Shown: positions 1-26,294 of the stretch, piece after piece | Numbering within the stretch: position 1 is the stretch's first letter | How the letters are laid out: each line of letters begins with the position of its first letter | IMG/VR virus record: IMGVR_UViG_2695420728_000009 | Location: 1-26,294 of that record | Source: a virus | Lineage: Duplodnaviria > Heunggongvirae > Uroviricota > Caudoviricetes | Reading direction: 5' to 3' (one strand) | DNA length: 26,294 nucleotides | Position numbers and translations under genes: made by a program | The notes under the pieces: generated by a model | The model's database searches: none | What the model saw: only the letters and a program-made list of their open reading frames with translations | What the model was told of the DNA's origin: nothing

Positions 1-10
1 TCAGGAACAT
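1..10 (-). CDS. G: First codons of tail assembly chaperone gene G, running off the window edge
   Basis: Reverse complement of 1..25 reads GGAGAG, spacer, ATG TTC CTG (M-F-L), the expected lambda G start directly downstream of V. Too short to judge alone. Confidence 0.3.
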
Positions 11-25
11 CTCTGACTCTCCGGA

Positions 26-766
26 TTAACTGGCGGTGACGGTGATTTCTGCAACCGCAGCAAACTCACCATTACCGGATACGACCGGAATGTTGACCTT
101 ACCTGCAGCAACGCCATTCACGGTGATGGTCATACCACTGACCGACACGGTGGCTTTTGTTTTATCCGCTGACACCGCACGGAAGCTCTTGTCGGTTGCG
201 CCTTCCGGCTGGAATGCCACGGTCAGCGTGGTGCTCTGCCCTTTCACCACCGAAGTGCTGGCAGGCGTCACGGTCATGCCGGTTGCCGCTGTTACCGTGC
301 TGCGATCTTCTGCCATCGACGGACGTCCCACATTGGTGACCTTCACCGTGCGGGTAATCACTTCCTTCGCCGTCACCGCCTTACCGATACTGCTGACCCA
401 GCCACGGAACACATCGACCGTGCCGTTCGGGAAGCGGATTTTATAGGCACGGGTATCACCTTCATTAAACCACGCCAGCAGCGCCTGCTGCCCCTGCTCT
501 CCGGGCATCCACGCCAGCGTGAAGCTGGTATCTCCGGCAGATTTCTGCCCCTGCCCGGTCGCAGTCCAGTCTGCATCTTTATCATCGAGATAGCTGTCGT
601 CATAGGACTCAGCGGTCAGTTCGCCGGGCGTCAGGTCTTTAACTTTTGCCAGACGCGACCAGTCAACGTCTGAAAGCGGGTTCGCATAAGGGTCACCGCT
701 CCCCTTATAAACCCACAGGGTGGTCCCGGCACCTTTCACCGGCATTGTAGGATTTGGTACAGGCAT
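26..766 (-). CDS. V: Major tail tube protein V with C-terminal Ig-like domain
   Basis: ORF 26..796 matches lambda gpV ([22 protein letters not shown]...EITVTAS) essentially end to end. Start moved to the internal ATG at 764..766 (MPVPNPT); the 10 upstream codons are ORF-caller extension. Confidence 0.93.
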
Positions 767-773
767 AGCGTCC

Positions 774-1169
774 TCACATTTCATAGGTAATGACATAAGT
801 CAGATCGGCTGAACTCCACAGGCCCGCATCATCGTCGCGCCGGTAGTCATAGCCACTGGCCACCATACTGGTGATCAAATCTGACAGTGCCGGGATATCG
901 CTCATCACCGGATAAATCCGGGACTCCATCCACGCATCCAGCTCTGAATCCGGCACCTGAGCAGGCAGGAAAACTTCAATATGCAGCTCCGCCTGCCAGG
1001 TATCGCTGTCCAGCTCTTCGCCCGTGTATTCAGCGCCGGTGAGATAAACGGCAATTGCCGGAAAATCTTCCTCATCAAAAACAGCGGGGCGACCATCAAA
1101 AAGCGTCGCCCCGGTGTCATGCTTCTCCAGTGCATCCAGTACGGCTGCACGGAGTTCAGTATGTTTCAT
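774..1169 (-). CDS. U: Tail terminator protein U
   Basis: 131-aa translation ([22 protein letters not shown]...) matches lambda gpU in length and sequence; sits in the expected Z-U-V order. Confidence 0.93.
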
Positions 1170-1744
1170 CGCTTTATTACCATCCTCAGTTGATGCTGCA
1201 GCGCATAGCCCAGCTCTTTCGGAAGACGCTCACGCCGTATCCGCTCAATATTCTGTTTAAACGCCGTGGTCAGCGGCACCGCCATCGGGATTTTCACCAC
1301 ATCAATGGGGTAACGGTTTTTCCCGGCCACACGCTGCATGACATGCCAGCGGCCATGTTTCAGTTGCTGAATAAACGCGCCGGGAATACGACGGTTTCCC
1401 ACCACAAGCACGCTGCCGCCACCTTTCAGGGCTGAACGCTGCCCCTTTTTACGACGCCTGCGTCGGGACAGGACAATCCGCGCGTTACCCAGCTTTATTA
1501 CGGGCAAATCCCCCCGGTTAACCTTGATTCTGGCCTGCGGATTTTTGACCGTGGCCCTTTTCAGCCTGGCCCTTTCCTTTACCAGTTTCCGGCGTACCTT
1601 TGTCTCACGGGCAACCTGTGACGCCGACTGCGATATCGCGGATGAAGCAACGCGGTTAATGGCCATTGCGGCGGCACCGGGCACCGCCGCTCTGCTGATA
1701 CGACTGAGGTTTTCAACGGCCTGCTCAAGACCTTTTATGGCCAT
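1166..1744 (-). CDS. Z: Tail completion protein Z
   Basis: 192-aa translation (MAIKGLEQAVENLSRISRAAVPG...) matches lambda gpZ; 4-nt overlap with U typical of the lambda late operon. Confidence 0.93.
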   Translation of the reverse strand: MAIKGLEQAVENLSRISRAAVPGAAAMAINRVASSAISQSASQVARETKVRRKLVKERARLKRATVKNPQARIKVNRGDLPVIKLGNARIVLSRRRRRKKGQRSALKGGGSVLVVGNRRIPGAFIQQLKHGRWHVMQRVAGKNRYPIDVVKIPMAVPLTTAFKQNIERIRRERLPKELGYALQHQLRMVIKR

Positions 1745-1755
1745 ACATCCCCCTT

Positions 1756-2109
1756 TCAGCGGCGACGGTTAACGGCAGGCGGTACGCCCCGCCCAAGCCA
1801 GAGATGACAGCTTCCGCCATCATCCGGCGAAATCCGGTCTATCCAGAAGTTTTCCTCACCGATGGTCAGCGTGTCGCCGCGCCGCAGCTGCCGCACATCA
1901 TCAGTCCGGACAAACAGGGACGGGCTGGAGCCTTCAACGCGCACGCCCTGTCCGGCATAGCTGATATTTTCAGGGTCATCAAAAACACCACGTATCACAG
2001 CACCGGACTGCTCACCGGATGTCATGGTGGCTGACGTTCCCATGTACCCGCGTATCGTTTCATCGGCGCGGGCAATGGCAGCATCGAACAGGTTATCGAA
2101 ATCAGCCAC
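1756..2109 (-). CDS. FII: Head-tail joining protein FII
   Basis: 117-aa translation (MADFDNLFDAAIARADETIRGYMG...) matches lambda gpFII. Confidence 0.93.
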   Translation of the reverse strand: MADFDNLFDAAIARADETIRGYMGTSATMTSGEQSGAVIRGVFDDPENISYAGQGVRVEGSSPSLFVRTDDVRQLRRGDTLTIGEENFWIDRISPDDGGSCHLWLGRGVPPAVNRRR

Positions 2110-2120
2110 AGCGCCTCCCG

Positions 2121-2516
2121 TTATTGCATTCTGGCCAGGCCGCGCTCTGTCATTTCAGCTGACACACCGGCAGAGACACGGAACGCCGTTCCCGGCAGCA
2201 CAAATGCCACAGCCTCATCCCGCGTGGCGTGAAGTGCATCAGTATGCAGCGTCACCAGTGCCACAACCGTGACCAGATCAGCCGTATCAGTCACGGTATC
2301 CGGCTGCGCTGATACAACCTCATTTTCATGTCCGGTCAGCGCATTTTCCGGGCTGACAGATGTGTCCTGACCGGCAGCGTCATCCGTGTCATCAAGCTCC
2401 TCTTCCAGCTCTGCCACACGGAGCACCAGTTCTTCTTTCGTCCCCGTCAGGCTGACATCACGGTTCAGTTGCTCACCCAGCACCTGAAGACGGGCAATCA
2501 GTTCATCTTTCGTCAT
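2121..2516 (-). CDS. FI: DNA packaging / head completion protein FI
   Basis: ORF 2121..2555 contains lambda gpFI (MTKDELIARL...ERGLARMQ). True start taken as the ATG at 2514..2516, preceded by GGAGGAG; the 13 upstream codons are extension. Confidence 0.88.
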   Translation of the reverse strand: MTKDELIARLQVLGEQLNRDVSLTGTKEELVLRVAELEEELDDTDDAAGQDTSVSPENALTGHENEVVSAQPDTVTDTADLVTVVALVTLHTDALHATRDEAVAFVLPGTAFRVSAGVSAEMTERGLARMQ

Positions 2517-2557
2517 AGACTCCTCCACAGAGAGAAAATGGCCCCGAAGGGCCATGA

Positions 2558-3348
2558 TTACGCCAGTTGTACGGACACGAACGCATCAGGGTCAGCCAGC
2601 AGCATCAGCGGTGCTGACTGAATCATGGTGAACTCACGCGCCGGATCGCCGGTGGTCACCCAGTTTTTCGGGTAGCGGGCAGAGGCGTTAATACCTTCGC
2701 GCTGTGCGTCCGCATCCTGAATGCAGCCATAGGTGCGCAGACCGCGTGCCTGAGAGTTCCCCAGCACCATCGTGTTGTCCGGAAGGAAGTTCTTTTTGAC
2801 GTCGTTTTCCACGTACTGTCCGGAATACACGACGATCGCCGTATCGCCATACATCCCCTTATAGGACACCGCTTCGCCCAGGTCTTTTACCGCTGTCTCC
2901 AGCTCGGAATTAGAGCCGCGACGGGTATCCAGCTTCTCCTTGACGGCTTTGAAGGAACGGAACAGCGCCCAGCCTTTCGGATCAAACACGATGATATTCA
3001 CCACTCCGCTGGCGTTCAGCGCATAGGCTTCGATATCGTCGGTCGGGTCATACGTGGACTTGTCACGCTTGCTCCACTCCGTACCACCGGACTGTGTGAT
3101 GTTGTTCGCCGCACTGCGGCCCATATCCACCTCAACCGGATCGAAGGCTTCACCGGTCATGGTGTATTTGCCCTTAAGCACAGCAGAAACTGCCTGCATC
3201 TCTTCGACCTGAGCAATGGCCAGCTCTTCGTCTCGCATGTTCTGCATGATGATGCGACGGCGGCGGTAAGCCGGGTCCGCCAGATTCTGCGGATCTTCAT
3301 CCGGCAGGCGACGCAGGGTCATCTGCGGATTCACCTCATGCTTCGGCT
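2558..3348 (-). pseudogene. E: 3' fragment of major capsid gene E (codon ~83 to native stop), separated from its 5' part by the inserted element
   Basis: Translation (V)NPQMTLRRLPDEDPQNLADPAYRRRR...FVSVQLA matches lambda gpE residues ~83-341. In-frame upstream codons give P-K-H-E-V and then a TAG at 3347..3349 where E should continue. The ORF caller's start is a GTG inside E. Confidence 0.9.
3339..3348. repeat. Left copy of the 10-bp direct repeat TGCTTCGGCT (attL-type core) at the element/E junction
   Basis: Exact 10-mer at 3339..3348 and 14528..14537, each precisely where E homology breaks; its reverse complement lies within the E codons K-P-K-H. Confidence 0.75.
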
Positions 3349-3424
3349 ACATGAGTCAAATATGAAAGGATGTGAATGATTTGATTACGTTTTAGCTATA
3401 GAATTGAAATGGAAAATCCTTGAA

Positions 3425-3445
3425 TGCAATACAACGTGCAATACA
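3425..3445 (+). promoter_or_regulatory. Tandem pair of TGCAATACA motifs (12-bp period) near the left end; candidate integrase arm-type sites
   Basis: TGCAATACA at 3425..3433 and 3437..3445. The same tandem pair in the same orientation occurs at 14380..14399 near the other end, between the int start and the right junction. Confidence 0.35.
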
Positions 3446-3482
3446 TGGATGAAAACCATCACTCATTTAACAAGAGGAATCT

Positions 3483-4388
3483 ATGCGCTCACCCAACAGA
3501 ATGCATGAACGCTCAACATTTTATAAGTATATGTCGTTGAATACCGCGAAGATTGTTCTTGATTCATGCAGCCTTAGATGGAGTTCTCCGGTCCTATTTA
3601 ATGACCCTTTTGATGTTCCAAGAGAAGTTATGCCTGGTATTAACGAAATTAATATTGGCAAAGCTTTAGCCCGCAAGTTAATAGCGGAGTTGATTACCCC
3701 CAGAGAAGACATACAAAATTTAAACCCTAGAATTAGAACAATGCTAAGTGATTTCCAAAAGTCATTTCCTTTAGGCATACCCGCAGGATTAATTGAAAGA
3801 TTTCAAGAAATGGTAAACATTCCACCAGTTGGGATTGGCGCTCCTGCGGCAATACAAGAAATGAAAGATGTCTGGCGAGGAATGCTTAATAACAGAAGGA
3901 TTTTGTGTTTATCTGAGAGCCCTATAATCACTCCTATGTGGAATCACTATGCCGATAAATATAAAGGTATAGTTATCGAATTGGATTGTGTAGACTTTCT
4001 GGATAGCGCTTGGTTAATAGCCAAACCTATGAAATACACAGATGAAATGCCTCTAACTCACACTGCTGAAGGGATGGCCGAGTTGCTTTTCATGCCAGAC
4101 AATAAGTCAATTGAATATATCAATAATGAGATAATATTCATAAAAACAGAAGAATGGGCATATGAAAGAGAGTGGAGAATTTCAACCTACGCTAGGCCAA
4201 ATAGCACTGGTCAATATAGCGACTTAAAATTTCACCCTTTTGAGTTAAAATCTGTAATACTTGGTCCTCTTTTTGATGCCAGCGAGTTCGATGAAGTCGC
4301 ATCACTAGTTAAAATGTATCCAAGAGCGAAATTATTTAAAAGTTCATTTGGGAACGACAGAAAAATATCCATAGTACCACTACCTTAA
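3483..4388 (+). CDS. DUF2971-like protein (function unknown), AT-rich cargo gene
   Basis: 301-aa ORF with N-terminal FYKY...LFNDPFD and C-terminal EREWR motifs that I recall as DUF2971 hallmarks. Markedly AT-rich relative to neighbours; convergent with the packaging module. Confidence 0.55.
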   Translation: MRSPNRMHERSTFYKYMSLNTAKIVLDSCSLRWSSPVLFNDPFDVPREVMPGINEINIGKALARKLIAELITPREDIQNLNPRIRTMLSDFQKSFPLGIPAGLIERFQEMVNIPPVGIGAPAAIQEMKDVWRGMLNNRRILCLSESPIITPMWNHYADKYKGIVIELDCVDFLDSAWLIAKPMKYTDEMPLTHTAEGMAELLFMPDNKSIEYINNEIIFIKTEEWAYEREWRISTYARPNSTGQYSDLKFHPFELKSVILGPLFDASEFDEVASLVKMYPRAKLFKSSFGNDRKISIVPLP

Positions 4389-4419
4389 AAGGTCAAATGC
4401 TTTTGACAAATAAAATCTA

Positions 4420-4445
4420 TCGCCAGTTTTACTGGCGACTTTTAA
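4420..4445. terminator. Hairpin between convergent genes (DUF2971-like and Nu1-like); likely bidirectional terminator
   Basis: TCGCCAGT-TTT-ACTGGCGA perfect 8-bp stem at 4420..4438 followed by CTTTTAA, with an A/T run on the other side. Confidence 0.5.
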
Positions 4446-4494
4446 GCAACAAAGAACCACCTAAGCACTCTTCCTACCTATGGTTTCATTTGTT

Positions 4495-5046
4495 TTAACT
4501 TCGCTGATTATCCTTGATATACCTTTCAGCCATATCTGGAATGTTATCTGAGATCTGGTAAGCTCGAATAAATGCTTTACTGACCTCCATCTTAATGAAG
4601 TCCTGATACCGTTTTTCCATGCCAGGAAACTGTCGACAGATCGCAAGTGGAAGACTATCAATGATTGCTCCAACTTCCCCAGTTAATTTCGACAAGGCAT
4701 AAGTCGCAAATGCAGTGTCAATTACCTCACCTGTTTCGCTGGCATTCTTCAGTTCCTGTGCGTCGGCCTGCGCACGCGTAAGTCGATGGCGTTCGTACTC
4801 AATAGTCCCTGGCTGGAGATCTGTCTCGCTGGCCTGCCGCAGTTCTTCAACTTCCCGGCGCAGCTTTTCGTTCTCAATTTCAGCATCCCTTTCGGCATAC
4901 CATCTTATAACGGCGGCAGAGTCATAAAGCACCTCATTACCCTTGCCACCGCCTCGCAGAACGGGCATTCCCTGTTCCTGCCAGTTCTGAATGGTACGGA
5001 TACTCGCACCGAAAATGTCAGCCAGCTGCTTTTTGTTGACTTCCAT
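4495..5046 (-). CDS. Satellite small terminase subunit, Nu1-like: N-terminal ~100 aa near-identical to helper Nu1, C-terminal domain diverged
   Basis: 183-aa translation MEVNKKQLADIFGASIRTIQNWQEQGMPVLRGGG... differs from the helper Nu1 (20171..20716) at 2 of the first ~100 residues, then diverges (NASETGEVIDTAF... versus NARDSAEVVETAF...). No large terminase gene follows. Confidence 0.85.
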   Translation of the reverse strand: MEVNKKQLADIFGASIRTIQNWQEQGMPVLRGGGKGNEVLYDSAAVIRWYAERDAEIENEKLRREVEELRQASETDLQPGTIEYERHRLTRAQADAQELKNASETGEVIDTAFATYALSKLTGEVGAIIDSLPLAICRQFPGMEKRYQDFIKMEVSKAFIRAYQISDNIPDMAERYIKDNQRS

Positions 5047-5270
5047 TGTTCATTCCACGGACAAAAACAGAGAAAGGAAACGACAGAGGCCAAAAAGCTC
5101 GCTTTCAGCACCTGTCGTTTCCTTTCTTTTCAGGGGGTATTTTAAATAAAAACATTAAGTTACGACGAAGAAGAACGGAAACGCCTTAAACCGGAAAATT
5201 TTCATAAATAGCGAAAATCCGCGCGCCTGACGCCCCGTAGCCTGTCAGATCGCCGGAAAGGACCCGCCAG
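5047..5270 (-). other. cos-like packaging site of the satellite: cosB copy with variant cosN
   Basis: 5047..5220 is identical to helper 20717..20890 apart from a single base in the R3 element. R-type TerS sites seen at 5071..5086, 5114..5129 and ~5192..5203. The cosN-equivalent 12-mer (5224..5235, CGCCTGACGCCC) differs from the helper's AGGTCGCCGCCC at 5 of 12 positions. Confidence 0.7.
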
Positions 5271-5291
5271 CCAGAGCGGGCCCTAATTTCA

Positions 5292-5675
5292 TCAACCAAT
5301 CAGCTTATAGCGACCATCCCGTGCATTGCGGCGTACACGCTCAATCTTGAGGCATAGCGCCGCATCTGGCTTTTTTGGGACAGGTACGCGGCAATATTCA
5401 GAAGCGCGAGGAATATTATTTATCCAGTCGATCACTTCACTTAAATACCAGGCCTTACGCCCTTCCGTAACCTGCACACGCTCCGGGAACTCTCCACTAG
5501 CCTCAAGGTTTAGCAGTGTACGCCGACTCAGGGTTGTAATTTCCATCACCTGATTCATATCAACAAGGCGCTCGCTTAAACACATTTTGTCAGCGATAGC
5601 TTTTAATTCCTCTACAGCTGGATTCGGGTACATCATTTCGGCAATTGGCTTAAGGTCATTGTAATCATTTTGCAT
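5292..5675 (-). CDS. AlpA/Xis-family HTH protein with N- and C-terminal extensions
   Basis: 127-aa ORF; core MNQVMEITTLSRRTLLNLEASGEFPERVQVTEGRKAWYLSEVIDWI matches the AlpA (MerR-like winged HTH) pattern. Ends 2 bp from the cos region. Confidence 0.55.
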   Translation of the reverse strand: MQNDYNDLKPIAEMMYPNPAVEELKAIADKMCLSERLVDMNQVMEITTLSRRTLLNLEASGEFPERVQVTEGRKAWYLSEVIDWINNIPRASEYCRVPVPKKPDAALCLKIERVRRNARDGRYKLIG

Positions 5676-5686
5676 TGTATCCCCCT

Positions 5687-6028
5687 TTACACACGAGCCA
5701 GCGGCTGAACAGAAATACCTGAGCCAACAAACGCTGCAATCTTTACTGACAGTTCTTTTACAGACTCAGGCCAGTTCAGAGCATCAACATTTAAGACACC
5801 TGTCTTATAGACCTGAGCCTGTGTTTTTTTCGCGGTGTCGATTTGTACAGCGGAAACATAAACCGCTTTACCTACGCTCGAACCATCCCATACCACCAGT
5901 GCACCTGTTGCATCTTCCTGCATCAGTGGCGTAAATGCAGGAATTACCCCTTTATTAGCTGAAAATATCCCCAGCGTAGTCACCAGTGCTTCAGTGCCAG
6001 CCATGAGTTCAGTGTAATGAGTAGCCAT
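5687..6028 (-). CDS. Head decoration protein, lambda gpD-like (diverged)
   Basis: 113-aa ORF; PLMQEDATGALVVWDGSS...YKTGVLNVDALNWPE...AAFVGSGISV aligns with lambda gp[19 protein letters not shown]...[15 protein letters not shown]...[10 protein letters not shown]. Confidence 0.75.
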   Translation of the reverse strand: MATHYTELMAGTEALVTTLGIFSANKGVIPAFTPLMQEDATGALVVWDGSSVGKAVYVSAVQIDTAKKTQAQVYKTGVLNVDALNWPESVKELSVKIAAFVGSGISVQPLARV

Positions 6029-6037
6029 TGCTCCCCC

Positions 6038-7084
6038 TTAGCCAATGCGAACGGTAACAAAACGATTGATGCGGGCCGGTATTGGCTGTGGTGCTGAATG
6101 TGTCTGCACATATTCAATAGCCGGATCACCAGGCACAATATAGTTTTTCGGTGCAAGTTCGGCTTTAGTCAGCCCCATTCGGATTAGCTCCGGATCCTGA
6201 ATACCGCCATAGGCGACAATCCCCTGAAGAGCCGTATTGCCAAGCACCATCAAATCAGGATCAAGGAAATGTTTTTCAGTTCCGTCCTCGTCGGTATAAC
6301 GCCCGCTGTAAACAACAATCGCAACATCGCCCATATATCCTTTAAAACTCACCGAATCACCAAGGTCTTTAAGGGCCGTTTCCAGTTCGGAATTAGAACC
6401 ACGACGGGTATCCAGAGCCTCTTTTATCGCTCTGAATGAACGGTATTTCTTCCATACATTACCGCCCATAATGATGATATTAGTGACGCCCTCACTAAAT
6501 TCTGCGTAGCTCTCAATATCATCATTTGGATCAAAAGTTTCTTTATCCTTACCTGACCACTCAGTACCGCCAGACTGAGTGATGATATTTTGTGGTTTAA
6601 TATTCCAGTCCAGCTCATAACGTTCAATACCATCGCCCTCAATGATATTTTTCCCCGTTGTGATTGCCTGAACGGCAAGCCATTCAATACGTGCACGAAT
6701 AGCTTTAGCTTGATTTACAATCGCCTGTTTAACTTTAATATTACGCGCCCCAAAAGCATTGTATTGCTCAGGTGATACACCAGCAGGGCGCACAGCTAAC
6801 TTATTTGGATCAATGCTGCTTTTCGGCTTCATATAGCCTGGACGAATTGTTTTTGATTCGTACCCTTCGTCACGTGAAACTTTACTACCCACCATAGGAG
6901 AACAAAACGCTGCAATTGGGATATTTGGATCGTCGATTGTATCAAGAATAATATCGCGCGATCCAAACATTACCGAGCGAGTAAAAAACAAACTGGTAAA
7001 CAACGCATTTAGTTGTTTTTGTACATCTACAGCATTAACCACCTGTACAAGCTGGGTAGGCGAATATAAATCAACCATACGCAT
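6038..7084 (-). CDS. Major capsid protein, lambda gpE-like (diverged; roughly half identical by eye in the C-terminal region)
   Basis: ORF 6038..7291 aligns with lambda gpE over most of its length (e.g. ITQSGGTEWSGKDKETFDPNDDIESYA... versus ITQSGGTEWSKRDKSTYDPTDDIEAYA...; TRRGSNSELETA in both). Start set at ATG 7082..7084 (MRMVDLY, matching lambda MSMYTT). Starts at 7078 or 7099 are also possible; the longer N-terminal extension has no homology. Confidence 0.85.
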   Translation of the reverse strand: MRMVDLYSPTQLVQVVNAVDVQKQLNALFTSLFFTRSVMFGSRDIILDTIDDPNIPIAAFCSPMVGSKVSRDEGYESKTIRPGYMKPKSSIDPNKLAVRPAGVSPEQYNAFGARNIKVKQAIVNQAKAIRARIEWLAVQAITTGKNIIEGDGIERYELDWNIKPQNIITQSGGTEWSGKDKETFDPNDDIESYAEFSEGVTNIIIMGGNVWKKYRSFRAIKEALDTRRGSNSELETALKDLGDSVSFKGYMGDVAIVVYSGRYTDEDGTEKHFLDPDLMVLGNTALQGIVAYGGIQDPELIRMGLTKAELAPKNYIVPGDPAIEYVQTHSAPQPIPARINRFVTVRIG

Positions 7085-7252
7085 CCTCTTTGCATTCATT
7101 AAAAATAATTGTGGATATATGCTATCACCGATATTTGTCATGCGAACACATGCAACCGAGTGCAATGTTGTATAAAGTTTTGGGGTGACAACTTCAGTGC
7201 GGACAATTAGTGTTAATATCTTCACTCCCTTTGGTCGGGATTTATGTAGCAT

Positions 7253-7283
7253 GCCGGAAAATTTATTTTTTCCGGCTTTTTTT
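7253..7283 (+). terminator. Strong hairpin followed by a T-tract, oriented antisense to the surrounding minus-strand operon
   Basis: GCCGGAAAA-TTTATT-TTTTCCGGC (9-bp stem) followed by TTTTTTT at 7277..7283. No plus-strand gene lies upstream, so its role is unclear. Confidence 0.4.
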
Positions 7284-7294
7284 ATTGGCAATAT

Positions 7295-7744
7295 TTAAAA
7301 CGGGATATCATCTCCCCATTGCTCATTATCTCCCTCTGGTGGCTGGCTTCCTTGCTGATCTGCCTGTTGTTTTGCTCTGTTCAGTGCGTCAGTAGCCTGC
7401 CCCTGTTGGCCTTTTTTGCCGCCCGGTCGCACCGATCGCGCACTGATTACGCTGTCTGCGATAACCTGCCAGCCCTGCCGCGTTTCGCCGTTCTGTCCAG
7501 TCCACTGGCTCATCTGCATGTTACCCGCCACGCTCAGGAGTTCGCCTTTGTGATGCTTTGCCAGCGCGTCGGCTTGTCTGCCAAACGCCAGGACAGATAA
7601 CCACAACGTCGCCAGACCGTCATCCGACTGACTGCAGGGCAGTGATACCGCCATACGCGCCAGCGTCATGGGGGTGCCCTTGCTGGTCTGTTTTGTCTGC
7701 GGGTCGTCCACCAACCGCCCGTAAACTGATATTTGCGCCGTCAT
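7295..7744 (-). CDS. ssb: Single-stranded DNA-binding protein (SSB)
   Basis: 149-aa ORF with OB-fold-like N-terminus, Gly/Gln-rich linker and the characteristic acidic C-terminal tail ...DDIPF. Confidence 0.85.
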   Translation of the reverse strand: MTAQISVYGRLVDDPQTKQTSKGTPMTLARMAVSLPCSQSDDGLATLWLSVLAFGRQADALAKHHKGELLSVAGNMQMSQWTGQNGETRQGWQVIADSVISARSVRPGGKKGQQGQATDALNRAKQQADQQGSQPPEGDNEQWGDDIPF

Positions 7745-7998
7745 GCTGCCTGCTCTCCGGACTTAATATTGATTGTTGTCACTTCCTCCGCTTCAGCAAT
7801 CTCCCGTTCGGTCAGCGTGGCAAAGTTTGCAGCCGCCGTTGTCATGAATGCGCTTATCAGTTCGGGATGTGCTTTCGCGTATCCTTCCCCGGCGTTGCGG
7901 TCTATTGCCTTAATCGCCACCCTTAGCCAGTGTTCAGCCATATCAAGGGCGCGGTAATGTGGCTTTATATGTTTGTTCAGTTTTCCTGATGTGTGCAT
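7741..7998 (-). CDS. Hypothetical protein (85 aa), translationally coupled to ssb
   Basis: ORF overlaps the ssb start by 4 nt in the same operon; no family recognised. Confidence 0.45.
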   Translation of the reverse strand: MHTSGKLNKHIKPHYRALDMAEHWLRVAIKAIDRNAGEGYAKAHPELISAFMTTAAANFATLTEREIAEAEEVTTINIKSGEQAA

Positions 7999-8043
7999 TT
8001 TTATTTTTACCCCCTCGTTTAAAAAGTTTTTTGTGCACCACCA

Positions 8044-8274
8044 CCTTGTCTACCTTGTCTACCTGATTAGTTATCAGGCCAGTAATGGCGCGGGTTTCAG
8101 GGAGGTAGACAGCCCCAAATAGCTGTCTACCTCATCTCTACCCGTCTCCTTACCTGTCTACAAAAATGGGTAGATAAGGTAGATAACAGGTAGACAGTGA
8201 AAAATAGTTATCTACCTGCATTAATACATTGAAATAAAAGTATTTTCTTTCAGTCAGGTAGACAAGGTAGATAA
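8044..8274. repeat. Iteron array, GGTAGA(C/T)A in both orientations (10 or more copies); putative satellite origin of replication
   Basis: Copies of TGTCTACC / GGTAGACA / GGTAGATA at ~8046, 8055, 8103, 8123, 8153, 8169, 8178, 8190, 8208, 8257 and 8266, in a non-coding stretch immediately 3' of the primase-helicase gene. Confidence 0.7.
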
Positions 8275-8287
8275 CCATTGCCATTTT

Positions 8288-10039
8288 TTATAAAAACGCA
8301 TCGCAATCATCAGTAGTCGTTGCGTTGGTCTGCGTGACTCCCTTAACTTTTCGCGTAATATATTCATATCCGTAAACTTTCGCCGCTGACCTCATAGCCT
8401 TTCCGAACTCATTCACGCTCAAACATTTCCCCTTTCCTGTGTATGCCATGAAGGCCATATAGACACGGTAAAGGCTGTTTCTGGTCGTGTACTTCACGGT
8501 GTCACCACCACCGCCCATCATTAGCCCACGAGCTTCCTCCAGAAACTCCAGCGCCGCGCAAAGCTCAACAACCGGATCCGTTTGCTGCTTTATTGCCAGA
8601 GCTTCATCACCGTCACGCTGTTCCAGTAATAAAGCCCGTGCCTTTTCAGGGGCAGCAAAATTAGCCAGCAAGCGGCGGATAATTACGGGGATTTCTGCCG
8701 CTATCTTTTCCGGTAATTCCTTGTCTTTTTCGTCCTCCCTTACAATGTTGTCGAACCGGAAAATCACCCGACGGCGTGACACACCTCCGGCCCGTTCGGT
8801 AAAGATCATCGGGTCGTTATTGGTTGCCAGTACCACCGCCCTTATTATCGTCGTGAATCGCTTCTCATATTTCGGGTTAATTTCAACGGGATCGCCTCCC
8901 GTGATTTTCTTGATGCCCGTGCCTTCCCCCGTATATTTCGGCTGATCGGCAAGGACGATAAGACGACTCCCGACAACCTGCGCGCGCCCTCCTGCATCAT
9001 CGAGTGATGTCATCTCCGCGCTTACGGTGTTCTGTTTGCCAGCAAGCAGGGTGGCAATATGGGTAAATGTACTCTTACCGCTTCCCCCGTCTCCGGTGGC
9101 CTCAATGAACATCTGCCAGTCGTAGCGGTTCGCCATAATCATGTATAACGCGGCACATATACGCATCATCTTACGCGGGTCTTTTCTTGCAGCATGTTCA
9201 AGCCATTTATGGAAATTTGGCGCATTATCGCGGATGTTTTCCCCTGCTACTGGTGGCGTGTACTCAATGCCATTGTGCGTGGTGCTCCAGTGCTCCGGCG
9301 AGTGCGGAGAAAATTCCCCCGTTTTCAGGTTAAGCACACCATTAGTGAACGGTAGCAAATCACCGGACGGCTCCCCCATGGGGTCGGCAATAACTTTTAA
9401 CGCTTCCACGGCGTTATTGATTACACGTTTGCTGAACGTGGCCCTGTGCTCTGAATAGATCGCCACCATTTCGCGGCTCAGCTCCATTGTGCTGACCGGA
9501 CACCATACCCCGCCGCGCCATACGTGGACGATTTCACTTTCTGCATGAACACACACACCATCAAAGCGATCGGCAAGTAGTTGTGCACGTTCACTGTCTG
9601 CCATCTGTGAAAGTTGCGCCTTTTGCTTCGTCGGAAGATTAAGCACCAGACTTTCCCCACGCTCGCATTCCTCTTTGAGTCGCGGCAACTGCTCGGATAA
9701 ATCCACTGGGCTGGTGTCAGTAATCCCCGCGTATTCGTGTACGGTCTTCACTCCAGCCACAGCCAGTAACGTAACAATCTGCGTCATGCTGTGCTCTGTG
9801 ATATGTCCTGCGCGGTAAACACGCACACACTGACGATCTTCATCAATGATCCGGTAATCGGTGATATTTTTCAGTTGCTCATCAGCCAGCACGACAGGCG
9901 GCACATCGTCGGCGGCAATATGTTTACCCGCCCATTCCCGCCACTCTTTCGCATGGCTCCACGCATCACTACCTGCAAAGATGATTACCTCTGTCAGTCT
10001 GTCGCGTGGCTGTTTTTTTAAGTTCGGTGCCAGTTTCAT
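8288..10039 (-). CDS. Replication initiation protein: primase-helicase (P4 alpha-like C-terminal / D5_N-SF3 helicase type)
   Basis: 583-aa ORF with Walker A EATGDGGSGKST and the overall pattern of phage/plasmid primase P4-family C-terminal domains; N-terminal region resembles a toprim-like domain. Confidence 0.85.
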   Translation of the reverse strand: MKLAPNLKKQPRDRLTEVIIFAGSDAWSHAKEWREWAGKHIAADDVPPVVLADEQLKNITDYRIIDEDRQCVRVYRAGHITEHSMTQIVTLLAVAGVKTVHEYAGITDTSPVDLSEQLPRLKEECERGESLVLNLPTKQKAQLSQMADSERAQLLADRFDGVCVHAESEIVHVWRGGVWCPVSTMELSREMVAIYSEHRATFSKRVINNAVEALKVIADPMGEPSGDLLPFTNGVLNLKTGEFSPHSPEHWSTTHNGIEYTPPVAGENIRDNAPNFHKWLEHAARKDPRKMMRICAALYMIMANRYDWQMFIEATGDGGSGKSTFTHIATLLAGKQNTVSAEMTSLDDAGGRAQVVGSRLIVLADQPKYTGEGTGIKKITGGDPVEINPKYEKRFTTIIRAVVLATNNDPMIFTERAGGVSRRRVIFRFDNIVREDEKDKELPEKIAAEIPVIIRRLLANFAAPEKARALLLEQRDGDEALAIKQQTDPVVELCAALEFLEEARGLMMGGGGDTVKYTTRNSLYRVYMAFMAYTGKGKCLSVNEFGKAMRSAAKVYGYEYITRKVKGVTQTNATTTDDCDAFL

Positions 10040-10335
10040 TTTTTGCCCCTGAATGCGTTAATCATGCTTTTCATTTTCTGGATGTTTCCCCGCGCTTTTT
10101 CCCTGCTGATGGGCTTACTGCGGGGTGCGGCATATACCAGGGAAAAATCACGCCGGAACTGATAAACAGGCATCACGCAGTCATAGCTATACCCCTCACG
10201 GCGGTAAGTGATGCGCCGTTCTGCCACGCCTTTAATCGTTACCGTGCCGCCGTATTTATCGCGGTAAATATCGCCGTTCATAAATTCAGGCCGAGCGGGG
10301 CCGCTGGCAATAAAGCCAGAATTTTTCATTTCCAT
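10036..10335 (-). CDS. Hypothetical protein (99 aa), coupled to the primase-helicase gene
   Basis: 4-nt overlap with the primase start, same strand; no family recognised. Confidence 0.5.
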   Translation of the reverse strand: MEMKNSGFIASGPARPEFMNGDIYRDKYGGTVTIKGVAERRITYRREGYSYDCVMPVYQFRRDFSLVYAAPRSKPISREKARGNIQKMKSMINAFRGKK

Positions 10336-10352
10336 ATTATTTATTCCTCGAC

Positions 10353-10574
10353 TTAACTCGACTTATTTGATAGCAGGGCACTATTTATTGCGTCATTGAG
10401 TTTTTCTGCTGATTCATCAATAAGTGACAACAGGCCATAAGCAATATTTGCATCTTCATTGTCATTTATGCAATCAAGCCACATATTTAATATTGCTTTT
10501 GCTGAATTATTTAAAGTTAATGAACTTTCTGCACATGCTAACAATTTAAAAAAGACTTCCCGTTCTGTATTCAT
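10353..10574 (-). CDS. Hypothetical small protein (73 aa), AT-rich
   Basis: Compact in-operon ORF; no recognisable motif. Confidence 0.4.
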   Translation of the reverse strand: MNTEREVFFKLLACAESSLTLNNSAKAILNMWLDCINDNEDANIAYGLLSLIDESAEKLNDAINSALLSNKSS

Positions 10575-10766
10575 TTAATCCCCCACCAGCTTACTTTCTT
10601 CCTCAATCAGGAAACTAGCGACACTTCCCGAAAGGCGCGCCAGTAGGCTCGCCAGCGCGGATATATCAGCATCTGTAATTTTGTTCGGGTATACCTCAAG
10701 AAGGCGGCAAATAATTTCTGTCTGGTGCGCACGTTCAGCGGCTTCGTGTAATGTGATTTCCTGCAT
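10575..10766 (-). CDS. Hypothetical small protein (63 aa)
   Basis: Abuts the neighbouring ORFs with no gap; no recognisable motif. Confidence 0.4.
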   Translation of the reverse strand: MQEITLHEAAERAHQTEIICRLLEVYPNKITDADISALASLLARLSGSVASFLIEEESKLVGD

Positions 10767-10951
10767 TAATGCACCTCTTTTAATTCATACACTGCTGAAA
10801 TAATGACTTGTGATAAGCCATATTCTGATGATTCGCTTCTCACCGCAGCAATAGCCGTCTGAACATTAACAGCCTTCACGTTCTGAGTGATACCAATTGT
10901 GTGGCCCAGTGGGTTAACAGCTCGGGCAAATACACGGAAGGTTTTAAGCAC
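10766..10951 (-). CDS. Hypothetical small protein (61 aa)
   Basis: Tightly packed in the same operon; no recognisable motif. Confidence 0.35.
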   Translation of the reverse strand: MLKTFRVFARAVNPLGHTIGITQNVKAVNVQTAIAAVRSESSEYGLSQVIISAVYELKEVH

Positions 10952-11207
10952 GGCACACCTCCTGACGAATACGGGCGGCGAATATCATCACGTAGCCAGT
11001 TGGGGATTGCTGGCGGGCTTCCTGTTCGCTGGCGGCCTCGATGTGTATTACGCGTGGTTGTGCGGTGCTCAGGGCGATAAAACGCCAGATGTATTTATTC
11101 AGGTTGTGCGAATCCCGCCCTTGCGGGTGTGTGGTATGATTTCTCATAGCTACCTCGATACTGTTGCTATCGTTGGTGGTTAGACGCCCTGTATGTGTTG
11201 CGAGCAC
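10944..11207 (-). CDS. Hypothetical protein (87 aa or shorter), first gene of the leftward operon
   Basis: ORF begins just downstream of the divergent promoter region 11208..11286; an internal start (MRNHTTHP...) is possible. Confidence 0.35.
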   Translation of the reverse strand: MLATHTGRLTTNDSNSIEVAMRNHTTHPQGRDSHNLNKYIWRFIALSTAQPRVIHIEAASEQEARQQSPTGYVMIFAARIRQEVCRA

Positions 11208-11243
11208 TGCAGGGCGTTGTTATATAGCAATAAAACATGATAA

Positions 11244-11286
11244 GGTGTGTACCTATCAAGAATCATACTAAGCAATAGGTACACAC
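11244..11286. promoter_or_regulatory. Perfect 12-bp inverted repeat (GTGTGTACCTAT ... ATAGGTACACAC) in the divergent promoter region; candidate operator
   Basis: Arms at 11245..11256 and 11275..11286 separated by 18 bp; the right arm ends at the ATG of the RHH gene and overlaps its ribosome-binding site. Confidence 0.45.
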
Positions 11287-11481
11287 ATGTCAACTATCAT
11301 TCAACGTGATAAACAACCGAAAGGTGCAGGTAAAGCACCAGCATTCCAAGTCCGTATTAACCCAGAATTAAAAGAACAAATGGTTAATGTCGCTGCCAAA
11401 GAAGGGATGAGCTTAGGTAACTGGCTAAAAGAACTGGCTCGTGCCGAACTAATAAAACAAGGAATAACACCTAAAGGCTGA
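11287..11481 (+). CDS. Small ribbon-helix-helix-like DNA-binding protein (YlcI/YnfO-like pattern)
   Basis: 64-aa ORF; FQVRINPELKEQMVNVAAKEGMSLGNWLKELARAEL fits a beta-strand-helix-helix (Arc/MetJ-like) pattern and resembles the helper moron 21105..21338 (IRFPNQMIEQINIALDQKGYGNFSAWVIEACRRRL). Confidence 0.55.
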   Translation: MSTIIQRDKQPKGAGKAPAFQVRINPELKEQMVNVAAKEGMSLGNWLKELARAELIKQGITPKG

Positions 11482-11504
11482 TAATTTGCATAAAGGATTC
11501 TTCT

Positions 11505-12854
11505 ATGACAACAAGTCACAAAATGCTAGAAATCAGTAAAGAACAATTTGATGTATTTTTCTATGGTCGTACACCATACGTAAAAACCTTTTCGGAGGAA
11601 ATCTGTTGGTTCAAATTTATAAAGGATGATGTCACGATCTTAGCAACAATTGTTTTTTGTAAAATAGATAATGATTACAACGCTATATTTCTAGGTAGGG
11701 ATTTAGATAAAAAATTTAGAGCGATTAAAGTAATTGTATCCCGTGAATCTAAAGATGATTTAATTACTGATATGGAAAAAGCCATACCAGAGCTATTATC
11801 ACTACACAAGAACGGTTGTTTTATACAGGGTGACGAATCAGAGTCGGCATTTTCAATATTCCTAGCCAAAGTTCCAGAACATAAAAAAAACGTTTATCTA
11901 AGAATGCTACTTGAGGAACCCAAACACTATCCTGCATTTATTGTTATGCAAGAGTTAGCTTATTGGTGTAAAGATCCTGATGGAATATTCATCAGAGATT
12001 TCCAGAGTGCTTCATTTAACTCTCGCTTATTCGAACTTTATCTAAACGCAGTTTTCTACGAAATGGATTTCGTAATATGCAGAGATTATGCTCAACCTGA
12101 TTATATTATCTCAAAAAATGGCATTGATATTGCTGTAGAAGCTGCCACAGTTGCAGAACAAGAGGAACCTACCGAGAAATTGATACTTGATCATGAGGCA
12201 GTAGAAGATCTTCAGAGATATGTAAAAGAACAAATGCCATTCAAATTTGCCCGCACTCTATTAAAGAAAGTTAGGCATAAACCTGAACCCTTAAAATTAT
12301 GCTATTGGGAACTAGATCATACAAAAGGAAAGCCTTTCATTATTGCTTTACACGATTACTCACGCAGATTTTCGATGAGTATATCAATGCCAGCACTACA
12401 AAGCTATCTGTATGGTGTAGATATGGATTCTGGAAGTAAAATTGAACAACATTTATTTGAAAATCGAAGTATACAATCTAATTTTTTCGGCTCTAATAAA
12501 AATGAGAATGTCTCAGCCATATTACTTGCGACACATGCCACCATCCCAAAATTTGATAGGATGGGAGTAGTGGCAGGGATTGAACAAAAAAATGTCAAAT
12601 CCATCGTTAGAGGTATTAAAACTGATGAAGGCTGTACCCCAATGCCTTTTACTGCTCTTGTCAATGCACCTTCATATCAAGAACCATGGTGTACAGCAAT
12701 ATACATGTTTCATAATCCGAAGGCATTAAATCCTATACGCCCTGAATTATTCCCAAGAGTTATTCATATTTTTGAAGAAGATGGAGAAATAGTTCAATAC
12801 TTACCACCTAATTATATAATCTCATCAACTACGCACGTATTTGAATTTAAGTGA
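11505..12854 (+). CDS. Large unknown protein (449 aa), AT-rich cargo; candidate defence or toxin effector
   Basis: Long clean ORF 23 bp downstream of the RHH gene; very low GC compared with flanking satellite genes. No family recognised by eye; a weak PD-(D/E)xK-like stretch (QPDYIISKNGIDIAVEAA) is noted without confidence. Confidence 0.7.
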   Translation: MTTSHKMLEISKEQFDVFFYGRTPYVKTFSEEICWFKFIKDDVTILATIVFCKIDNDYNAIFLGRDLDKKFRAIKVIVSRESKDDLITDMEKAIPELLSLHKNGCFIQGDESESAFSIFLAKVPEHKKNVYLRMLLEEPKHYPAFIVMQELAYWCKDPDGIFIRDFQSASFNSRLFELYLNAVFYEMDFVICRDYAQPDYIISKNGIDIAVEAATVAEQEEPTEKLILDHEAVEDLQRYVKEQMPFKFARTLLKKVRHKPEPLKLCYWELDHTKGKPFIIALHDYSRRFSMSISMPALQSYLYGVDMDSGSKIEQHLFENRSIQSNFFGSNKNENVSAILLATHATIPKFDRMGVVAGIEQKNVKSIVRGIKTDEGCTPMPFTALVNAPSYQEPWCTAIYMFHNPKALNPIRPELFPRVIHIFEEDGEIVQYLPPNYIISSTTHVFEFK

Positions 12855-12859
12855 TTTCA

Positions 12860-12886
12860 AATCCTATGGGTTTACCCCATAGGATT
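12860..12886. terminator. 11-bp perfect-stem hairpin between convergent genes (449-aa cargo and alpA)
   Basis: AATCCTATGGG-TTTA-CCCATAGGATT at 12860..12886, 6 bp after the cargo stop codon. Confidence 0.5.
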
Positions 12887-12905
12887 ACATCCACTGTCTA
12901 AATTC

Positions 12906-13127
12906 TTACCACTCTCCCCTAATCCATGCCTGCACTTCTGAAAGACGATATGCAACAGCAGTGGAACCAATCTTGATCCGCTTAGGAAATTTTCCTTCCT
13001 TCTCCAGCTTCCAGCGTGTGCTGTTCGCAAGAGTGGTTAGCTCCCGACATTCTTTCTCACGGATCATACGATCGATATTAGGAATGTACTCCAGACCCTT
13101 TTTATCGACAATTGCCATTTTTTTCAT
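12906..13127 (-). CDS. alpA: AlpA-family transcriptional regulator / excisionase-like protein
   Basis: 73-aa ORF; RELTTLANSTRWKLEKEGKFPKRIKIGSTAVAYRLSEVQAWI matches the AlpA HTH signature; immediately downstream of int on the same strand. Confidence 0.85.
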   Translation of the reverse strand: MKKMAIVDKKGLEYIPNIDRMIREKECRELTTLANSTRWKLEKEGKFPKRIKIGSTAVAYRLSEVQAWIRGEW

Positions 13128-13128
13128 G

Positions 13129-14364
13129 TTAACCAGCCTTTTGTTTGAGGATTGTCACTTTTGAATCAGCACCTGCGATGCTATTGAGATATGTAGTCCA
13201 GAGTTCCAGAGCATCCAGTTTTTTAGCCATAAACTTACTCCGGTTGTAAACACCTGCCACGCCAGGTAGCGCATGGCCTAACAGTTGTTCTACTACATAA
13301 AATTCAACACCGAGATCACTTAGATGAGTAGATAGCGTTCTTCTAAGGTCGTGTAGTGACCATTGTTTTTCATGGCCCAAACGTTTACCGATTTTCCCCC
13401 CAATCTTGCTTACGCTTTCTCTAATTCGCAGACTTCCCAGCACATAACCAGTATGTTTTGTCTCTTCGTGAACATCCGTTACCCACTGTCGTAGAATTTC
13501 AGGTACTGGTCTGACGATTTCAACACCAGTTTTTGAGTGATCTTTTGGTACAGTCCAAACCCAACTTTCGAGATCCCATTCGCTCCATTCTGATAATCGG
13601 GCTTCACTCATTCGACATCCAAATACTGTACAAAGCACAAACATTTTTCGCGTGTATTCAGACATTAGTTTTAAATCAGGCTCGACAAAAATTGCCTTCC
13701 AGAGCTGGCCGAGTTCGGCTTCATCCAGAACCCGATCCCGCTTACCTGCAATCTGCCCCACATCACTCATGCGCAAATCCTTTAAAGCATCACACGTCGC
13801 GTACTGGCGTACCCGACAAAAACGAAGAGCTAATTTAGTGTCAGAAAAAACATACGCCGCCATAACTGGTGCATTACGTTTAATTCGGTCAAAACAGTCC
13901 AGCCATTCATATAGGTGAGTGTCATTTACGGGCAAATGACCGATATAGGGAAAGATATGCTTTCGAAATCTGCCAAGCGTTACAGCATGAGTTTTACGAC
14001 GCACCTTACAGTAATTTTCATACCAGTAATTTAGTGCATCCTCCACTGTGACCGGCTTTAAGCGTTCTTCAGCCTGAATCTTAATCTGGATACGCGGATC
14101 ACGTTTGTCAGCCAACCAACCACGGCACTCGTCGCGCTTTTCCCTTGCCTGTTTGAGTGACATATCAGGATATTTACCCAACGTTAGCCAGACCGGAGCA
14201 GCCCGGCCACCTGCTAACCTGTAGAAGAAAACAAAGCTCACAGCCCCTTTAGTACTCACACGAATAGAAAGCCCCTTTCCATCAGCAATGGTGATCTGCT
14301 TTTCTCTGGGTTTCCCCAGATATCCTTTAAGCGCTTTGTCGCTCAGTTTGTTCTCGCCAGCCAT
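13129..14364 (-). CDS. int: Tyrosine site-specific integrase (P4-type)
   Basis: N-terminus MAGENKLSDKALKGYLGKPREKQITIADGKGLSIRVSTKG... typical of the P4-integrase N-terminal domain; C-terminal catalytic region with HDLRRT and LLGH motifs and a Tyr-containing tail. Start set at ATG 14362..14364; the 17 upstream codons are extension. Confidence 0.9.
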   Translation of the reverse strand: MAGENKLSDKALKGYLGKPREKQITIADGKGLSIRVSTKGAVSFVFFYRLAGGRAAPVWLTLGKYPDMSLKQAREKRDECRGWLADKRDPRIQIKIQAEERLKPVTVEDALNYWYENYCKVRRKTHAVTLGRFRKHIFPYIGHLPVNDTHLYEWLDCFDRIKRNAPVMAAYVFSDTKLALRFCRVRQYATCDALKDLRMSDVGQIAGKRDRVLDEAELGQLWKAIFVEPDLKLMSEYTRKMFVLCTVFGCRMSEARLSEWSEWDLESWVWTVPKDHSKTGVEIVRPVPEILRQWVTDVHEETKHTGYVLGSLRIRESVSKIGGKIGKRLGHEKQWSLHDLRRTLSTHLSDLGVEFYVVEQLLGHALPGVAGVYNRSKFMAKKLDALELWTTYLNSIAGADSKVTILKQKAG

Positions 14365-14379
14365 TTTTAGCCCCAAAAA

Positions 14380-14399
14380 GCAATACAAGCTGCAATACA
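14380..14399 (+). promoter_or_regulatory. Second tandem pair of GCAATACA motifs (12-bp period); candidate integrase arm-type sites / int promoter region
   Basis: GCAATACA at 14380..14387 and TGCAATACA at 14391..14399; same motif, spacing and orientation as the pair at 3425..3445. Confidence 0.35.
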
Positions 14400-14526
14400 G
14401 AGATGATTGCAACACACAGATAACGAGGAAAATTCAGTGAAAGCACCAGATAAACTTATTCTTTATTATCAAAAGATTAAGTGTAAAAACCAGCAACTAC
14501 ACGAAAGCCTCAGAAAGCCATGCTAA

Positions 14527-14772
14527 GTGCTTCGGCTTGACATATCCCGGTGTAAATTCAGAGGTGGAGCCGCCACGGGAGCGGATAACCTCACCGGAAA
14601 CAATCGGCGAAACGTACAGCGCCATGTTTACCAGTCCCGGAATTTGTGAGAGATAGACTTTCTCCGTGGTGAAGGGATAGCTCTCACGGAAAAAGAGACG
14701 CAGAAACAGCGGATCAAACTTAAATTTCTTCTCATTTGCCGCCAGCAGCTGGGCGGTTGTGTACATCGACAT
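14527..14772 (-). pseudogene. E: 5' fragment of major capsid gene E (codons 1-82), truncated by the element
   Basis: From ATG 14770..14772: MSMYTTAQLLAANEKKFKFDPLFLRLFFRESYPFTTEKVYLSQIPGLVNMALYVSPIVSGEVIRSRGGSTSEFTPGYVKPKH matches the lambda gpE N-terminus, then reads into element sequence (LAWLSEAFV, stop at 14497). Confidence 0.9.
14528..14537. repeat. Right copy of the 10-bp direct repeat TGCTTCGGCT (attR-type core)
   Basis: Exact match to 3339..3348; E homology ends at 14527. Confidence 0.75.
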
Positions 14773-14827
14773 AAAAAAATCCCGTAAAAAAAGCCGCACA
14801 GGCGGCCTTTAGTGATGAAGGGTAAGG

Positions 14828-15160
14828 TTAAACGATGCTGATTGCCGTTCCGGCAAACGCGGTCCGTTTTTTCGTCTCGTCGCTGGCAGCCTCCGGCCAG
14901 AGCACATCCTCATAACGGAACGTGCCGGACTTGTAGAACGTCAGCGTGGTGCTGGTCTGGTCAGCATCAACCGCCAGAATGCCAACGGCAGTACCGTCGG
15001 TGGTGCCATCCCACGCAACCAGCTTACGGGTGGAGGTGTCCAGCATCAGCGGGGTCATTGCAGGCGCTTTCGCACTCAATCCGCCGGGCGCGGTTGCCGT
15101 ATGTGCCGGGTCACTGTTGCCCAGCGGCTGGTAATGGGTAAAGGTTTCTTTGCTCGTCAT
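14828..15160 (-). CDS. D: Head decoration protein D
   Basis: Matches lambda gpD ([12 protein letters not shown]...AGTAISIV, 110 aa); start at the third ATG of the called ORF. Confidence 0.93.
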
Positions 15161-15169
15161 AAACATCCC

Positions 15170-16469
15170 TTACACTGGTGTGTTCAGCAAATCGTTAACG
15201 GCATCAGATGCCGGGTTACCTGCAGCCAGCGGTGCCGGTGCCCCCTGCATCAGACGATCCAGCGCAGTGTCACTGCGCGCCTGTGCACTCTGTGGTGCAG
15301 CTGCCAGAATGCGGCGGGCCGTTTCCACGGTCATACCGGGGGTTTCTGCCAGCACGCGGGCCTGTTCTTCGCGTCCGTGAGCCTCCTCACAGTTGAGGAT
15401 CCCCATAATGCGGCTATTTTCTGCCGCAACCGCAGCGGTGATCTGCGCGTTCACGTCCGGCTGCGCCGCGCTGGCGTTTTCGCCCTCCGTCGCTGGCACC
15501 ACGTCAGTAACGTCAGTCTGCGAAGCAGTGGCTGAAACAGTTGTTGATTGAGTCTCTTTGGTCATTCGTCCTCCTGAGAGACGGGATTTACGCGCATCCA
15601 GTGCATCACGCATGACGGTGATCGCATCGGTGCTGTTAACAAGTTCATCAGCCAGTCCGGCATCAATGGCCTCCTGACCGCTGTACACTGCAGCCTCGGT
15701 ATCCAGCACAGCCTGCACAGACAGGCCGGTATATGCCGACACCTTCTGCGCAAACATCTGGCGGGTTGCGTCCATCCGGGACTGCAGTGTCTCCCGGACG
15801 TCATCCGGAAGATGGCTGTAGGGATTGCCATCCACCTTATGGCTGCCGCTGTAAATCAGCGTGATTTCCACACCCTGTTTCTCCAGGGCAGCACCGTAAT
15901 TACTGTGAGCCATCATGACGCCGATGGAGCCTGTCCGGGCGGTCTGCGTGACCAGACGCCGGGAGGCGGCACTGGCAAGCAGCTGACCTGCACTGCAGTT
16001 CATGTCGTTGGCCAGCGCCCATACCGGTTTTATGTCTCGCACACGGGCGATGATGTCAGCGCAGTCAAATGCCCCCGCCACCATTCCGCCTGGCGTGTCC
16101 ATATCGAGCAGAATGCCGTCCACCATCGGGTCGCTGGCAGCCTGTTGCAGACGGGCGATAATGCCGTTGTAACCGGTCATCCCCGAGTACGGCTGCAGCG
16201 CCCGCGTCCGGCTGACCAGCGTGCCGGACACCGGCAGCACGGCGATGCCGTTCATGACCTGATAACTGCGGGCCTGTCGTGGTCCGTCATCATCACCGGA
16301 TAATGCCAGCGTCGCGAGTGCCTCCTGGGCAGTCAGGCTGTCGCCGGACACCGCATCCGTCAGGCGGCTGATCCCAAGCTGGCCTGCAAGCGCACAAAAG
16401 AAAACCCGCGCATAGGCGGGTTCAAGCATCAGCGGCTCATTAAAGGCCATGCTGGCAATATGCGGGAGA

Positions 16470-16489
<20 letters not shown>
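15170..16489 (-). CDS. C: Head protease/scaffold protein C (Nu3 scaffold presumably nested in-frame in its 3' portion, as in lambda)
   Basis: Matches lambda gpC (TAELRNLPHIASMAFNEPLMLEPAYARVFF...). Start assigned to GTG 16487..16489 preceded by GGAGGAGAAGA; the upstream part of the called ORF overlaps the end of B. Confidence 0.88.
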
Positions 16490-20170
<3,681 letters not shown>

Positions 20171-20196
<26 letters not shown>

Positions 20197-20716
20197 TCAG
20201 CAACCCCGGTATCAGTTCATCCAGCGCGGCTGCTTTGTTCATGGCTTTGATGATATCCCGTTTCAGGAAATCAACATGTCGGTTTTCCAGTTCCGGAAAA
20301 CGCCGCTGCACCGACAGGGGGATCCCGTCGAGAATACTGGCAATTTCACCTGCGATCCGCGACAACACGAAAGTACAGAATGCGGTTTCCACCACTTCAG
20401 CGGAGTCTCTGGCATTCTTCAGTTCCTGTGCGTCGGCCTGCGCACGCGTAAGTCGATGGCGTTCGTACTCAATAGTCCCTGGCTGGAGATCTGCCTCGCT
20501 GGCCTGCCGCAGTTCTTCAACCTCCCGGCGCAGCTTTTCGTTCTCAATTTCAGCATCCCTTTCGGCATACCATTTTATGACGGCGGCAGAGTCATAAAGC
20601 ACCTCATTACCCTTGCCACCGCCTCGCAGAACGGGCATTCCCTGTTCCTGCCAGTTCTGAATGGTACGGATACTCGCACCGAAAATGTCAGCCAGCTGCT
20701 TTTTGTTGACTTCCAT
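20171..20716 (-). CDS. Nu1: Terminase small subunit Nu1 (helper copy)
   Basis: 181-aa translation matches lambda Nu1 throughout (MEVNKKQLADIFGASIRTIQNWQEQGMPVLRGGGKGNEVLYDSAAVIKWYAERD...SEYIEQSG). Confidence 0.95.
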
Positions 20717-20940
20717 TGTTCATTCCACGGACAAAAACAGAGAAAGGAAACGACAGAGGCCAAAAAGCTCGCTTTCAGCACCTGTCGTTTCCTTTCTTTT
20801 CAGGGGGTATTTTAAATAAAAACATTAAGTTACGACGAAGAAGAACGGAAACACCTTAAACCGGAAAATTTTCATAAATAGCGAAAACCCGCGAGGTCGC
20901 CGCCCCGTAACCTGTCGGATCGCCGGAAAGGACCCGCAAA
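20717..20940 (-). other. cos: cos site of the helper prophage (cosB R-sites plus cosN cohesive-end sequence at 20894..20905)
   Basis: Reverse complement of 20894..20905 is GGGCGGCGACCT, the lambda 12-nt cohesive end, flanked by ...CGCG and CGTAACCTGTCGGATCGCC... as at the lambda genome ends. R-type sites (CTGTCGTTTCCTTTCT, AGAAAGGAAACGACAG) lie between cosN and the Nu1 start. Confidence 0.88.
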
Positions 20941-21104
20941 ATGATAATAATTATCATCTGCATGTCACAACGTGCATCTACGCCATCAAACCACGTCAAA
21001 TAATCAATTATGACGCAGGTATCATATTAATTGATCTGCATCAACTTAACGTAAAAACAACTTCAGACAATACAAATCAGCGACACTAAATACGGGACAA
21101 CCTC

Positions 21105-21338
21105 ATGTCAACGAAGAACAGAACCCGCAGAACAACAATCCGCAACATCCGCTTTCCTAACCAAATGATTGAACAAATTAACATCGCTCTTGATCAAAAA
21201 GGGTACGGGAATTTCTCAGCCTGGGTCATTGAAGCCTGCCGCCGGAGACTGTGCTCAGAAAAAAGAGTTTCTCCTGAAGCAAACAAAGAAAAGAGTGACA
21301 TTACTGAATTGCTCAGAAAACAGATCAGACCAGATTGA
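21105..21338 (+). CDS. YlcI/YnfO-family small protein (RHH-like), prophage moron
   Basis: 77-aa ORF MSTKNRTRRTTIRNIRFPNQMIEQINIALDQKG... resembles E. coli cryptic-prophage YnfO/YlcI proteins as I recall them; opposite strand to the late operon, at the bor-like position next to cos. Confidence 0.6.
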   Translation: MSTKNRTRRTTIRNIRFPNQMIEQINIALDQKGYGNFSAWVIEACRRRLCSEKRVSPEANKEKSDITELLRKQIRPD

Positions 21339-21394
21339 AGCAATTTAGATAATCGTGCAGACTACGCCCCTCATATCACATGGAAGGTACTACA

Positions 21395-21805
21395 ATGGCT
21401 CAGGTTGCCATTTTTAAACAAATATTCGATAAAGTGCGAAATAATTTAAACTATCACTGGTTTTATTCTGAACTAAAACGTCACAATGTCTCACATTACA
21501 TTTACTATTTAGCTACAGAGAATATTCATCTTGTTCTTGAAAACGATAATACGGTTTTAATAAAAGGACAGGGTAAGGTTGTAAATGTAAGATTTTCAAA
21601 AAATAAATGCCTTATAGAAGCCACCTTAAAAGGATTCAAATCAGGAGAGTTATCATTTTACGAATACAGGAAAAATCTTGCTACAGCAGGGGTTTTCAGA
21701 TGGATTACAAATATCCACGAAAACAAAAGGTATTACTATACCTTTGATAATTCATTACTCTTTACTGAGAACATTCAGAACACTACACAAATATTTCCGC
21801 ACTAA
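21395..21805 (+). CDS. YdfO-like protein (DUF1398 family), prophage moron
   Basis: Translation ...[55 protein letters not shown]...[25 protein letters not shown] closely resembles E. coli Qin-prophage YdfO as I recall it. Start placed at the second ATG (21395), which has a GGAAGG ribosome-binding site; 21380 is the alternative. Confidence 0.62.
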
Positions 21806-22061
21806 ATCATAACGTCCGGTTTCTTCCGTGCCAGAACCGGACTCGCTGGCATGATGAAATATGTGTACCCGGTAACCCCGGTGTGCATCGTTTTTGATTA
21901 TTCCCGCACACTCGCGCAGAAGGAGTTCCCCGTCGGGCTACGGTCTCTGTTAATACGGGAATACGGCGACGATACAGCGCATGATGTGTCAGGCTTGAAT
22001 ACCTTTATCCTTTAAAAGGGATATCAGTTAAGTTATCCCGTGTAGGGTATAAACCATTATC

Positions 22062-22090
22062 AAAGCCACTCTGTAGGAAGTGGCTTTTGT
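22062..22090 (+). terminator. Rho-independent terminator downstream of the YnfO-like/YdfO-like pair
   Basis: AAGCCACT-CTGTAGGA-AGTGGCTT hairpin followed by TTGT. Confidence 0.45.
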
Positions 22091-22296
22091 AATGGCAATA
22101 AAAAGCCCCGCGAATGCGAGGCTAAATCCTGGTATTTGTAATGACTGGCTCTTATCTCAACGCAGCCCCTTACCGCGCGCAAAATGCTCAATATCAAGCA
22201 TCAGCAATGAGATGTTTAATCTGGATTCACTCCAGAAGTGAGCACCACCCTGTCTACAGAGCCAGATGTGAAGGATGATGAGTAAAATTATCGCTA

Positions 22297-22764
22297 TCAT
22301 CGAAGGCATTGCGTCCTGATGTATTCCTGAAGCGTTCTCAGTGCTGTTTGGTCGCGGATAATTCCGTCCCGGACACCGAGAACGTTTCGTCCAGCAACTG
22401 GAGAGAGTTCGACGGTGGCATCATTGCCCATGCCGGAGGCGCTGGAGGTTTCGGCTGAGGATGGCACAGGGCATTTTCCTTTGACGAACACCCGACCACC
22501 ATTATCAAGCTTGCGCCGAAGAGCATCATTTTCAGCTTTCGCATCAGCTAACTCCTTCGTGTATTTATCATCGAGTGCATCAGCATCACGCTGGCGCTGC
22601 TGCATGTCAGTAATGGTGGCGTTCGCCTTCTCCAGTTCACTGGCCTTGTTATCGCGCTGTTCTTTGTAGGCGATTGCATTATCACGGTAATGATTAACAG
22701 CCCATGACAGGCAGACGATGATGCAGATAACCAGAGCGGAGATAATCGCGGTTACCCTGCTCAT
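22297..22764 (-). CDS. Rz: Rz i-spanin (inner-membrane spanin subunit)
   Basis: N-terminal transmembrane segment ([19 protein letters not shown]) followed by a coiled-coil periplasmic domain; its start ATG overlaps the endolysin stop (ATGA). Position is canonical, downstream of the endolysin. Confidence 0.85.
22338..22544 (-). CDS. Rz1: Rz1 o-spanin (outer-membrane lipoprotein), embedded out of frame within Rz
   Basis: 68-aa ORF wholly inside Rz in another frame; signal peptide with lipobox-like ...MVVGCSS and a proline-rich mature region ([16 protein letters not shown]) as in lambda Rz1. Confidence 0.7.
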
Positions 22765-23258
22765 TGTTGCCCCCACAAACAGACCTCACGCTCAATCTCA
22801 CGACGAGTCATCAGGCCTTTCCATTGCTTACCGCCAGCGTATGCCCAGCGACGTAGCTGGTCACATGCGCCCTTGATATCGCCCTGGTTTATTTTGCGAA
22901 GAAGAGTAGATGTTCTGAAATTGCCTGCGCCCACGTTATAGACGAACGAGTAAAGAGCGCCGCGCGTTGTTTCCGGTATATCGACTTTGATGTACGGGTT
23001 AATTTGTCTGGCTACCGTGGCAAGGTCTTTATTCAGGAGGGCTTTGCATTCTGCTTCGGTATACGTTTTACCGGGAATGATGTCTTTTCCTGTATGCCCG
23101 TGACATACAGTCCATACGCCAACGATATCTTTGTATGGTATGTAGCTGACACCTTCCAGACCATCGTTACCACTTGGGCCAGTGATTAACACTGATGCTA
23201 TAGCAATTGCTCCGCCACCAATAGCAGCAGCAACGGCTTTTCGTAATGATGGAGGCAT
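22761..23258 (-). CDS. R: SAR endolysin (phage-21 R-type lysozyme)
   Basis: 165-aa ORF with an N-terminal Gly/Ala-rich signal-anchor-release segment ([18 protein letters not shown]) followed by a T4-lysozyme-like catalytic region ([10 protein letters not shown]...[11 protein letters not shown]). Confidence 0.88.
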
Positions 23259-23389
23259 TATTCACCTCTCGCAGCCTTGCGCTTATCTTCTTTAATCTTG
23301 AAATAAAGGTTTGTCAGGTACGTCAGCAGGCCAAATACCAAGCTACCCAGCACACCTATTGCTGCCCACTGTGAGGGCGTGACTTTATC
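23258..23389 (-). pseudogene. 3' remnant (C-terminal ~43 codons) of a pinholin gene (S21/EssD-like), truncated at the IS66 left end
   Basis: In-frame translation [43 protein letters not shown] matches the C-terminal two-thirds of EssD/S21-type pinholins as I recall them; its stop overlaps the endolysin start (TAATG). Homology ends exactly at the IS terminus 23390. Confidence 0.72.
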
Positions 23390-23474
23390 GTAAGCGTAAA
23401 CTGACCGCCGTATGTAGCCATCAGACGAGAATTGGTAACTTAGACGCCCATCTGATATAGACGGACATCTAAGT

Positions 23475-23900
23475 ATGGAATTACAGGACTGGCGAAAAGA
23501 ACCTCGTAAAAACTATTCGAATGAATTCAAACTTCGTATGGTGGAACTGGCATCACAACCTGGAGCTTGTGTTGCACAGATTGCACGTGAAAATGGCGTC
23601 AATGATAATGTTATTTTCAAATGGCTCAGGCTCTGGCAGAACGAAGGGCGTGTTTCGCGGCGTCTTCCGGTAACGACCTCTTCTGACACTGGCGTTGAAT
23701 TATTACCTGTAGAAATAACGCCGGATGAGCAGAAAGAACCTGTGGCGGCCATTGCGCCGTCTTTATCCACTTCCACTCAGACCAGAGTCAGTGCCAGTTC
23801 CTGCAAGGTGGAATTCCGTCACGGTAACATGACGCTGGAAAATCCATCGCCAGAGCTGCTCACAGTGTTGATCCGTGAACTGACCGGGAGGGGAAGATGA
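23475..23900 (+). CDS. tnpA: IS66-family orf1 (TnpA, HTH protein)
   Basis: 141-aa ORF; first of three IS66 ORFs; stop overlaps the tnpB start (ATGA). Confidence 0.8.
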
Positions 23901-24247
23901 TCTCACTCCCATCAGGTACCCGTATCTGGCTCGTTGCCGGCGTTACCGATATGCGTAAATCCTTCAACGGACTGGGAGAACAGGTACAACATGTGCTGAA
24001 TGATAATCCCTTCTCCGGTCACCTGTTTATCTTCCGTGGCCGACGGGGTGACACCGTCAAAATTCTTTGGGCTGATGCTGATGGTCTGTGCCTGTTCACC
24101 AAACGCCTGGAGGAAGGCCAGTTTATCTGGCCTGCGGTACGTGACGGCAAGGTATCCATTACCCGCTCGCAACTGGCAATGCTCCTCGATAAGCTGGACT
24201 GGCGTCAGCCAAAAACATCCAGCCGTAACTCACTGACAATGTTGTAA
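23897..24247 (+). CDS. tnpB: IS66-family orf2 (TnpB accessory protein)
   Basis: 116-aa [55 protein letters not shown]... typical of IS66 Orf2. Confidence 0.85.
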   Translation: MISLPSGTRIWLVAGVTDMRKSFNGLGEQVQHVLNDNPFSGHLFIFRGRRGDTVKILWADADGLCLFTKRLEEGQFIWPAVRDGKVSITRSQLAMLLDKLDWRQPKTSSRNSLTML

Positions 24248-24277
24248 AAAACTCCTGACCGCATTATAAAAACGGTC

Positions 24278-25891
24278 ATGAGTCAGAAATACCTCATTCG
24301 CATCGCAGAGCTGGAAAGGTTGCTCTCTGAGCAGGCTGAAGCCCTCCGTCAGAAAGACCAGCAACTGAGTCTGGTTGAAGAGACGGAAGCCTTCCTGCGC
24401 TCTGCACTGACACGTGCCGAAGAAAAGATCGAAGAAGATGAACGGGAAATAGAACATCTGCGGGCTCAGATAGAAAAACTGCGCCGGATGCTGTTCGGTA
24501 CCCGTTCTGAAAAACTGCGTCGTGAAGTTGAACTGGCTGAGGCTCTGCTGAAACAACGTGAACAGGACAGCGATCGTTACAGTGGGCGGGAAGACGATCC
24601 TCAGGTTCCCCGCCAGTTGCGACAGTCGCGCCATCGTCGTCCGTTACCGGCACACCTTCCCCGTGAAATACACCGCCTGGAGCCAGAAGAAAGCTGTTGC
24701 CCGGAGTGTGGCGGTGAGCTGGATTATCTGGGGGAAGTCAGCGCTGAACAGCTGGAACTGGTGAGCAGTGCCCTGAAAGTGATCCGCACAGAACGGGTAA
24801 AAAAAGCCTGTACAAAATGTGACTGTATTGTTGAAGCACCGGCGCCGTCCCGCCCGATAGAGCGTGGTATCGCGGGCCCCGGATTACTTGCCCGCGTGTT
24901 AACGGGAAAATACTGCGAACATCTGCCACTGTATCGTCAGAGTGAAATCTTTGCCCGCCAGGGTGTCGAACTGAGCCGGGCCTTACTCTCCAACTGGGTT
25001 GACGCGTGCTGCCAGTTAATGACACCGGTGAATGATGCCCTGTACCGTTATGTAATGAACACCCGCAAGGTTCACACTGATGACACACCGGTAAAGGTAC
25101 TGGCACCGGGTCAGAAAAAGGCGAAAACAGGGCGTATCTGGACGTATGTCCGGGATGATCGCAATGTGGGTTCGTCATCTCCTCCAGCGGTCTGGTTCGC
25201 GTACTCGCCGAACCGGCAGGGGAAACACCCGGAGCAACACCTCCGCCCCTTCCGGGGTATCCTGCAGGCGGATGCGTTCACAGGTTACGACAGGTTGTTC
25301 AGTGCAGAACGTGAAGGTGGTGCACTGACAGAAGTTGCGTGCTGGGCCCATGCCCGGCGAAAAATCCACGATGTATACATCAGCAGCAAAAGTGCGACGG
25401 CAGAAGAAGCCCTGAAGCGAATCAGTGAACTGTACGCCATCGAGGATGAAATACGGGGATTACCGGAGTTAGAGCGTCTTGCCGTCAGGCAGCAGCGAAG
25501 CAAAGTGTTACTGACGTCGCTGCATGAATGGATGGTGGAGAAGAATGGTACGCTGTCGAAAAAATCCAGACTGGGCGAAGCGTTCAGCTATGTACTGAAT
25601 CAGTGGGATGCCCTCTGTTATTACAGTGATGACGGTCTGGCGGAGGCGGATAATAATGCTGCGGAAAGAGCGCTTCGTGCAGTCTGTCTCGGAAAGAAAA
25701 ACTTTATGTTCTTTGGCAGCGATCACGGCGGCGAGCGTGGAGCACTGTTGTACGGGCTGATCGGCACCTGCCGTCTGAACGGTATCGATCCGGAAGCGTA
25801 TCTGCGCCATATCCTGAGCGTACTGCCGGAATGGCCTTCCAACCGAGTTGATGAACTCCTGCCATGGAACGTAGTACTCACCAATAAATAA
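24278..25891 (+). CDS. tnpC: IS66-family transposase (orf3, TnpC)
   Basis: 537-aa ORF with N-terminal coiled-coil/leucine-zipper region, CxxC...CxxC zinc-finger-like motif (CPECGG...CTKCDC) and DDE-type catalytic core typical of IS66 transposases. Confidence 0.9.
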   Translation: MSQKYLIRIAELERLLSEQAEALRQKDQQLSLVEETEAFLRSALTRAEEKIEEDEREIEHLRAQIEKLRRMLFGTRSEKLRREVELAEALLKQREQDSDRYSGREDDPQVPRQLRQSRHRRPLPAHLPREIHRLEPEESCCPECGGELDYLGEVSAEQLELVSSALKVIRTERVKKACTKCDCIVEAPAPSRPIERGIAGPGLLARVLTGKYCEHLPLYRQSEIFARQGVELSRALLSNWVDACCQLMTPVNDALYRYVMNTRKVHTDDTPVKVLAPGQKKAKTGRIWTYVRDDRNVGSSSPPAVWFAYSPNRQGKHPEQHLRPFRGILQADAFTGYDRLFSAEREGGALTEVACWAHARRKIHDVYISSKSATAEEALKRISELYAIEDEIRGLPELERLAVRQQRSKVLLTSLHEWMVEKNGTLSKKSRLGEAFSYVLNQWDALCYYSDDGLAEADNNAAERALRAVCLGKKNFMFFGSDHGGERGALLYGLIGTCRLNGIDPEAYLRHILSVLPEWPSNRVDELLPWNVVLTNK

Positions 25892-25921
25892 GCGTCAATA
25901 CGGTGCTCCGTTGACGCTTAC

Positions 25922-26075
25922 GAGCAGCCGGATAATGTTCCAGGAACTGCCAGTGAAATTTTGCTCGAGCACGGCGTTCGTCGCCAGCTTCAATGGCTGT
26001 GGCTACAGCCACAGCGCCTTCTTCCCTTGTTGCCAGTTCGTCAGGAATAGCGGCGCAAATAAAGACTTTACTCAT
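25922..26075 (-). pseudogene. 5' fragment (51 codons) of an unidentified prophage gene, interrupted at the IS66 right end
   Basis: From ATG 26073..26075 the frame reads MSKVFICAAIPDELATREEGAVAVATAIEAGDERRARAKFHWQFLEHYPAA and then runs into the IS terminal repeat. Family not recognised. Confidence 0.4.
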
Positions 26076-26168
26076 TTTGTTTTAACCTCATGACAGATTT
26101 AAGGATGAACAAATCCCTGCCATTGCTGGCATATAAGAATGAAACCGGATATTTATTACGGAACTGTT

Positions 26169-26294
26169 TTAAAGACCTGCCGGGATTTCGATATTATCCT
26201 GGTGAATAACTTTATCGACCGGGTAACAGTTACCGGGAATTTTCTGTTCGGTTGCTGCAGTCACACACTCCTGCATTGTCCTGTGAACACTGAC
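26169..26294 (-). CDS. 3' end of an unidentified gene entering from the right window edge
   Basis: Only open frame on the minus strand at the window edge (...CVTAATEQKIPGNCYPVDKVIHQDNIEIPAGL, stop at 26169..26171). Partial and unidentified. Confidence 0.3.
   Translation of the reverse strand, partial: VSVHRTMQECVTAATEQKIPGNCYPVDKVIHQDNIEIPAGL

What the first reader, a model, noticed from the sequence alone, without database searches (positions are those of the whole stretch)
3339..14537. Satellite-like integrative element inserted scar-lessly inside the helper prophage major capsid gene E
Seen in sequence: lambda gpE homology runs 14772->14527 (codons 1-82, ...GYVKPKH) and resumes 3348->2558 (EVNPQMTLRR... 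to the native stop). The 11.2 kb in between is delimited by a perfect 10-bp direct repeat TGCTTCGGCT (3339..3348 and 14528..14537) whose reverse complement is E coding sequence (K-P-K-H codons). Joining right flank, one core copy and left flank reconstitutes ...YVKPKHEVNPQ... in frame, so precise excision would restore E. The insert has the standard satellite/PICI backbone (integrase and AlpA at one end, primase-helicase, iteron origin) and tandem GCAATACA arm-like motifs inside both ends. Inference: its integrase uses a conserved stretch of the helper capsid gene as attB, so the helper cannot make capsid protein while the element stays integrated. I do not recall such an arrangement being described, though I cannot search the literature.
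Basis: partly seen in the sequence, partly recalled or inferred. Interest (0 to 1): 0.92.

Follow-up and report, generated by a model that had tools for sequence, protein, structure and literature searches.

The report
Known satellite embedded in prophage capsid gene
An 11.2-kb phage satellite sits precisely inside the major capsid gene of a lambda-like prophage and would restore that gene on excision; this is real, but it is a near-identical copy of the "helper-embedded PICI" 11capE published in 2023, so it is not new.

Summary
A perfect 10-bp direct repeat (TGCTTCGGCT, 3339-3348 and 14528-14537) flanks an 11,189-bp low-GC insert. Joining the flanks with one core copy restores a 341-aa lambda gpE reading frame. 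The 210-bp reconstituted site is 100% identical to intact capsid genes in E. coli genomes and in phages 2H10 and mEp332.

The interpretation (an integrase-driven satellite using the helper capsid gene as attB) is supported, but the novelty claim is wrong. This is the HE-PICI family of Tommasini, Mageeney & Williams 2023 (PMC10111431), site E:Phage_cap_E:80:
- The integrase is 410/411 aa identical to that of the type element Eco567.11capE.
- The core AGCCGAAGCA is listed in their supplement.
- The doubled TGTATTGC motifs lie at the published distances, about 81 and 132 bp from the core.
- Precise excision after mitomycin C is published for the type element.
- I find the occupied junction in 173 of 5,426 complete E. 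coli genomes.

- The satellite carries its own E-like and D-like head genes, a cos site and a full-length Nu1-like TerS.
- It carries defence cargo: PD-T7-1 and a DUF2971/PDC-S31 gene.
- The resident helper is damaged, with an IS66-family element in the holin gene and a rearranged early region.

Residual points of interest are a satellite-specific cosN and a chimeric TerS.

The parts
2558..3348 (-). 3' part of helper major capsid gene E (from codon ~80 to the native stop), including one copy of the core
   Evidence: RefSeq annotates the equivalent as 'major capsid protein, missing N-terminus'.
3339..3348 (.). att core copy at the distal junction. In the element's own orientation this is attR; TGCTTCGGCT is the reverse complement of AGCCGAAGCA.
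   Evidence: The identity block 'agccgaagca' is listed for E_Phage_cap_E_80 elements in the supplement of PMC10111431.
3425..3447 (-). Doubled TGTATTGC motif (caTGTATTGCacgtTGTATTGCa), a putative integrase arm or AlpA site. Its near edge lies 81.5 bp from the core centre.
   Evidence: The published position is 81 +/- 2 bp upstream of the attP centre.
3483..4388 (+). Cargo gene: a DUF2971 protein matching the candidate defence family PDC-S31, anti-oriented to the backbone
   Evidence: Pfam PF11185, E 9e-9. PADLOC PDC-S31, E 3e-31.
4495..5046 (-). Satellite Nu1-like small terminase. It is chimeric: aa 1-102 are ~98% identical to helper Nu1, while the C-terminal ~81 aa (103-183) have diverged.
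   Evidence: Pfam Phage_Nu1, E 3.6e-84. 72% identical to helper Nu1 overall. The C-terminal 84 aa queried (100-183) are <=42% identical to anything in 50,697 phage records. A terminator-like hairpin lies just downstream at 4439-4419.
5047..5270 (-). Satellite cos region. cosQ-like and cosB sequences are nearly identical to the helper's. The cosN 12-mer at 5224-5235 is GGGCGTCAGGCG, against GGGCGGCGACCT in the helper.
5292..5675 (-). Second AlpA-family HTH protein (127 aa), lying between the head genes and cos
   Evidence: Pfam PF05930, E 7.6e-9. PDB 8c3t, AlpA family. No similarity to RppC or to the gene at the equivalent position in EcCICFT073.
5687..6028 (-). Satellite head-decoration (gpD-like) gene
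   Evidence: Pfam HDPD, E 4e-15. 37.7% identical to helper D.
6038..7078 (-). Satellite major capsid (gpE-like) gene, 346 aa
   Evidence: Pfam Phage_cap_E, E 4e-41. 41.6% identical to helper E. 344/346 identical to the 11capE capsid protein.
7295..7744 (-). SSB
   Evidence: Pfam SSB, E 2e-15.
8047..8273 (.). Iteron-type replication origin: 10 copies of GGTAGAYA in both orientations, immediately downstream of the primase gene
   Evidence: 10 found against 0.8 expected; all lie in this 227-bp interval.
8288..10039 (-). Primase/helicase (D5_N + DUF5906 + Pox_D5)
10036..11207 (-). Small backbone ORFs: DUF4222, three short hypotheticals and an Icd-like ORF
   Evidence: RefSeq names in the near-identical element are given.
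11287..12854 (+). Variable-zone cargo: a HicB-like 64-aa ORF (11287-11481) and the PD-T7-1 anti-phage defence gene (11505-12854). GC is 0.33-0.38 and the genes are anti-oriented to the backbone.
   Evidence: PADLOC PD-T7-1, E 1.3e-153, full length. Pfam HicB, E 5e-4, just below the gathering cutoff (20.3 vs 21 bits). This is the only segment replaced in the closest complete-genome relative examined, L001. The same module occurs in another capE HE-PICI.
12906..13127 (-). AlpA (excisionase/activator) next to int
   Evidence: Pfam PF05930, E 2.7e-15.
13129..14364 (-). Tyrosine integrase, 411 aa, pointing into the element
   Evidence: Pfam Arm-DNA-bind_3 + Phage_integrase. 410/411 identical to the Eco567.11capE integrase.
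14379..14401 (-). Second doubled TGTATTGC motif, ~15 bp upstream of the int start codon. Its near edge lies 131.5 bp from the core centre.
   Evidence: The published position is 132 +/- 2 bp downstream of the attP centre.
14528..14537 (.). att core copy at the int-proximal junction (attL in the element's orientation)
   Evidence: Matches from unoccupied E genes begin exactly at this base.
14528..14772 (-). 5' part of helper capsid gene E (codons 1-82). In the integrated state it reads on into 9 foreign codons and a stop at 14497.
14828..20716 (-). Helper head/packaging genes upstream of E: D, C (S49 protease), B (portal), W, A and Nu1. All ORFs are intact.
   Evidence: The 68-aa ORF at 18068-18274, taken as W, is named only by position and by the RefSeq annotation of the near-identical prophage.
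20894..20905 (-). Helper cosN, with the canonical lambda cohesive end GGGCGGCGACCT
26..2555 (-). Helper genes downstream of E: FI, FII, Z, U and V (tail tube)

Best explanation
Identity. The 11,189-bp insert (3349-14537) is a helper-embedded phage-inducible chromosomal island (HE-PICI) of the published 11capE family. It sits at the integration site named E:Phage_cap_E:80.

Integration. Its tyrosine integrase recombines a 10-bp core in the satellite attP with the identical K-P-K-H codons of a lambdoid major capsid gene. The attP is flanked by two doubled TGTATTGC sites at fixed distances. Integration splits helper gene E without providing a replacement end, and leaves the satellite co-oriented with the helper late operon.

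Induction, as shown for the type element (not for this copy). On SOS induction the helper-satellite composite first excises and replicates as one unit. The satellite then excises precisely, which regenerates an intact E gene and a satellite circle.

Inferred steps:
- While embedded, the satellite is replicated passively, and it is probably transcribed by read-through from the helper late operon. That delays and reduces helper capsid production.
- After excision it replicates from its own iteron origin using its own primase and SSB.
- It is packaged through its own cos site by the helper's terminase, portal, scaffold and tail, probably as roughly four-unit concatemers (4 x 11.19 = 44.8 kb) in phage-sized heads.
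- Its own E-like, D-like and Nu1-like genes modulate head assembly and packaging.
- Its anti-oriented cargo (PD-T7-1 and a DUF2971/PDC-S31 gene) protects the lysogen from other phages.

This particular copy. The resident helper looks crippled: an IS66-family element sits in the holin gene, and the early region is rearranged relative to the late operon. Mobilisation would probably need a second lambdoid helper.
For: Scar-less reconstitution of E, with 100% identity of the empty site to intact genes.

Identity with the type element: the integrase is 410/411 identical to the Eco567.11capE integrase, and the satellite capsid protein is 344/346 identical.

Published site features are all present. 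The core AGCCGAAGCA is listed for this site in the paper's supplement. The doubled motif sits at the published geometry. int, alpA, primase, SSB and the head genes are all on the same strand as helper E.

The same nested arrangement is annotated in other complete genomes, and 173 of 5,426 genomes carry the occupied junction.

Published experiments on the type element: deep sequencing and qPCR after mitomycin C showed precise attB and attP formation. Satellite excision was detected only at 2 h, after the composite had excised and replicated, and reached 42-98%.

Origin iterons. A satellite cos region with helper-like cosB. Phage-length concatemer packaging of an E. coli PICI is cited in the paper's introduction. 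No terminator-like hairpin was found on the minus strand between E' and int, which is compatible with read-through.

Defence cargo.
Against: Nothing contradicts membership of the family. The limits concern function.
- No transducing or plaque-forming particles could be obtained for the type element, so helper dependence, packaging and transfer remain unproven for the whole family.
- In this window the holin gene is cut by an IS66-family element at about codon 28, and the DNA beyond it is an inverted exo/ydfD segment. The late operon is therefore probably uncoupled from Q/pR', and the read-through model may not operate here.
- The satellite cosN differs from the helper cosN at 5 of 12 cohesive-end bases. 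It is untested whether the helper terminase nicks it.
- The roles of the satellite E, D and Nu1 homologues are unknown. The paper's introduction (citing its ref. [quoted passage not shown]
Confidence: 0.93

Rival explanations
1. Stranded relic. The element is the same HE-PICI but is now an immobile passenger in a decaying prophage. It persists by vertical inheritance, and selection acts on its defence cargo (PD-T7-1, PDC-S31) rather than on satellite transfer. E will never be repaired in this lineage.
For: An IS66-family element interrupts the helper holin gene, and the adjoining early-region DNA is inverted relative to the late operon. The published survey notes that many HE-PICI helpers appear truncated ('potentially abandoned HE-PICIs'). 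No virions could be recovered even for the type strain.
Against: All satellite backbone ORFs are intact and nearly identical to the type element. Both att cores and all four arm-type half-sites are perfect. All helper head and tail ORFs in the window are intact. The IS66/essD junction was not found in any of 5,426 complete genomes, so the damage is recent and strain-specific. A co-resident or superinfecting lambdoid phage could still act in trans.
Confidence: 0.35
2. Accidental or off-target insertion. A PICI that normally uses a chromosomal site landed once by chance in a capsid gene, without any evolved relationship to that gene.
For: HE-PICI integrases do make off-target insertions, with 28 cases reported. 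One group with a nearly identical integrase sits in tRNA-Phe genes.
Against: The same site is occupied in 173 complete genomes, carrying several different cargo variants. The literature reports 201 instances at this site. The core matches the attB exactly, and the integrase subclade is monophyletic for this site.
Confidence: 0.02
3. Assembly chimera. The junctions are artefacts created by joining a satellite contig to prophage contigs at a short repeat.
For: None beyond the general possibility. The shared repeat is only 10 bp.
Against: Identical junctions occur in 173 independently finished genomes, one of them 100% identical over 210 bp. RefSeq annotates both capsid gene halves around the same element. 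Published read-level data exist for attL, attR, attB and attP.
Confidence: 0.01

Closest known systems
HE-PICI Eco567.11capE (E. coli NRG857c), site E:Phage_cap_E:80; Tommasini, Mageeney & Williams 2023, NAR Genom Bioinform 5:lqad036 (PMC10111431)
   Same: Same target codons in gpE, a 10-bp identity block and the same orientation. The integrase is 410/411 identical and the satellite capsid 344/346 identical. The gene order int-alpA-variable zone-primase-ori-SSB-E-D-alpA2-cos is the same, as are the doubled TGTATTGC motifs and the variant cosN.
   Different: - Core spelling: AGCCGAAGCA here against AACCCAAGCA in the type element. These are synonymous K-P-K codons, and both spellings are listed in the paper's supplement.
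- Variable zone: PD-T7-1 + HicB-like here, against a hypothetical protein plus a YlcI/YnfO protein in the type.
- Downstream of cos: a full 183-aa Nu1-like TerS and DUF2971 here. The type keeps only about 16 Nu1 codons, followed by HEPN + DUF262 cargo.
- Helper: the type's helper is integrated at icd. The chromosomal site of this helper is outside the window.
EcCICFT073, the model Gram-negative cos PICI (Fillol-Salom et al. 2018; 2019, PMC6739421)
   Same: Same backbone order, with E-like and D-like genes followed by a cos site, and lambdoid helpers. It relies on helper terminase and is packaged into phage-sized capsids.
   Different: - EcCICFT073 sits at a chromosomal site next to phoQ, not in the helper.
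- It has canonical cosN but a different cosB, and encodes Rpp directly after cos.
- Here the pattern is reversed: cosB equals the helper's and cosN is variant. The gene after cos is a Nu1 homologue with only weak N-terminal (wHTH) similarity to RppC (31% over 64 aa). No closer Rpp homologue was detected.
Capsid-forming PICIs (cf-PICIs; Alqurainy et al. 2023, preprint 10.1101/2022.09.08.507074)
   Same: A satellite that encodes its own major capsid protein and a small terminase.
   Different: cf-PICIs carry a complete HK97-type head and packaging module (protease, portal, connectors, HNH, TerS, TerL) and take only tails from the helper. This element has only E-like, D-like and Nu1-like genes, with no portal, protease or TerL.
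Regulated gene integrity / 'active lysogeny' elements (for example phage-like elements in comK, skin in sigK), from general knowledge and as discussed in PMC10111431
   Same: An integrative element splits a gene without supplying a replacement end, and precise excision restores it, so gene function is gated by excision.
   Different: In those cases the gated gene belongs to the host and regulation serves the cell. Here the gated gene belongs to another mobile element, the helper phage, and the gating serves the satellite.
Satellite P4 and SaPI packaging strategies
   Same: Like P4: an integrase/AlpA-type module, a D5-type primase, an Icd-like ORF and defence hotspots. Like pac SaPIs: a satellite-encoded TerS homologue.
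   Different: No Sid, Psu or Delta homologues were seen, and there is no C4/isrK immunity RNA at Rfam gathering thresholds. Packaging is of the cos type, not pac. The TerS shares its DNA-binding half with the helper, so it cannot by itself discriminate between the two cosB sites.

Membership tests
HE-PICI, E:Phage_cap_E:80 group (11capE family) | Integrated inside a late gene (E cognate) of a lambdoid prophage and co-oriented with it | tested here: met
   E fragments lie at 2558-3348 and 14528-14772, flanked by D, C, B, W, A, Nu1 on one side and FI, FII, Z, U, V on the other. int, alpA and the primase are on the same (minus) strand.
HE-PICI, E:Phage_cap_E:80 group (11capE family) | Integrase belongs to the HE-PICI clade / capE subclade | tested here: met
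   410/411 aa identical to the integrase of the type element Eco567.11capE. No tree was built, and none is needed at this identity.
HE-PICI, E:Phage_cap_E:80 group (11capE family) | 10-bp attL/attR identity block at about codon 80 of Phage_cap_E, with no replacement sequence for the target gene | tested here: met
   The core TGCTTCGGCT is the reverse complement of 'agccgaagca', which the paper's supplement lists for this site. The E' fragment runs into 9 foreign codons and a stop.
HE-PICI, E:Phage_cap_E:80 group (11capE family) | Two co-oriented doubled TGTATTGC motifs, 81 +/- 2 bp upstream and 132 +/- 2 bp downstream of the attP centre | tested here: met
   The motifs lie at 3425-3447 and 14379-14401. 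Their near edges are 81.5 and 131.5 bp from the core centres.
HE-PICI, E:Phage_cap_E:80 group (11capE family) | Precise, inducible excision that restores the late gene, occurring after composite excision and replication | not testable with these tools
   Shown by qPCR and deep sequencing for the type element only. Here only the in-silico repair could be made, and it is 100% identical to intact genes.
Gram-negative PICI (four-zone organisation: Integration, Bro/variable, Replication, Late) | Inward-pointing int plus AlpA at one end; a variable zone; primase, ori and SSB; a late zone with captured head genes and cos; 10-20 kb; no tail or lysis genes | tested here: met
   The element is 11,189 bp. 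The order is the same as in EcCICFT073.
Gram-negative PICI | Mobilisation by a helper phage (induction, packaging, transfer) | not testable with these tools
   Not demonstrated even for the type element, since no particles were recovered.
Rpp-type packaging redirection (EcCICFT073) | An Rpp protein, plus a PICI cosB that differs from the phage cosB while cosN is conserved | tested here: not met
   The 127-aa AlpA-like protein has no PDB match to RppC and no similarity to the EcCICFT073 gene at the equivalent position. The satellite Nu1 shows only weak N-terminal similarity to RppC (31% over 64 aa), although RppC itself is recovered from EcCICFT073. cosB is ~identical to the helper's and cosN differs.
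cf-PICI | A complete capsid-formation and packaging module (MCP, protease, portal, connectors, TerS, TerL, HNH) | tested here: not met
   Only E-like, D-like and Nu1-like genes are present.
P4-like satellite | Sid/Psu/Delta capsid-size and transactivation genes, and the CI/C4 immunity RNA | tested here: not met
   There were no Pfam hits of that kind among the larger ORFs scanned. Three short ORFs at 10353-10951 and the Icd-like ORF were checked only against PADLOC. No Rfam family reached its gathering score anywhere in the window.

The most novel reading that the evidence does not exclude
The capE HE-PICI lineage may have its own packaging identity, which the published description does not discuss.

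All five capE HE-PICIs I inspected carry a variant cohesive-end site, GGGCGTCAGGCG, which differs at 5 of 12 bases. It sits next to cosB and cosQ sequences that match the helper. Their helpers, and the chromosomal PICI EcCICFT073, keep the canonical GGGCGGCGACCT.

A sub-lineage (32 of 5,426 genomes, including this window) also encodes a chimeric TerS. Its DNA-binding and dimerisation half is ~98% identical to the helper's. Its C-terminal half, which in lambda Nu1 contacts gpA, is <=42% identical to every Nu1 in 50,697 phage records.

These features could bias terminase toward the satellite. They could also poison helper packaging through mixed TerS oligomers, or prevent viable hybrid-ended molecules from being packaged from the two co-oriented cos sites of the unexcised composite. 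Any of these would be a packaging-hijack mechanism distinct from Rpp and from SaPI TerS/Ppi.
Probability: 0.2. Interest if true: 0.5.

Novelty: already known. Interest (0 to 1): 0.2.

Why it matters
The arrangement is interesting biology. A parasite of a virus lodges in the virus's own capsid gene, so it gates capsid production by its own excision and gets replicated and probably transcribed in cis.

That insight was published in 2022/2023 with this very element family, this very site and 201 instances, so the window adds another allele rather than a discovery.

What this copy does add:
- It is an example of modular cargo exchange in the two dynamic zones (PD-T7-1; DUF2971/PDC-S31 with a TerS gene).
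- It gives a clear view of a satellite-specific cosN and a chimeric TerS, which could be tested for a role in packaging competition.
- It is a case of a HE-PICI stranded in a helper freshly damaged by an IS66-family element.

Tried and rejected
- Genome-contig scan for the variant cosN plus flanks (TACGGGGCGTCAGGCGCGC). It gave 11 hits, all chance matches in GC-rich unrelated taxa such as Streptomyces and MAGs. The one-genome-per-species set evidently lacks the element, so the scan was uninformative.
- Rfam scan of the whole window for P4-type C4/isrK immunity RNAs, which have been reported in some HE-PICIs. Nothing reached a gathering threshold.
- Search for an Rpp homologue. The 127-aa AlpA-like protein gave no PDB match to RppC and no BLASTP similarity to the EcCICFT073 gene at the equivalent position. 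RppC itself was located in EcCICFT073. It shows only weak wHTH-level similarity to the satellite Nu1.
- Search of the paper's supplements for Nu1, terS or HDPD, to see whether TerS-bearing capE HE-PICIs were catalogued. There were no hits, but the stored genotype table is truncated, so this cannot be decided.
- Search for the IS66/essD junction in complete genomes, to find the source strain or the other end of the rearrangement. No genome has the exact junction.
- The 10-bp repeat as a statistical argument. I rejected it because it is not significant alone. The reconstitution test carries the weight.
- Assembly artefact, off-target insertion, cf-PICI and P4-like identities were all considered and rejected. 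See the rival explanations and membership tests.

Full report
**1. The observation**

The decamer TGCTTCGGCT occurs exactly twice in the window, at 3339-3348 and 14528-14537. The neighbouring bases differ on both sides, so the identity block is exactly 10 bp.

A single repeated 10-mer is not statistically remarkable. With one mismatch allowed, 53 of 100 shuffles gave at least two matches. The decisive test is reconstitution:
- Joining the left flank, one core copy and the right flank gives, on the minus strand, an uninterrupted 341-aa reading frame (MSMYTT...GYVKPKHEVNPQ...SVQLA*) of the lambda gpE type.
- The 210-bp in-silico empty site is 100% identical to intact 'major capsid protein' genes in complete E. 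coli genomes. At least 80% of it is covered in 3,103 of 5,426 genomes.
- It is also 100% identical to the isolated phages 2H10 and mEp332.

GC content falls from 0.55-0.62 in the flanks to 0.33-0.53 inside the insert.

The occupied int-side junction is present in 173 of 5,426 complete E. coli genomes. Matches from unoccupied genes begin exactly at the first base of the core. The junctions are therefore real and recurrent, not an assembly artefact.

**2. Anatomy of the insert (3349-14537, 11,189 bp)**

All backbone genes lie on the minus strand, the same strand as helper E. In the element's own orientation the order is as follows.
- Tyrosine integrase, 13129-14364, 411 aa.
- AlpA, 12906-13127.
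- An anti-oriented variable zone, 11287-12854.
- Small ORFs including an Icd-like ORF and DUF4222, 10036-11207.
- A D5_N/DUF5906 primase, 8288-10039.
- An origin with ten GGTAGAYA iterons confined to 8047-8273, against 0.8 expected.
- An 85-aa ORF, then SSB at 7295-7744.
- A gpE-like major capsid gene, 6038-7078, 346 aa.
- A gpD-like decoration gene, 5687-6028.
- A second AlpA-family gene, 5292-5675.
- A cos region, about 5047-5270.
- A full-length Nu1-like small terminase, 4495-5046, followed by a terminator-like hairpin.
- An anti-oriented DUF2971 gene, 3483-4388.

The GCAATACA doublets at 3426-3445 and 14380-14399 are strongly over-represented, with 6 matches in the window against 1.1 expected.

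**3. What it is**

A literature search found the arrangement already published. [quoted passage not shown]

Their type element is Eco567.11capE in E. coli NRG857c. They describe it as an 11-kb PICI integrated in, and disrupting, a close relative of lambda gene E inside an icd-integrated prophage, while bearing its own capsid gene. They report a 10-bp attL/attR identity block and 201 elements at this site, which they name E:Phage_cap_E:80. They also report a doubled motif, tgTGTATTGCantgTGTATTGCa, lying 81 +/- 2 bp upstream and 132 +/- 2 bp downstream of the attP centre.

I fetched the type element and compared it directly with the window:
- The window's integrase is 410/411 aa identical.
- The satellite capsid protein is 344/346 identical.
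- The core in the window, AGCCGAAGCA in the element's orientation, is listed verbatim for E_Phage_cap_E_80 elements in the paper's supplement. The type element has the synonymous variant AACCCAAGCA.
- The near edges of the two doubled motifs lie 81.5 and 131.5 bp from the core centres.

Every sequence-level defining feature of the family is met. The same nested organisation, with two capsid pseudogene halves around the element, is annotated in other complete genomes.

**4. How it works**

Shown, for the type element only: after mitomycin C the composite excises from icd and replicates. Satellite excision is detected later, at 2 h, reaches 42-98% of excised composites, and is precise. It produces the predicted attB (repaired capsid gene) and attP. 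No plaque-forming particles could be recovered.

Inferred by those authors:
- Helper E cannot be expressed until the satellite leaves.
- The satellite is replicated passively and is probably transcribed by late-operon read-through.
- The helper supplies SOS sensing, structural proteins and cos packaging.
- The satellite's own capsid gene may act as a backup copy.

My additions from this window:
- No terminator-like hairpin lies on the minus strand between E' and int. This is compatible with read-through but is weak evidence.
- The second doubled motif lies about 15 bp upstream of the int start codon, so occupancy of that site could also regulate int (inference).
- Four satellite units total 44.8 kb. 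That fits the phage-length concatemer packaging cited in the paper for an E. coli PICI.

**5. Points not discussed in the published main text**

(a) cos. A 559-bp stretch of the satellite (4709-5267) is 95.7% identical to the helper's cos-Nu1 region (20379-20937). Within it the cosQ-side and cosB sequences are almost identical, but the 12-base cohesive end differs at 5 positions: GGGCGTCAGGCG in the satellite against the canonical GGGCGGCGACCT in the helper.

The variant is present in all five capE HE-PICIs I inspected, including the type element. Their helpers have the canonical sequence, as do both cos sites of the chromosomal PICI EcCICFT073. About 158 genomes have a best match of at least 90% to an 80-bp probe centred on the variant. 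That is similar to the 173 genomes with occupied junctions, but this count is only approximate.

This is the reverse of the EcCICFT073/Rpp logic, in which cosN is conserved and cosB differs.

(b) TerS. The paper states that 11capE lacks terS. The type element indeed keeps only about 16 Nu1 codons. The window's element, and those in 32 of 5,426 complete genomes, encode a full 183-aa Nu1 homologue (Pfam E 3.6e-84). The contexts I examined for these genomes were again capE HE-PICIs.

The protein is chimeric:
- Residues 1-102 are ~98% identical to helper Nu1. Residues 1-98 nearly match the lambda TerS 1-98 fragment crystallised with RppC (PDB 6hn7).
- The C-terminal half has diverged. An 84-aa query covering residues 100-183 is at most 42% identical to anything in 50,697 phage records.

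From general knowledge of lambda terminase, the Nu1 C-terminus contacts gpA. A changed C-terminus on a helper-identical DNA-binding domain could therefore interfere with, or re-route, packaging. This is speculation and untested.

(c) Cargo.
- The 449-aa ORF at 11505-12854 is a full-length match to the defence protein PD-T7-1 (PADLOC E 1.3e-153). It is preceded by a HicB-like 64-aa ORF.
- The DUF2971 protein matches the candidate defence family PDC-S31.
- The PD-T7-1 segment (11434-12905) is the only part replaced in the closest complete-genome relative examined, L001.
- The same module occurs in another capE HE-PICI that has a different late-zone cargo.

The element is therefore a mosaic of known modules. 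This is consistent with the 'dynamic zones' described in the paper.

**6. State of the helper in this window**

All helper head and tail ORFs visible here are intact: V, U, Z, FII, FI on one side and D, C, B, W, A, Nu1 on the other. Most are supported by Pfam; the short ORF taken as W is named by position and by the RefSeq annotation of a near-identical prophage.

The lysis cassette is damaged:
- Homology to an intact cassette stops at window position 23390, about codon 28 of the holin gene essD/S.
- At that point an IS66-family element begins (tnpA, tnpB and tnpC at 23475-25891; terminal GTAAGCG inverted repeats at 23390 and 25921).
- Beyond the IS, 25922-26294 matches the 5' end of an exonuclease gene plus ydfD from a lambdoid early-left region.
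- Compared with the prophage of strain G3/10, this segment is in the opposite orientation relative to the late genes.

The late operon is therefore probably separated from Q/pR'. The exact IS/holin junction is not present in any complete genome, so the damage looks recent and strain-specific. For this copy, mobilisation would probably require another lambdoid helper. The paper notes that many HE-PICI helpers look truncated.

**7. Comparison with known systems, and membership**

The element is a member of the HE-PICI E:Phage_cap_E:80 group. All four sequence-defined criteria are met, and inducible excision is not testable here.

It also fits the Gram-negative PICI four-zone organisation and is collinear with EcCICFT073. 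It is not any of the following:
- An Rpp-type system. The only Rpp-like signal is weak N-terminal (wHTH) similarity of the satellite Nu1 to RppC, and the cosB/cosN pattern is the reverse of the Rpp case.
- A cf-PICI. It has no portal, protease or TerL.
- A P4-like satellite. No Sid, Psu or Delta was found, and no C4/isrK RNA.

Conceptually it works like 'regulated gene integrity' elements, except that the gated gene belongs to another mobile element.

**8. Verdict**

Novelty: already known. This copy is a new cargo combination of a known element.

Residual interest lies in the satellite-specific cosN and the chimeric TerS, which may point to an uncharacterised packaging strategy. I put the probability of that at about 0.2.

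Overall interest: 0.2.

Noticed in passing
window 23390-25921 (IS), 23258-23390 (holin remnant): An IS66-family element (tnpA 23475-23900, tnpB 23897-24247, tnpC 24278-25891; GTAAGCG terminal repeats) interrupts the helper holin gene essD/S at about codon 28. The exact junction is absent from 5,426 complete E. coli genomes.
   Followed up: partly
window 25922-26294: The DNA beyond the IS66 element is the 5' end of a lambdoid exonuclease gene plus ydfD. Compared with the prophage of strain G3/10, it is inverted relative to the late operon. This suggests an IS-associated inversion or rearrangement that separates the late genes from Q/pR'. The other breakpoint lies outside the window.
   Followed up: partly
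window 5224-5235 (satellite cosN) vs 20894-20905 (helper cosN): The satellite cohesive-end sequence GGGCGTCAGGCG differs at 5 of 12 bases from the helper's canonical GGGCGGCGACCT, although the adjacent cosB and cosQ-side sequences are nearly identical. The variant is present in all five capE HE-PICIs checked, including the type element. It is absent from their helpers and from EcCICFT073. The term cosN does not occur in the published paper's main text.
   Followed up: partly
window 4495-5046: The satellite encodes a full-length Nu1-like TerS. Residues 1-102 are ~98% identical to helper Nu1. An 84-aa C-terminal query (aa 100-183) is <=42% identical to any phage record. The gene is found, >=99% conserved, in 32 of 5,426 complete genomes. 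The published type element has only a ~16-codon stub, and the paper describes it as lacking terS.
   Followed up: partly
window 11287-12854: A low-GC (0.33-0.38), anti-oriented module carries a HicB-like 64-aa ORF and a full-length PD-T7-1 defence gene. It replaces the SWIM + DUF2971 genes of the closest relative examined (L001). The identical module sits in another capE HE-PICI (strain SCU-316) that has a different late-zone cargo.
   Followed up: partly
window 3483-4388: An anti-oriented DUF2971 gene at the distal end of the satellite matches the PADLOC candidate defence family PDC-S31 (E 3e-31). The type element carries HEPN + DUF262 genes at the same position.
   Followed up: no
window 5292-5675: A second, longer AlpA-family HTH protein (127 aa) lies between the satellite D-like gene and cos. 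It is conserved in the type element and its relatives (WP_001178671.1) and is unrelated to Rpp. Its role is unknown.
   Followed up: partly
window 14497-14772: In the integrated state the helper E 5' fragment remains an open frame: 82 native codons, 9 foreign codons, then a stop. It sits directly behind D in the late operon, so a truncated gpE N-terminal peptide could be made. The effect is unknown.
   Followed up: no
window 21105-21805: Two anti-oriented moron-like genes (DUF3950/YnfO-like and DUF1398/YdfO-like) sit between helper cos and the Rz/R lysis genes, as in Qin-type prophages. YlcI/YnfO-family genes are also annotated in the variable zones of 11capE, EcCICFT073 and another capE HE-PICI.
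   Followed up: no

What the first reader, a model, noticed from the sequence alone, without database searches (positions are those of the whole stretch)
3425..3445. Matching tandem GCAATACA pairs just inside both ends of the element: candidate integrase arm sites
TGCAATACA occurs twice at 12-bp spacing at 3425..3445 (~80 bp inside the left junction) and again twice at 14380..14399 (~130 bp inside the right junction, just upstream of the int start), all in the same orientation. Symmetric placement of a repeated motif near both att junctions is what is expected of arm-type binding sites for a tyrosine integrase, and independently supports the proposed element boundaries.
Basis: seen in the sequence. 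Interest (0 to 1): 0.45.

Follow-up and report, generated by a model that had tools for sequence, protein, structure and literature searches.

The report
Integrase arm sites of a helper-embedded satellite
The two matching pairs of GCAATACA are real and almost certainly dock the satellite's integrase at both ends of the element, but this "doubled motif" and this explanation were published in 2023, so the finding is correct and not new.

Summary
GCAATACA occurs as two 12-bp-spaced tandem pairs, at 3426/3438 and 14380/14392, all on the + strand. No random sequence reproduced this pattern.

The pairs lie 81.5 and 131.5 bp from the centre of a 10-bp att identity block, TGCTTCGGCT, at 3339-3348 and 14528-14537. 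That block bounds an 11.2-kb phage satellite inserted in the major capsid gene of a lambda-like E. coli prophage.

This is the "11capE"-type helper-embedded PICI of Mageeney et al. 2023. They reported the same doubled motif, tgTGTATTGCantgTGTATTGCa, at 81±2 and 132±2 bp. They proposed binding by integrase arm domains, AlpA or an unknown protein.

My survey of about 130 related loci favours the integrase.
- The motif is the only conserved feature of the integrase-distal arm.
- Sister clades carry different doubled motifs with the same 12-bp lag and the same 233-235 bp arm-to-arm spacing. Four of these variants share one fis core.
- Motif identity tracks the integrase N-terminal arm-binding domain. 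It does not track AlpA or the rest of the integrase.

Binding itself is untested. Verdict: already known, interpretation supported, low interest.

The parts
3339..3348 (.). attL identity block (crossover region), TGCTTCGGCT
   Evidence: This is the only shared 10-mer between the two junction zones. In the alignment with an intact gpE gene of phage phiSTEC1575-Stx2k, homology breaks exactly here. The published 11capE element also has a 10-bp block.
3425..3447 (-). Integrase-distal (left) doubled motif. It reads caTGTATTGCAcgtTGTATTGCA on the - strand, giving two candidate arm-type half-sites at a 12-bp lag, 81.5 bp from the att centre.
   Evidence: Located. It is the only conserved feature among 40 distinct distal arms. 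It is invariant in Kosakonia and Cedecea elements whose surrounding sequence has diverged.
14379..14401 (-). Integrase-proximal (right) doubled motif. It reads tcTGTATTGCAgctTGTATTGCt on the - strand, 131.5 bp from the att centre and 16-35 nt upstream of the int ATG.
   Evidence: Located. It is present upstream of int in all 90 HE-class loci.
14408..14416 (-). Candidate third, weaker arm site (TGTGTTGCA on the - strand), 17 nt upstream of the proximal pair
   Evidence: It is a one-mismatch copy. A 'gTTgCa' element is conserved at this position in 37 distinct proximal arms. Other sub-clades carry a full third copy.
14467..14479 (+). IHF-consensus match (TATCAAAAGATTA) between the proximal arm sites and the core; a candidate DNA-bending site
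   Evidence: It is the only WATCAANNNNTTR match in the window. The consensus sits at the same fixed offset (-81) in 30 of 61 HE proximal arms and at -81 or -79 in fis-type classes, against a background of one hit per 10.9 kb.
14528..14537 (.). attR identity block, TGCTTCGGCT
13129..14364 (-). Tyrosine integrase, 411 aa. Residues 1-100 (about 14065-14364) form the arm-binding domain.
   Evidence: It hits PF13356 (E 3.7e-19) and PF00589. It is 100% identical to a protein cluster of 1098 member sequences. The N-terminus matches PDB 3JU0 and 3JTZ. The AlphaFold model shows strands 24-29, 32-36, 42-48 and 58-65 followed by helices.
12906..13127 (-). AlpA-family excisionase/regulator, the rival candidate binder
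   Evidence: PF05930, E 2.7e-15.
14458..14487 (-). Weak sigma-70-like promoter match upstream of the proximal pair (TTTACA, 18 nt, AAGAAT)
   Evidence: This is a consensus match only.
3349..14527 (-). The 11.2-kb helper-embedded satellite (HE-PICI, 11capE type). On the - strand it carries int, alpA, primase, SSB, a capsid-E homologue, a decoration protein, a second AlpA-like gene and a Nu1 homologue, co-oriented with the interrupted gpE gene and the helper's late genes. Two cargo genes, PD-T7-1 (11505-12854) and DUF2971 (3483-4388), lie on the + strand.
   Evidence: and the published description.

Best explanation
The four TGTATTGCA copies are arm-type binding sites for the N-terminal domain of the satellite's own tyrosine integrase.

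The integrase binds two kinds of DNA site. Its C-terminal domains bind and cut at the core, inside TGCTTCGGCT. Its N-terminal domains bind the tandem half-sites on the two arms. In the excised circle the two doubled motifs lie about 235 bp apart around the core. With a bend in the longer arm, probably at the IHF-like site at 14467-14479, the arms fold back, so that the four subunits of the integrase tetramer each hold one arm half-site.

In the integrated state each junction keeps one pair. A complete set of four sites is therefore assembled only when attL and attR come together for excision, which restores the helper's capsid gene.

The proximal pair lies between the incoming transcription and the int ribosome-binding site. 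It may therefore also let the integrase dampen its own expression.

Shown here: the motifs, their geometry, their conservation and their covariation. Inferred: binding, the bend, tetramer stoichiometry and autoregulation.
For: 1. The integrase has the Arm DNA-binding domain PF13356. It is sequence-homologous to the solved arm-binding domains 3JU0 and 3JTZ and is modelled as a beta-sheet plus helix.

2. All 90 loci of this motif class have the proximal pair, and 62 of the 68 holding the full 11.2 kb downstream have a co-oriented distal pair. Only one extra pair, and no inverted pair, occurs in 1.52 Mb.

3. The geometry is fixed for four different cores in capsid, portal and protease genes. The core centre lies 134-137 nt from the proximal pair, and the distal pair lies 76-82 nt from the centre.

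4. In 40 distinct distal arms only the doubled motif is conserved.

5. Sister clades have different doubled motifs at the same place and the same 12-bp lag: GTGTATCAC, GTGYAGTCAGT and TGTATAAACA. Each recurs on the second arm, 233-234 bp away in attP-like junctions or at the far end of the integrated element. The Salmonella class even keeps an asymmetric pair, TGTATTGCA/TGTATAGC, on both arms. A further class, TGGAACAAC, has an 11-12 bp lag, and its second arm was not found.

6. Four of these motif variants use the same fis core, so the motif is independent of core specificity.

7. Motif class tracks the integrase N-domain.
- TGTATAAAC versus TGGAACAA classes: AlpA 87% identical, integrase residues 126-end 79%, N-domain only 60%.
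- TRTATCAC versus GTGCAGTCA classes: AlpA 72%, rest of integrase 72%, N-domain 60%.
- HE versus Salmonella same-motif class: N-domain 63%, but rest of integrase 44% and AlpA 40%.
- Sliding windows put the divergence in the first 75-100 residues.
- N-domain clusters at 70% identity never mix distinct motif classes (only the one-base variants GTGCAGTCA and GTGTAGTCA fall together), whereas AlpA clusters and clusters of the rest of the integrase do.
- Class-discriminating substitutions concentrate in residues 1-60.

8. An IHF consensus sits at a fixed offset between the arm sites and the core.

9. The authors who first described the motif list integrase arm domains as their first candidate.

10. 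Arm-type sites overlapping an int promoter, with autorepression, are documented for IntS of the KplE1 prophage (PMC2951348).
Against: - No binding data exist for this integrase or for any close relative in the literature I could search.
- In the circular form the distal arm, the core, the proximal arm and the 5' end of int are contiguous within about 600 bp. A single recombination tract could therefore co-transfer the motifs and the N-domain without any functional coupling.
- Only three independent clade contrasts support the covariation, and the loci are phylogenetically related.
- The second arm of the TGGAACAA class could not be located.
- The IHF-consensus match is present in only about half of the HE proximal arms, and no clear equivalent was found on the distal arm.
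- Within the HE clade itself, AlpA is also fairly conserved (72% mean identity). The exclusion of AlpA therefore rests on the sister clades.
Confidence: 0.8

Rival explanations
1. The doubled motifs are binding sites for the satellite's AlpA protein, acting as an excisionase (recombination directionality factor) or as a transcriptional activator of int.
For: alpA lies directly downstream of int. AlpA-family proteins act as excisionases and regulators and typically bind direct repeats (established knowledge). The HE-PICI paper names AlpA as an alternative binder. The proximal pair sits right upstream of int.
Against: AlpA proteins that are 87% identical, with identical helix-turn-helix regions, accompany two unrelated motifs, TGTATAAACA and TGGAACAAC. 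AlpA proteins that are 72% identical accompany GTGTATCAC and GTGCAGTCAGT. Excisionase sites are normally confined to one arm, whereas here identical pairs occur on both arms. The position is fixed relative to the core, not relative to promoters.
Confidence: 0.1
2. The motifs are operators or promoter elements for the adjacent genes (int on the right, the DUF2971 gene on the left), bound by some other satellite, helper or host regulator.
For: Both pairs lie in intergenic DNA just upstream of an ORF start: 38 nt before the ATG at 3483 and 16 nt before the int ATG.
Against: The gene next to the distal arm differs between elements in identity and in strand, yet the motif stays at the same distance from the core. 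No promoter-like site was found at the left end. The second AlpA-like gene is absent from several sub-clades that keep the motif. A host factor cannot explain clade-specific motifs in elements of the same host family that share one fis site.
Confidence: 0.05
3. The match is a chance repeat, or a leftover of a duplicated end sequence with no function.
For: Two further single copies of the 8-mer occur inside ORFs of the element. About a third of the doubled-motif hits in viral contigs come from unrelated 12-nt repeats.
Against: Neither 100 dinucleotide shuffles nor 300 random sequences reproduce the pattern. The motif is conserved across genera while its flanks decay to zero information.
Confidence: 0.01

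Closest known systems
The 'doubled motif' of helper-embedded PICIs (Mageeney et al., NAR Genom Bioinform 2023, PMC10111431); prototype Eco567.11capE in E. coli NRG857c
   Same: The sequence is the same (tgTGTATTGCantgTGTATTGCa), with two co-oriented copies at 81±2 and 132±2 bp from the attP centre. The window gives 81.5 and 131.5 bp. The target gene (capsid E of a lambdoid prophage), the 10-bp identity block, the 11-kb size and the int-alpA-pri gene order also match.
   Different: Nothing essential differs for the motif itself. The window's element carries different cargo (PD-T7-1) and a Nu1-family gene, whereas the paper says 11capE lacks terS. The paper calls the motif unique to HE-PICIs. 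I find that only the sequence is unique, not the architecture.
Arm-type sites of phage lambda Int (P1, P2, P'1-P'3) with IHF bends
   Same: The logic of an integrase binding both core and arm sites is the same (established knowledge). Short tandem sites unrelated to the core lie on both arms, within an attP of about 240-250 bp. A bending-protein consensus sits between arm and core. Two or three sites lie on one arm and two on the other.
   Different: The N-domain family differs (PF13356 here). The site sequence differs. All sites here are co-oriented, with a strict 12-bp lag. The int 5' end, rather than its 3' end, abuts attP. Binding here is not demonstrated.
IntS arm-type P' sites overlapping the intS promoter in the KplE1 (CPS-53) prophage (Panis et al., PLoS Genet 2010, PMC2951348)
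   Same: Arm-type sites lie between the core and the int start codon, so the recombination region and int expression signals overlap, and the integrase represses its own gene.
   Different: The IntS sites share a TAAA motif and are interleaved with TorI (RDF) sites. The target is a tRNA gene. Autoregulation is only inferred for the window's element.
Arm-binding domains of the HPI and HAI7 island integrases (PDB 3JTZ, 3JU0)
   Same: The N-terminal residues 17-98 align with these solved domains at E 3e-6 and 3e-5, so the fold family is the same.
   Different: Identity is low. The DNA sites of those integrases were not compared here.

Membership tests
Helper-embedded PICI (HE-PICI, 11capE type) | Integrated inside a late gene of a lambdoid prophage and co-oriented with it | tested here: met
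   gpE fragments lie at 2558-3334 and 14497-14799 on the - strand and flank the element. int, alpA, pri and the capsid homologue are also on the - strand. Terminase, portal, protease and decoration genes lie upstream.
Helper-embedded PICI (HE-PICI, 11capE type) | int-alpA-pri module with an integrase of the HE clade | tested here: met
   The integrase is 100% identical to a cluster of 1098 E. coli member sequences, and its relatives at 53-58% identity sit in portal and protease genes. I did not compare it directly with the NRG857c sequence.
Helper-embedded PICI (HE-PICI, 11capE type) | Doubled TGTATTGC motif at 81±2 and 132±2 bp from the attP centre | tested here: met
   The window gives 81.5 and 131.5 bp, matching the published values.
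Arm-type integrase binding sites | The integrase carries a separate N-terminal arm-binding domain | tested here: met
   PF13356 at E 3.7e-19, PDB homologues and the structural model.
Arm-type integrase binding sites | Repeated sites, different from the core sequence, on both arms within about 250 bp of attP | tested here: met
   There are four exact copies and one degenerate copy. The reconstructed attP span is about 255 bp.
Arm-type integrase binding sites | Site sequence co-evolves with the arm-binding domain and is independent of core specificity | tested here: met
   Four motif variants share one fis core. N-domain clusters match the motif classes, whereas AlpA clusters and clusters of the rest of the integrase do not.
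Arm-type integrase binding sites | Accessory bending-protein site between the arm sites and the core | tested here: inconclusive
   An IHF consensus lies at 14467-14479 and at a fixed offset in about half of the HE proximal arms. Nothing clear was found on the distal arm.
Arm-type integrase binding sites | Direct, specific binding by the integrase N-domain, and a requirement for recombination | not testable with these tools
   This needs a gel shift or footprint and excision assays. No such data were found in the literature searched.

The most novel reading that the evidence does not exclude
The doubled motif is one allele of a family-wide arm-site code, not a peculiarity of helper-embedded satellites. 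PICI integrases of this family all use two tandem half-sites at a 12-bp lag on each arm, with the arms 233-235 bp apart. The cassette formed by the N-terminal domain and its arm sites has been exchanged repeatedly, independently of core specificity: four motif variants share a single fis core. This could keep co-resident satellites from cross-excising one another. It could also have let the HE clade retarget new prophage genes while keeping one arm scaffold. The published statement that the motif architecture is unique to HE-PICIs would need revising.
Probability: 0.6. Interest if true: 0.45.

Novelty: already known. Interest (0 to 1): 0.22.

Why it matters
For this window, the motifs pin down the ends and the recombination machinery of a satellite that interrupts its helper phage's capsid gene. 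Excision through these sites is what restores the helper's ability to make capsids.

The finding itself repeats a published observation and a published hypothesis. What the present analysis adds is a comparative argument that favours the integrase over AlpA as the binder. It also gives a set of natural swaps between N-domain and arm site that would make the binding specificity easy to test.

Tried and rejected
- The genome-contig scan with the integrase returned only three loci, so diversity had to come from protein look-ups and viral contigs.
- The proximal-arm alignment of the three closest genera was too conserved overall (89%) to serve as a footprint. The distal arm served that purpose instead.
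- A strict search for specificity-determining residues (at least 85% conserved within a class, at least three different residues among classes) gave only four positions. A relaxed per-bin measure was used instead.
- Searching the distal arm for an IHF site gave nothing consistent.
- The distal arm of the TGGAACAA class was not found. Those loci carry extra inverted copies and a remnant of another arm, so this contrast rests on the proximal arm only.
- The promoter scan found only one weak match on the right and none on the left.
- The two singleton GCAATACA copies at 3849 and 6760 lie inside ORFs and are not conserved in position or strand in the Kosakonia and Cedecea elements. I treat them as chance.
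- The first run of the statistics script timed out and was rerun.

Full report
**1. The observation**

GCAATACA occurs exactly at 3426, 3438, 14380 and 14392, all on the + strand, with a 12-bp lag in each pair. Two isolated copies lie inside ORFs, at 3849 (+) and 6760 (-). That is six matches against 1.09 expected, and none of 100 shuffles reached six. The similarity extends over 30 nt: 3423-3452 and 14377-14406 are 83% identical. This is the only 8-mer in the window that forms two separate tandem pairs, and none of 300 random sequences of the same composition had one. A one-mismatch copy, GCAACACA at 14409-14416, lies next to the right pair.

**2. The context**

The window is E. coli DNA. An 11.2-kb element lies between two copies of TGCTTCGGCT, at 3339-3348 and 14528-14537. 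Alignment with an intact major capsid gene of a lambda-like phage shows that homology breaks exactly at this block.

On the - strand the element encodes:
- a tyrosine integrase with an Arm DNA-binding domain (PF13356) and a catalytic domain (PF00589);
- an AlpA-family protein;
- a D5-type primase;
- an SSB;
- a capsid-E homologue and a decoration protein;
- a second AlpA-like protein;
- a Nu1 homologue.

The helper's terminase, portal, protease and decoration genes lie upstream on the same strand. The integrase starts at the ATG at 14364. The start is fixed by a 411-aa protein cluster that is 100% identical and by a one-base indel between the motif and the ATG in relatives, which rules out a longer reading frame. 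The right pair is therefore 16-35 nt upstream of the int start.

**3. The finding is already published**

Mageeney et al. (NAR Genom Bioinform 2023, PMC10111431) described helper-embedded PICIs (HE-PICIs). The founding member is 11capE, an 11-kb satellite in capsid gene E of a lambdoid prophage of E. coli NRG857c, with a 10-bp identity block.

They reconstructed attP sites and reported a "doubled motif", tgTGTATTGCantgTGTATTGCa. Two co-oriented copies lie 81±2 and 132±2 bp from the attP centre. [quoted passage not shown]

In the window the 23-nt motifs occupy 3425-3447 and 14379-14401. That is 81.5 and 131.5 bp from the block centres, an exact fit. No later paper on this motif is in the searchable library.

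**4. Independent check of conservation**

I collected loci through the integrase: three genomes, 16 contigs carrying homologues from the protein search, and 160 viral contigs.
- All 90 loci of the TGTATTGC class have the tandem pair 20-87 nt upstream of int.
- 62 of them also have a co-oriented pair about 10-11 kb downstream.
- 22 are too short to reach the far end, and six lack the far pair within the 11.2 kb held. Two of those six are degraded remnants.
- Across 1.52 Mb there is one extra pair and no inverted pair.

The distances are fixed for four unrelated cores, in the capsid gene, two portal sites and the protease gene. The core centre lies 134-137 nt from the proximal pair, and the distal pair lies 76-82 nt from the centre.

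In 40 distinct distal arms the doubled motif is the only conserved feature, and its flanks carry almost no information. The same holds for the Kosakonia and Cedecea elements.

An unbiased scan of viral contigs for TGTATTGCNNNNTGTATTGC returned 113 new stretches. Of these, 72 are HE-PICI DNA, and in 37 of the 38 that contain an integrase homologue the motif lies just upstream of int. The other 41 are mostly unrelated 12-nt repeats.

**5. What is new here: the architecture is family-wide**

The paper states that the motif is absent from other PICIs, including fis PICIs. That is literally true of the sequence. Related integrases outside the HE clade nevertheless carry a doubled motif at the same place:
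- GTGTATCAC, 12-bp lag;
- GTGCAGTCAGT or GTGTAGTCAGT, 12-bp lag;
- TGTATAAACA, 12-bp lag;
- TGGAACAAC, 11-12 bp lag.

For all classes except TGGAACAAC, the same variant recurs on the second arm. It lies either at the far end of the integrated element (L095, L096, L128, L135, L138, L123) or 233-234 bp upstream in attP-like junctions (L103, L107, L129, L151, L166). The HE attP spacing is 235 bp. A Salmonella class keeps an asymmetric pair, TGTATTGCA/TGTATAGC, on both arms. Four of the motif variants share the same fis core, GTATCAGTTCATGCCGTA. The arm motif is therefore independent of the core site.

**6. Which protein covaries with the motif**

Mean identities between motif classes:

| Contrast | AlpA | Integrase residues 126-end | Integrase N-domain |
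|---|---|---|---|
| TGTATAAAC vs TGGAACAA (different motifs) | 87% | 79% | 60% (about 90% within a class) |
| TRTATCAC vs GTGCAGTCA (different motifs) | 72% | 72% | 60% |
| HE vs Salmonella class (shared motif) | 40% | 44% | 63% |

- Sliding windows confine the divergence to the first 75-100 residues.
- N-domain clusters at 70% identity never mix distinct motif classes (only the one-base variants GTGCAGTCA and GTGTAGTCA fall together). AlpA clusters and clusters of the rest of the integrase do mix them.
- Class-discriminating substitutions concentrate in residues 1-60. The model places the beta-sheet of the arm-binding domain there.
- The domain aligns with the solved arm-binding domains 3JU0 and 3JTZ.

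This argues for the integrase N-domain and against AlpA.

**7. Supporting detail**

The only IHF-consensus match in the window is at 14467-14479, between the proximal pair and the core. The consensus recurs at the same offset in 30 of 61 HE proximal arms and in fis-type classes, against a background of one match per 10.9 kb. A weak promoter-like site lies at 14487-14458 on the - strand. The proximal pair would then sit in the int leader. This recalls the IntS arm sites that overlap the intS promoter and mediate autorepression in KplE1. Autoregulation here is inference only.

**8. Caveats**

- No binding experiment exists.
- In the circular form the two arms, the core and the 5' end of int are contiguous within about 600 bp. 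One recombination tract could move the motifs and the N-domain together without any functional link.
- Only three independent contrasts support the covariation.
- The TGGAACAA class has extra inverted copies and no identified second arm.

**9. Verdict**

The arm-site interpretation is supported with a probability of about 0.8, but the finding is already known. Its residual value is the evidence that the architecture extends beyond HE-PICIs and that the motif follows the integrase N-domain.

Noticed in passing
window 11505-12854 (+): A 449-aa ORF in a low-GC (about 33-35%) cargo spot next to alpA is a full-length PD-T7-1 anti-phage defence protein (PADLOC, E 1e-153). It has no Pfam or NCBIfam hit. 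The closest E. coli relatives carry SWIM and DUF2971 genes at this spot instead.
   Followed up: partly
window 3483-4388 (+): The DUF2971 ORF next to attL matches the PADLOC candidate defence family PDC-S31 (E 3e-31). The satellite therefore seems to carry defence cargo at both variable spots.
   Followed up: partly
window 4709-5267 and 20379-20937: The satellite and the helper share 559 bp at 95.7% identity, covering the 5' part of the Nu1 gene and the region upstream of it, presumably cos. The satellite has a complete Nu1-family ORF (4495-5046; PF07471, E 4e-84), although the HE-PICI paper says 11capE lacks terS.
   Followed up: partly
window 8046-8279: Dense direct and inverted GGTAGACA/GGTAGATAA repeats lie just downstream of the primase gene, between it and the SSB-side genes. 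They look like replication-origin iterons (D5, D15, I1, I3, I8).
   Followed up: no
loci L103, L107, L129, L151, L166 (about -300 to -1 relative to int): These viral contigs hold fis-PICI junctions in the attP arrangement: distal arm, fis core, proximal arm, int. They are either excised circles or tandem arrays, and they were useful for measuring the 233-234 bp arm spacing.
   Followed up: partly
L154 and L158, -290 to -20 relative to int: Besides three direct TGGAACAAC copies near int, there are three inverted copies at a 9-bp lag (-139 to -121). There is also a separate GTGGGGCACA doubled motif (12-bp lag) inside a stretch homologous to another class's proximal arm. It may be a remnant of a replaced integrase module.
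   Followed up: no
L228 7252-7557: An unrelated metagenomic contig has two co-oriented doubled TGTATTGCA motifs 258 bp apart, plus one inverted copy, directly beside the 3' end of a 456-aa ORF that I read as a tyrosine integrase from its sequence alone (no family search was run; it is not a relative at E 1e-20). It looks like an attP with a convergently similar arm motif.
   Followed up: partly
L097 and L098 (Serratia): An integrase-alpA remnant with three TGTATTGC copies sits in a portal gene. The rest of the satellite is missing and is followed by transporter and type VI secretion genes, so this is a decayed HE-PICI.
   Followed up: no
att identity block in capE-type loci: The 10-bp block varies between elements: AGCCGAAGCA, AACCCAAGCA, AGCCCAAGCA and AGCCTAAGCA. 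In each locus listed, attL and attR carry the same variant, so the element and its target phage match at synonymous capsid codon positions.
   Followed up: no

What the first reader, a model, noticed from the sequence alone, without database searches (positions are those of the whole stretch)
3483..4388. Second AT-rich cargo gene: DUF2971-like protein at the packaging end of the satellite
A 301-aa ORF with motifs I recognise as DUF2971-like (FYKY..., LFNDPFD, EREWR), encoded convergently with the Nu1-like gene and ending at a bidirectional terminator. It sits just inside the left att junction, a typical cargo position. Function is unknown; its placement and base composition suggest a horizontally acquired accessory gene, possibly anti-phage.
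Basis: partly seen in the sequence, partly recalled or inferred. Interest (0 to 1): 0.6.

Follow-up and report, generated by a model that had tools for sequence, protein, structure and literature searches.

The report
Candidate anti-phage ADP-ribosyltransferase-like satellite cargo gene
The ORF is a real, conserved DUF2971 gene with an ADP-ribosyltransferase-like fold, sitting in the variable cargo slot of a known kind of phage satellite embedded in a lambda-like prophage; it is most likely a single-gene anti-phage factor, but it belongs to an already catalogued family and has not been tested.

Summary
ORF 3483-4388 (+, 301 aa) has a strong RBS, 37.9% GC, and passes Pfam DUF2971 (36.9 bits, cut-off 22). 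It also matches PADLOC candidate family PDC-S31 (E 3e-31) and PHROG 1762.

It lies 134 bp inside the left 10-bp att core of an 11,189-bp satellite. Removing that satellite restores an intact lambda-type capsid gene E. This is the published helper-embedded PICI type "11capE".

In related satellites the same slot holds DUF262+HEPN, an Abi-family gene, a TIR protein, unknowns, or nothing. The window's other slot holds PD-T7-1.

Orthologues at 88% and 71% identity occupy the same slot in Enterobacter and Klebsiella, with dN/dS of 0.08-0.14.

One DUF2971 protein, Lactococcus Aristaios, is a validated single-gene abortive-infection system.

Best reading: a stand-alone NAD+-dependent ART-like anti-phage effector carried as satellite cargo. 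Neither defence nor catalysis has been shown. It is a new member of a known kind, of moderate interest.

RefSeq's 252-aa gene call drops 49 conserved N-terminal residues.

The parts
3339..3348 (.). Left att core (TGCTTCGGCT), the junction between the prophage gene E 3' part and the satellite
   Evidence: An identical 10-mer lies at 14528-14537. Joining across the two copies restores a 341-aa E protein. A 10-bp identity block is also what PMC10111431 reports for 11capE.
3349..3482 (+). Upstream intergenic region of the DUF2971 gene, with RBS AAGAGGA at 3472-3478; promoter not identified
   Evidence: Sequence read. The consensus promoter scan found no site here.
3483..4388 (+). DUF2971 / PDC-S31 gene, 301 aa, with a predicted ADP-ribosyltransferase-like fold
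3516..3614 (+). N-terminal conserved block: strand 1 with K15-Y16, strand 2 with R32-W-S-S-P, then N40-D41-P-x-D44. The proposed motif I region carries Lys where typical DUF2971 proteins have His. RefSeq's 252-aa call omits this block.
   Evidence: K15 is present in 233/233 ungapped members and D41 in 252/252. Secondary structure. RefSeq CDS start corresponds to window 3630. The L009 paralogue has HYTD at the equivalent place.
3645..3893 (+). Four-helix insertion (residues 55-137) between the N-terminal strands and the rest of the core; the most variable part of the protein
   Evidence: DSSP on the model. Low conservation in alignment A1. PMC12522546 describes large helical inserts in DUF2971.
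3936..4181 (+). Region matched by the Pfam DUF2971 model (residues 152-233), running from M-W153-x-H-Y156 to E228-x-E230-W-R232 (the ExE-like motif at 4164-4178)
   Evidence: W153, Y156 and R232 are invariant in 252/252 members; E230 in 251 and E228 in 248.
4419..4439 (.). GC-rich hairpin between the convergent DUF2971 and Nu1-like genes. It is a terminator for the - strand and a weaker candidate for the + strand.
4495..5046 (-). Satellite Nu1-like small terminase gene, the convergent neighbour
   Evidence: Pfam Phage_Nu1, E 3.6e-84. 72% identical to the helper Nu1 overall, with the first 100 aa nearly identical.
11505..12854 (+). The satellite's other AT-rich cargo gene, a PD-T7-1 homologue in the integrase-proximal slot
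   Evidence: PADLOC PD-T7-1, E 1.3e-153. GC 0.33-0.35.
13129..14415 (-). Satellite tyrosine integrase
   Evidence: Pfam Phage_integrase plus Arm-DNA-bind_3.
14528..14537 (.). Right att core (TGCTTCGGCT)

Best explanation
The gene encodes a stand-alone, roughly 300-aa member of the DUF2971 family. Its core has the ADP-ribosyltransferase (ART) fold, interrupted by a four-helix insert and followed by a small C-terminal alpha/beta domain.

It is accessory cargo in the att-proximal variable slot of a helper-embedded PICI satellite (type 11capE) that sits inside capsid gene E of a lambda-like prophage. It is probably expressed from its own signals, antisense to the satellite and helper late operon.

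The most likely function is a single-gene abortive-infection-type anti-phage defence. On infection by a competing phage, the protein would use NAD+ to ADP-ribosylate a target and block phage gene expression or replication. I favour a nucleic acid as target, because the nearest folds are Tpt1 and DarT. The benefit would go to the lysogen, and so to the satellite and its helper.

Shown here:
- the gene is real and under purifying selection;
- it belongs to the DUF2971 and PDC-S31 families;
- it sits in a variable slot;
- it has no conserved partner gene.

Inferred, not shown:
- the defence phenotype;
- NAD+ use;
- the target;
- the trigger.
For: Family membership:
- Pfam DUF2971 above its cut-off.
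- PADLOC PDC-S31 at E 3.4e-31, covering nearly the full length.
- PHROG 1762.

Fold:
- The AF2 model has pLDDT 94.6 and pTM 0.86.

Active-site-like conservation across 252 members: K15, Y16, R32, D41, D44, C142, W153, Y156, K221, E228, E230 and R232.

Literature:
- DUF2971 is predicted to be an ART related to DarT and AbiGi, with a conserved Tyr and an ExE motif (PMC12522546).
- Aristaios, a 316-aa DUF2971 protein, is a validated single-gene Abi system (PMC11381338). It blocks phage transcription and protein production (PMC13064643, PMC12967558).

The slot is a hotspot. Related satellites carry there:
- DUF262+HEPN;
- an 'abortive infection family protein';
- a TIR_2 protein;
- unknown genes;
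- nothing.

Other context:
- The other slot of this satellite holds PD-T7-1.
- A distant second DUF2971 occupies the integrase-proximal slot of a sister satellite.
- Orthologues sit in the same slot in Enterobacter (88%) and Klebsiella (71%), with dN/dS of 0.08-0.14.
- Other homologues lie beside HEPN_AbiV, toxins and an integrase, at a P2-like prophage end, and beside a HigBA-like TA pair.
- The gene is accessory in E. coli: 33 of 5,426 complete genomes carry it, against 174 with this integrase in gene E and 403 with the satellite's AlpA/decoration module.
Against: - No experiment exists for this protein or for PDC-S31, which is only a computational candidate. No paper in the library mentions PDC-S31.
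- The canonical motif I His is replaced by Lys in every member of this subfamily, so catalytic competence is not assured.
- I could not superpose the model on NAD+-bound ARTs, so the assignment of motifs to pocket positions is inferred.
- Similarity to Aristaios was not measured.
- Several distant homologues are lone genes between housekeeping genes with no defence neighbours.
- No promoter was identified upstream.
Confidence: 0.55

Rival explanations
1. A counter-defence or host-takeover enzyme. The ART-like protein would modify a host defence or transcription component to help the satellite or its helper spread, as phage-encoded ARTs do, rather than defending the cell.
For: The gene is carried by a mobile element next to the packaging signals. 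The family has a PHROG, so it occurs in phage and prophage genomes. It lies next to terminase genes in IMG/VR contigs. Phage ARTs that remodel the host are established knowledge (T4 Alt, ModA, ModB; from my own knowledge).
Against: Homologues also occur as chromosomal islets beside Abi and TA genes, outside any phage. The neighbouring slot contents in sister satellites are defence-type genes. The family is very rare in sequenced phage isolates: 4 weak hits among 50,697 records. The validated family member defends (PMC11381338).
Confidence: 0.12
2. A satellite-helper interference factor. The protein would act on the lambda-like helper (its DNA, packaging or late expression) to bias production towards satellite particles.
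For: The gene lies next to the satellite's Nu1-like gene and cos-like region. Satellites commonly interfere with their helpers (PMC10111431 discussion).
Against: The gene is absent from most satellites of the same family, including the type element in NRG 857C. It is present in only 33 of 174 E. coli genomes with this integrase in gene E. It is transcribed antisense to the late operon. Homologues exist in contexts that contain no satellite.
Confidence: 0.08
3. A conserved accessory protein whose ART-like fold is not catalytic (for example a nucleotide- or nucleic-acid-binding sensor or adaptor), or which acts by a chemistry other than ADP-ribosylation such as NAD+ hydrolysis or Tpt1-like phosphotransfer. 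Whether it defends is left open.
Against: A near-invariant ExE, Tyr and several Arg/Lys residues are typical of an active site under selection. An independent published analysis places DUF2971 among catalytic-looking ARTs (PMC12522546).
Confidence: 0.2
4. A decaying or spurious ORF with no function.
For: RefSeq annotates a shorter CDS of 252 aa. One E. coli genome carries only half of the gene.
Against: dN/dS is 0.08-0.15. Full-length homologues exist in many phyla, with 638 clusters at E <= 1e-30. Residues in the N-terminal part that RefSeq omits are invariant. The AF2 model is confident.
Confidence: 0.02

Closest known systems
Aristaios (Lactococcus plasmid pUCCL641_199; Grafakou et al. 2024, PMC11381338)
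   Different: The host phylum and the carrier differ: a plasmid there, a PICI satellite here. Sequence similarity between the two was not measured here and is probably low, since no Lactococcus plasmid appeared among the listed tblastn hits at E <= 1e-3. The window protein has not been tested.
PADLOC phage-defence candidate PDC-S31
   Same: The protein matches all four PDC-S31 HMMs. The best match is E 3.4e-31 over residues 9-289.
   Different: PDC-S31 is a computational candidate with no published validation that I could find.
DarT of the DarTG toxin-antitoxin system (ssDNA thymidine ADP-ribosyltransferase)
   Different: There is no DarG macrodomain antitoxin and no conserved partner gene next to this gene or its homologues. 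There is no Pfam DarT match. Motif I is Lys, not His. The protein also has a large helical insert and an extra C-terminal domain.
Tpt1/KptA RNA 2'-phosphotransferase
   Different: There is no sequence or profile similarity to E. coli KptA (hhalign probability 0.5%). The Tpt1 R-H-R-R tetrad could not be mapped. The genomic contexts are entirely different.
Helper-embedded PICI '11capE' (Tommasini, Mageeney and Williams 2023, PMC10111431) and satellite or prophage defence hotspots (Rousset et al. 2022, PMC9122126)
   Same: The carrier element has the same integration site in gene E, the same 10-bp identity block, and its own capsid, decoration, AlpA, primase and integrase genes. Cargo sits in variable slots, as in P4 and P2 hotspots.
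   Different: The type element carries DUF262+HEPN in this slot, not DUF2971. The HE-PICI paper does not discuss cargo or defence genes.

Membership tests
Pfam DUF2971 (PF11185) | HMM score above the curated gathering threshold | tested here: met
   36.9 bits against a cut-off of 22, covering the full model (positions 1-89) on residues 152-233.
PADLOC PDC-S31 | Match to the PDC-S31 HMMs over most of the protein | tested here: met
   PDLC04990 at E 3.4e-31, residues 9-289; three further PDC-S31 models also match.
PADLOC PDC-S31 | Demonstrated anti-phage activity | not testable with these tools
   No paper in the library mentions PDC-S31. A phage challenge experiment is needed.
ADP-ribosyltransferase superfamily | ART core fold | tested here: met
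ADP-ribosyltransferase superfamily | Catalytic triad (H-Y-E or R-S-E) lining the NAD+ pocket | tested here: inconclusive
   Y156, E228-x-E230 and R232 are invariant, but the motif I position carries Lys15 in 233/233 ungapped members. No superposition on an NAD+ complex was possible. The motif assignment follows the Pfam model boundaries and PMC12522546.
ADP-ribosyltransferase superfamily | NAD+-dependent ADP-ribosylation activity | not testable with these tools
   Biochemistry is required.
DarTG | Adjacent DarG macrodomain antitoxin | tested here: not met
   The gene is monocistronic, between the att core and a terminator. No Macro domain was found in the satellite ORFs scanned. Homologues have no conserved neighbour.
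DarTG | Sequence membership of the DarT family | tested here: not met
   Pfam reports only DUF2971. A profile search of PDB sequences finds no DarT.
Tpt1/KptA | Sequence or profile similarity to Tpt1 | tested here: not met
   hhalign of A1 against E. coli KptA gives probability 0.5%. The similarity is at fold level only.
Aristaios | Single gene with a DUF2971 domain, of similar size | tested here: met
   301 aa, DUF2971, no partner gene. Aristaios is 316 aa with DUF2971 (PMC11381338).
Aristaios | Direct sequence relatedness to Aristaios | not tested
No Lactococcus plasmid appeared among the listed hits.
HE-PICI 11capE (carrier element) | Integration in prophage gene E at a 10-bp identity block, with its own capsid gene, AlpA, primase and integrase | tested here: met
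   The NRG 857C type element shares the module at 99.9% identity. See PMC10111431.

The most novel reading that the evidence does not exclude
This roughly 300-aa 'K-Y-ExE' DUF2971 subfamily could be a self-contained sensor-effector that ADP-ribosylates nucleic acid (in the manner of DarT or Tpt1) on phage infection. It would be held inactive without any antitoxin by its own helical insert or C-terminal domain. Its antisense placement in helper-embedded satellites would let helper late transcription silence it, so that the satellite's own helper is spared while competing phages are aborted.
Probability: 0.2. Interest if true: 0.65.

Novelty: new member of a known kind. Interest (0 to 1): 0.38.

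Why it matters
If the gene is confirmed as a defence gene, several things follow.
- An E. coli-tractable, single-gene ART-like defence would become available for mechanistic work. Its only validated relative is in Lactococcus and its mechanism is unknown.
- The PADLOC candidate PDC-S31 would be validated.
- The att-proximal slot of helper-embedded PICIs would be shown to be a defence hotspot. The paper that described these elements did not address this.
- It would raise the question of how an ART toxin is kept harmless without an antitoxin.

There is also an immediate practical point. RefSeq's protein WP_001117802.1 is probably truncated by 49 residues, which removes the first two strands of the predicted catalytic core. 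Anyone cloning from that annotation would test a dead protein.

Tried and rejected
- The afdb50 library was unavailable.
- phmmer and a profile hmmsearch against PDB sequences returned only noise from helical designer proteins.
- hhalign of the family profile against E. coli KptA gave no signal.
- NCBIfam has no model for the protein.
- tblastn against PLSDB plasmids found only distant DUF2971 genes (24-30% identity), mostly on Klebsiella plasmids. No Lactococcus record appeared among those listed, so the relation to Aristaios could not be measured.
- tblastn against 50,697 phage records gave 4 weak hits.
- The consensus promoter scan found nothing upstream of the gene.
- I looked for an adjacent antitoxin or partner gene and rejected the idea: nothing is conserved next to the gene across contexts.
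- I considered that the gene might be a core satellite function and rejected it. It is absent from most sister satellites, including the published type element.

Full report
**Observation**

The window contains an ORF at 3483..4388 on the + strand, 301 aa. It starts at the first start codon after the upstream stop and is preceded by AAGAGGA at 3472-3478.

The ORF is 37.9% GC. The satellite backbone is 47.5% and the flanking prophage 53.7%.

The ORF is convergent with a Nu1-like small-terminase gene at 4495..5046 (-), which matches Pfam Phage_Nu1 at E 3.6e-84. A 9-bp-stem hairpin lies between them at 4419-4439. It has a good T-tract for the - strand but only TTTT on the + strand. 'Bidirectional terminator' is therefore only partly confirmed.

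**The carrier element**

The flanks are a lambda-like prophage. Tail and head genes lie to the left. To the right are D, the protease, portal, terminase A and Nu1.

The prophage capsid gene E is split. Its 3' part ends at the left junction and its 5' part begins at the right junction. The 10-mer TGCTTCGGCT occurs at 3339-3348 and again at 14528-14537. Removing the 11,189 bp between the two copies restores an uninterrupted 341-aa E protein.

The insert encodes an integrase, two AlpA-type regulators, a D5_N primase, an SSB, its own E-like capsid protein and D-like decoration protein, and a Nu1-like protein.

This is the published helper-embedded PICI of type '11capE', described by Tommasini, Mageeney and Williams (PMC10111431). 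The type strain NRG 857C shares the AlpA/decoration module at 99.9% identity.

So the satellite and its odd location are already known.

**Family membership**

- Pfam DUF2971 scores 36.9 bits against a cut-off of 22.
- All four PADLOC PDC-S31 models match. The best is E 3.4e-31 over residues 9-289.
- PHROG 1762, of unknown function, matches at E 1e-67.
- NCBIfam has no model.

A profile of 60 homologues finds 19,965 50%-identity clusters at E <= 1e-3 and 638 at E <= 1e-30. Almost all of the latter are about 300 aa. The window protein therefore belongs to a distinct full-length subfamily of a very large family.

Homologues align from residue 1. RefSeq annotates only 252 aa, starting at window 3630. 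That call omits residues 1-49, which include K15, Y16, R32, W33, S34, N40, D41 and D44. These are invariant or nearly so in 252 members. The RefSeq start is almost certainly wrong.

**Is the gene functional?**

dN/dS is 0.14 against the Enterobacter orthologue and 0.08 against the Klebsiella orthologue. It is 0.15 against a 62%-identical (P0012) homologue. All of these orthologues keep a low GC content of 36-39%.

**Fold**

AlphaFold2 with the 60-sequence alignment gives pLDDT 94.6 and pTM 0.86. The model has:
- two N-terminal strands;
- a four-helix insertion at residues 55-137;
- a mixed core ending in the strand that carries E228-x-E230-W-R232;
- a small C-terminal alpha/beta unit.

- the Rhs ART toxin TreX;
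- SopF;
- scabin;
- CARDS;
- pertussis-like toxins;
- diphtheria-like toxins;
- PARP15.

The limits should be stated plainly. Foldseek finds nothing significant. Sequence and profile searches of the PDB find nothing. hhalign against E. coli KptA finds nothing. I could not superpose the model on an NAD+ complex.

In this subfamily the motif I position carries Lys in all 233 ungapped members. A distant DUF2971 paralogue in a sister satellite has the classical HYTD there.

**Cargo status**

I compared the att-proximal slot in related satellites.

| Element | Slot content |
|---|---|
| Window element and 32 E. coli complete genomes | DUF2971 (>=99.6% identical) |
| Enterobacter sichuanensis | DUF2971 orthologue, 88% |
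| Klebsiella aerogenes | DUF2971 orthologue, 71% |
| NRG 857C (type element) | DUF262 + HEPN |
| KMi006 | 'abortive infection family protein' |
| 13P477T | DUF3892 plus hypothetical proteins |
| E. coli isolate 10 | 438-aa unknown |
| Cedecea | TIR_2 + DUF3298 protein, with PADLOC TIR matches |
| Kosakonia | 327-aa unknown |
| Kluyvera, Superficieibacter | unknowns |
| Satellites at the clpS, yejO and portal-gene sites | only a 93-aa ORF |

In E. coli complete genomes, 403 of 5,426 carry the satellite's AlpA/decoration module. 174 carry this integrase joined to gene E, and 33 carry the DUF2971 gene. Those 33 copies are always chromosomal and occur nowhere else.

The window's second slot holds a PD-T7-1 homologue at E 1e-153. 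In isolate 10 that slot holds a different DUF2971 protein. DUF2971 genes have therefore been recruited into both slots independently.

Most cargo genes in this slot are antisense to the satellite's core operon.

**Contexts of other homologues**

- 55-62% identity (Enterobacter and an unnamed enterobacterial assembly): variable islets next to proBA, with an integrase or integrase fragment, HEPN_AbiV, YjhX or CbtA toxins, and IS elements.
- 46% identity (Enterobacter ludwigii): at the Ogr/Delta end of a P2-like prophage.
- 41% identity (Thiobacillus): beside a HigBA-like pair.
- 40-44% identity (environmental bacteria): lone insertions between unrelated housekeeping genes. One is followed by a DUF5677 gene and an IS.
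- IMG/VR contigs: relatives lie beside terminase genes. In one 5.7-kb contig a relative sits in an arrangement that mirrors this window. The order there is a truncated protease-capsid gene, DUF2971, a DUF1441 gene, then a second capsid gene.

No neighbour is conserved across these contexts, so the gene works alone. Where the neighbours are housekeeping genes, they differ every time.

**Mechanism**

The best-supported reading is a single-gene, abortive-infection-type defence. A stand-alone ART-like enzyme would be activated by infection and use NAD+ to modify a target.

I favour nucleic acid as the target. The nearest folds, Tpt1 and DarT, act on RNA and DNA. The conserved set is rich in Arg and Lys. 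The validated relative Aristaios abolishes phage transcription and protein production (PMC13064643, PMC12967558).

The lack of an antitoxin implies autoinhibition. The variable helical insert or the C-terminal domain are candidates for that role.

All of this is inference. Nothing here shows defence, NAD+ use, a target or a trigger.

The rivals are:
- a counter-defence or takeover ART;
- a helper-interference factor;
- a non-catalytic or otherwise catalytic protein with an ART-like fold;
- a dead ORF, which the conservation data effectively exclude.

**Comparison with what is known, and verdict**

The protein is a member of Pfam DUF2971 and of PADLOC PDC-S31. It has an ART-like fold. It is not a DarTG system, because it has no DarG and no DarT sequence signal. 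It is not a Tpt1 family member. It resembles Aristaios in family, size and single-gene organisation, but the degree of relatedness was not measured.

The carrier is a known HE-PICI. The finding is therefore a new member of a known kind: a plausible, untested E. coli defence candidate in a satellite hotspot.

Interest is moderate. The points that lift it above routine are:
- the antitoxin-free ART question;
- the Lys-for-His subfamily signature;
- the unreported defence-hotspot character of HE-PICI slots;
- the mis-annotated start codon.

Noticed in passing
window 3339-14537: The whole 11,189-bp insert is a helper-embedded PICI of the published '11capE' type, sitting inside capsid gene E of a lambda-like prophage. 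Deleting it restores a 341-aa E protein. 174 of 5,426 complete E. coli genomes have this integrase joined to gene E.
   Followed up: yes
window 11505-12854 (+): The other AT-rich cargo gene (GC 0.33-0.35) is a full-length PD-T7-1 homologue (PADLOC E 1.3e-153), in the integrase-proximal slot of the satellite.
   Followed up: partly
window 4495-5290 vs 20171-20960: The satellite's Nu1-like gene is chimeric. Its first 100 aa and about 200 bp upstream (the cosB-like region) are about 98% identical to the helper's, while the C-terminal 80 aa are diverged (72% overall). At the cosN position the helper has the lambda sequence (AGGTCGCCGCCC, about 20892-20903) but the satellite reads CGCCTGACGCCC (about 5222-5233). 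The satellite's cohesive-end site therefore differs at several bases.
   Followed up: partly
L001 12331-13089 (NZ_CP027461.1), equivalent to window 3630-4388: RefSeq protein WP_001117802.1 is annotated as 252 aa, starting at Met50. The true start is very likely window 3483. The omitted 49 residues contain invariant family residues and the first two strands of the predicted core.
   Followed up: yes
L009 17254-18075 (NZ_OW968124.1): A sister satellite in the same gene E site carries a different, distant DUF2971 protein (272 aa, 21% identity, with the classical HYTD motif I) in the integrase-proximal slot. Its att-proximal slot holds a 438-aa unknown protein, and it has no Nu1-like gene.
   Followed up: partly
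L063 1281-2997 (E. coli NRG 857C), L066 1306-2067 (KMi006), L024 12106-13254 (Cedecea): In related satellites the att-proximal slot holds DUF262+HEPN, an 'abortive infection family protein', or a TIR_2+DUF3298 protein. The slot therefore behaves as a defence hotspot, which the paper describing HE-PICIs does not discuss.
   Followed up: partly
L039 1190-5657 (IMG/VR UViG_3300031418_000280): A metagenomic contig mirrors the window's arrangement with a different capsid family. The order is an N-terminally truncated ClpP-capsid fusion gene, a DUF2971 homologue (38% identity) on the opposite strand, a DUF1441 gene, then a second complete capsid gene. It may be another helper-embedded satellite with the same cargo.
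   Followed up: partly
L003 11375-11974 and L022 12062-12661: Some related satellites (Klebsiella aerogenes, Kluyvera) carry a Lambda_tail_I-like gene at the position where this satellite has its Nu1-like gene.
   Followed up: no
window 23475-25891: An IS66-family element (three ORFs of 141, 116 and 537 aa) lies next to the prophage lysis genes, the endolysin at 22761-23258 and the Rz-like gene at 22297-22776.
   Followed up: no
window 21380-21805 (+): A 141-aa ORF lies in another AT-rich stretch (GC about 0.39) between the helper Nu1/cos region and the lysis genes. It has no PADLOC match and was not examined further.
   Followed up: no

What the first reader, a model, noticed from the sequence alone, without database searches (positions are those of the whole stretch)
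4495..5270. ~480-bp near-identical block shared by satellite and helper: cosB plus the 5' half of Nu1, giving a chimeric satellite small terminase
Seen in sequence: 4741..5220 is almost base-for-base identical to 20411..20890 (a handful of mismatches), covering the first ~100 codons of Nu1 and all of cosB; flanking sequence on both sides is homologous but clearly diverged. The satellite TerS therefore has the helper's DNA-binding N-terminal domain (2 substitutions) fused to a diverged C-terminal domain, which in lambda Nu1 is the region that contacts gpA. The satellite has no large terminase. Inference: a recent recombination captured the helper packaging-recognition module, allowing the satellite to recruit the helper's gpA to its own DNA. 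The shared block is also a substrate for homologous recombination between the two sites, 15.67 kb apart in direct orientation.
Basis: partly seen in the sequence, partly recalled or inferred. Interest (0 to 1): 0.8.

Follow-up and report, generated by a model that had tools for sequence, protein, structure and literature searches.

The report
Swappable cos/terminase cassette in embedded satellite
A small phage satellite lodged inside its helper prophage's capsid gene carries a near-exact copy of the helper's DNA-packaging signal and the front half of its small terminase gene; comparison with related copies shows that satellites and helpers trade this segment repeatedly by recombination.

Summary
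Window 4740-5223 matches 20410-20893 at 478/484 bases, in direct orientation 15,670 bp apart. Homology continues through a variant cosN (7/12) to 2 bp past cosQ (5267) and then stops.

The element is a known kind: a helper-embedded PICI ("11capE" type). It sits in lambda-like gene E, and precise excision restores a 341-aa gpE.

What is not in the papers I read is the packaging module. The satellite TerS (183 aa, intact here) is a true mosaic:
- Codons 1-102 are helper/lambda type, with 2 substitutions.
- The C-terminal 82 residues are 39% identical to helper Nu1 and 68-70% identical to Klebsiella relic genes whose N-parts are satellite-type.

Fourteen other satellite/helper pairs are 0-1 nt different from the window in the flanks but vary inside the block, in mosaic tracts running in both directions. 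One satellite carries a phage-21-type cassette that matches its 21-type helper.

The block is therefore a packaging-specificity cassette exchanged between two conserved anchors. Exchange with the resident helper itself is not proven: it is the best match by only one mismatch.

Whether the chimeric TerS is needed is doubtful. Seven of 15 copies carry W22*, and some relatives have lambda cosB but no terS.

The parts
4495..5046 (-). Satellite small terminase TerS' (183 aa, intact). It is a chimera of a helper-type N-part and a satellite-lineage C-part.
   Evidence: Pfam Phage_Nu1 E 3.6e-84. Residues 1-98 match the lambda TerS chain 6hn7_B. Translation.
4740..5046 (-). TerS' codons 1-102: winged-HTH DNA-binding domain plus coiled-coil. 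303/307 nt identical to helper Nu1.
   Evidence: The 2 aa differences are K48R and A74T.
4495..4739 (-). TerS' C-part (82 aa plus stop), of satellite lineage. 49% nt and 39% aa identity to helper Nu1; 68-70% aa identity to Klebsiella relic genes.
   Evidence: The family's conserved C-part motifs are retained. dN/dS is about 0.31 against Klebsiella L015.
4740..4833 (.). Left recombination anchor. It encodes residues about 71-102, including AQADAQELKNA, and is conserved among lambda-type helpers, 21-type helpers and satellites.
   Evidence: Alignment. The L006 crossover maps between 4814 and 4834.
5047..5223 (.). Satellite cosB (lambda bp 13-189), 175/177 identical to the helper. R3 5171-5186, R2 5112-5127, R1 5071-5086.
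   Evidence: R-site definitions from PMC9026076.
5224..5235 (.). Satellite cosN' allele (cohesive end 5'-GGGCGTCAGGCG), 5 of 12 bases different from the helper.
   Evidence: Present in 14 of 15 satellites and in 19 IMG/VR contigs, including lambda-like prophages.
5236..5267 (.). cosN-cosQ spacer and cosQ (AGGACCC, 5259-5265). This is the right anchor; homology to the helper ends at 5267.
4419..4439 (-). Terminator-like hairpin after TerS', between the convergent TerS' and DUF2971 genes.
20171..20716 (-). Helper Nu1 (181 aa).
20717..20937 (.). Helper cos: cosB 20717-20893, cosN 20894-20905 (GGGCGGCGACCT), cosQ 20929-20935.
18271..20196 (-). Helper large terminase gpA (641 aa), the only TerL in the window.
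   Evidence: RefSeq annotation of the homologous loci.
3339..14537 (-). The helper-embedded satellite (11,189 bp per unit), bounded by the 10-bp att core TGCTTCGGCT at 3339-3348 and 14528-14537 inside helper gene E.
   Evidence: precise excision restores a 341-aa gpE. Gene content.

Best explanation
The block is a packaging-specificity cassette: cosQ, cosN, cosB and codons 1-102 of a Nu1-type small terminase. A helper-embedded PICI satellite shares it with lambda-like helper phages and exchanges it with them by homologous recombination or gene conversion.

Two conserved anchors flank the variable core (cosB plus the DNA-binding domain):
- Left anchor: the stretch encoding residues about 71-102, ending in AQADAQELKNA (window 4740-4833).
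- Right anchor: cos bp 1-41 plus cosQ (about 5195-5267).

Ancestrally the satellite lineage had its own Nu1-family TerS and its own cosB. In this sub-family the front half and cosB were replaced by lambda-type sequence, which created a chimeric TerS'. In the window's lineage the cassette was refreshed again, so that it now lies within helper diversity (98.8% to the resident helper).

Inferred functional consequence: the excised, replicated satellite presents a cos that any lambda-specificity DNA-binding domain can recognise, whether that domain belongs to the helper's Nu1 or to the satellite's TerS'. Helper gpA, the only large terminase present, can then nick it and package it. The chimeric TerS' arises because the left anchor lies inside the gene. 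It may still dock gpA through its conserved C-terminal motifs, but it appears dispensable once cosB mimics the helper.
For: Shown:
1. Sharp identity steps at 4739/4740 and 5267/5268.
2. In 14 further E. coli satellite/helper pairs, satellites are 0-1 nt different from the window in 4495-4739 and 5268-5400, but 2-23 nt different inside the block. The probability that 27 differences all fall in the block is about 3e-8 (my calculation from the counts).
3. Twenty-five diagnostic sites show tract-like mosaics. W and L004 are fully helper-type across 4795-5220, L012 and L003 are partly converted, and helpers L001 and L003 carry satellite-type alleles.
4. The L006 satellite carries a phage-21-type DNA-binding domain, 21-type cosB and helper-type cosN that match its own 21-type helper. 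The crossovers map to 4814-4834 and 5230-5240.
5. The window's cosB is 98-99% identical to many lambda-like phages. The common satellite haplotype reaches at most 94.4% identity to any phage.
6. Sister satellites with the same cosQ-cosN' show other module states: a fully divergent TerS with a non-lambda cosB (9 contigs), or lambda cosB with no terS (L022).
7. The C-part's nearest relatives are Klebsiella relics with a satellite-type N-part.
8. W22* is present in 7 of 15 copies.

Inferred from established knowledge (PMC9026076):
- The lambda TerS DNA-binding domain binds the R sites.
- The C-terminal ~40 aa are proposed there to bind TerL.
- TerL nicking has little sequence specificity when TerL is anchored by TerS at cosB.
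Against: - No experiment shows that this satellite is packaged at all. The published induction of the 11capE prototype gave excision but no plaques.
- The resident helper is the nearest donor by only one mismatch, so local exchange is not proven for the window itself.
- The satellite's cosN differs from the helper's at 5 of 12 positions, and cleavage by this helper's gpA is assumed. The only support is that lambda-like prophage contigs with 98-100% identical Nu1 and 99-100% identical A carry the same allele.
- The 15 copies are not phylogenetically independent. L005, L009, L011 and L014 are near-clonal.
- The intact TerS' in the window could be functionally important rather than a by-product.
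Confidence: 0.7

Rival explanations
1. The chimeric TerS' is an adaptive, required adaptor. Its helper-type DNA-binding domain binds the satellite's lambda-type cosB, and its satellite-type C-part recruits helper gpA, perhaps better than Nu1 does or in separate oligomers. This would give the satellite its own packaging holoenzyme.
For: - TerS' is intact in the window and in 8 of 15 copies. All 8 intact copies have a DNA-binding-domain type that matches the resident helper.
- The C-part keeps the family-wide conserved motifs: QELKN, T.F, LS, D..PL...R..P and the tail P....Y.
- dN/dS is about 0.31 against the Klebsiella homologue.
- Sister satellites carry a complete divergent TerS without any TerL, so satellite TerS acting on helper gpA is the family's apparent habit.
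Against: - W22* is present in 7 of 15 copies, and terS-less relatives with lambda cosB exist.
- With an identical cosB, TerS' cannot discriminate satellite DNA from helper DNA.
- The C-part is only 39% identical to Nu1. Lambda/21 hybrid work is cited in PMC6739421; the classical finding that TerS C-termini are specific for their own TerL is from my own knowledge.
- The match of DNA-binding-domain type in intact copies follows automatically, because the domain and cosB transfer together.
Confidence: 0.3
2. Interference model. TerS' is a decoy that occupies the helper's cosB through the identical DNA-binding domain but engages gpA poorly, which reduces helper packaging.
For: The DNA-binding domain is identical and the C-part is divergent. 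Known PICIs block helper packaging at the TerS step through Rpp (PMC6739421).
Against: The satellite's own cosB is the same sequence, so a decoy would block the satellite equally. There is no second recognition system: the HTH protein next to cos is AlpA-like and not similar to the crystallised RppC. The nonsense alleles are common.
Confidence: 0.08
3. Ordinary conservation. The N-part and cosB are simply the slowly evolving part of a vertically inherited satellite gene, with no exchange with helpers.
For: Lambda-type cosB and the Nu1 N-part are highly conserved among many lambdoid phages.
Against: - Nucleotide identity steps from 98.8% to 49% at a single point. Helpers keep both halves conserved: 0-10 of 245 differences in the C-part.
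- Satellites that are identical in the flanks differ in the block in tract-like mosaics, and one has the 21-type cassette.
- Sister satellites have an unrelated cosB and N-part.
Confidence: 0.02

Closest known systems
Helper-embedded PICI (HE-PICI / HES) '11capE' of E. coli NRG857c (Tommasini, Mageeney & Williams; bioRxiv 10.1101/2022.07.18.500453; NAR Genom Bioinform 2023, PMC10111431)
   Same: - About 11-kb element with int, AlpA, primase, SSB, a major-capsid homologue and a decoration homologue.
- Integrated in and co-oriented with lambda-like gene E at the same codon, with a 10-bp att core.
- Shares a cos-like stretch with its helper.
   Different: The papers state that 11capE lacks terS and shares only 258 bp at 90% identity with the helper's cos. 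The window's variant has a 528-bp shared block at 97.5% (98.8% excluding cosN and the spacer) and a full-length chimeric Nu1-type terS. Neither version of the paper mentions cassette exchange, the 21-type swap or the cosN' allele in my term searches.
EcCICFT073-type Gram-negative PICIs with Rpp (Fillol-Salom 2018, PMC6092414; 2019, PMC6739421; Murialdo & Feiss 2022, PMC9026076)
   Same: - Lambda/phi80-dependent cos satellites with lambda-like cosQ and cosN.
- They carry capsid and decoration homologues.
- They depend on the helper's TerL.
   Different: Those PICIs have a completely different cosB. They use Rpp, which heterodimerises with the helper's TerS, to retarget packaging. Here cosB is the helper's own and a TerS chimera is encoded. 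No homologue of the crystallised RppC was detected for the HTH gene next to cos.
Laboratory lambda/21 hybrid terminases and the cosB specificity domains of Nu1/gp1 (Feiss laboratory; Frackman et al. 1985, cited in PMC6739421)
   Same: The N-terminal domain with its matching cosB behaves as one specificity unit, separable from the C-terminal TerL-binding half. Natural helpers here show the same swap: a 21-like N-part and cosB joined to a lambda-type C-part.
   Different: Those were engineered or selected phage hybrids. Here the swap happens naturally between a satellite and its helper, and the C-half is of a satellite lineage with no cognate TerL.
cos-site mimicry by SaPIbov5 and by P4 (which shares its cos with P2), and SaPI-encoded TerS
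   Same: The satellite carries the helper's packaging signal (SaPIbov5, P4) or its own TerS that works with the helper's TerL (SaPI1, SaPIbov1). SaPIbov5 also encodes a capsid homologue, Ccm (mentioned in PMC6092414).
   Different: These have different protein families and hosts. None is described as a helper-N/satellite-C TerS chimera kept in register by recombination with a helper it sits inside. The statements about P4/P2 and SaPI TerS come from my own knowledge.

Membership tests
Helper-embedded PICI (HE-PICI, site E:Phage_cap_E:80) | [quoted passage not shown] | tested here: met
   The 10-bp core TGCTTCGGCT lies at 3339-3348 and 14528-14537. In-silico excision gives a 341-aa gpE. All satellite core genes are on the same strand as the helper's late genes.
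Helper-embedded PICI (HE-PICI, site E:Phage_cap_E:80) | PICI gene set: tyrosine integrase, AlpA, primase/replication zone, late zone with captured capsid-type genes | tested here: met
   int (PF00589, PF13356), AlpA-like HTH proteins, D5_N/DUF5906 primase, SSB, Phage_cap_E homologue, HDPD decoration homologue. RefSeq annotation of 14 homologous loci agrees.
Helper-embedded PICI (HE-PICI, site E:Phage_cap_E:80) | Integrase belongs to the specific phylogenetic clade defined by Tommasini et al. | not tested
   No integrase phylogeny was made. The same site and the same 10-bp core length as published make membership likely.
Lambda Nu1-family small terminase (Pfam PF07471) | Full-length match to the Phage_Nu1 profile with an N-terminal winged-HTH domain | tested here: met
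   PF07471 E 3.6e-84 over residues 1-162. Residues 1-98 are 96/98 identical to PDB 6hn7_B, and 1j9i also matches.
Lambda Nu1-family small terminase (Pfam PF07471) | Encoded next to, and working with, a cognate gpA-type large terminase | tested here: not met
   The satellite has no TerL. The only gpA is the helper's, 13 kb away. Binding of the TerS' C-part to gpA cannot be tested with these tools.
Lambda-type cos site | cosQ, cosN and cosB (R3-I1-R2-R1) at lambda spacing | tested here: met
   cosQ 5259-5265. R3, R2 and R1 are exact lambda sequences at bp 50-65, 109-124 and 150-165. I1 was not separately identified.
Lambda-type cos site | Canonical cohesive end GGGCGGCGACCT | tested here: not met
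   The satellite has GGGCGTCAGGCG. G1-G5, C7 and C11 are kept. The same allele occurs in lambda-like prophage contigs.
Rpp-type packaging redirection (EcCICFT073 family) | Encodes an Rpp protein, and the PICI cosB is unrelated to the helper's cosB | tested here: not met
   cosB is 175/177 identical to the helper. The 127-aa HTH protein next to cos matches only AlpA (8c3t), and no Rpp chain appears at E <= 0.01. Other small ORFs were scanned only against NCBIfam.
Capsid-forming PICI (cf-PICI) | Encodes a complete capsid and packaging set (portal, protease, TerL, TerS, connectors) | tested here: not met
   Only major-capsid, decoration and TerS homologues are present.

The most novel reading that the evidence does not exclude
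Embedded satellites and their lambda-like helpers evolve in concert at a shared, modular packaging cassette, and the traffic runs both ways. Satellites track switches in helper specificity (lambda to 21) by swapping the DNA-binding domain and cosB as one unit. Satellites also act as a reservoir that feeds new alleles, such as the cosN' cohesive end and N-part variants, back into helper phages. The satellite-lineage C-terminal half is kept through every swap because it builds a satellite-specific holoenzyme with helper gpA. That would make this a third strategy for hijacking lambda packaging, alongside Rpp retargeting and plain cos mimicry.
Probability: 0.25. Interest if true: 0.75.

Novelty: new variant of a known kind. 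Interest (0 to 1): 0.6.

Why it matters
Packaging specificity decides which DNA leaves the cell in a phage particle. Known lambda-dependent satellites either retarget the helper's TerS with Rpp or are assumed simply to carry a cos site.

This locus and its relatives show a natural series of states in one satellite family:
- own TerS and own cosB;
- helper cosB with a chimeric TerS;
- a nonsense allele of that TerS;
- helper cosB with no terS;
- a lambda-to-21 specificity swap.

The series gives a concrete, testable picture of how a parasite embedded in its host virus keeps its packaging signal matched to that virus by recombination. It also reproduces in nature the domain boundary that lambda/21 hybrid genetics defined decades ago.

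Cohesive-end sequences (cosN alleles) are polymorphic and move between satellites and phages. This matters for predicting which phages can mobilise which islands, and these islands carry defence genes such as PD-T7-1 here.

Tried and rejected
- Rpp hypothesis for the 127-aa HTH gene upstream of cos'. The PDB sequence search found only AlpA (8c3t) and no Rpp chain. NCBIfam gave nothing. Not pursued structurally.
- A donor phage lineage for the C-part. tblastn against 50,697 phage records gave nothing above 43% identity. A search of 1.84 billion representative proteins gave only the satellite cluster and the Klebsiella relics above 50%.
- The Klebsiella 113-132-aa 'short TerS' proteins as a DBD-less functional class. 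Upstream reading frames show they are 5'-truncated relics; the in-frame GREAFYDVASV... continues upstream before stops. Rejected.
- Selection keeping cosN' despite flanking conversion. This is not required. The cosQ-side spacer is multi-allelic in satellites and phages, and a donor carrying cosN' exists among lambda-like prophages.
- Association of W22* with a mismatched helper type: 4/4 mismatched against 3/11 matched. The four mismatched pairs are near-clonal, so there is no statistical weight.
- The deletion product predicted from crossover between the two direct repeats. It was not found among the loci fetched. L008 shows a different deletion, helper A fused to satellite D'.
- Literature searches for chimeric TerS or cos exchange in PICIs and HE-PICIs found no description.
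Full report
**1. Observation**

The window holds the late region of a lambda-like prophage on the minus strand. Reading down from 796, it runs V, U, Z, FII, FI and then the E C-terminal fragment. Further on come the E N-terminal fragment, D, C/Nu3, B, W, A 18271-20196, Nu1 20171-20716, cos, and lysis genes beyond. An 11,189-bp element interrupts this region.

A repeat search finds one long direct repeat with a spacing of 15,670 bp. In register:
- 4740-5223 equals 20410-20893 at 478 of 484 positions.
- To the left, identity falls at once to 49%, although the sequence still encodes a Nu1-family C-terminal half.
- To the right come cosN (7/12 identical), a spacer and cosQ (30/32). Homology ends completely at 5267/5268, and the next 133 nt are 24% identical.

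The block is therefore the entire lambda-type cos plus codons 1-102 of the small terminase. Its parts are cosQ 5259-5265, cosN 5224-5235, R3 5171-5186, R2 5112-5127 and R1 5071-5086. One correction applies: only the left flank is "homologous but diverged".

**2. What the element is**

The inserted element is bounded by a 10-bp direct repeat, TGCTTCGGCT, at 3339-3348 and 14528-14537. Removing it in silico rebuilds a 341-aa gpE.

It encodes:
- a tyrosine integrase and two AlpA-type HTH proteins;
- an Icd-like protein;
- a D5_N/DUF5906 primase and SSB;
- a Phage_cap_E major-capsid homologue and an HDPD decoration homologue;
- the Nu1-family TerS';
- a DUF2971 protein;
- a cargo gene matching the PD-T7-1 defence protein.

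It has no portal, no protease and no large terminase.

This is the "helper-embedded satellite / HE-PICI" described by Tommasini, Mageeney and Williams. Their prototype, 11capE, sits at the same codon of gene E with a 10-bp identity block, and they found 201 such elements. HE-PICIs are close relatives of the lambda/phi80-dependent PICI EcCICFT073, which also carries capsid and decoration homologues. The satellite/helper framing is therefore right, and the element type is already known. Those authors state that 11capE lacks terS and shares 258 bp at 90% identity with the helper's cos.

**3. The TerS' chimera**

TerS' (4495-5046, 183 aa, no stop or frameshift) matches Pfam Phage_Nu1 over residues 1-162. 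Residues 1-98 are almost identical to the crystallised lambda TerS N-terminal domain (6hn7_B).

- Up to A102 it differs from helper Nu1 by K48R and A74T only.
- After the motif AQADAQELKNA, the remaining 82 residues are 39% identical to helper Nu1.
- No phage among 50,697 records has this C-part above 43% identity.
- Among 1.84 billion representative proteins, only the satellite's own cluster and a Klebsiella cluster exceed 50%.
- The Klebsiella genes are 66-76% identical in the aligned part (68-70% for P0002 and P0003 over the full C-part) and are 5'-truncated relics. What remains of their N-part (GREAFYDVASV...NRV..GDIDD.ELL) resembles the TerS of sister satellites rather than lambda Nu1. 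In L015 the relic sits next to the same convergent DUF2971 gene.

The C-part is therefore a satellite TerS lineage, not a decayed copy of the helper's. It retains the family-wide conserved C-part motifs, and its dN/dS against the Klebsiella copy is about 0.31.

**4. Population comparison: the key evidence**

The satellite-specific C-half occurs in 32 of 5,426 complete E. coli genomes, always at 99.7% identity or more. I fetched 14 of these loci. Every one has the satellite inside gene E of a lambda-like prophage.

Aligning the 1-kb region from all 15 satellites and their 15 helpers gives the following:
- Satellites differ from the window by 0-1 nt in 4495-4739 and by 0 nt in 5268-5400.
- Inside 4740-5223 they differ by 2-23 nt, or 157 nt in one case.
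- Helpers come in two cassette types that share the same C-half. One is lambda-type. The other is 86% identical in protein to the phage 21 gp1 N-part.
- The two helper types diverge only between about 4834 and about 5190, which covers codons 1-70 plus cosB. The stretches 4740-4833 and about 5195-5267 are conserved in all sequences and form natural recombination anchors.

Twenty-five sites distinguish the commonest satellite haplotype from the commonest helper haplotype, and they show tract-like mosaics:
- The window and L004 are helper-type at every informative site from 4795 to 5220 (one site carries a third allele).
- L012 is helper-type from 4975 to 5205.
- L003 is patchy.
- Helper L001 carries satellite-type alleles at its left end and shares the rare S72C allele with its own satellite; like most satellites it also has L77 where other helpers have Q77.
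- Helper L003 is also patchy.

The L006 satellite carries the 21-type DNA-binding domain, 21-type cosB and helper-type cosN, matching its own 21-type helper. The crossovers are confined to 4814-4834 and 5230-5240.

The window's cosB is 98-99% identical to many lambda-like phages. The common satellite haplotype reaches at most 94.4% identity to any phage. That agrees with the published "90%" figure and shows that the window's lineage has a freshly replaced cassette.

The resident helper is the closest helper in my sample, but only by 6 mismatches against 7-9 for others. The donor cannot be named.

**5. Sister architectures**

Scanning IMG/VR for the satellite's cosN' with its flanks gave 19 contigs:
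- Three satellites have the chimeric TerS'. Two of them are identical to the window.
- Nine satellites share cosQ and cosN' but have an unrelated cosB and a fully divergent 183-aa Nu1-family TerS. That TerS is 34-36% identical to both Nu1 and TerS' overall, and 40% in the C-part.
- L022 is a satellite with lambda-type cosB ending about 15 bp before where Nu1 would start, and it has no terS. L033 looks similar. L027 also has a lambda-type cosB, but its contig ends 37 nt into the Nu1-like start, so whether it has a terS is unknown.
- Four are lambda-like prophage contexts carrying cosN'. Where the genes are on the contig (L019, L031, L036), Nu1 is 98-100% and A 99-100% identical to the window's helper; L031 also has an intact E. 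L023 ends within cosB.

So cosN' is not private to satellites, and lambda-type terminase presumably cuts it. A chromosomal PICI (L037) shows a third cosN allele and a TerS whose N-part is 21/lambda-like (66-74%) while its C-part is like the divergent satellite TerS (70%). That is another discontinuity at the same ELKN junction.

**6. How it most likely works**

Shown: the block is a recombining cassette bounded by conserved anchors. The chimeric TerS exists because the left anchor lies inside the gene.

Inferred: after the composite excises and replicates and the satellite excises (Tommasini et al. observed this for 11capE), satellite concatemers present a cos whose cosB is the helper's. Established lambda biology says that the TerS DNA-binding domain bound at R3 and R2 anchors TerL, and that TerL's nicking is not very sequence-specific (PMC9026076). 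Helper Nu1-gpA, or TerS'-gpA, could therefore initiate at cos'. Four satellite units total 44.8 kb, about 92% of the lambda genome, so a tetramer would fill a lambda head. EcCICFT073 is also packaged as multimers.

Whether TerS' is needed is doubtful:
- Seven of 15 copies carry the same W22* nonsense codon.
- terS-less relatives with lambda cosB exist.
- An identical cosB gives TerS' no basis for discriminating satellite DNA from helper DNA.

These points fit a trajectory from own TerS and cosB, to captured helper cosB with a chimeric TerS, to a redundant TerS that decays. In the window the gene is intact, and its C-part has the conserved family motifs.

**7. Novelty and verdict**

Already known:
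- the element type and its embedding in gene E;
- cos-dependent PICIs;
- the separability of the TerS N and C domains (lambda/21 hybrids).

Not found in the literature I could search:
- Nu1-family terS genes in capE HE-PICIs;
- the helper-N/satellite-C chimera;
- bidirectional cassette exchange with the helper, including a lambda-to-21 specificity swap;
- the shared cosN' allele.

I rate this a new variant of a known kind, with interest about 0.6.

**Limits**

There is no functional data. The 15 copies are partly clonal. The donor of the window's cassette is unresolved. Cleavage of cosN' by this particular helper is assumed.

Noticed in passing
window 11287-12854 (+): A low-GC cargo module inside the satellite. 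The 449-aa protein matches the PD-T7-1 anti-phage defence protein (PADLOC E 1.3e-153) and is preceded by a 64-aa ORF. Other copies of the satellite carry different cargo here, which explains the 85% coverage. A similar pair of about 450 aa and 64 aa lies next to the TerS relic in Klebsiella L016 and L017.
   Followed up: partly
window 3483-4388 (+): The DUF2971 protein, convergent with TerS', matches the PADLOC candidate defence family PDC-S31 (E 3e-31). In Klebsiella L015 the same pairing of a TerS fragment with DUF2971 lies beside OLD-family/UvrD (Gabija-like) genes.
   Followed up: partly
window 5224-5235 vs 20894-20905; loci L019, L023, L031, L036, L037: cosN is polymorphic. The satellite allele GGGCGTCAGGCG also occurs in lambda-like prophage contigs with three different upstream contexts. 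A PICI (L037) has a third allele, GGGCGGCAGACG. Positions 1-5, 7 and 11 are invariant. Helper and satellite cohesive ends in this window would not anneal to each other.
   Followed up: partly
loci L002, L005, L008, L009, L011, L013, L014 (equivalent of window 4982): The same TGG-to-TAG change (W22*) truncates TerS' in 7 of 15 satellite copies. All four satellites sitting in 21-type helpers while keeping a lambda-type cassette carry it.
   Followed up: yes
locus L008 (NZ_AP027632.1, Qin-like prophage): A deletion fuses the first 267 nt of helper gene A to a remnant of the satellite decoration gene. It removes the helper head genes and most of the satellite, and illustrates decay of the composite.
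   Followed up: no
window 2856-2960 vs 6339-6443: A second direct repeat (75% identity) reflects homology between helper gene E and the satellite's own major-capsid homologue. The proteins are about 45-47% identical, and the decoration proteins about 37-41%.
   Followed up: partly
window 20853 (helper R3, lambda bp 53): The helper's R3 carries a private C-to-T change, while the satellite's R3 is the canonical lambda sequence. The change lies outside the bp 55-63 core contacted by TerS.
   Followed up: no
helpers in L001 and L002 (equivalent of window 20905): These helpers have A instead of G at cohesive-end position 1 (AGGCGGCGACCT), another natural cosN variant.
   Followed up: no

What the first reader, a model, noticed from the sequence alone, without database searches (positions are those of the whole stretch)
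5687..7084. Satellite carries its own diverged capsid (E-like) and decoration (D-like) genes while interrupting the helper's E
The element encodes a gpE homologue (6038..7084, about half identical in alignable regions) and a gpD homologue (5687..6028), but no portal, protease/scaffold, large terminase or tail genes. Together with the disrupted helper E, this suggests capsid-protein substitution: satellite capsid and decoration proteins assembling on the helper portal, protease and scaffold, possibly into smaller capsids suited to an 11-kb genome. The E-like then D-like gene order is the reverse of lambda's D then E. This resembles the logic of capsid-forming PICIs, but with a much smaller gene set and an additional knock-out of the helper capsid gene.
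Basis: partly seen in the sequence, partly recalled or inferred. Interest (0 to 1): 0.85.

Follow-up and report, generated by a model that had tools for sequence, protein, structure and literature searches.

The report
Known helper-embedded satellite's capsid gene pair
An 11-kb phage satellite sitting inside the capsid gene of a lambda-like prophage carries its own intact capsid and decoration genes, but this element type and gene pair are already published, and the idea that they build small replacement capsids is untested and partly contradicted.

Summary
An 11,189-bp element (window 3349-14537, bounded by a 10-bp repeat AGCCGAAGCA) splits the E gene of a lambda-like prophage. It encodes an intact gpE-family capsid protein (6038-7078, 42% identical to helper E) followed by a gpD-family decoration protein (5687-6028, 38%). 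It has no portal, protease, large terminase or tail genes.

It is not new. It is a helper-embedded PICI of the published E:Phage_cap_E:80 group (Tommasini, Mageeney and Williams 2023), who already noted that it "bears its own capsid gene".

The E-like then D-like pair is the conserved late module of enterobacterial PICIs. It is 54-55% identical to c1499/c1500 of EcCICFT073, and the c1499 protein has a crystal structure, 3BQW. The same alleles occur in PICIs at tRNA-Pro and cspD/clpS, in a fis PICI, and in a satellite that splits a portal gene. The pair is therefore not tied to disruption of E.

Both genes are under strong purifying selection and were intact in 80/80 and 79/80 related loci.

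In EcCICFT073, deleting either gene changed neither transfer nor interference, and packaged DNA was phage-sized. Excision also restores helper E. Capsid substitution remains a possible, untested role. Small capsids are unlikely.

The parts
6038..7078 (-).
   Evidence: PF03864 E=2e-41. PDB sequence hits 3BQW E=2e-121 and lambda gpE E=6e-77. AF2 model pLDDT 81.6, Foldseek TM 0.91 to 3BQW and 0.88 to 7SJ5. RBS and start. dN/dS 0.06-0.09.
5687..6028 (-). D-like head decoration protein gene (113 aa), 9 nt downstream of the E-like stop
   Evidence: PF02924 E=4e-15. PDB hits: phage 21 SHP 1TD0 E=6e-16 and lambda gpD E=1e-11. 54% identical to EcCICFT073 c1500. dN/dS 0.11-0.24.
14528..14772 (-). 5' fragment of helper capsid gene E (codons 1-81 plus part of the histidine-82 codon at the att core). 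As integrated it reads on into the satellite for 9 more codons and stops at 14497.
   Evidence: Sequence and translation.
2558..3338 (-). 3' fragment of helper capsid gene E (remainder of the histidine-82 codon through codon 341)
   Evidence: The rejoined protein is colinear with lambda gpE over 341 aa, with 8 differences.
14528..14537 (-). attL identity block AGCCGAAGCA
   Evidence: The same block is listed for E_Phage_cap_E_80 elements in the supplement of PMC10111431.
3339..3348 (-). attR identity block AGCCGAAGCA
13129..14364 (-). Satellite tyrosine integrase (411 aa from the ATG used in RefSeq annotation of a 99%-identical element; the ORF is open up to 14415)
   Evidence: PF13356, PF00589, PF14659, PF22022. 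Annotation of L001.
12906..13127 (-). AlpA-type excisionase/regulator next to int
   Evidence: PHROG 2790 E=6e-18.
8288..10039 (-). D5-type primase/helicase (replication zone)
   Evidence: PF08706, PF19263, PF03288.
7295..7744 (-). Satellite SSB, immediately upstream of the capsid module
   Evidence: PF00436 E=2e-15.
5292..5675 (-). Second AlpA-type HTH protein (127 aa), directly after the D-like gene. It is conserved in this position in related PICIs.
   Evidence: PF05930. PHROG 2790 E=1e-49. Same position in L002, L003, L007, L110-L112.
5047..5267 (-). Satellite cos region (cosQ-cosN-cosB), near-identical to the helper's except for the 12-nt cohesive end at 5224-5235 (GGGCGTCAGGCG versus helper GGGCGGCGACCT at 20894-20905)
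4495..5046 (-). Nu1-like small terminase gene, chimeric. Residues 1-102 are 98% identical to helper Nu1; residues 103-183 are satellite-specific.
   Evidence: PF07471 E=4e-84. Alignments.
14828..15166 (-). Helper's own decoration gene D, intact (for comparison)
3425..3445 (-). Doubled TGTATTGCA motif near the attR arm. The second copy is at 14379-14399.
   Evidence: 2 matches against 0.07 expected. The motif and its spacing (about 81 and 133 bp from the core centre) match the HE-PICI attP motif described in PMC10111431.

Best explanation
What it is. Window 3349-14537 is a helper-embedded phage-inducible chromosomal island (HE-PICI) of the published E:Phage_cap_E:80 group. It is integrated by its tyrosine integrase into codon ~81-82 of the major capsid gene of a lambda-like prophage and is co-oriented with the late operon.

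The E-like/D-like pair is the standard late-zone module of enterobacterial PICIs, not a special adaptation to splitting E. It lies in a satellite-restricted sister clade of phage gpE/gpD and is orthologous to c1499/c1500 of EcCICFT073 (crystal structure 3BQW).

Most likely mechanism (inferred, not shown). Both proteins are made late, either from satellite promoters or by read-through of helper late transcription. The E-like protein is a complete HK97-fold coat protein. It assembles on the helper's portal, protease and scaffold into lambda-sized shells, alone or alongside helper gpE. Its cognate D-like trimer stabilises the expanded lattice. The diverged N-terminal half of E-like, which includes the N-arm and E-loop, is a plausible reason the helper's gpD would not fit.

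This gives the satellite a coat-protein supply that does not depend on helper E. That supply is redundant when helper E is intact, as in EcCICFT073, and potentially useful while E is still split or when the helper is defective.

The 11.2-kb genome would be packaged from its own cos site as about 4 copies (44.8 kb) per full-size head, not as one copy in a small head. Excision then restores helper E.
For: Identity (shown):
- 10-bp att repeat and restorable E.
- Integrase, AlpA, primase, SSB, capsid, decoration and packaging gene order.
- Doubled TGTATTGCA motif at the published spacing.
- 98-99% identical elements covering at least 80% of the query, inside E genes, in 14 complete E. coli genomes.
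- The published description and the same identity block (PMC10111431).

Module is generic:
- The same gene order occurs at cspD/clpS, roxA/phoQ (EcCICFT073), tRNA-Pro, fis and inside a portal gene.
- A full-length copy is present in 395 of 5426 complete E. coli genomes.

Satellite-restricted clade:
- No phage among 50,697 records exceeds 60% identity; the best is lambda at 42%.
- Homologues split into an E-like superclade (50-99% identical to the window protein) and a phage gpE clade (~41%).

Functional proteins:
- dN/dS is 0.06-0.09 for E-like and 0.11-0.24 for D-like.
- 80/80 E-like and 79/80 D-like ORFs are intact. 81 E-like codons vary only synonymously against 27 with amino-acid changes.
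- Complete HK97 fold.
- The D-like gene follows the E-like gene in 79/80 loci. A decoration protein is only useful on an expanded lattice (inference).

Full-size heads and redundancy: EcCICFT073 data (PMC6092414).

cos and Nu1-like gene for packaging.
Against: - No experiment shows that any PICI E-like protein enters a particle.
- Deleting the orthologues had no measured phenotype, so the selected function may be something other than shell building.
- The authors who induced the type element could not recover particles at all.
- Expression timing and promoters are unknown. A consensus promoter scan found nothing on the coding strand upstream of E-like.
- Whether E-like can use the helper's scaffold and portal is untested, and its N-terminal half is the part most diverged from gpE.
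- The helper in this window carries an IS66-family insertion just upstream of its lysozyme gene, so this particular composite may be inactive.
Confidence: 0.55

Rival explanations
1. E-like and D-like replace helper gpE and gpD and assemble on the helper portal, protease and scaffold into smaller (T<7) heads sized for a single 11-kb genome. The split E gene ensures that only satellite coat protein is available.
For: - Complete, selected capsid and decoration pair with no other head genes.
- Helper E is unavailable until excision.
- A satellite-encoded capsid-protein homologue does change capsid size in SaPIbov5, where Ccm occupies the pentamers (PMC8569155).
- PmCI172, a PICI with a capsid homologue, makes small heads.
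- Point mutants of lambda E can give small heads (Katsura 1983, seen here only as a title in the reference list of PMC6893505; the content is my own knowledge).
Against: - With the orthologous module in EcCICFT073, all packaged DNA was phage-sized and deletions had no effect on transfer or interference.
- The same alleles occur in PICIs that do not touch E.
- Excision restores E during induction.
- Four genome copies (44.8 kb) fit a lambda head.
- No scaffold-like or size-determining gene was found in the element.
Confidence: 0.12
2. Interference device. E-like acts as a poison or vertex-specialised subunit, like Ccm, that co-assembles with helper gpE and spoils or diverts helper head assembly. 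D-like competes with gpD.
For: - Precedent of Ccm in SaPIbov5.
- PICIs generally interfere with their helpers.
- The A-domain region is the part best conserved with gpE (0.69 consensus identity), which might allow mixed capsomers.
Against: - Deleting c1499 or c1500 did not relieve EcCICFT073 interference with lambda.
- Of the EcCICFT073 genes after the ori that were cloned and expressed, only c1503 (RppA) reduced lambda plaquing.
- A poison subunit would not need its own co-diverged decoration protein, yet one is kept in 79/80 loci.
Confidence: 0.1
3. Non-structural selected role. The pair is kept for something other than building heads, for example as a decoy or trigger in defence/counter-defence systems that sense capsid proteins, or as a regulator of helper late functions.
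For: - Strong purifying selection with no transfer or interference phenotype in the laboratory.
- The element carries two defence genes (PD-T7-1 and PDC-S31), so it takes part in phage-defence conflicts.
Against: - The whole HK97 fold, including the N-arm, E-loop and spine helix, is retained.
- A matching decoration protein is retained as well, which is more than a decoy would need.
- There is no direct evidence for such a role.
Confidence: 0.1
4. Recently captured helper genes drifting towards loss, with no function.
For: HE-PICIs and PICIs do capture clusters of helper late genes (PMC10111431).
Against: - dN/dS is 0.06-0.24.
- ORFs are intact in 80/80 and 79/80 loci and across four genera.
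- Synonymous sites are saturated against the helper genes; only one 136-bp stretch of 74% DNA identity remains between E-like and helper E.
- No phage has a protein closer than 42%.
Confidence: 0.02

Closest known systems
HE-PICI Eco567.11capE and the E:Phage_cap_E:80 group (Tommasini, Mageeney and Williams 2023, NAR Genom Bioinform, PMC10111431)
   Same: Size is ~11 kb. Integration is in the same codon region of a lambda-type E gene, with a 10-bp identity block; AGCCGAAGCA is one of the listed variants. The element is co-oriented with the late operon. The zones are the same: integrase and AlpA, then replication, then late genes. It carries its own capsid gene, the doubled TGTATTGCA arm motif, and a cos region shared with the helper.
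   Different: The type element is described as lacking terS and sharing 258 bp at 90% with its helper. This one has a chimeric Nu1-like gene and shares 559 bp at 95.7%. Its accessory cargo (PD-T7-1, PDC-S31) differs from that of the other elements examined.
EcCICFT073 c1499/c1500 (Fillol-Salom et al. 2018, PMC6092414); crystal structure 3BQW
   Same: The gene order SSB, then capsid, then decoration, then packaging gene, then cos is the same. E-like is 55% and D-like 54% identical. The fold is the same (TM 0.91). Both belong to the satellite-restricted clade.
   Different: EcCICFT073 sits in the chromosome next to phoQ, not in a prophage. It has RppA where this element has a Nu1-like gene. Its helper's capsid gene is never interrupted, so its capsid genes are redundant by design.
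SaPIbov5 Ccm (Carpena 2016; Hawkins et al. 2021, PMC8569155)
   Same: A cos-type satellite encodes a homologue of its helper's major capsid protein.
   Different: The capsid-protein lineage is different. Ccm has a demonstrated role: it occupies the pentamers and converts prolate heads to T=4. It has no decoration partner, and SaPIbov5 is not embedded in its helper.
Capsid-forming PICIs (cf-PICIs, Alqurainy et al. 2023)
   Same: The satellite supplies its own coat protein.
   Different: cf-PICIs encode the full head and packaging set and take only tails from the helper (abstract). This element has only coat protein, decoration protein and a small-terminase-like gene.
P4 Sid/Psu and PLE TcaP
   Same: Satellite-encoded proteins that act on the helper capsid lattice. 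Psu is also a decoration protein.
   Different: These are external scaffolds or decorators of a shell built from helper coat protein. They are not coat-protein homologues.

Membership tests
HE-PICI, E:Phage_cap_E:80 group | Integrated inside a helper prophage late gene (E, around profile position 80), flanked by a short identity block | tested here: met
   AGCCGAAGCA at 3339-3348 and 14528-14537. The flanks rejoin to a 341-aa lambda-type gpE. The same block is listed in the paper's supplement.
HE-PICI, E:Phage_cap_E:80 group | Tyrosine integrase and AlpA at the upstream end, co-oriented with the interrupted late gene | tested here: met
   Integrase at 13129-14364 and AlpA at 12906-13127, both on the minus strand like the helper genes Nu1 through V. 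Integrase phylogeny was not run.
HE-PICI, E:Phage_cap_E:80 group | Two copies of the doubled TGTATTGCA motif, about 81 bp upstream and 132 bp downstream of the attP centre | tested here: met
   Copies at 3425-3445 and 14379-14399, against 0.07 expected by chance. Distances from the core centre are about 81 and 133 bp.
HE-PICI, E:Phage_cap_E:80 group | Excision after helper induction, restoring the late gene | not testable with these tools
   Shown experimentally only for Eco567.11capE.
Gram-negative PICI (EcCICFT073 type) | Ordered zones: integration, regulatory, replication (primase, SSB), late (capsid, decoration, packaging gene, cos); about 10-15 kb; no tail or lysis genes | tested here: met
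   The element is 11,189 bp.
Phage_cap_E / HK97-fold major capsid protein | Full-length match to PF03864 and a complete HK97 fold | tested here: met
   Profile positions 4-327 of 329, E=2e-41. TM 0.91 to 3BQW and 0.88-0.90 to lambda gpE.
Phage_cap_E / HK97-fold major capsid protein | Assembles into an icosahedral shell | not testable with these tools
   No multimer prediction or experiment was available. No published particle data exist for any PICI E-like protein in the library searched.
gpD/SHP head decoration protein | Match to PF02924 and to solved gpD/SHP sequences | tested here: met
   E=4e-15. 1TD0 E=6e-16 and gpD E=1e-11.
Capsid-forming PICI (cf-PICI) | Own portal, protease/scaffold and head-tail connectors in addition to the capsid protein | tested here: not met
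   Pfam and PHROGs scans of the element's main ORFs found none of these.
Ccm-type capsid size redirection | The satellite capsid homologue causes small heads that hold one satellite genome | not testable with these tools
   For the orthologous EcCICFT073 module, packaged DNA was phage-sized.

The most novel reading that the evidence does not exclude
In the embedded configuration only, read-through late transcription of the unexcised composite makes E-like and D-like in place of gpE. These two proteins alone then build satellite-dedicated heads on the helper's portal, protease and scaffold. That would be a minimal two-gene capsid-forming satellite, possibly with altered head size. The satellite-specific cohesive end and chimeric small terminase would keep its packaging separate from the helper's.
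Probability: 0.15. Interest if true: 0.7.

Novelty: already known. Interest (0 to 1): 0.3.

Why it matters
The element type, its integration into E and its carriage of a capsid gene were published in 2023. The capsid/decoration pair of E. coli PICIs has been known since 2018, and a crystal structure of one member has been public since 2008.

What remains open is what this pair is for. It is strongly conserved and restricted to satellites, yet appears dispensable in the laboratory.

Embedded satellites that split E are the one natural setting where the pair would not be redundant. They are therefore the right system for testing whether a satellite can substitute only the coat and decoration proteins of its helper.

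Tried and rejected
1. The Rfam gathering-threshold scan of the whole window found nothing, including no C4/isrK-type immunity RNA.

2. The consensus promoter/terminator scan of 3300-8400 gave fewer promoter-like sites than shuffles and none on the coding strand upstream of E-like. The hairpin at 7253-7276 has its T-run on the opposite strand.

3. The genome-contig scan for the variant cohesive end returned only chance hits in GC-rich genomes. None had a cos context. The collection holds one genome per species, so it was the wrong tool for this question.

4. After 10 loci I thought the variant cohesive end separated embedded from chromosomal PICIs perfectly: 4/4 against 6/6. In 80 further loci, 10 of the 46 E-embedded elements with a detected cos carry the lambda-type end. 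The association is only an enrichment.

5. The 68-aa ORF that precedes E-like in EcCICFT073 has no counterpart in the window.

6. The 417-aa TTG-started ORF (6038-7291) was rejected as the E-like gene. The upstream 69 in-frame codons have no homology, and the RBS sits at 7078.

7. The satellite's 127-aa HTH protein and Nu1-like protein are not RppA homologues. There is only a weak 31% match over the wHTH domain.

8. The 'recent capture from the helper' idea was rejected on selection and distribution data.
Full report
**What is in the window**

The minus strand carries a lambda-type late operon: Nu1 (20171-20716), A, W, portal B, protease C, and D (14828-15166). The first 81 codons of E follow (14772 down to 14528). 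Beyond an 11-kb insert lie the rest of E (3338 down to 2558), then FI, FII, Z, U and V.

The insert has lower GC content than its flanks. It is bounded by a 10-bp direct repeat, AGCCGAAGCA, at 14528-14537 and 3339-3348. The element is therefore 11,189 bp.

Removing the insert and one repeat copy gives an uninterrupted 341-aa protein. It is colinear with lambda gpE and differs at 8 residues. The helper's E is interrupted, not destroyed.

**Checking the observation**

The E-like ORF ends at 6038 and matches Pfam Phage_cap_E over nearly the whole profile (E=2e-41). The D-like ORF (5687-6028) matches the gpD family (E=4e-15).

The better start for E-like is the ATG at 7078. It has AAGAGG 6 nt upstream and agrees with RefSeq annotation of a 99%-identical element.

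Against the helper's own proteins:
- E-like is 42% identical. The N-terminal ~160 residues are clearly the most diverged and the C-terminal half is much better conserved.
- D-like is 38% identical.

The order E then D is the reverse of the helper's D then E.

The rest of the insert, on the same strand, encodes:
- integrase and an AlpA-type regulator
- small ORFs, including an Icd-like protein
- DUF4222, a D5-type primase and SSB
- a second AlpA-type protein after the capsid pair
- a Nu1-family small terminase

Two defence-type genes lie on the opposite strand. There is no portal, protease, scaffold, large terminase or tail gene.

**It is a published element type**

A full-text search found Tommasini, Mageeney and Williams 2023 (PMC10111431). 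[quoted passage not shown] They report 201 similar elements at the site they call E:Phage_cap_E:80.

Their supplement lists 'agccgaagca' as an identity block for several members. Their attP-arm motif, a doubled TGTATTGCA, occurs in the window at 3425-3445 and 14379-14399. That is about 81 and 133 bp from the core, as they describe, against 0.07 matches expected by chance.

Elements 98-99% identical and covering at least 80% of the query lie inside E genes in 14 complete E. coli genomes. Membership of this family is therefore met on every feature I could test.

**The capsid pair is generic to enterobacterial PICIs**

The E-like/D-like DNA is present full-length in 395 of 5426 complete E. coli genomes. 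Genes 95.4-97.5% identical in DNA sit in PICIs at tRNA-Pro (L110), at cspD/clpS (L111) and inside E (L112, L003). The 99%-identical element L001 is also embedded in E.

More distant copies, always in the order E then D and usually after SSB, occur in:
- a cspD/clpS PICI (L002)
- the roxA/phoQ PICI family that includes EcCICFT073 (L004-L006, L011)
- a Serratia PICI next to fis (L007)
- an Edwardsiella satellite embedded in a portal gene, whose helper keeps intact D and E (L009)

The window proteins are 55% and 54% identical to EcCICFT073 c1499 and c1500. The pair therefore predates and is independent of the habit of integrating into E.

**The pair is satellite-restricted, ancient and selected**

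No record among 50,697 phage genomes encodes a protein more than 60% identical to E-like. The best is lambda gpE at 42%.

Homologues from a 5.8-billion-protein search fall into two groups: an E-like superclade (50-99% identical to the window protein) and the phage gpE clade (~41%). The members whose contexts I examined are all in PICIs.

Nei-Gojobori estimates give dN/dS of 0.06-0.09 for E-like in unsaturated comparisons and 0.11-0.24 for D-like. These values are as low as or lower than those of the neighbouring SSB gene.

In 80 further loci from viral contigs, E-like is an intact ORF in 80 and D-like in 79. Among 41 E-like alleles, 81 codons vary only synonymously and 27 change the amino acid. 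These are working genes, not remnants.

**Fold**

An AlphaFold2 model built on 68 sequences has mean pLDDT 81.6 and pTM 0.83. It shows N-terminal helices, a long hairpin at about residues 58-90, a 34-residue spine helix, and the sheet-rich P and A domains.

Foldseek's best match is PDB 3BQW, 'putative capsid protein of prophage (E. coli CFT073)', at TM 0.91. Next is lambda gpE (7SJ5, TM 0.88-0.90). By sequence, 3BQW matches at E=2e-121.

D-like matches phage 21 SHP and lambda gpD by sequence.

The consensus comparison between the satellite and phage clades shows the A-domain as the most alike (0.69). The N-arm, the segment at residues 34-57 and the spine helix are the least alike (0.33-0.42), and the E-loop is intermediate at 0.51. 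From my own knowledge of the lambda capsid structures, gpD docks on the E-loop and N-arm of gpE. Divergence there would explain why the satellite needs its own decoration protein. This is an inference.

**What the published experiments say about function**

In EcCICFT073 (Fillol-Salom et al. 2018, PMC6092414):
- Deleting c1499 or c1500 changed neither island transfer nor interference with lambda.
- An island whose marker is inserted into c1499 transfers at 1e5-1e6 per ml.
- All DNA packaged with lambda as helper was phage-sized.

In the 2019 follow-up, only c1503 (RppA) reduced lambda plaquing among the genes after the origin that were expressed from a plasmid. A 2019 review states the same conclusion about full-size capsids.

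For the embedded type element, precise excision reached 42-98% by 2-3 h after induction. No particles could be recovered. The authors themselves suggest the captured copy may act as a "backup intact copy". I found no later paper that assigns a function.

**Best reading**

The pair most likely does build or join real shells. Three points support this:
- A full HK97 fold is kept.
- A co-diverged decoration protein is kept with it in 79/80 loci.
- Both are under tight constraint.

Because the satellite has no portal, protease or scaffold, any such shell must form on helper parts. The orthologue data point to full-size heads. Four copies of 11,189 bp make 44.8 kb, about 92% of the lambda genome length.

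In chromosomal PICIs this supply is redundant with helper gpE, which fits the lack of phenotype. In an embedded satellite it could matter during the period when E is still split, or with a defective helper. The steps about assembly, timing and head size are inferred, not shown.

The small-capsid version, a poison-subunit role and a non-structural role remain possible at roughly 10% each. Drift after recent capture is excluded.

**Packaging features seen along the way**

The satellite shares 559 bp at 95.7% identity with the helper (4709-5267 against 20379-20937). This covers cosQ, cosN, cosB and the first 102 codons of Nu1.

Within that stretch, the only differences fixed between satellite and helper in both composites compared are five bases inside the 12-nt cohesive end: GGGCGTCAGGCG against GGGCGGCGACCT. 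Four other sites follow each satellite's own helper, which suggests recombination between the two.

The C-terminal 81 residues of the Nu1-like protein are satellite-specific. This is the part that binds the large terminase in lambda.

Across 80 related loci, the variant end is common in E-embedded elements: 33 of the 46 with a detected cos, plus 3 with a third variant. Ten of them carry the lambda-type end, so the link is an enrichment and not a rule.

**Verdict**

The feature is already known, and interest is modest. The value lies in the still-open function of the PICI capsid pair, for which E-embedded satellites are the natural test case.

Noticed in passing
window 5224-5235 (satellite cosN) versus 20894-20905 (helper cosN); shared segment 4709-5267 versus 20379-20937: The satellite and helper cos/Nu1 regions are 95.7% identical over 559 bp. 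The 12-nt cohesive end, however, differs at 5 positions (GGGCGTCAGGCG against GGGCGGCGACCT). These are the only differences in that stretch fixed between satellite and helper in two independent composites. In 80 related loci, 33 of the 46 E-embedded satellites with a detected cos have this variant, 3 have a third variant (GGGCGGAAGGCG) and 10 have the lambda type. Six PICIs with verified chromosomal context all have the lambda type. The variant may keep satellite and helper ends incompatible, or protect the composite from internal cutting.
   Followed up: partly
window 4495-5046 (-): The satellite encodes a chimeric Nu1-type small terminase. Residues 1-102 (the DNA-binding half) are 98% identical to the helper's and carry the polymorphisms of each satellite's own helper, both in the window and in L001. 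Residues 103-183 are satellite-specific (about 38% identical to the helper). The published type element is said to lack terS. Among 80 related loci, this slot holds the chimeric type in 6, a PICI-type Nu1 homologue in 37, and neither in 37.
   Followed up: partly
window 11505-12854 (+) and 3483-4388 (+): Two low-GC genes lie on the opposite strand at the two variable spots of the satellite. Both match anti-phage defence models: PD-T7-1 (E=1e-153, full length) and the candidate system PDC-S31 (DUF2971, E=3e-31). Related elements carry other cargo at the same spots, including a TIR-domain protein and an abortive-infection protein in L003.
   Followed up: partly
window 23388-25923: An IS66-family element sits in the helper prophage 129 bp upstream of the lysozyme gene (22761-23258). 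It has three ORFs of 141, 116 and 537 aa and 26-nt inverted repeats. It cuts a 65-aa ORF on its far side and leaves too little room upstream of the lysozyme gene for a lambda-size holin. This helper may be defective for lysis or late transcription.
   Followed up: partly
window about 7150-7175 (-), upstream of E-like: The segment ACATTGCACTCGGTTGCATGT is conserved upstream of E-like in the four close relatives aligned (with C/T variation at one position). It contains two TTGCA half-sites that resemble the TGTATTGCA arm motif of the att site. It could be a binding site for the AlpA-type regulator that controls the capsid module.
   Followed up: no
proteins P0005 and P0090: Two database proteins (463 and 470 aa) combine the capsid E and decoration D domains in one chain. 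Each comes from a single short contig. They may be read-through fusions or sequencing errors.
   Followed up: no
L179 (IMG/VR contig): This is the only one of 80 related loci with an intact E-like gene but no intact D-like ORF directly after it.
   Followed up: no

What the first reader, a model, noticed from the sequence alone, without database searches (positions are those of the whole stretch)
8044..8274. Dense iteron array immediately 3' of the primase-helicase gene: probable satellite replication origin
At least ten copies of the 8-bp motif GGTAGA(C/T)A in both orientations within ~230 bp of non-coding DNA, next to the primase-helicase gene. This matches the organisation of P4/PICI origins (iterons adjacent to the initiator gene). 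The array is not CRISPR-like: units are 8-9 bp with irregular spacing.
Basis: partly seen in the sequence, partly recalled or inferred. Interest (0 to 1): 0.5.

Follow-up and report, generated by a model that had tools for sequence, protein, structure and literature searches.

The report
Replication origin of a phage satellite
The repeat cluster is real and is almost certainly the replication origin of a small phage-parasitic island (a PICI) sitting inside a lambda-like prophage, but this type of origin has already been described and tested in a close relative, so it is an ordinary member of a known kind.

Summary
Observation confirmed. GGTAGAYA occurs 10 times exactly in the window, against 0.8 expected, and every copy lies in 8047-8273. 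Two further one-mismatch copies bring the array to 12 sites. It fills the 289-bp gap between the stop of a 583-aa initiator gene (8288-10039, minus strand) and the next gene.

Interpretation supported. The initiator's last ~95 residues match the solved origin-binding domain of phage P4 alpha protein (1KA8). The array aligns site for site with the region 3' of pri in the E. coli PICI EcCICFT073. That region was shown to support Pri-dependent plasmid replication (Fillol-Salom 2018). In 46 of 79 relatives from other bacteria, a dense 8-mer array sits within 400 bp 3' of the homologous gene. The motif changes together with the initiator's C-terminal domain. The rival reading as a cos site is excluded, because a copy of the helper prophage's cos/Nu1 region lies elsewhere, at 4709-5267.

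Corrections:
- The "primase-helicase" has no detectable primase domain.
- The conserved core is GGTAGA.
- The layout is a quasi-palindrome, not irregular.

The element is a helper-embedded PICI inserted in the prophage's major capsid gene, a configuration published in 2023. Novelty is low: it is a new member of a known kind.

The parts
8288..10039 (-). Initiator gene (pri/rep, 583 aa). Residues 1-150 form an N-terminal domain with no family match. D5_N covers 152-281 and the SF3 helicase P-loop (DUF5906) covers 315-416. The C-terminal winged-helix origin-binding domain covers 487-578.
   Evidence: Pfam hits. PDB 7OLA at E 4e-15 and 1KA8 (P4 alpha origin-binding domain) at E 2e-7. No Zn-ribbon or Toprim domain, unlike P4 alpha. 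80% identical to EcCICFT073 Pri.
8257..8273 (+). Gene-proximal tandem iteron pair, GGTAGACA and GGTAGATA, with a 9-bp period.
   Evidence: Conserved in all 9 E. coli/Shigella variants. Aligns with the tandem pair of the 11capE array and of the P4 crr units.
8217..8256 (.). AT-rich spacer (about 22% GC), the candidate DNA-unwinding element. It contains CTTTTATTTCA, a motif shared with the P4 crr and 11capE spacers.
   Evidence: Composition. Alignment A4. Fillol-Salom 2018 describes two iteron sets flanking an AT-rich region as the likely melting site.
8169..8216 (.). Central-right iterons: 8169, 8178 and 8189 on the + strand, and 8209 on the - strand.
8104..8162 (.). Central-left iterons: 8104 (+), 8124 (-) and 8135 (-, GGTAGAGA). 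A one-mismatch copy at 8155 (-, TGTAGACA) is not conserved in relatives. Sites 8103-8132 form an 11-12 bp perfect inverted repeat.
8064..8103 (.). Second 48-bp gap, of normal GC content. It contains the block CCAGTAATGGCGCGG-TTTCAG (about 8080-8100), which is nearly invariant in 9 variants. Its function is unknown.
8047..8063 (-). Gene-distal tandem iteron pair, two copies of GGTAGACA with a 9-bp period, 48 bp upstream of the next gene's start.
7741..7998 (-). 85-aa ORF with no family match, conserved immediately downstream of the origin in all relatives.
7295..7744 (-). Single-strand DNA-binding protein of the replication module.
   Evidence: Pfam SSB, E 2e-15.
12906..14415 (-). Integrase (13129-14415) and AlpA-family regulator (12906-13127) of the island, co-oriented with pri.
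4709..5267 (.). Copy of the resident prophage's Nu1 5' end plus the upstream cos region, 95.7% identical to 20379-20937. This is the island's candidate packaging site and is separate from the iteron array.
   Evidence: Nu1 Pfam hits.
3339..3348 (.). att core TGCTTCGGCT. The second copy is at 14528-14537. The two copies bound an island of about 11.19 kb inside the prophage's lambda-E-type major capsid gene.
   Evidence: Split capsid fragments. Same 10-bp identity block configuration as 11capE (PMC10111431).

Best explanation
The array is the replication origin of an ~11-kb phage-inducible chromosomal island (PICI) of the EcCICFT073 / helper-embedded type.

Inferred mechanism: after induction, the island's 583-aa initiator is made and binds the GGTAGA-core iterons through its C-terminal winged-helix domain. 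That domain is homologous to the origin-binding domain of P4 alpha. Occupying the two inverted half-arrays, each a tandem pair, a ~40-bp spacer and opposed iterons, strains and melts the 22%-GC spacer at 8217-8256. The protein's own SF3 helicase ring then loads there, and the island-encoded SSB coats the opened strands.

Because the protein has no recognisable primase domain, priming is probably supplied by the host or helper. This step is pure inference.

What is shown: the array exists, it is orthologous to the tested EcCICFT073 ori region, the initiator has a P4-type binding domain, and iteron sequence co-varies with that domain. What is inferred: binding, the melting site, and helicase loading.
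For: 1. Enrichment is extreme and confined to this gap.
2. The adjacent protein's residues 487-578 match PDB 1KA8, the P4 alpha origin-binding domain (E 2e-7). Its core matches the SaPI5 primase-helicase 7OLA (E 4e-15).
3. The island is syntenic with EcCICFT073: int, alpA, Icd-like, DUF4222, pri, gap, 85-aa ORF, SSB, capsid, decoration. Pri is 80% identical. The gap aligns with iteron sites conserved and spacers diverged.
4. Fillol-Salom et al. 2018 state that the Gram-negative PICI ori lies immediately 3' of the initiator, with two iteron sets flanking an AT-rich region. They show that a pri-ori plasmid from EcCICFT073 is maintained, while the delta-pri and delta-ori versions are not or are much less so.
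5. In 46 of 79 loci from other Enterobacterales, Aeromonas and others, a single 8-mer occurs at least 4 times within 400 bp 3' of the homologous gene. Only 15 of 1495 control windows reach that count. The motifs differ by lineage: GGTAGAYA, GGTAGAGA, GGTAGGGA, GGTATACA, GGTGCACA, and GGTGAACA, which is P4's type 1 repeat. They track the C-terminal wing sequence.
6. A natural module swap supports the link. The 11capE island of NRG857c uses the same att site, and its N-terminal domain is 64% identical. Its binding domain is only 33% identical, and its array has the same layout built from GGTGAACA. EcCICFT073 is only 43% identical in the N-terminal domain but 82% identical in the binding domain, and it keeps GGTAGA.
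7. The half-unit (pair, AT spacer with CTTTTAtTTCA, inverted iteron) aligns with each 120-bp unit of P4 crr.
8. All iterons of the island lie in this single cluster.
Against: - No experiment exists on this allele. The support is orthology plus one plasmid-maintenance assay on a relative that is about 76% identical over the array.
- In P4, the only system where this protein family's DNA binding has been dissected, the array directly 3' of alpha is crr, which is required in cis but is not where replication starts. Position alone therefore does not prove that initiation occurs here.
- The initiator lacks a primase domain, so the replicon is not self-sufficient in the way P4's is.
- Over the full 8-mer, iteron columns are only modestly more conserved than spacer columns (0.83 vs 0.80, p 0.03). 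The signal is strong only for the GGTAGA core.
Confidence: 0.86

Rival explanations
1. The array is a crr-like cis-acting element. The initiator binds it and it is needed in cis, for example for looping, helicase delivery or copy control, but DNA synthesis starts elsewhere in the island or in the surrounding prophage.
For: In P4, the array immediately 3' of alpha is annotated as crr, and the true ori lies about 4.7 kb away. The half-unit here aligns with the crr units. As a helper-embedded island, it can also be replicated passively from the prophage origin (PMC10111431).
Against: No second iteron cluster exists in this island, in EcCICFT073 or in 11capE, whereas P4 has two. The EcCICFT073 pri-ori segment alone sustained a plasmid. 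The array contains its own AT-rich block flanked by opposed iterons.
Confidence: 0.08
2. The repeats are operators for a transcription regulator controlling the downstream operon (85-aa ORF, SSB, capsid). The regulator could be the initiator acting as an autoregulator or one of the island's AlpA-family proteins.
For: The array lies directly upstream of the next gene's start at 7998, with the distal pair about 50 bp from the ATG. The island encodes two AlpA-family DNA-binding proteins.
Against: No sigma-70-like promoter and no terminator were found in 7700-8600 on either strand, so read-through from pri is plausible. The motif tracks the initiator's C-terminal domain across lineages. Twelve sites in two inverted half-arrays around an AT-rich block is origin architecture, not operator architecture. 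A dual role is not excluded.
Confidence: 0.04
3. The array is the island's packaging signal: terminase small-subunit binding sites of the cosB or pac type.
For: Satellites must carry a helper-compatible packaging site, and lambda cosB is built from repeated R elements (established knowledge).
Against: The resident prophage's cos region, upstream of Nu1 at about 20717-20937, contains no GGTAGAYA. The island carries a 95.7% identical copy of that cos/Nu1 segment at 4709-5267, about 3 kb away from the array.
Confidence: 0.01
4. The array is a chance or degenerate low-complexity repeat with no function.
For: None beyond the short unit length.
Against: 0 of 100 shuffles reach 10 copies. Ten to eleven of the twelve sites are conserved across nine diverged variants. 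Equivalent arrays with other motifs occur in 46 of 79 distant relatives.
Confidence: 0.01

Closest known systems
Replication origin of the E. coli PICI EcCICFT073 (Fillol-Salom et al. 2018, ISME J, PMC6092414)
   Same: Same position, in the ~289-bp gap directly 3' of pri and upstream of the 85-aa ORF and SSB. Same GGTAGA-core iterons at the same aligned sites. Same tandem end pairs and same AT-rich spacer. Pri is 80% identical, with 94% in the helicase and 82% in the binding domain. The island gene order is the same.
   Different: The array region is about 76% identical, with diverged spacers. The Pri N-terminal domain is only 43% identical. There is one extra, non-conserved near-iteron at 8155. 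The island sits in a prophage capsid gene rather than at EcCICFT073's chromosomal site between roxA and phoQ. It carries a Nu1-like gene with a cos copy, plus different cargo. This allele has not been tested experimentally.
Helper-embedded PICI 11capE of E. coli NRG857c (Mageeney et al. 2023, PMC10111431)
   Same: Same 10-bp att identity block inside a lambda-E-type capsid gene. The island is co-oriented with the interrupted gene and has the same gene order. Its array of about 10 iterons 3' of pri has the same pair / AT-spacer / inverted-iteron layout.
   Different: The 11capE iterons are GGTGAACA, the P4 type. Its Pri is 606 aa, with a binding domain only 33% identical to the one here. The two islands therefore have different, probably non-cross-reacting, replicon specificities.
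Phage P4 alpha protein with its crr and ori (P4 record NC_001609; PDB 1KA8)
   Same: The initiator shares the D5_N, SF3 helicase and C-terminal origin-binding domains. Iterons are 8 bp, occur in both orientations, and include tandem pairs with a 9-bp period. An array of 10 iterons lies directly 3' of the initiator gene. The half-unit and its AT spacer motif align.
   Different: P4's iteron is GGTGAACA, which differs from GGTAGACA at 2 of 8 positions. P4 has two separate clusters, crr plus ori about 4.7 kb apart, and crr is two direct 120-bp repeats. Here there is one cluster made of two inverted halves. P4 alpha has Zn-ribbon and Toprim primase domains that are absent here. The island otherwise lacks the P4 genes sid, delta, psu and epsilon.
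SaPI (Gram-positive PICI) origins
   Same: The ori lies immediately 3' of the rep gene, with iteron sets flanking an AT-rich region, as summarised in PMC6092414. The helicase core matches the SaPI5 primase-helicase 7OLA.
   Different: No sequence relation between the iterons was examined here. The host clade and the island transcriptional organisation differ.

Membership tests
Gram-negative PICI origin (EcCICFT073 type) | Lies immediately 3' of the replication initiator gene | tested here: met
   The first iteron ends 14 bp from the stop codon at 8288-8290.
Gram-negative PICI origin (EcCICFT073 type) | [quoted passage not shown] | tested here: met
   The pair at 8257-8273 and the iterons at 8169-8216 flank a 40-bp block of 22% GC. 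Definition taken from PMC6092414, Fig. 2 legend.
Gram-negative PICI origin (EcCICFT073 type) | Sequence orthology to the tested EcCICFT073 pri-ori region | tested here: met
   Alignments A1 and A3: iteron sites are conserved and Pri is 80% identical.
Gram-negative PICI origin (EcCICFT073 type) | Host island has int, alpA and pri in one direction, and a size of 10-20 kb | tested here: met
   int 13129-14415, alpA 12906-13127 and pri 8288-10039 are all on the minus strand. The island is 11.19 kb between its att cores.
Gram-negative PICI origin (EcCICFT073 type) | Initiator-dependent replication of the cloned region | not testable with these tools
   Shown only for EcCICFT073 (plasmids pJP2027-2029).
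Helper-embedded PICI (HE-PICI) | Integrated within, and co-oriented with, a prophage late gene, with a short att identity block | tested here: met
   The 10-bp repeat TGCTTCGGCT lies at 3339 and 14528, inside a split Phage_cap_E gene on the minus strand. This matches the description in PMC10111431.
Phage P4 replicon | Initiator with a C-terminal origin-binding domain of the P4 alpha type | tested here: met
   1KA8 match at E 2e-7 over residues 487-578.
Phage P4 replicon | Type 1 iteron TGTTCACC / GGTGAACA | tested here: not met
   The iteron here is GGTAGAYA. P4's annotated repeats are GGTGAACA.
Phage P4 replicon | Bipartite cis elements: ori plus a distant crr | tested here: not met
   There is a single cluster in the island, whereas P4 has two.
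Phage P4 replicon | Initiator carries a Zn-ribbon and Toprim primase domain | tested here: not met
   Both are present in P4 alpha and in the 804-aa relative P0124, and absent here. Residues 1-150 match no Pfam family. TIGR01613 scores below its cutoff and covers only the helicase part.
Lambda-type cos site | Similarity to the helper's cos region upstream of Nu1 | tested here: not met
   The array has no similarity to that region. The cos/Nu1 copy is at 4709-5267.
CRISPR array | Direct repeats of 24-48 bp separated by unique spacers of similar length | tested here: not met
   Units are 8-9 bp, occur in both orientations, and have spacings of 9-48 bp.

The most novel reading that the evidence does not exclude
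The helicase-plus-binding-domain segment and its iteron array behave as one exchangeable cassette. That cassette recombines independently of the initiator's N-terminal domain and of the island's integration module. This creates orthogonal replicon specificity groups among islands that share the same prophage target (GGTAGA here, GGTGAACA in 11capE). In addition, these 'primases' have lost the primase domain. Priming would then depend on host or helper functions, possibly through the nearly invariant non-iteron block at about 8080-8100.
Probability: 0.35. Interest if true: 0.4.

Novelty: new member of a known kind. Interest (0 to 1): 0.2.

Why it matters
The result has modest value.

- **Annotation.** It pins the origin of a widespread island. 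The identical array occurs in 77 of 5426 complete E. coli genomes, and related arrays occur in 570. This is useful for annotating the island and for engineering PICI-based delivery vectors.
- **Comparative rule.** The survey gives a simple, general rule for this initiator family: look within 400 bp 3' of the gene for an 8-mer array. It also provides a natural set of matched binding-domain and iteron pairs. Those pairs could be used to work out the DNA-recognition code of the P4-alpha-type winged-helix domain.
- **Limits.** The finding does not open a new question. The origin type, its position and the helper-embedded configuration are all published.

Tried and rejected
- **cos/pac site.** Rejected. 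The helper's cos/Nu1 copy lies at 4709-5267 and the array shares nothing with it.
- **Promoter or terminator in the gap.** None was found by consensus scan.
- **Structured RNA.** There are no Rfam hits in the whole window. The strong single-strand DNA folds of the region are just the inverted iterons pairing with each other.
- **Coding potential of the gap.** Only chance ORFs of 33-49 aa were found.
- **Phage database.** A near-identity search with 7000-10400 found nothing, so the element is not a deposited phage.
- **Second iteron cluster (P4-like ori).** None was found in this island, in EcCICFT073 or in 11capE.
- **Inverted pair GGTACACA at 11246/11278.** It was considered as a remote iteron site. 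It is one mismatch off and is not conserved in EcCICFT073, so it is more likely an unrelated operator.
- **Iteron versus spacer conservation over the full 8-mer.** The signal was weak (0.83 vs 0.80), because positions 7-8 vary and because several of the nine sequences are close relatives. Only the GGTAGA core carries the signal.
- **Iteron sequences in Fig. 2a of Fillol-Salom 2018.** They are not in the held text or supplements. I therefore could not check whether the authors drew exactly these sites.
- **Structure prediction.** Not run, because the 1KA8 sequence match was sufficient.

Full report
**Observation**

The motif GGTAGAYA occurs 10 times exactly in the 26,294-bp window. All 10 copies lie between 8047 and 8273. 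Dinucleotide-preserving shuffles give a mean of 0.82 and a maximum of 4. Allowing one mismatch adds 8135-8142 (GGTAGAGA) and 8155-8162 (TGTAGACA), for 12 sites, six on each strand. The rest of the window holds only 0.28 such sites per 300 bp.

The array fills the 289-bp gap 7999-8287. This gap lies between the stop of a 583-aa gene on the minus strand (8288-10039) and the start of an 85-aa ORF (7741-7998), which is followed by an SSB gene. Only chance ORFs of 33-49 aa overlap the gap. No Rfam family matches anywhere in the window. No sigma-70-like promoter or intrinsic terminator is predicted in 7700-8600.

The spacing is not irregular. Centre-to-centre distances are 9, 48, 20, 11, 20, 14, 9, 11, 20, 48, 9. 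This means a tandem pair at each end, a 48-bp gap, and then opposed iterons. The gene-proximal 48-bp gap contains a 40-bp block of about 22% GC (8217-8256). That block is among the 1.1% most AT-rich 40-mers of the element.

**The neighbouring gene**

Pfam finds D5_N (152-281), the SF3-helicase P-loop family DUF5906 (315-416), and a sub-threshold Pox_D5 match at the C-terminus. Against solved structures, residues 219-441 match the SaPI5 primase-helicase 7OLA (E 4e-15). Residues 487-578 match 1KA8, the origin-binding domain of phage P4 alpha (E 2e-7).

P4 alpha and an 804-aa relative carry a primase Zn-ribbon and a Toprim domain ahead of D5_N. The protein here does not, and its first 150 residues match no family. 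NCBIfam's "P4-family primase C-terminal" model scores below its cutoff and covers only the helicase part. The gene is therefore an origin-binding SF3 helicase. The label "primase" is annotation transfer.

**The element**

The array plus flanks is at least 95% identical in 77 of 5426 complete E. coli genomes (76 of them at 99% or more). Related arrays are found in 570 genomes, always chromosomal. Annotated context in strain RM14723 shows an island inserted into the major capsid gene of a lambdoid prophage. Its gene order is integrase, HTH regulator, Icd-like, DUF4222, "primase", hypothetical, SSB, major capsid, head decoration, HTH.

In the window, the 10-bp repeat TGCTTCGGCT at 3339 and 14528 bounds an ~11.19-kb island. 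The repeat lies inside codons K-P-K-H of a split lambda-E-type capsid gene.

This is the helper-embedded PICI configuration described by Mageeney et al. 2023 for 11capE of E. coli NRG857c (PMC10111431). [quoted passage not shown]

The island is also syntenic with the model Gram-negative PICI EcCICFT073. Its Pri is 80% identical overall to the protein here.

**Orthology to a tested origin**

The gap aligns with the EcCICFT073 gap 3' of pri and with seven further E. coli/Shigella variants. Across 12 sites and 9 sequences, the consensus base of the GGTAGA core is present in 87-91% of cells. Most exceptions come from the non-conserved 8155 site, and from one site lost in three genomes. Positions 7-8 vary.

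Fillol-Salom et al. 2018 (PMC6092414) state that Gram-negative PICI origins lie immediately 3' of the initiator gene, with two iteron sets flanking an AT-rich region. They report that a pri-ori plasmid from EcCICFT073 is maintained at the restrictive temperature, whereas the delta-pri and delta-ori derivatives are not or are much less so. Their supplement lists these plasmids and a primer that contains the pri-proximal iteron pair.

**Comparative test beyond E. coli**

I fetched 80 loci encoding relatives from one genome per species. In each usable locus I counted the commonest 8-mer in the 400 bp after the stop codon.

- In 46 of 79 usable loci one 8-mer occurs at least 4 times.
- Only 15 of 1495 control 400-bp windows from the same loci reach that count.

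The motif differs by lineage. Examples are GGTAGAYA, GGTAGAGA, GGTAGGGA, GGTATACA, GGTGCACA, TGTTCAT-type motifs, and GGTGAACA, which is P4's annotated type 1 repeat. Each motif class goes with a characteristic sequence in the C-terminal wing of the protein, for example TRKVKGVTQTN, TRSINGRAQTN and KRKTKHGIRSN.

The cleanest case is a natural module swap.

| Comparison with the window's Pri | N-terminal domain identity | Helicase identity | Binding-domain identity | Iteron |
|---|---|---|---|---|
| 11capE (same att site) | 64% | 46% | 33% | GGTGAACA, same layout |
| EcCICFT073 | 43% | 94% | 82% | GGTAGA |

Within E. coli, three variants whose iterons end in GG instead of YA carry NVAEFS instead of NVNDFG at the start of the presumed recognition helix. 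This is suggestive, but it probably reflects a single evolutionary event.

**Relation to P4**

The P4 record annotates crr directly 3' of alpha. It consists of ten 8-bp type 1 repeats in two direct 120-bp units. A separate ori with six more repeats lies about 4.7 kb away.

The half-unit here is a tandem pair with a 9-10-bp period, a 33-38-bp AT-rich spacer containing CTTTTAtTTCA, and then an inverted iteron. It aligns with both P4 crr units and with the EcCICFT073 and 11capE arrays. P4 has two clusters. The window's island, EcCICFT073 and 11capE each have one. The PICI array thus looks like two crr-type units in inverted orientation doing the whole job.

This leaves a minor rival: that the array is a cis-required binding region rather than the start site itself. 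The autonomous replication of the EcCICFT073 pri-ori fragment argues against that.

**Rivals**

- **Packaging site.** Excluded. The island carries, at 4709-5267, a 95.7% identical copy of the resident prophage's Nu1 5' end and upstream cos region (20379-20937). The array has no similarity to it.
- **Pure operator role.** Unlikely, given the architecture, the absence of a predicted promoter and the co-variation with the initiator. A secondary regulatory effect on the downstream operon cannot be excluded.

**Mechanism**

The following steps are inferred. The initiator binds GGTAGA-core iterons through its winged-helix domain on both sides of the AT-rich spacer. The spacer melts, the SF3 helicase self-loads, and the island SSB stabilises the single strands. 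Priming comes from host or helper functions, since no primase domain is present. As a helper-embedded island, it can also be copied passively with the prophage.

**Verdict**

The feature is a new allele of a published and functionally tested origin type, inside a published class of island. Interest is low.

The added value lies in four points:
- The "primase" label is corrected.
- The true conserved core and the quasi-palindromic layout are defined.
- The binding domain is shown to be homologous to that of P4 alpha.
- A cross-species catalogue of matched binding-domain and iteron pairs is provided.

Noticed in passing
window 3339-14537: The whole island (~11.19 kb) is inserted in the lambda-E-type major capsid gene of the resident lambdoid prophage, at a 10-bp att core (TGCTTCGGCT). 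It is co-oriented with the interrupted gene and carries its own E-like capsid gene (6038-7291) and D-like decoration gene (5687-6028). This is the published helper-embedded PICI configuration (PMC10111431).
   Followed up: yes
window 4709-5267 vs 20379-20937: The island holds a 559-bp segment 95.7% identical to the prophage's Nu1 5' end plus the upstream cos region, and a full Nu1-family gene (4495-5046). This looks like a recently captured packaging module and is the likely cos site of the island.
   Followed up: partly
window 8288-10039 (residues 1-150): The protein annotated as 'DNA primase family protein' has no Zn-ribbon or Toprim domain, and its first 150 residues match no family. This N-terminal domain recombines independently of the helicase and binding-domain part. 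It is 64% identical to 11capE but 43% identical to EcCICFT073, the reverse of the pattern seen for the rest of the protein.
   Followed up: partly
window 8080-8100: A non-iteron block, CCAGTAATGGCGCGG-TTTCAG, inside the GC-normal 48-bp gap is nearly invariant across nine diverged E. coli/Shigella variants. A small hairpin forms next to it in both this allele and EcCICFT073, using different sequences. Its function is unknown; it could be a host-factor or priming signal.
   Followed up: partly
window 11246-11285: A perfect inverted pair AGGTACACA (each one mismatch from the iteron) lies 31 bp apart in the divergent promoter region between the Icd-like operon and a HicB-like gene. It is not conserved in EcCICFT073 and is probably an operator for another regulator.
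   Followed up: partly
window 11505-12854 and 3483-4388: The island's two plus-strand cargo genes match anti-phage defence models: PD-T7-1 (E 1e-153) and the candidate system PDC-S31 (E 3e-31; Pfam DUF2971). Strain RM14723 carries a different gene at the first position, so the cargo slots are variable.
   Followed up: partly
L003 3371-17895: A relative with the EcCICFT073-type Pri (protein P0108, 584 aa) sits between Nu1 and gpW of another lambdoid prophage, that is, in the position of the terminase large-subunit gene. In L002 and L004 the same protein is encoded by an island at a chromosomal site between pntB and the mdtJI-like genes.
   Followed up: no
window 8217-8256; L094 15085-15117; L087 4331-4365: The AT-rich spacers of this array, of 11capE and of both P4 crr units share the core C(T/A)TTTA(T/A)(T/A)TCA. 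In the PICI arrays (this window and 11capE) the spacer also reads as a one-mismatch IHF-like consensus (tTTCAAtgtaTTA here).
   Followed up: no
L090, L091, L092 (E. coli OZ040963, O157 Z1615, Q5): In these variants the iterons end in GG (GGTAGAGG) instead of YA, and the binding domain has NVAEFS instead of NVNDFG. This is a candidate contact between the start of the recognition helix and iteron positions 7-8.
   Followed up: partly

What the first reader, a model, noticed from the sequence alone, without database searches (positions are those of the whole stretch)
10353..11207. Cluster of four or five small unassignable ORFs at the head of the satellite replication operon
Tightly packed 61-99-aa ORFs with no recognisable domains occupy the position where satellites typically encode regulators and helper-interference factors. 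They are transcribed from the divergent promoter region that contains the palindromic operator.
Basis: inference. Interest (0 to 1): 0.35.

Follow-up and report, generated by a model that had tools for sequence, protein, structure and literature searches.

The report
Small genes heading a satellite operon
These are real, conserved small genes at the start of the replication operon of a phage satellite that sits inside the capsid gene of a lambda-like prophage. Two belong to known families (the Icd/Kil cell-division inhibitor and the RgdR/DUF4222 regulator) and three still have no known function, so the finding is correct in outline but ordinary.

Summary
The ORFs exist and are genes. Four lie inside 10353-11207 on the minus strand and a fifth, of 99 aa, lies just outside at 10036-10335. 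All have Shine-Dalgarno sites, abut or overlap their neighbours, and the best-sampled ones are under purifying selection. "No recognisable domains" is wrong for two of them. ORF1 is an Icd-like protein, in the same family as P1 Icd and P4 Kil. Its true start is the ATG at 11147 (67 aa); the GTG at 11207 lies inside a conserved leader hairpin. The 99-aa ORF is a DUF4222/RgdR-family protein. The 61-, 63- and 73-aa ORFs match only PHROG families of unknown function. Predicted folds (beta-beta-alpha-beta for orf61, a helical hairpin for orf73) give no function. The element is a published kind, a helper-embedded PICI in the lambdoid E gene, and the operon layout parallels the left operon of P4. Across 86 related loci Icd-like is always at the head. 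The orf73 family is always next to DUF4222, which is translationally coupled to the replicase. orf61 and orf63 are swappable cassettes. A preprint reports transposon hits in genes of identical size and overlap (Icd-like, 61 aa, 63 aa) that suppress phage-triggered cell death in ECOR61. The divergent RHH gene, the operator and the promoter are supported by comparison between loci. The cluster is of low novelty, and the biochemistry of three ORFs remains open.

The parts
11287..11481 (+). Divergent 64-aa ribbon-helix-helix gene, the putative repressor of the leftward operon. RefSeq calls it a 'HicB family antitoxin'.
   Evidence: Weak HicB and Arc Pfam hits, and PHROG 'Arc-like repressor'. Its ATG overlaps the -35 of the leftward promoter. 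A divergent RHH of this type or the YlcI type lies within 600 nt of Icd in 72 of 86 loci.
11245..11286 (.). Operator: a 12-bp perfect inverted repeat, GTGTGTACCTAT / ATAGGTACACAC, with arms at 11245-11256 and 11275-11286.
   Evidence: The arms bracket the -10 hexamer. In other loci the arm sequence differs with the RHH allele but stays palindromic, for example GTGTACACCTAT/ATAGGTGTACAC.
11265..11293 (-). Sigma-70-like promoter of the operon, with -35 TTGACA at 11293-11288 and -10 TAGTAT at 11270-11265.
   Evidence: 10 of 12 positions, 17-nt spacer. TTGACA is kept in the variants carrying the closer RHH alleles. This is a prediction only.
11184..11217 (-). Conserved two-tier GC-rich hairpin in the about 110-nt leader, followed by the conserved UCUAACCA(C/A)CAACG. 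It contains the spurious GTG 'start' at 11207.
   Evidence: Present in 65 of 86 loci. 94% of cells are paired against 30-52% when partners are slid. Three pairs show compensatory changes, and 0 of 500 shuffles reach the score. No Rfam family matches.
10944..11147 (-). Icd-like protein, 67 aa (P1 Icd / P4 Kil family), first gene of the operon.
   Evidence: NF033153 at 1.1e-19 and 70 bits, against a cutoff of 25. P1 Icd and the P4 'cI'/Eta-Kil ORF hit the same model. 42% identity to P1 Icd over 43 aa, E 5e-7.
10766..10951 (-). orf61, 61 aa, a swappable cassette gene that always comes directly after Icd.
   Evidence: phrog_3672, unknown function. pN/pS 0.16. AF2 pLDDT 93.5 with a beta-beta-alpha-beta fold. 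Fold matches carry no function. Found in 45 of 86 loci, with a 49%-identical homologue in E. albertii.
10575..10766 (-). orf63, 63 aa, a cassette gene.
   Evidence: phrog_1478. 42 clusters at 73-98% identity in Escherichia and Shigella. pN/pS 0.05. Found in 51 of 86 loci, including 7 that lack orf61.
10353..10574 (-). orf73, 73 aa, a fast-evolving helical-hairpin family that always sits immediately upstream of DUF4222.
   Evidence: phrog_2196. AF2 pLDDT 90.8 with two long helices. hhalign to the position-equivalent proteins gives 96% probability, E 2e-9. The family is in 71 of 86 loci and is always last in the slot.
10036..10335 (-). DUF4222 / RgdR-family protein, 99 aa, with NGD instead of RGD at residues 20-22. 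Its stop overlaps the primase start (ATGA).
   Evidence: PF13973 at 9e-24. 74% identical to the O157 copy, which carries all six diagnostic RgdR residues (with PMC3378721). The ATGA overlap is present in 86 of 89 loci.
8288..10039 (-). Primase-helicase, 583 aa (D5_N, DUF5906, P4-type primase C-terminal region), the replicase of the operon.
   Evidence: Its N-terminal 140 aa or so recur in front of RepA-helicase and DUF927 replicases in other loci.

Best explanation
The interval is the promoter-proximal part of the early (replication) operon of a helper-embedded PICI satellite.

Shown:
- One transcription unit on the minus strand holds five translationally coupled small genes followed by the replicase: Icd-like (67 aa), orf61, orf63, orf73 and DUF4222/RgdR-like (99 aa).
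- The layout parallels the left operon of P4 (kil/eta, epsilon, orf151, orf106, alpha) and the P1 icd-ant unit.

Inferred:
- In the resident state the divergent RHH protein binds the palindrome that brackets the -10 and keeps the operon off.
- When repression is lifted, by a cue from the helper or from an infecting phage, the operon is transcribed through a structured leader.
- Translation of icd then feeds the downstream genes through the overlapping stops and starts.

Likely roles, by family:
- Icd-like is the growth or division-arresting effector, as for P1 Icd and P4 Kil.
- orf61 and orf63 are exchangeable accessory cassettes. In a near-identical locus they are needed, together with Icd-like, for phage-triggered cell death.
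- The orf73 family and DUF4222 are the constant partners of the replicase. They most likely modulate the replicase through its shared N-terminal domain, or modulate transcription, since RgdR is a pleiotropic, weakly DNA-binding regulator.
For: Gene reality and coupling.

Icd-like membership and homology to P1 Icd and P4 Kil. The P1 record notes icd as 'inhibitor of cell division; apparently required for expression of ant', with an ATGA overlap to ant1. P4 layout. P4 eta/kil biology is summarised in PMC10111431.

Element type: the prophage E gene is split at 14497-14799 and 2558-3334. A 10-bp direct repeat lies at 3339 and 14528. int, alpA and the primase are co-oriented with the late genes. 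This matches HE-PICI 11capE.

Architecture in 86 loci:
- Icd and DUF4222 are the anchors.
- orf61 is in 45 loci and is always first.
- orf63 is in 51 loci.
- The orf73 family is in 71 loci and is always last.
- The replicase type varies (primase 74, RepA 11, DUF927 2) but always keeps the same N-terminal domain, and the ATGA overlap is present in 86 of 89 loci.

Regulation: promoter and operator, covariation of operator arms with the RHH allele, RHH present in 72 of 86 loci, leader hairpin.

Experiment elsewhere: in ECOR61, suppressor Tn5 insertions fell in genes of 192, 186 and 366 nt with 1-nt and 8-nt overlaps, exactly as for orf63, orf61 and icd here. All six linked genes, including the primase, were needed to reconstitute the effect. 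Loci L092 and L098 carry a 366-nt Icd-like gene plus the exact orf61. Their block from the icd core to the primase is 98% identical to the window at the DNA level.

RgdR: PMC3378721 and PMC10877973.
Against: - No function has been shown for orf61, orf63 or orf73. Their predicted folds (beta-beta-alpha-beta, helical hairpin) have only generic matches. orf63 was not modelled.
- The ECOR61 contig itself could not be read, so identity with that locus rests on gene sizes, overlaps and a proxy locus.
- Tn5 insertions in orf61 and orf63 could act by polarity on downstream genes. Uncontrolled PICI replication is itself toxic (PMC6092414).
- The window's Icd-like protein is the short 67-aa form, not the 121-aa form of ECOR61.
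- The RgdR phenotypes (LEE activation, motility) were measured outside any satellite life cycle. The window's protein has N at residue 20, a change reported to lower T3S activation.
- The promoter, the repressor role of the RHH protein and the role of the hairpin are predictions.
- The 80 IMG/VR loci are the nearest relatives by DUF4222 similarity and are redundant, so the counts are not frequencies in nature.
Confidence: 0.6

Rival explanations
1. One reading: the small proteins act on the helper phage. One or more would be a derepressor or antirepressor of the lambdoid repressor, as P4 epsilon acts on P2 C and P1 Ant on C1. Alternatively they would be interference factors that lower helper titre or change capsid size.
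For: Position. In P1 the gene translationally coupled to icd is the antirepressor ant. In P4 the gene after kil/eta is epsilon, the helper derepression protein. Here orf61 overlaps the icd stop by 8 nt. Cassette-like turnover of orf61 and orf63 would fit adaptation to different helpers.
Against: There is no similarity to PF25738 (epsilon), to any antirepressor Pfam family or to P4 proteins. A helper-embedded satellite is reported to excise only after the composite has been induced and replicated (PMC10111431), so derepressing the helper is less needed. E. coli PICIs are reported to be switched on through AlpA by the helper (PMC6092414). The satellite carries its own E-like, D-like and Nu1-like genes elsewhere, and these are the more obvious packaging or interference candidates.
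Confidence: 0.15
2. orf73 and DUF4222, and possibly orf61 and orf63, are replication accessory proteins. They would control copy number or origin loading through the N-terminal domain of the replicase, as the gene directly upstream of alpha (orf106, Cnr by my own knowledge) does in P4. On this view the toxicity seen elsewhere is a by-product of runaway replication.
For: The orf73 family is always adjacent to DUF4222 (71 of 71 occurrences). DUF4222 overlaps the replicase start (ATGA) in 86 of 89 loci. Three replicase types share the same N-terminal domain behind it. P4 orf106 occupies the equivalent place. Uncontrolled PICI replication reduces viability (PMC6092414). All six genes, including the primase, were needed in ECOR61.
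Against: There is no homology to DUF5375/orf106. RgdR alone, expressed from a plasmid, changes LEE1 transcription and motility without the replicase (PMC3378721). Removing the Icd-like gene abolished cell death in ECOR61.
Confidence: 0.2
3. Some or all of the three unassigned ORFs are not genes. The stretch would be a long leader or spacer whose reading frames stay open by chance.
For: orf73 has only four hits at E <= 0.001 among 1.84 billion representative proteins: itself and three long proteins matched only in short stretches. Among near-identical copies its pN/pS (0.47) does not separate the frames, with only 8 variable sites. The orf61 and orf73 families are narrow, with 13 and 6 clusters.
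Against: The frame-specific pN/pS of orf61 and orf63 argues for coding. All genes have SD motifs and coupled junctions. Diverged homologues of 24-55% identity are kept in the same position. AF2 models are confident from shallow alignments. PHROG families exist for each ORF and RefSeq calls them as genes. Transposon phenotypes were reported in the 61- and 63-aa genes.
Confidence: 0.03

Closest known systems
Left (early) operon of satellite phage P4: orf88/vis, eta/kil (annotated 'cI' CDS), epsilon, orf151, orf106, alpha
   Same: The order of functions is the same: an AlpA-like gene upstream, an Icd-like/Kil gene first, several small genes, then a P4-type primase. The P4 Eta/Kil ORF and the window's ORF1 hit the same NCBIfam model and phrog_1743.
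   Different: P4 controls the operon with the CI RNA and seqA, which Rfam detects as C4 and isrK in P4 and in the E. albertii locus L004. No such RNA is detected in the window; instead there is a divergent RHH gene with a palindromic operator. The small genes are not homologous to epsilon, orf151 or orf106.
Phage P1 immI unit: c4 RNA, icd, ant1/ant2
   Same: The Icd homologue (42% identity over 43 aa) is the first translated gene and is translationally coupled to the next gene.
   Different: The gene downstream in P1 is a 347-aa antirepressor; here it is a 61-aa protein of unknown function. No C4 RNA is present here.
ECOR61 'prophage' cell-death / superinfection-exclusion locus triggered by phage accessory gene orf24 (Silas et al., bioRxiv 10.1101/2023.04.06.535777)
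   Same: A six-gene unit that includes an Icd-like gene and a DNA primase. Suppressor insertions fell in genes of 366, 186 and 192 nt with 8-nt and 1-nt overlaps, the same sizes and overlaps as orf61 and orf63 here. Proxy loci L092 and L098 are 98% identical to the window from the icd core to the primase.
   Different: The ECOR61 Icd-like protein is 121 aa, with an N-terminal extension that looks like a second Icd-like repeat. The window's is 67 aa. The ECOR61 sequence itself could not be read, and the trigger was not tested here.
RgdR (ECs1581, O-island 51 / CP-933C of E. coli O157:H7) and c1493 of EcCICFT073
   Same: The window's 99-aa ORF is a full-length DUF4222 protein. It is 74% identical to the O157 copy, sits in the same position in front of the replicase, and has the conserved core at residues 20-68.
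   Different: Residue 20 is N (NGD) instead of R (RGD). An engineered R20N change lowered T3S activation in RgdR (PMC3378721). Its role in the satellite's own life cycle has not been studied.
Helper-embedded PICI 11capE, E:Phage_cap_E site group (Tommasini, Mageeney & Williams 2023, PMC10111431)
   Same: [quoted passage not shown] It has int, alpA, a variable zone, a replication zone and a late zone with its own E-like capsid gene.
   Different: That paper places Icd/Eta-type genes in a 'Bro zone' and leaves the small ORFs as hypothetical families. The window's copy has no Bro-N domain and carries a PD-T7-1 defence gene in the variable zone.

Membership tests
Icd-like proteins (NCBIfam NF033153; P1 Icd, P4 Kil/Eta) | Match to the family HMM above its curated cutoff | tested here: met
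   70.2 bits against a cutoff of 25, E 1.1e-19, residues 39-82 of the 87-aa reading. P1 Icd scores 52.6 bits and the P4 ORF 73.9 bits on the same model.
Icd-like proteins (NCBIfam NF033153; P1 Icd, P4 Kil/Eta) | Direct pairwise similarity to the founding, experimentally studied members | tested here: met
   P1 Icd: 42% identity over 43 aa, E 5e-7. P4 Eta/Kil: 30% over 47 aa, E 0.003.
Icd-like proteins (NCBIfam NF033153; P1 Icd, P4 Kil/Eta) | Inhibits cell division or kills the cell when expressed | not testable with these tools
   Activity is known only for P1 Icd (record note), P4 Kil (summarised in PMC10111431) and the ECOR61 locus.
P1/P4-type RNA immunity module (C4/CI RNA with its target upstream of icd/kil) | C4 (RF01695) and/or isrK (RF01394) RNA upstream of the Icd-like gene | tested here: not met
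   There is no hit at the gathering threshold in the window and none at E <= 5 in 9800-11700. As a positive control, both models hit P4 and locus L004.
DUF4222 / RgdR family | Pfam PF13973 match, about 99 aa, conserved core at residues 20-68 | tested here: met
   83.2 bits against a cutoff of 27. 99 aa. 62-86% identical to the copies in other loci, with an invariant core.
DUF4222 / RgdR family | RGD motif at residues 20-22, needed for T3S activation by RgdR | tested here: not met
   The window protein reads F-M-N-G-D (N20). PMC3378721 reports that R20N lowers T3S activation.
P4 epsilon 'Derepression' family (PF25738) | Match to PF25738 or similarity to P4 epsilon | tested here: not met
   None of the five ORFs hits PF25738 at E <= 0.1. 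hhalign of each family against epsilon gives probability below 3%. Epsilon itself hits the model at 9e-51.
P4 orf106 (DUF5375; Cnr by my own knowledge) | Match to PF17345 or similarity to P4 orf106 | tested here: not met
   No Pfam hit. hhalign probability is 1% or less. The two resemble each other only in position, directly upstream of the replicase.
Helper-embedded PICI (HE-PICI), E:Phage_cap_E group | [quoted passage not shown] | tested here: met
   int at 13129-14415, alpA at 12906-13127 and the primase at 8288-10039 are all on the minus strand, as are Nu1, A, portal, C, D and E. E is split into profile positions 1-78 and 94-328. The 10-bp repeat TGCTTCGGCT lies at 3339 and 14528.
ECOR61 orf24-triggered cell-death locus | Six linked genes from an Icd-like gene to a primase, with the 61- and 63-aa genes directly after Icd | tested here: inconclusive
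   Gene sizes and overlaps match exactly, and proxy loci with a 366-nt Icd gene are 98% identical to the window. The ECOR61 contig QOYT01000045.1 was not available, and the window's Icd is the short form.
Known anti-phage defence systems (PADLOC) | Match of any small ORF to a PADLOC model | tested here: not met
   No hits for the five ORFs at E <= 0.01. The neighbouring 449-aa gene hits PD-T7-1.

The most novel reading that the evidence does not exclude
The head of the satellite's replication operon doubles as a phage-sensing switch. On this reading Icd-like is the effector and the exchangeable 61- and 63-aa proteins are its specificity or adaptor components. Their turnover between satellites would then tune which phage cue converts satellite induction into growth arrest. 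A related reading is that orf61, coupled to icd as ant is in P1 and epsilon is to kil in P4, is a new minimal antirepressor.
Probability: 0.2. Interest if true: 0.6.

Novelty: already known. Interest (0 to 1): 0.3.

Why it matters
The block from icd to the primase is very common in E. coli. The exact orf61 protein is indexed in thousands of assembly blocks, and about a third of complete genomes match part of the region. Even so, three of its genes have no known function.

Placing them in a defined frame turns a list of 'hypothetical proteins' into specific, cheap experiments. The frame is: Icd/Kil at the head, exchangeable cassettes in the middle, and a constant orf73-DUF4222-replicase unit at the end, all under a divergent RHH repressor.

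It also ties together three literatures that do not cite each other for this locus: RgdR virulence regulation in EHEC, PICI and HE-PICI biology, and the ECOR61 phage-triggered cell-death locus. For the genome scan itself, this is a correctly spotted but ordinary and already described feature.

Tried and rejected
1. Rfam search for a P4/P1-type immunity RNA gave nothing in the window, although the controls were positive.
2. The 20-nt complementarity between 11134-11153 (icd RBS and ATG) and 11249-11268 looked like an RBS-sequestering pairing. It is not kept in loci that have the same RBS but other operator variants, and half of it lies upstream of the predicted transcription start. I treat it as chance.
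3. I suspected that orf61 is a diverged copy of the Icd-like core, because both read as beta-beta-alpha-beta. hhalign gave 0.1% probability.
4. There is no profile relation among orf61, orf63 and orf73 or to P4 epsilon, orf151 or orf106. A weak DUF4222-to-P4-orf151 signal (probability 11%, E 0.003) was not confirmed by Pfam.
5. Fold searches. orf61 resembles the archaeal/eukaryotic ribosomal protein LX/eL20 domain (TM about 0.8, E 1.7e-3) and many uncharacterised small phage proteins. orf73 resembles generic helical hairpins such as Rop and MIT domains. Neither supports a function.
6. PDB sequence searches with Icd-like and DUF4222 gave no hits.
7. The genome-contig scan with the single DUF4222 protein returned only two loci. 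The IMG/VR scan with an alignment was used instead.
8. phmmer of orf73 against 1.84 billion representatives found only itself plus three long proteins matched only in short stretches.
9. tblastn of Icd-like and orf61 against 50,697 phage records gave one hit and none, respectively.
10. The PHROG label 'transcriptional repressor' for the Icd-like family is most likely inherited from the legacy P4 'cI' CDS annotation. I did not take it as evidence of function.
11. The 1999 P4 kil/eta paper (PMC94026) is not held.
Full report
**1. What is in the sequence**

On the minus strand, from the head downstream, the window has these ORFs:
- 10944-11207: 87 aa if read from GTG
- 10766-10951: 61 aa
- 10575-10766: 63 aa
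- 10353-10574: 73 aa
- 10036-10335: 99 aa
- 8288-10039: 583 aa

Every gene has a Shine-Dalgarno-like motif, and the junctions are those of a translationally coupled operon:
- icd and orf61 overlap by 8 nt
- orf61 and orf63 share TAATG
- orf63 and orf73 abut
- the 99-aa gene and the 583-aa gene share ATGA

Four lie inside the stated interval, and the 99-aa one lies just outside its start.

**2. Are they genes?**

Yes. Among 18 distinct colinear copies, pN/pS in the annotated frame is:
- orf61: 0.16, against 1.2 and 1.7 in the other sense frames
- orf63: 0.05, against 1.1 and 9.7 in the other sense frames
- the 99-aa gene: 0.49, against 1.0-1.4
- orf73: uninformative in this set, with only 8 variable sites

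Family-wide medians are 0.16, 0.12 and 0.26. Although orf73 is uninformative there, diverged homologues of 24-33% identity occupy the same position. A profile comparison of the close group with the distant group gives 96% probability and E 2e-9.

Further support:
- The exact orf61 protein is indexed in 4022 blocks of public assemblies, always in the same block of genes.
- RefSeq annotates all five genes.
- Megablast finds part of the region in 1810 of 5426 complete E. coli genomes, but only 17 cover at least 80% of it. This already shows a mosaic.

**3. Correction of the 5' end**

The GTG at 11207 is not a start.
- It forms the inner stem of a conserved hairpin at 11184-11217.
- The hairpin is followed by the conserved sequence UCUAACCA(C/A)CAACG.
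- The hairpin and motif are present upstream of Icd in 65 of 86 related loci.
- The GTG is CTG in 8 of 23 sequence variants.

On 23 distinct sequences, 94% of cells pair, against 30-52% when partners are slid. Three pairs show compensatory double changes, and none of 500 shuffles reaches the observed covariation. All changes are Watson-Crick to Watson-Crick, so the data do not separate an RNA hairpin from a DNA palindrome.

The coding start is the ATG at 11147, giving 67 aa, as in RefSeq. No Rfam family matches the hairpin.

**4. What the ORFs are**

- The same model is hit by P1 Icd at 3.4e-14.
- It is also hit by the C-terminal part of the P4 ORF annotated 'cI gene product', at 7.8e-21. That ORF is the eta/kil reading frame described in PMC10111431.
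- The window protein aligns directly to P1 Icd: 42% identity over 43 aa, E 5e-7.
- The PHROG label 'transcriptional repressor' is shared with that legacy P4 annotation. I do not take it as functional evidence.

*The 99-aa ORF (DUF4222/RgdR).* It is a full-length DUF4222 protein (PF13973, 9e-24). This family has a studied member, RgdR (ECs1581).
- RgdR is a 99-aa protein of O-island 51/CP-933C in E. coli O157:H7.
- It activates LEE1 and type III secretion and represses motility.
- It binds DNA weakly and without specificity.
- Its CFT073 orthologue is c1493.
- Sources: PMC3378721 and PMC10877973.

The O157:H7 locus I fetched (L005) carries a DUF4222 protein with all six residues that distinguish ECs1581 from the ED1a variant. 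Directly upstream of it are homologues of orf61 (97%), orf63 (78%) and orf73 (33%). The window's protein is 74% identical to that copy. It has N at residue 20 (NGD, not RGD), a change reported to lower T3S activation.

*orf61, orf63 and orf73.* They have no Pfam, NCBIfam or PADLOC match, only PHROG families of unknown function. Their sequence families are narrow and confined to Escherichia and Shigella: 13, 42 and 6 clusters.

AlphaFold2 results:
- orf61: a confident beta-beta-alpha-beta fold, pLDDT 93.5
- orf73: a two-helix antiparallel hairpin, pLDDT 90.8

Fold searches return only generic or uncharacterised matches. orf63 was not modelled.

**5. Context**

The window is the head-gene region of a lambdoid prophage, with Nu1, A, portal, C, D and E on the minus strand. 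Its major capsid gene E is split into profile positions 1-78 (14497-14799) and 94-328 (2558-3334). The split is caused by an element of about 11.2 kb flanked by the 10-bp direct repeat TGCTTCGGCT, at 3339 and 14528.

The element is co-oriented with the late genes. It encodes:
- an integrase and AlpA
- a PD-T7-1 defence gene
- the RHH gene and the operon discussed here
- an SSB
- its own E-like capsid and D-like decoration genes
- a second AlpA-like gene
- a Nu1-like small terminase
- a DUF2971/PDC-S31 gene

This is the published helper-embedded PICI of the E:Phage_cap_E group, with 11capE as prototype (PMC10111431).

**6. Comparative anatomy of the slot**

I collected 89 loci, oriented on the DUF4222 gene: the window, eight RefSeq or GTDB loci, and 80 IMG/VR loci. 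This is a redundant sample biased to near relatives.

Of the 89 loci, 86 have an Icd-like core upstream, 200-1250 nt away. Between the two anchors there are one to five small co-oriented genes, falling into a handful of families:
- orf61 is in 45 loci, always directly after Icd, and with orf63 in 44 of them.
- The orf63 family is in 51 loci, including 7 without orf61.
- The orf73 family is in 71 loci and is always the last gene, next to DUF4222.

The DUF4222 stop overlaps the replicase start (ATGA) in 86 of 89 loci. The replicase is a primase in 74 loci, a RepA-type helicase in 11 and a DUF927 protein in 2. It always begins with the same N-terminal domain of about 140 aa, at 42-100% identity.

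So the constant parts are Icd-like at the head and the unit orf73-family, DUF4222, replicase N-domain at the tail. orf61 and orf63 are exchangeable cassettes.

**7. Regulation**

- A sigma-70-like promoter reads leftward (TTGACA, 17 nt, TAGTAT).
- A 12-bp perfect inverted repeat brackets its -10.
- The ATG of the divergent 64-aa RHH gene overlaps its -35.
- In loci with other RHH alleles at 58-66% identity, TTGACA is kept and the arms change but remain palindromic, for example GTGTACACCTAT/ATAGGTGTACAC.
- A divergent RHH gene of this type or the YlcI type lies within 600 nt of Icd in 72 of 86 loci.

This is the pattern of a repressor and its operator evolving together. Binding itself is an inference.

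The P4/P1 alternative is a C4/CI RNA plus isrK. Rfam detects it in P4 and in the E. albertii locus L004, which also carries an orf61 homologue, but not in the window. In the window alpA is separated from the operon by two genes on the opposite strand, PD-T7-1 and the RHH gene. The operon therefore needs its own promoter.

**8. Experimental precedent**

Silas et al. (bioRxiv 10.1101/2023.04.06.535777) found that a phage accessory protein, orf24, triggers cell death in ECOR61.
- Suppressor Tn5 insertions fell in an 'Icd-like protein' and two hypothetical genes.
- Removing the Icd-like gene abolished it.

Their table gives the genes as QOYT01000045.1:8940-9132, 9131-9317 and 9309-9675. Read with the 0-based starts used elsewhere in that table, these are 192, 186 and 366 nt, with 1-nt and 8-nt overlaps. 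These are exactly the sizes and overlaps of orf63 and orf61 here.

Loci L092 and L098 carry the exact orf61 together with a 366-nt (121-aa) Icd-like gene. Their block from the icd core to the primase is 98% identical to the window at the DNA level.

I could not read the ECOR61 contig, so the equivalence is a strong inference and not shown. Polarity of the insertions on downstream genes is not excluded.

**9. Most likely mechanism**

See the best explanation. The identity of the unit is well supported: a PICI early operon with an Icd/Kil gene first and an RgdR-family gene before the replicase. The roles of orf61, orf63 and orf73 are inferred from position, co-occurrence and one preprint.

It has no support from homology.

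**10. Verdict**

The feature is a common, annotated and already described kind of locus. Novelty is low, and there is a modest open question about three small proteins.

Noticed in passing
window 3339-14537 (direct repeats 3339-3348 and 14528-14537): [quoted passage not shown] It splits E into 14497-14799 and 2558-3334. It carries its own E-like capsid gene (6038-7291), a D-like decoration gene (5687-6028) and a Nu1-like small terminase (4495-5046). This matches the published HE-PICI 11capE type.
   Followed up: partly
window 11505-12854 (+) and 3483-4388 (+): Two low-GC cargo genes lie on the strand opposite to the satellite's operons. The 449-aa protein hits the PADLOC model PD-T7-1 at 1e-153. 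The 301-aa DUF2971 protein hits PDC-S31 at 3e-31. In sister elements the first position holds other cargo (DUF2971, Bro-N, a 178-aa protein), so it behaves as a defence hotspot between alpA and the RHH gene.
   Followed up: partly
window 11184-11217 (-) and the following ~15 nt: A conserved hairpin with compensatory changes, followed by UCUAACCA(C/A)CAACG, lies in the leader of the Icd operon in 65 of 86 loci. It has no Rfam family. It could be an attenuator, a processing site or a protein-binding site, and RNA versus DNA function is not resolved.
   Followed up: partly
window 9620-10039 (-), i.e. residues 1-140 of the 583-aa primase; loci L002, L005, L007: The N-terminal 140 aa or so of the replicase are shared (42-100% identity) by three different replicase types: P4-type primase, RepA helicase and DUF927. 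In all of them it is preceded by DUF4222 with an ATGA overlap. No Pfam domain covers this region; only phrog_2850 does.
   Followed up: partly
loci L092 and L098, 3643-4008: Some sister elements have a 121-aa Icd-like protein whose N-terminal half looks like a second, diverged Icd-like repeat (FIYTFLAL...TTVHVAADTLVDARKMV...). Other loci fuse the Icd core to much longer N-terminal regions, up to several hundred residues by my rough ORF extension.
   Followed up: no
locus L004 (E. albertii) 5353-5541: A satellite with an orf61 homologue (49% identity) and DUF4222 uses the P4-type C4 and isrK RNAs upstream of its Icd-like gene. The same operon body therefore occurs with either RNA-based or RHH-protein-based control.
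   Followed up: partly
window 5292-5675 (-): A second AlpA-family gene (127 aa, PF05930 at 7.6e-9) sits in the late zone, between the decoration gene and the Nu1-like gene. It may be a late-gene regulator of the satellite.
   Followed up: no
locus L001 (E. coli MLI104K2): The best full-length match to the region (98.6%) is a decayed copy. The primase is truncated by an IS5-family element, the integrase is frameshifted, and the surrounding prophage near ybhB is heavily degraded. The small-ORF block is nonetheless intact.
   Followed up: no

Follow-up and report, generated by a model that had tools for sequence, protein, structure and literature searches.

The locus analysed here, within a window of 26,294 nucleotides (the whole stretch of DNA that was studied), is likely to be the 5′ cargo slot in a helper-embedded PICI of the 11capE type, with PD-T7-1 as its cargo and with an Arc-like ribbon-helix-helix (RHH) protein, part of the backbone of the satellite, as a regulator acting on an adjacent operator. 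An earlier note on this DNA had proposed the pair of 64-aa and 449-aa genes as a novel defence candidate. Both open reading frames are present on the plus strand, and the finding is now to be labelled as known PD-T7-1 in a known satellite hotspot. What is new is the co-variation of regulator and operator, together with the unassigned cargo families of the same slot; the effector is already known. The features of the region are as follows.

8288..10039, D5_N primase gene, end of the leftward icd-like operon
10944..11147, minus strand, Icd-like gene, first of the leftward operon and left neighbour of the switch region (NCBIfam phage_ICD_like, 1.1e-19)
11217..11246, plus strand, predicted rightward promoter PR, for the RHH gene and cargo (read from the sequence)
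11245..11286, no strand, inverted repeat, predicted RHH operator (arms 11245-11256 and 11275-11286)
11265..11293, minus strand, predicted leftward sigma-70 promoter PL, for the icd-like-to-primase operon (promoter scan)
11287..11481, plus strand, Arc-family RHH gene, 64 aa, first gene of the rightward cargo operon (profile and fold)
11482..12900, plus strand, exchangeable cargo cassette (blastn breakpoints)
11505..12854, plus strand, PD-T7-1 defence gene, 449 aa (PADLOC full-length match)
12860..12886, no strand, stem-loop with an 11-bp stem and a loop of 5 nt, where PD-T7-1 and alpA converge, part of the cassette
12906..13127, minus strand, alpA, right border of the cargo slot (Pfam Phage_AlpA, 2.7e-15)
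13129..14415, int, in the satellite integration zone together with alpA (integrase domains by Pfam)

PD-T7-1 and the satellite that carries it

The 449-aa protein, which the earlier note could not assign to any family, was matched over its full length by PADLOC, one of the checks proposed there, to profile PDLC04073 PD-T7-1 (E = 1.3e-153, 510 bits; residues 7-447 aligned to positions 1-448 of 452). It also matched phrog_8571 in the PHROG profile search (E = 7.5e-90), and Pfam and NCBIfam searches with this protein gave no match. By these profile matches the gene is PD-T7-1, a known stand-alone anti-phage effector. Described from E. coli ECOR46 as a defence system of one gene (Vassallo 2022), PD-T7-1 has had its activity validated experimentally in two studies (PMC9519451, PMC12409345), and the module can therefore no longer be called novel. 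The ECOR46 protein (RCQ85672.1) has the same length of 449 aa, the same position of the predicted nuclease motif, at residues 177-219, and the same host species, and it too is a single effector gene carried by a mobile element; the effector itself shows no difference from the gene at 11505..12854.

The AF2 model of PD-T7-1 (pLDDT 91.8, pTM 0.91) predicts an N-terminal alpha/beta domain (residues ∼1-105), a PD-(D/E)xK-like core (∼130-285) and a beta-rich C-terminal domain (∼295-449). Residues that are invariant in the family alignment include E177, P198-D199, E212, K255, D284 and H403-N404-P405. Comparison of the model with known folds gave weak matches to CdiA-CT, Hjc, HindIII and BsmI, and a published HHpred analysis matched Hjc and PDDEXK_5 at residues 171-219 (PMC9519451). 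PD-T7-1 is predicted to contain a divergent PD-(D/E)xK nuclease core. The protein is also matched by the PADLOC profile of PD-T7-5 (E = 7e-39, residues 118-424). The homology to this second system (Vassallo et al. 2022) thus covers the nuclease core and the C-terminal domain, whereas the N-terminal alpha/beta domain of ∼110 residues is left uncovered by the alignment to the PD-T7-5 model; this domain would be one example of a candidate for the sensing of infection.

When cloned from its native locus, PD-T7-1 protects E. coli K-12 against T7-like phages and, more strongly, against T-even phages. The alleles for which protection is documented, those of ECOR46 and NILS69, were on fragments whose native DNA upstream of the gene measured 302 nt in one case and at least 200 nt in the other. 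The published description is of one coding sequence and leaves the upstream Arc-like gene unmentioned, whereas the ECOR46 clone, QOYF01000088:2138-3835, with 302 nt on one side, would contain that gene if the locus is arranged as it is here. Both published clones thus probably carried the RHH gene, in whole or in part, and because they probably did, the RHH protein may contribute to the protection observed or to tolerance of the nuclease. The prediction that in E. coli PD-T7-1 is normally transcribed behind an Arc-like autoregulator bears on its expression level, its toxicity and the range of phages that it acts against.

The satellite lies between two Phage_cap_E fragments, at 2558..3334 and 14497..14799, and TGCTTCGGCT is found both at 3340-3349 and at 14530-14539. 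Its int, alpA, D5_N primase, cap_E, HDPD and Nu1 genes are supported by searches, and in sister loci a 67-aa form of the Icd-like gene is annotated by PGAP. Gene content and site of insertion, within a capsid gene of a lambdoid phage, assign the element to the helper-embedded PICIs of the 11capE type (Mageeney 2023). It shares with this type the integrase target, lambdoid capsid gene E, with a 10-bp att core, as well as the order of integration genes, variable middle zone, replication genes and late genes, and a capsid gene of its own. The position of the defence cargo near the int/alpA end resembles that of the PICI 5′ immune hotspot, as far as the latter is cited in PMC11364771. In the description of these elements, however, all non-hypothetical genes are unidirectional, and the opposite-strand unit of RHH gene and cargo, with its operator, is not discussed (Mageeney et al. 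2023). A candidate satellite cos site upstream of the RHH gene was rejected: the sole cosN match (GGGCGGCGACCT), at 20894-20905, is that of the helper.

The Arc-family protein and its predicted operator

The RHH gene is separated from the PD-T7-1 gene by 23 nt. The profile of its family matched P22 Arc (E = 9.2e-5, residues 12-59 aligned), PHROG 228 'Arc-like repressor' matched the 64-aa protein at 1.2e-5, and the best Foldseek matches were Arc, DinJ, CopA, ParG and AmrZ, all of which are RHH proteins. Two Pfam families stayed slightly under their cut-offs, HicB (5e-4, 20.3 bits versus 21) and Arc (14.1 versus 20.4). The protein is named 'HicB family antitoxin' by PGAP. The model shows a basic N-terminal arm, a beta-strand (F20-N25), helix A (26-38) and helix B (43-57), in a beta-alpha-alpha layout in which residues 19-25 are extended and both helices have a pLDDT above 90. 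An 18-residue basic arm is thus followed by an RHH fold of 45 residues, and the protein ends 7 residues past helix B. The equivalent of Arc R13 is invariant. By profile and fold the 64-aa protein belongs to the Arc family of RHH proteins, and by comparison of loci its gene is a backbone gene of the satellite and lies outside the defence system proper. P22 Arc is its nearest solved relative. The helper's YnfO-like gene (21105..21338), considered as a close RHH paralogue that might share the operator, was rejected as a strongly diverged DUF3950 member.

The earlier note was right about a perfect 12-bp inverted repeat overlapping the ribosome-binding site of the RHH gene. Its arms, GTGTGTACCTAT and ATAGGTACACAC, are fully (100%) complementary over 12 nt and are separated by an 18-nt gap; the right arm includes the AGG Shine-Dalgarno sequence and adjoins the RHH ATG. 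By arithmetic, ∼0.01 perfect 12-mer inverted repeats within 80 nt would be expected by chance in 1.8 kb. The repeat was kept in position in all 53 distinct upstream sequences compared, among which the arms are conserved while the spacer diverges, the loop of 16-21 nt being unconserved.

The arms fall into five classes. Arc reads bases through Gln9 and Asn11, and the five arm classes correspond one-to-one to five residue pairs at the equivalents of these two positions in the RHH protein, namely AQ, PH, MN, TQ and IS (the class-2 operator is GTGTACACCTAT); the RHH protein of this locus has A19 and Q21. Changes between classes are compensatory and affect both arms; such change is equally expected of an RNA or a DNA hairpin. 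On this comparison of sequences, the inverted repeat is most likely the operator of the 64-aa RHH protein. The one-to-one co-variation of two RHH residues with the operator constitutes a natural specificity series for RHH-DNA recognition. The predicted operator, with two 12-nt arms ∼30 bp apart from centre to centre, differs from the compact 21-bp site of Arc.

Predicted opposed promoters and a possible switch

The repeat overlaps two conserved putative promoters that face each other. The consensus scan returned PL, with a -35 TTGACA at 11293-11288, a spacer of 17 nt and a -10 TAGTAT at 11270-11265. Its -35 is the opposite strand of RHH codons 1-3 (ATGTCAAC), and codon 2 is TCA in 53 of the 53 distinct sequences, though serine has six codons. 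The spacer of PL holds the right operator arm, and the left arm covers roughly +2 to +13 of this promoter. PR was absent from the output of the scan and was read from the sequence, with TTGTTA at 11217-11222 and, after a spacer of 18 nt, an extended -10 at 11238-11246, TGaTAAGGT, which together with +1 is overlapped by the left operator arm. The motif TGnTA occurs at the same position in each of the 53 distinct upstream sequences; the -10 itself (TAAGGT) is weak if the TG extension is discounted. From these elements we infer that PL functions as a leftward and PR as a rightward promoter.

RHH dimers would bind both arms of the repeat. Because the repeat would sit inside PR, which would serve the RHH gene and cargo, as well as inside PL, which would serve the icd-like-to-primase replication operon, the RHH protein would autoregulate its own operon and also repress the replication operon. 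The nuclease would thereby be held at a low steady level, much as P22 Arc limits arc-ant, and the replication operon would be kept shut in the quiescent state of the satellite. The layout appears analogous to arc-ant of P22 immI, where a small RHH gene also leads its operon, the operator lies within closely opposed promoters and the logic is autoregulatory; the gene behind it is an antirepressor in immI and an exchangeable defence cargo here.

Gram-negative PICIs have been described as controlled by AlpA, with early genes reported to be AlpA-dependent, and no Arc-like regulator is described in the helper-embedded PICI paper (Mageeney 2023). The co-variation of RHH protein and operator hints at a repressor-based switch in these elements, currently described as AlpA-driven. 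In its widest form, which we put forward tentatively and hold to be possible rather than probable, this proposal makes the Arc-like protein the master switch that has been missing for this large group of Gram-negative PICIs. It would choose between PR, with the satellite quiescent and the defence cargo on, and PL, with the replication operon on; two base-reading residues would define at least five immunity-like specificity classes, and any cargo placed behind the RHH gene, including PD-T7-1, would automatically have its expression confined to the silent state of the satellite. If so, the five cargo families of this slot that lack a defence annotation would be new anti-phage genes.

A narrower alternative, which we consider rather unlikely, is that the RHH protein controls its own cargo operon only, as an insulated 'promoter plus regulator' adaptor with no role in the life cycle, PL not being real. 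The arc-ant style of the layout, the orientation of all cargos along with the RHH gene and the reported AlpA dependence of early genes in Gram-negative PICIs would fit such an arrangement. However, satellites with an empty slot still keep the RHH gene, a sign that it serves a purpose apart from any cargo. Also against it, a perfect TTGACA with its invariant TCA codon, followed by a -10 after 17-18 nt, faces the icd-like operon to the left, and this promoter element encloses both arms of the operator.

The repeat might instead act as an RNA or cruciform hairpin, its 12-bp stem hiding the RHH gene's Shine-Dalgarno sequence together with the start codon and so throttling translation of the operon. 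The region does fold at -16.6 kcal/mol (z = -4.5), the right arm with its AGG adjoins the ATG, and the compensatory changes between classes suit a stem. Within each class, however, the sequence of the arms is conserved beyond what pairing alone demands, and the classes follow two predicted base-reading residues, which a hairpin does not require; the loop, moreover, is unconserved. In addition, the start sites predicted for PR (near 11253) and PL (near 11258) lie between the arms or in the left arm, and therefore neither transcript would hold both arms. We regard this explanation as improbable. Rfam searches for C4, isrK and a P4 CI-like immunity RNA near the icd-like gene gave no hit at gathering thresholds anywhere in the window, and with E ≤ 5 allowed for 10900-13000 no meaningful match appeared either.

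Exchange of the cargo

The place of the RHH gene in the satellite backbone, part of the reading that we prefer, is consistent with the way in which the downstream gene is exchanged. Homology to sister satellites with other cargos ends at the RHH stop codon and restarts at the alpA stop codon, the breakpoints having been set by blastn against loci L002, L119, L121 and L122. By these alignments the cassette is swapped exactly between the two stop codons. At least eight mutually unrelated cargo families, at least seven of them other than PD-T7-1, occupy the slot behind the RHH gene, all co-oriented with it. The interval from RHH stop codon to alpA stop codon provides a precise search handle, and five of the families carry no defence annotation so far, with proteins of 147 aa, 241 aa, 395 aa (DUF5677), 180 aa and 176 aa. 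The segment comprising icd, the intergenic region and the RHH gene is present in 250 of 5426 complete E. coli genomes, and the cargo in only 2. Very many E. coli genomes have the RHH gene with nothing downstream of it: in loci L103-L110 it is the only gene separating the icd-like operon from alpA, and the index of the collection lists this lone-RHH allele for more than 2500 blocks. Conversely, at 80 PD-T7-1 loci of other species no RHH match was found and the upstream genes are heterogeneous, and in three phage lineages the homologues are lone morons with no intact RHH gene.

These distributions make it very improbable, more so than any alternative above, that the two genes form one obligatory type II toxin-antitoxin-like system, with PD-T7-1 as toxic nuclease and the RHH protein as antitoxin and autorepressor: the layout is typical of such pairs (small RHH gene first, 23-nt gap, effector, palindrome at the promoter), PGAP uses the word antitoxin, the pair has moved together to a non-satellite context in L111-L114 and the published clones probably held RHH sequence, but each gene is found without the other, the RHH gene is followed by nothing or by unrelated cargos, the 64-aa protein lacks the extra C-terminal segment that RHH antitoxins use for neutralisation, and PD-T7-1 is classed as a single-gene system. 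The suggestion of an antitoxin in the earlier note is accordingly set aside. Its other proposal, the RHH protein as regulator of the satellite and the 449-aa protein as cargo, is the better reading, since comparative and operator data favour the RHH gene as backbone; likewise, its picture of the locus holds, in which defence cargo occupies a hotspot of the satellite and is preceded by an RHH gene whose predicted operator is palindromic.

The hairpin that the note placed after the operon is present at 12860-12886. Its arms, AATCCTATGGG (12860-12870) and CCCATAGGATT (12876-12886), give -16.7 kcal/mol (z = -4.5). There is no U-tract on either strand, and the structure is therefore not a canonical intrinsic terminator; the terminator scan made no call there. 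Alleles that share 82% DNA identity keep the stem but differ in the loop, and a hairpin of their own is found at the same place in most of the other cargo cassettes. As to the AT-richness ascribed to both genes, this is borne out mainly for the 449-aa gene, with a GC content of 0.345; the RHH gene, at 0.41, comes close to alpA (0.446) and int (0.45), being slightly lower than both.

The satellite and its two-gene locus

The window is a lambdoid prophage with Nu1, A, B, C and D to one side and FI, FII, Z, U and V to the other. A satellite of ~11.2 kb interrupts its capsid gene E, whose N-terminal portion is at 14497..14799 and whose C-terminal portion is at 2558..3334. The satellite (window 3340-14539) is bounded by a 10-bp att core, TGCTTCGGCT, at 3340-3349 and 14530-14539. 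It is an 11capE helper-embedded PICI, a type already described (Mageeney et al. 2023, PMC10111431), with which it shares the 10-bp att block and the possession of its own capsid gene.

Features of the satellite, the locus and the helper (window positions)
4495..5046, minus strand: Nu1-like small terminase of the satellite (Pfam E 3.6e-84)
5292..5675, minus strand: second AlpA-like regulator of the satellite
5687..6028, minus strand: gpD-like decoration protein of the satellite
6038..7291, minus strand: gpE-like capsid protein of the satellite
7295..7744, minus strand: SSB of the satellite
8288..10039: D5_N primase, last gene of the leftward operon that is headed by the icd-like gene
11245-11256 and 11275-11286: perfect 12-nt inverted repeat, spacer 18 nt
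11287..11481, plus strand: 64-aa ORF (RHH gene)
11505..12854, plus strand: 449-aa ORF
12860-12886: stem-loop, 11 bp
12906..13127, minus strand: alpA, flanking the two-ORF pair opposite the icd-like gene
20894-20905: cosN of the helper

The two ORFs, the perfect inverted repeat and the hairpin after the operon, all described in the earlier note, were confirmed. The ORFs are separated by 23 nt. The stem-loop has a folding energy of -16.7 kcal/mol (z -4.5); it lacks a U-tract and was not called by a terminator scan. Striking AT-richness had been ascribed to both genes; it is confined to the large one (GC 0.345), the small gene having a GC content of 0.41 and the neighbouring genes 0.446-0.495.

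Several other features of the element were observed. Iteron-like repeats directly downstream of the primase (8103-8290) look like an origin. A further AT-rich cargo gene, with a GC content of about 0.37, lies at the satellite 3′ end and encodes a 301-aa DUF2971 protein (3483..4388, plus strand) that matches PADLOC PDC-S31 (E 3.4e-31), a candidate, not validated, system; at this position the sister locus of strain SCU-316 has an annotated "restriction endonuclease". Beside the helper cos site (21105..21805, plus strand) a small DUF3950 (YnfO-like) protein gene is followed by one for a DUF1398 (YdfO-like) protein, an arrangement parallel to the RHH gene plus cargo. PGAP at times names the satellite RHH protein "YlcI/YnfO family", from which the helper DUF3950 protein is strongly diverged.

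The 449-aa protein and PD-T7-1

No Pfam or NCBIfam match was found for the 449-aa protein, which the earlier note could assign to no family. It matches the PADLOC model PD-T7-1 over its full length, however (E 1.3e-153, residues 7-447), and PD-T7-5 in part (E 7e-39, residues 118-424). A functional selection yielded PD-T7-1 from E. coli ECOR46 as one CDS labelled "Nuclease"; it was confirmed from a low-copy plasmid, and its protection is stronger towards T-even phages than towards T7 (PMC9519451); the published ORF span corresponds to 449 codons. The NILS69 allele in K-12 protects against a Teseptimavirus and makes T7 plaques smaller (PMC12409345). Published HHpred matches to Hjc (80%) and PDDEXK_5 fall at residues 171-219 (PMC9519451), the same stretch in which E177, P198-D199 and E212 are invariant in an alignment of 36 homologues. 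AlphaFold gave a confident model (pLDDT 91.8, pTM 0.91) with three parts, a predicted nuclease core flanked by an alpha/beta domain at the N-terminus (about residues 1-105) and a beta-rich domain at the C-terminus. As in the original paper, the nuclease assignment is plausible but thin.

PICIs are reported to bear immune genes at either end (5′ and 3′) as well as beside pri (PMC11364771), so a defence gene beside alpA is expected. The data do not support the proposed novel defence or toxin module: the effector has been described and validated before, and both the satellite type and the kind of hotspot are known ones. What is still new is the Arc-like regulator, whose predicted operator co-varies with it, and the set of unannotated cargo families found in the same slot.

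Only two complete E. coli genomes have the exact locus, CP054371 (comparison locus L001, 12625-13707) and CP116925 (H2). In them the PD-T7-1 annotation is of a truncated gene (360 aa) or a split one (two ORFs, one of 316 aa), and the length differs from that in the window by 1-2 nt, which could reflect real inactivation or homopolymer assembly errors.

An Arc-like protein and its predicted operator

The RHH-like assignment of the 64-aa protein was borne out by a profile of its family (64 clusters from Enterobacterales and Aeromonas). Among proteins of solved structure this profile matches P22 Arc best (E 9.2e-5, residues 12-59 versus Arc 2-49). The monomer model shows an extended segment followed by two confident helices (26-38 and 43-57), and Foldseek returned Arc first, then DinJ, CopA, ParG, NikA and AmrZ. 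In the Arc-operator structure three beta-sheet residues, Q9, N11 and R13, read the bases; their equivalents in the alignment are A19, Q21 and R23, of which R23 is invariant. The inverted repeat is present in 53/53 distinct upstream sequences, with its right arm adjoining the ATG and a spacer of 16-21 nt that is unconserved in sequence. Its arms form five classes, each with its own residue pair at RHH positions 19/21.

Operator arm classes and residues 19/21 of the RHH protein
GTGTGTACCTAT: AQ
GTGTACACCTAT: PH
GTATAGACCTA: MN
GTACGTACnTAA: TQ
GTATGGACC: IS

This co-variation is the pattern predicted by direct read-out via the RHH strand, and is suggestive, not statistical, because it comes from five lineages and not from five hundred independent events. 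The palindrome 11245-11286 is most likely the RHH operator.

A consensus scan identified a putative leftward promoter, P_L (TTGACA-17-TAGTAT, 11293-11265), whose -35 is formed by the complementary strand of RHH codons 1-3. The second codon is TCA in 53/53 sequences, serine having six codons, while the third is free to vary. The motif TGnTA is likewise found in 53/53 upstream sequences, and in the window an extended -10, TGaTAAGGT (11238-11246), located 18 nt after TTGTTA, gives the putative rightward promoter P_R. If both are real, they would face each other with start sites about 5 nt apart, and the operator arms would cover the P_R -10/+1 and the P_L spacer/+1. This putative layout resembles that of P22 immI, where opposed promoters are under Arc control. 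The geometry predicts that the RHH protein would autoregulate its own gene plus the cargo and would repress the satellite replication operon; that it controls only the cargo operon seems unlikely. Action of the inverted repeat as an RNA stem that sequesters the RBS would fit the compensatory changes and such sequestration, but it leaves unexplained why the arm classes follow residues 19 and 21, and with start sites where they are predicted the hairpin would be contained in neither transcript; we consider this improbable.

Upstream of the RHH gene lies a GC-rich hairpin, ACGCCCTG...CAGGGCGT (11183-11216, -23 to -25 kcal/mol), kept in nearly all satellites compared, some alleles having a compensatory T-A to C-G change. 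It is terminator-like, because in many alleles a T-run (plus strand) comes after it. It is antisense to the icd-like operon leader and overlaps the putative P_R -35; a search for an Rfam match returned none.

Cargo exchange behind the RHH gene

Megablast of 11150-12950 detected the entire locus in 2/5426 complete E. coli genomes, and its first 200-313 nt, which span the end of the icd-like gene, the intergenic region and the RHH gene, in 250. Sister satellites retain the RHH gene followed by other cargo (a 241-aa protein, putAbiC, a 147-aa membrane protein or a SWIM protein), and in one very common allele no gene follows it (>2500 indexed blocks of the collection; e.g. E2348/69). Across 80 IMG/VR loci the slot holds one of eight cargo families or is empty, PD-T7-1 being the only cargo with a strong PADLOC match. 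By blastn, exchange takes place at two stop codons, that of RHH (about 11477-11482) and that of alpA (about 12900-12907). Conversely, the RHH gene was not detectable beside 80 PD-T7-1 homologues of other species, whose upstream neighbours range over all sizes. Homologues at 60% identity, carried by a lambdoid coliphage and a P2-like Yersinia phage, are lone morons. Morganella phage IME1369_01 (KY653118, comparison locus L204) has, directly upstream of its PD-T7-1 homologue, an RHH 3′ remnant of 24 codons (79% identical, about 2903-2974), which suggests a footprint of cassette acquisition by recombination through the RHH gene.

Judged by these comparisons the RHH gene is satellite backbone and not the partner of PD-T7-1, in support of the alternative already raised, a satellite regulator with the 449-aa protein as its cargo. 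An RHH antitoxin paired with a PD-T7-1 toxin is very improbable: the sole observation favouring a unit is their joint occurrence outside an intact satellite (L111-L114), loci that resemble a satellite remnant because homology extends 26 nt into alpA, whereas RHH occurs alone or with unrelated cargos, PD-T7-1 homologues occur elsewhere without it, and the RHH protein has no neutralising extension.

The RHH gene and PD-T7-1 are adjacent in every close E. coli allele examined, and in the window RHH starts 218 nt upstream of PD-T7-1. In the cloned ECOR46 fragment the two flanks of the ORF measure 45 and 302 nt (PMC9519451), and the NILS69 clone has an upstream flank of at least 200 nt (PMC12409345). 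If the loci are arranged alike, the RHH gene would have been included wholly or for the most part in both clones. The description of PD-T7-1 as a "single-gene system" is well supported by comparative genomics.

Five cargo families occupy the exact PD-T7-1 slot, directly after RHH, and match none of the defence models.

Unannotated slot cargos by comparison locus
L121/L171: 147 aa
L002/L127: 241 aa
L125: 395 aa, DUF5677
L135: 180 aa
L191: 176 aa

All five may plausibly be new anti-phage genes. Two of the families are predicted to be membrane proteins, and a PD...DxK-like motif is present in the 180-aa protein.
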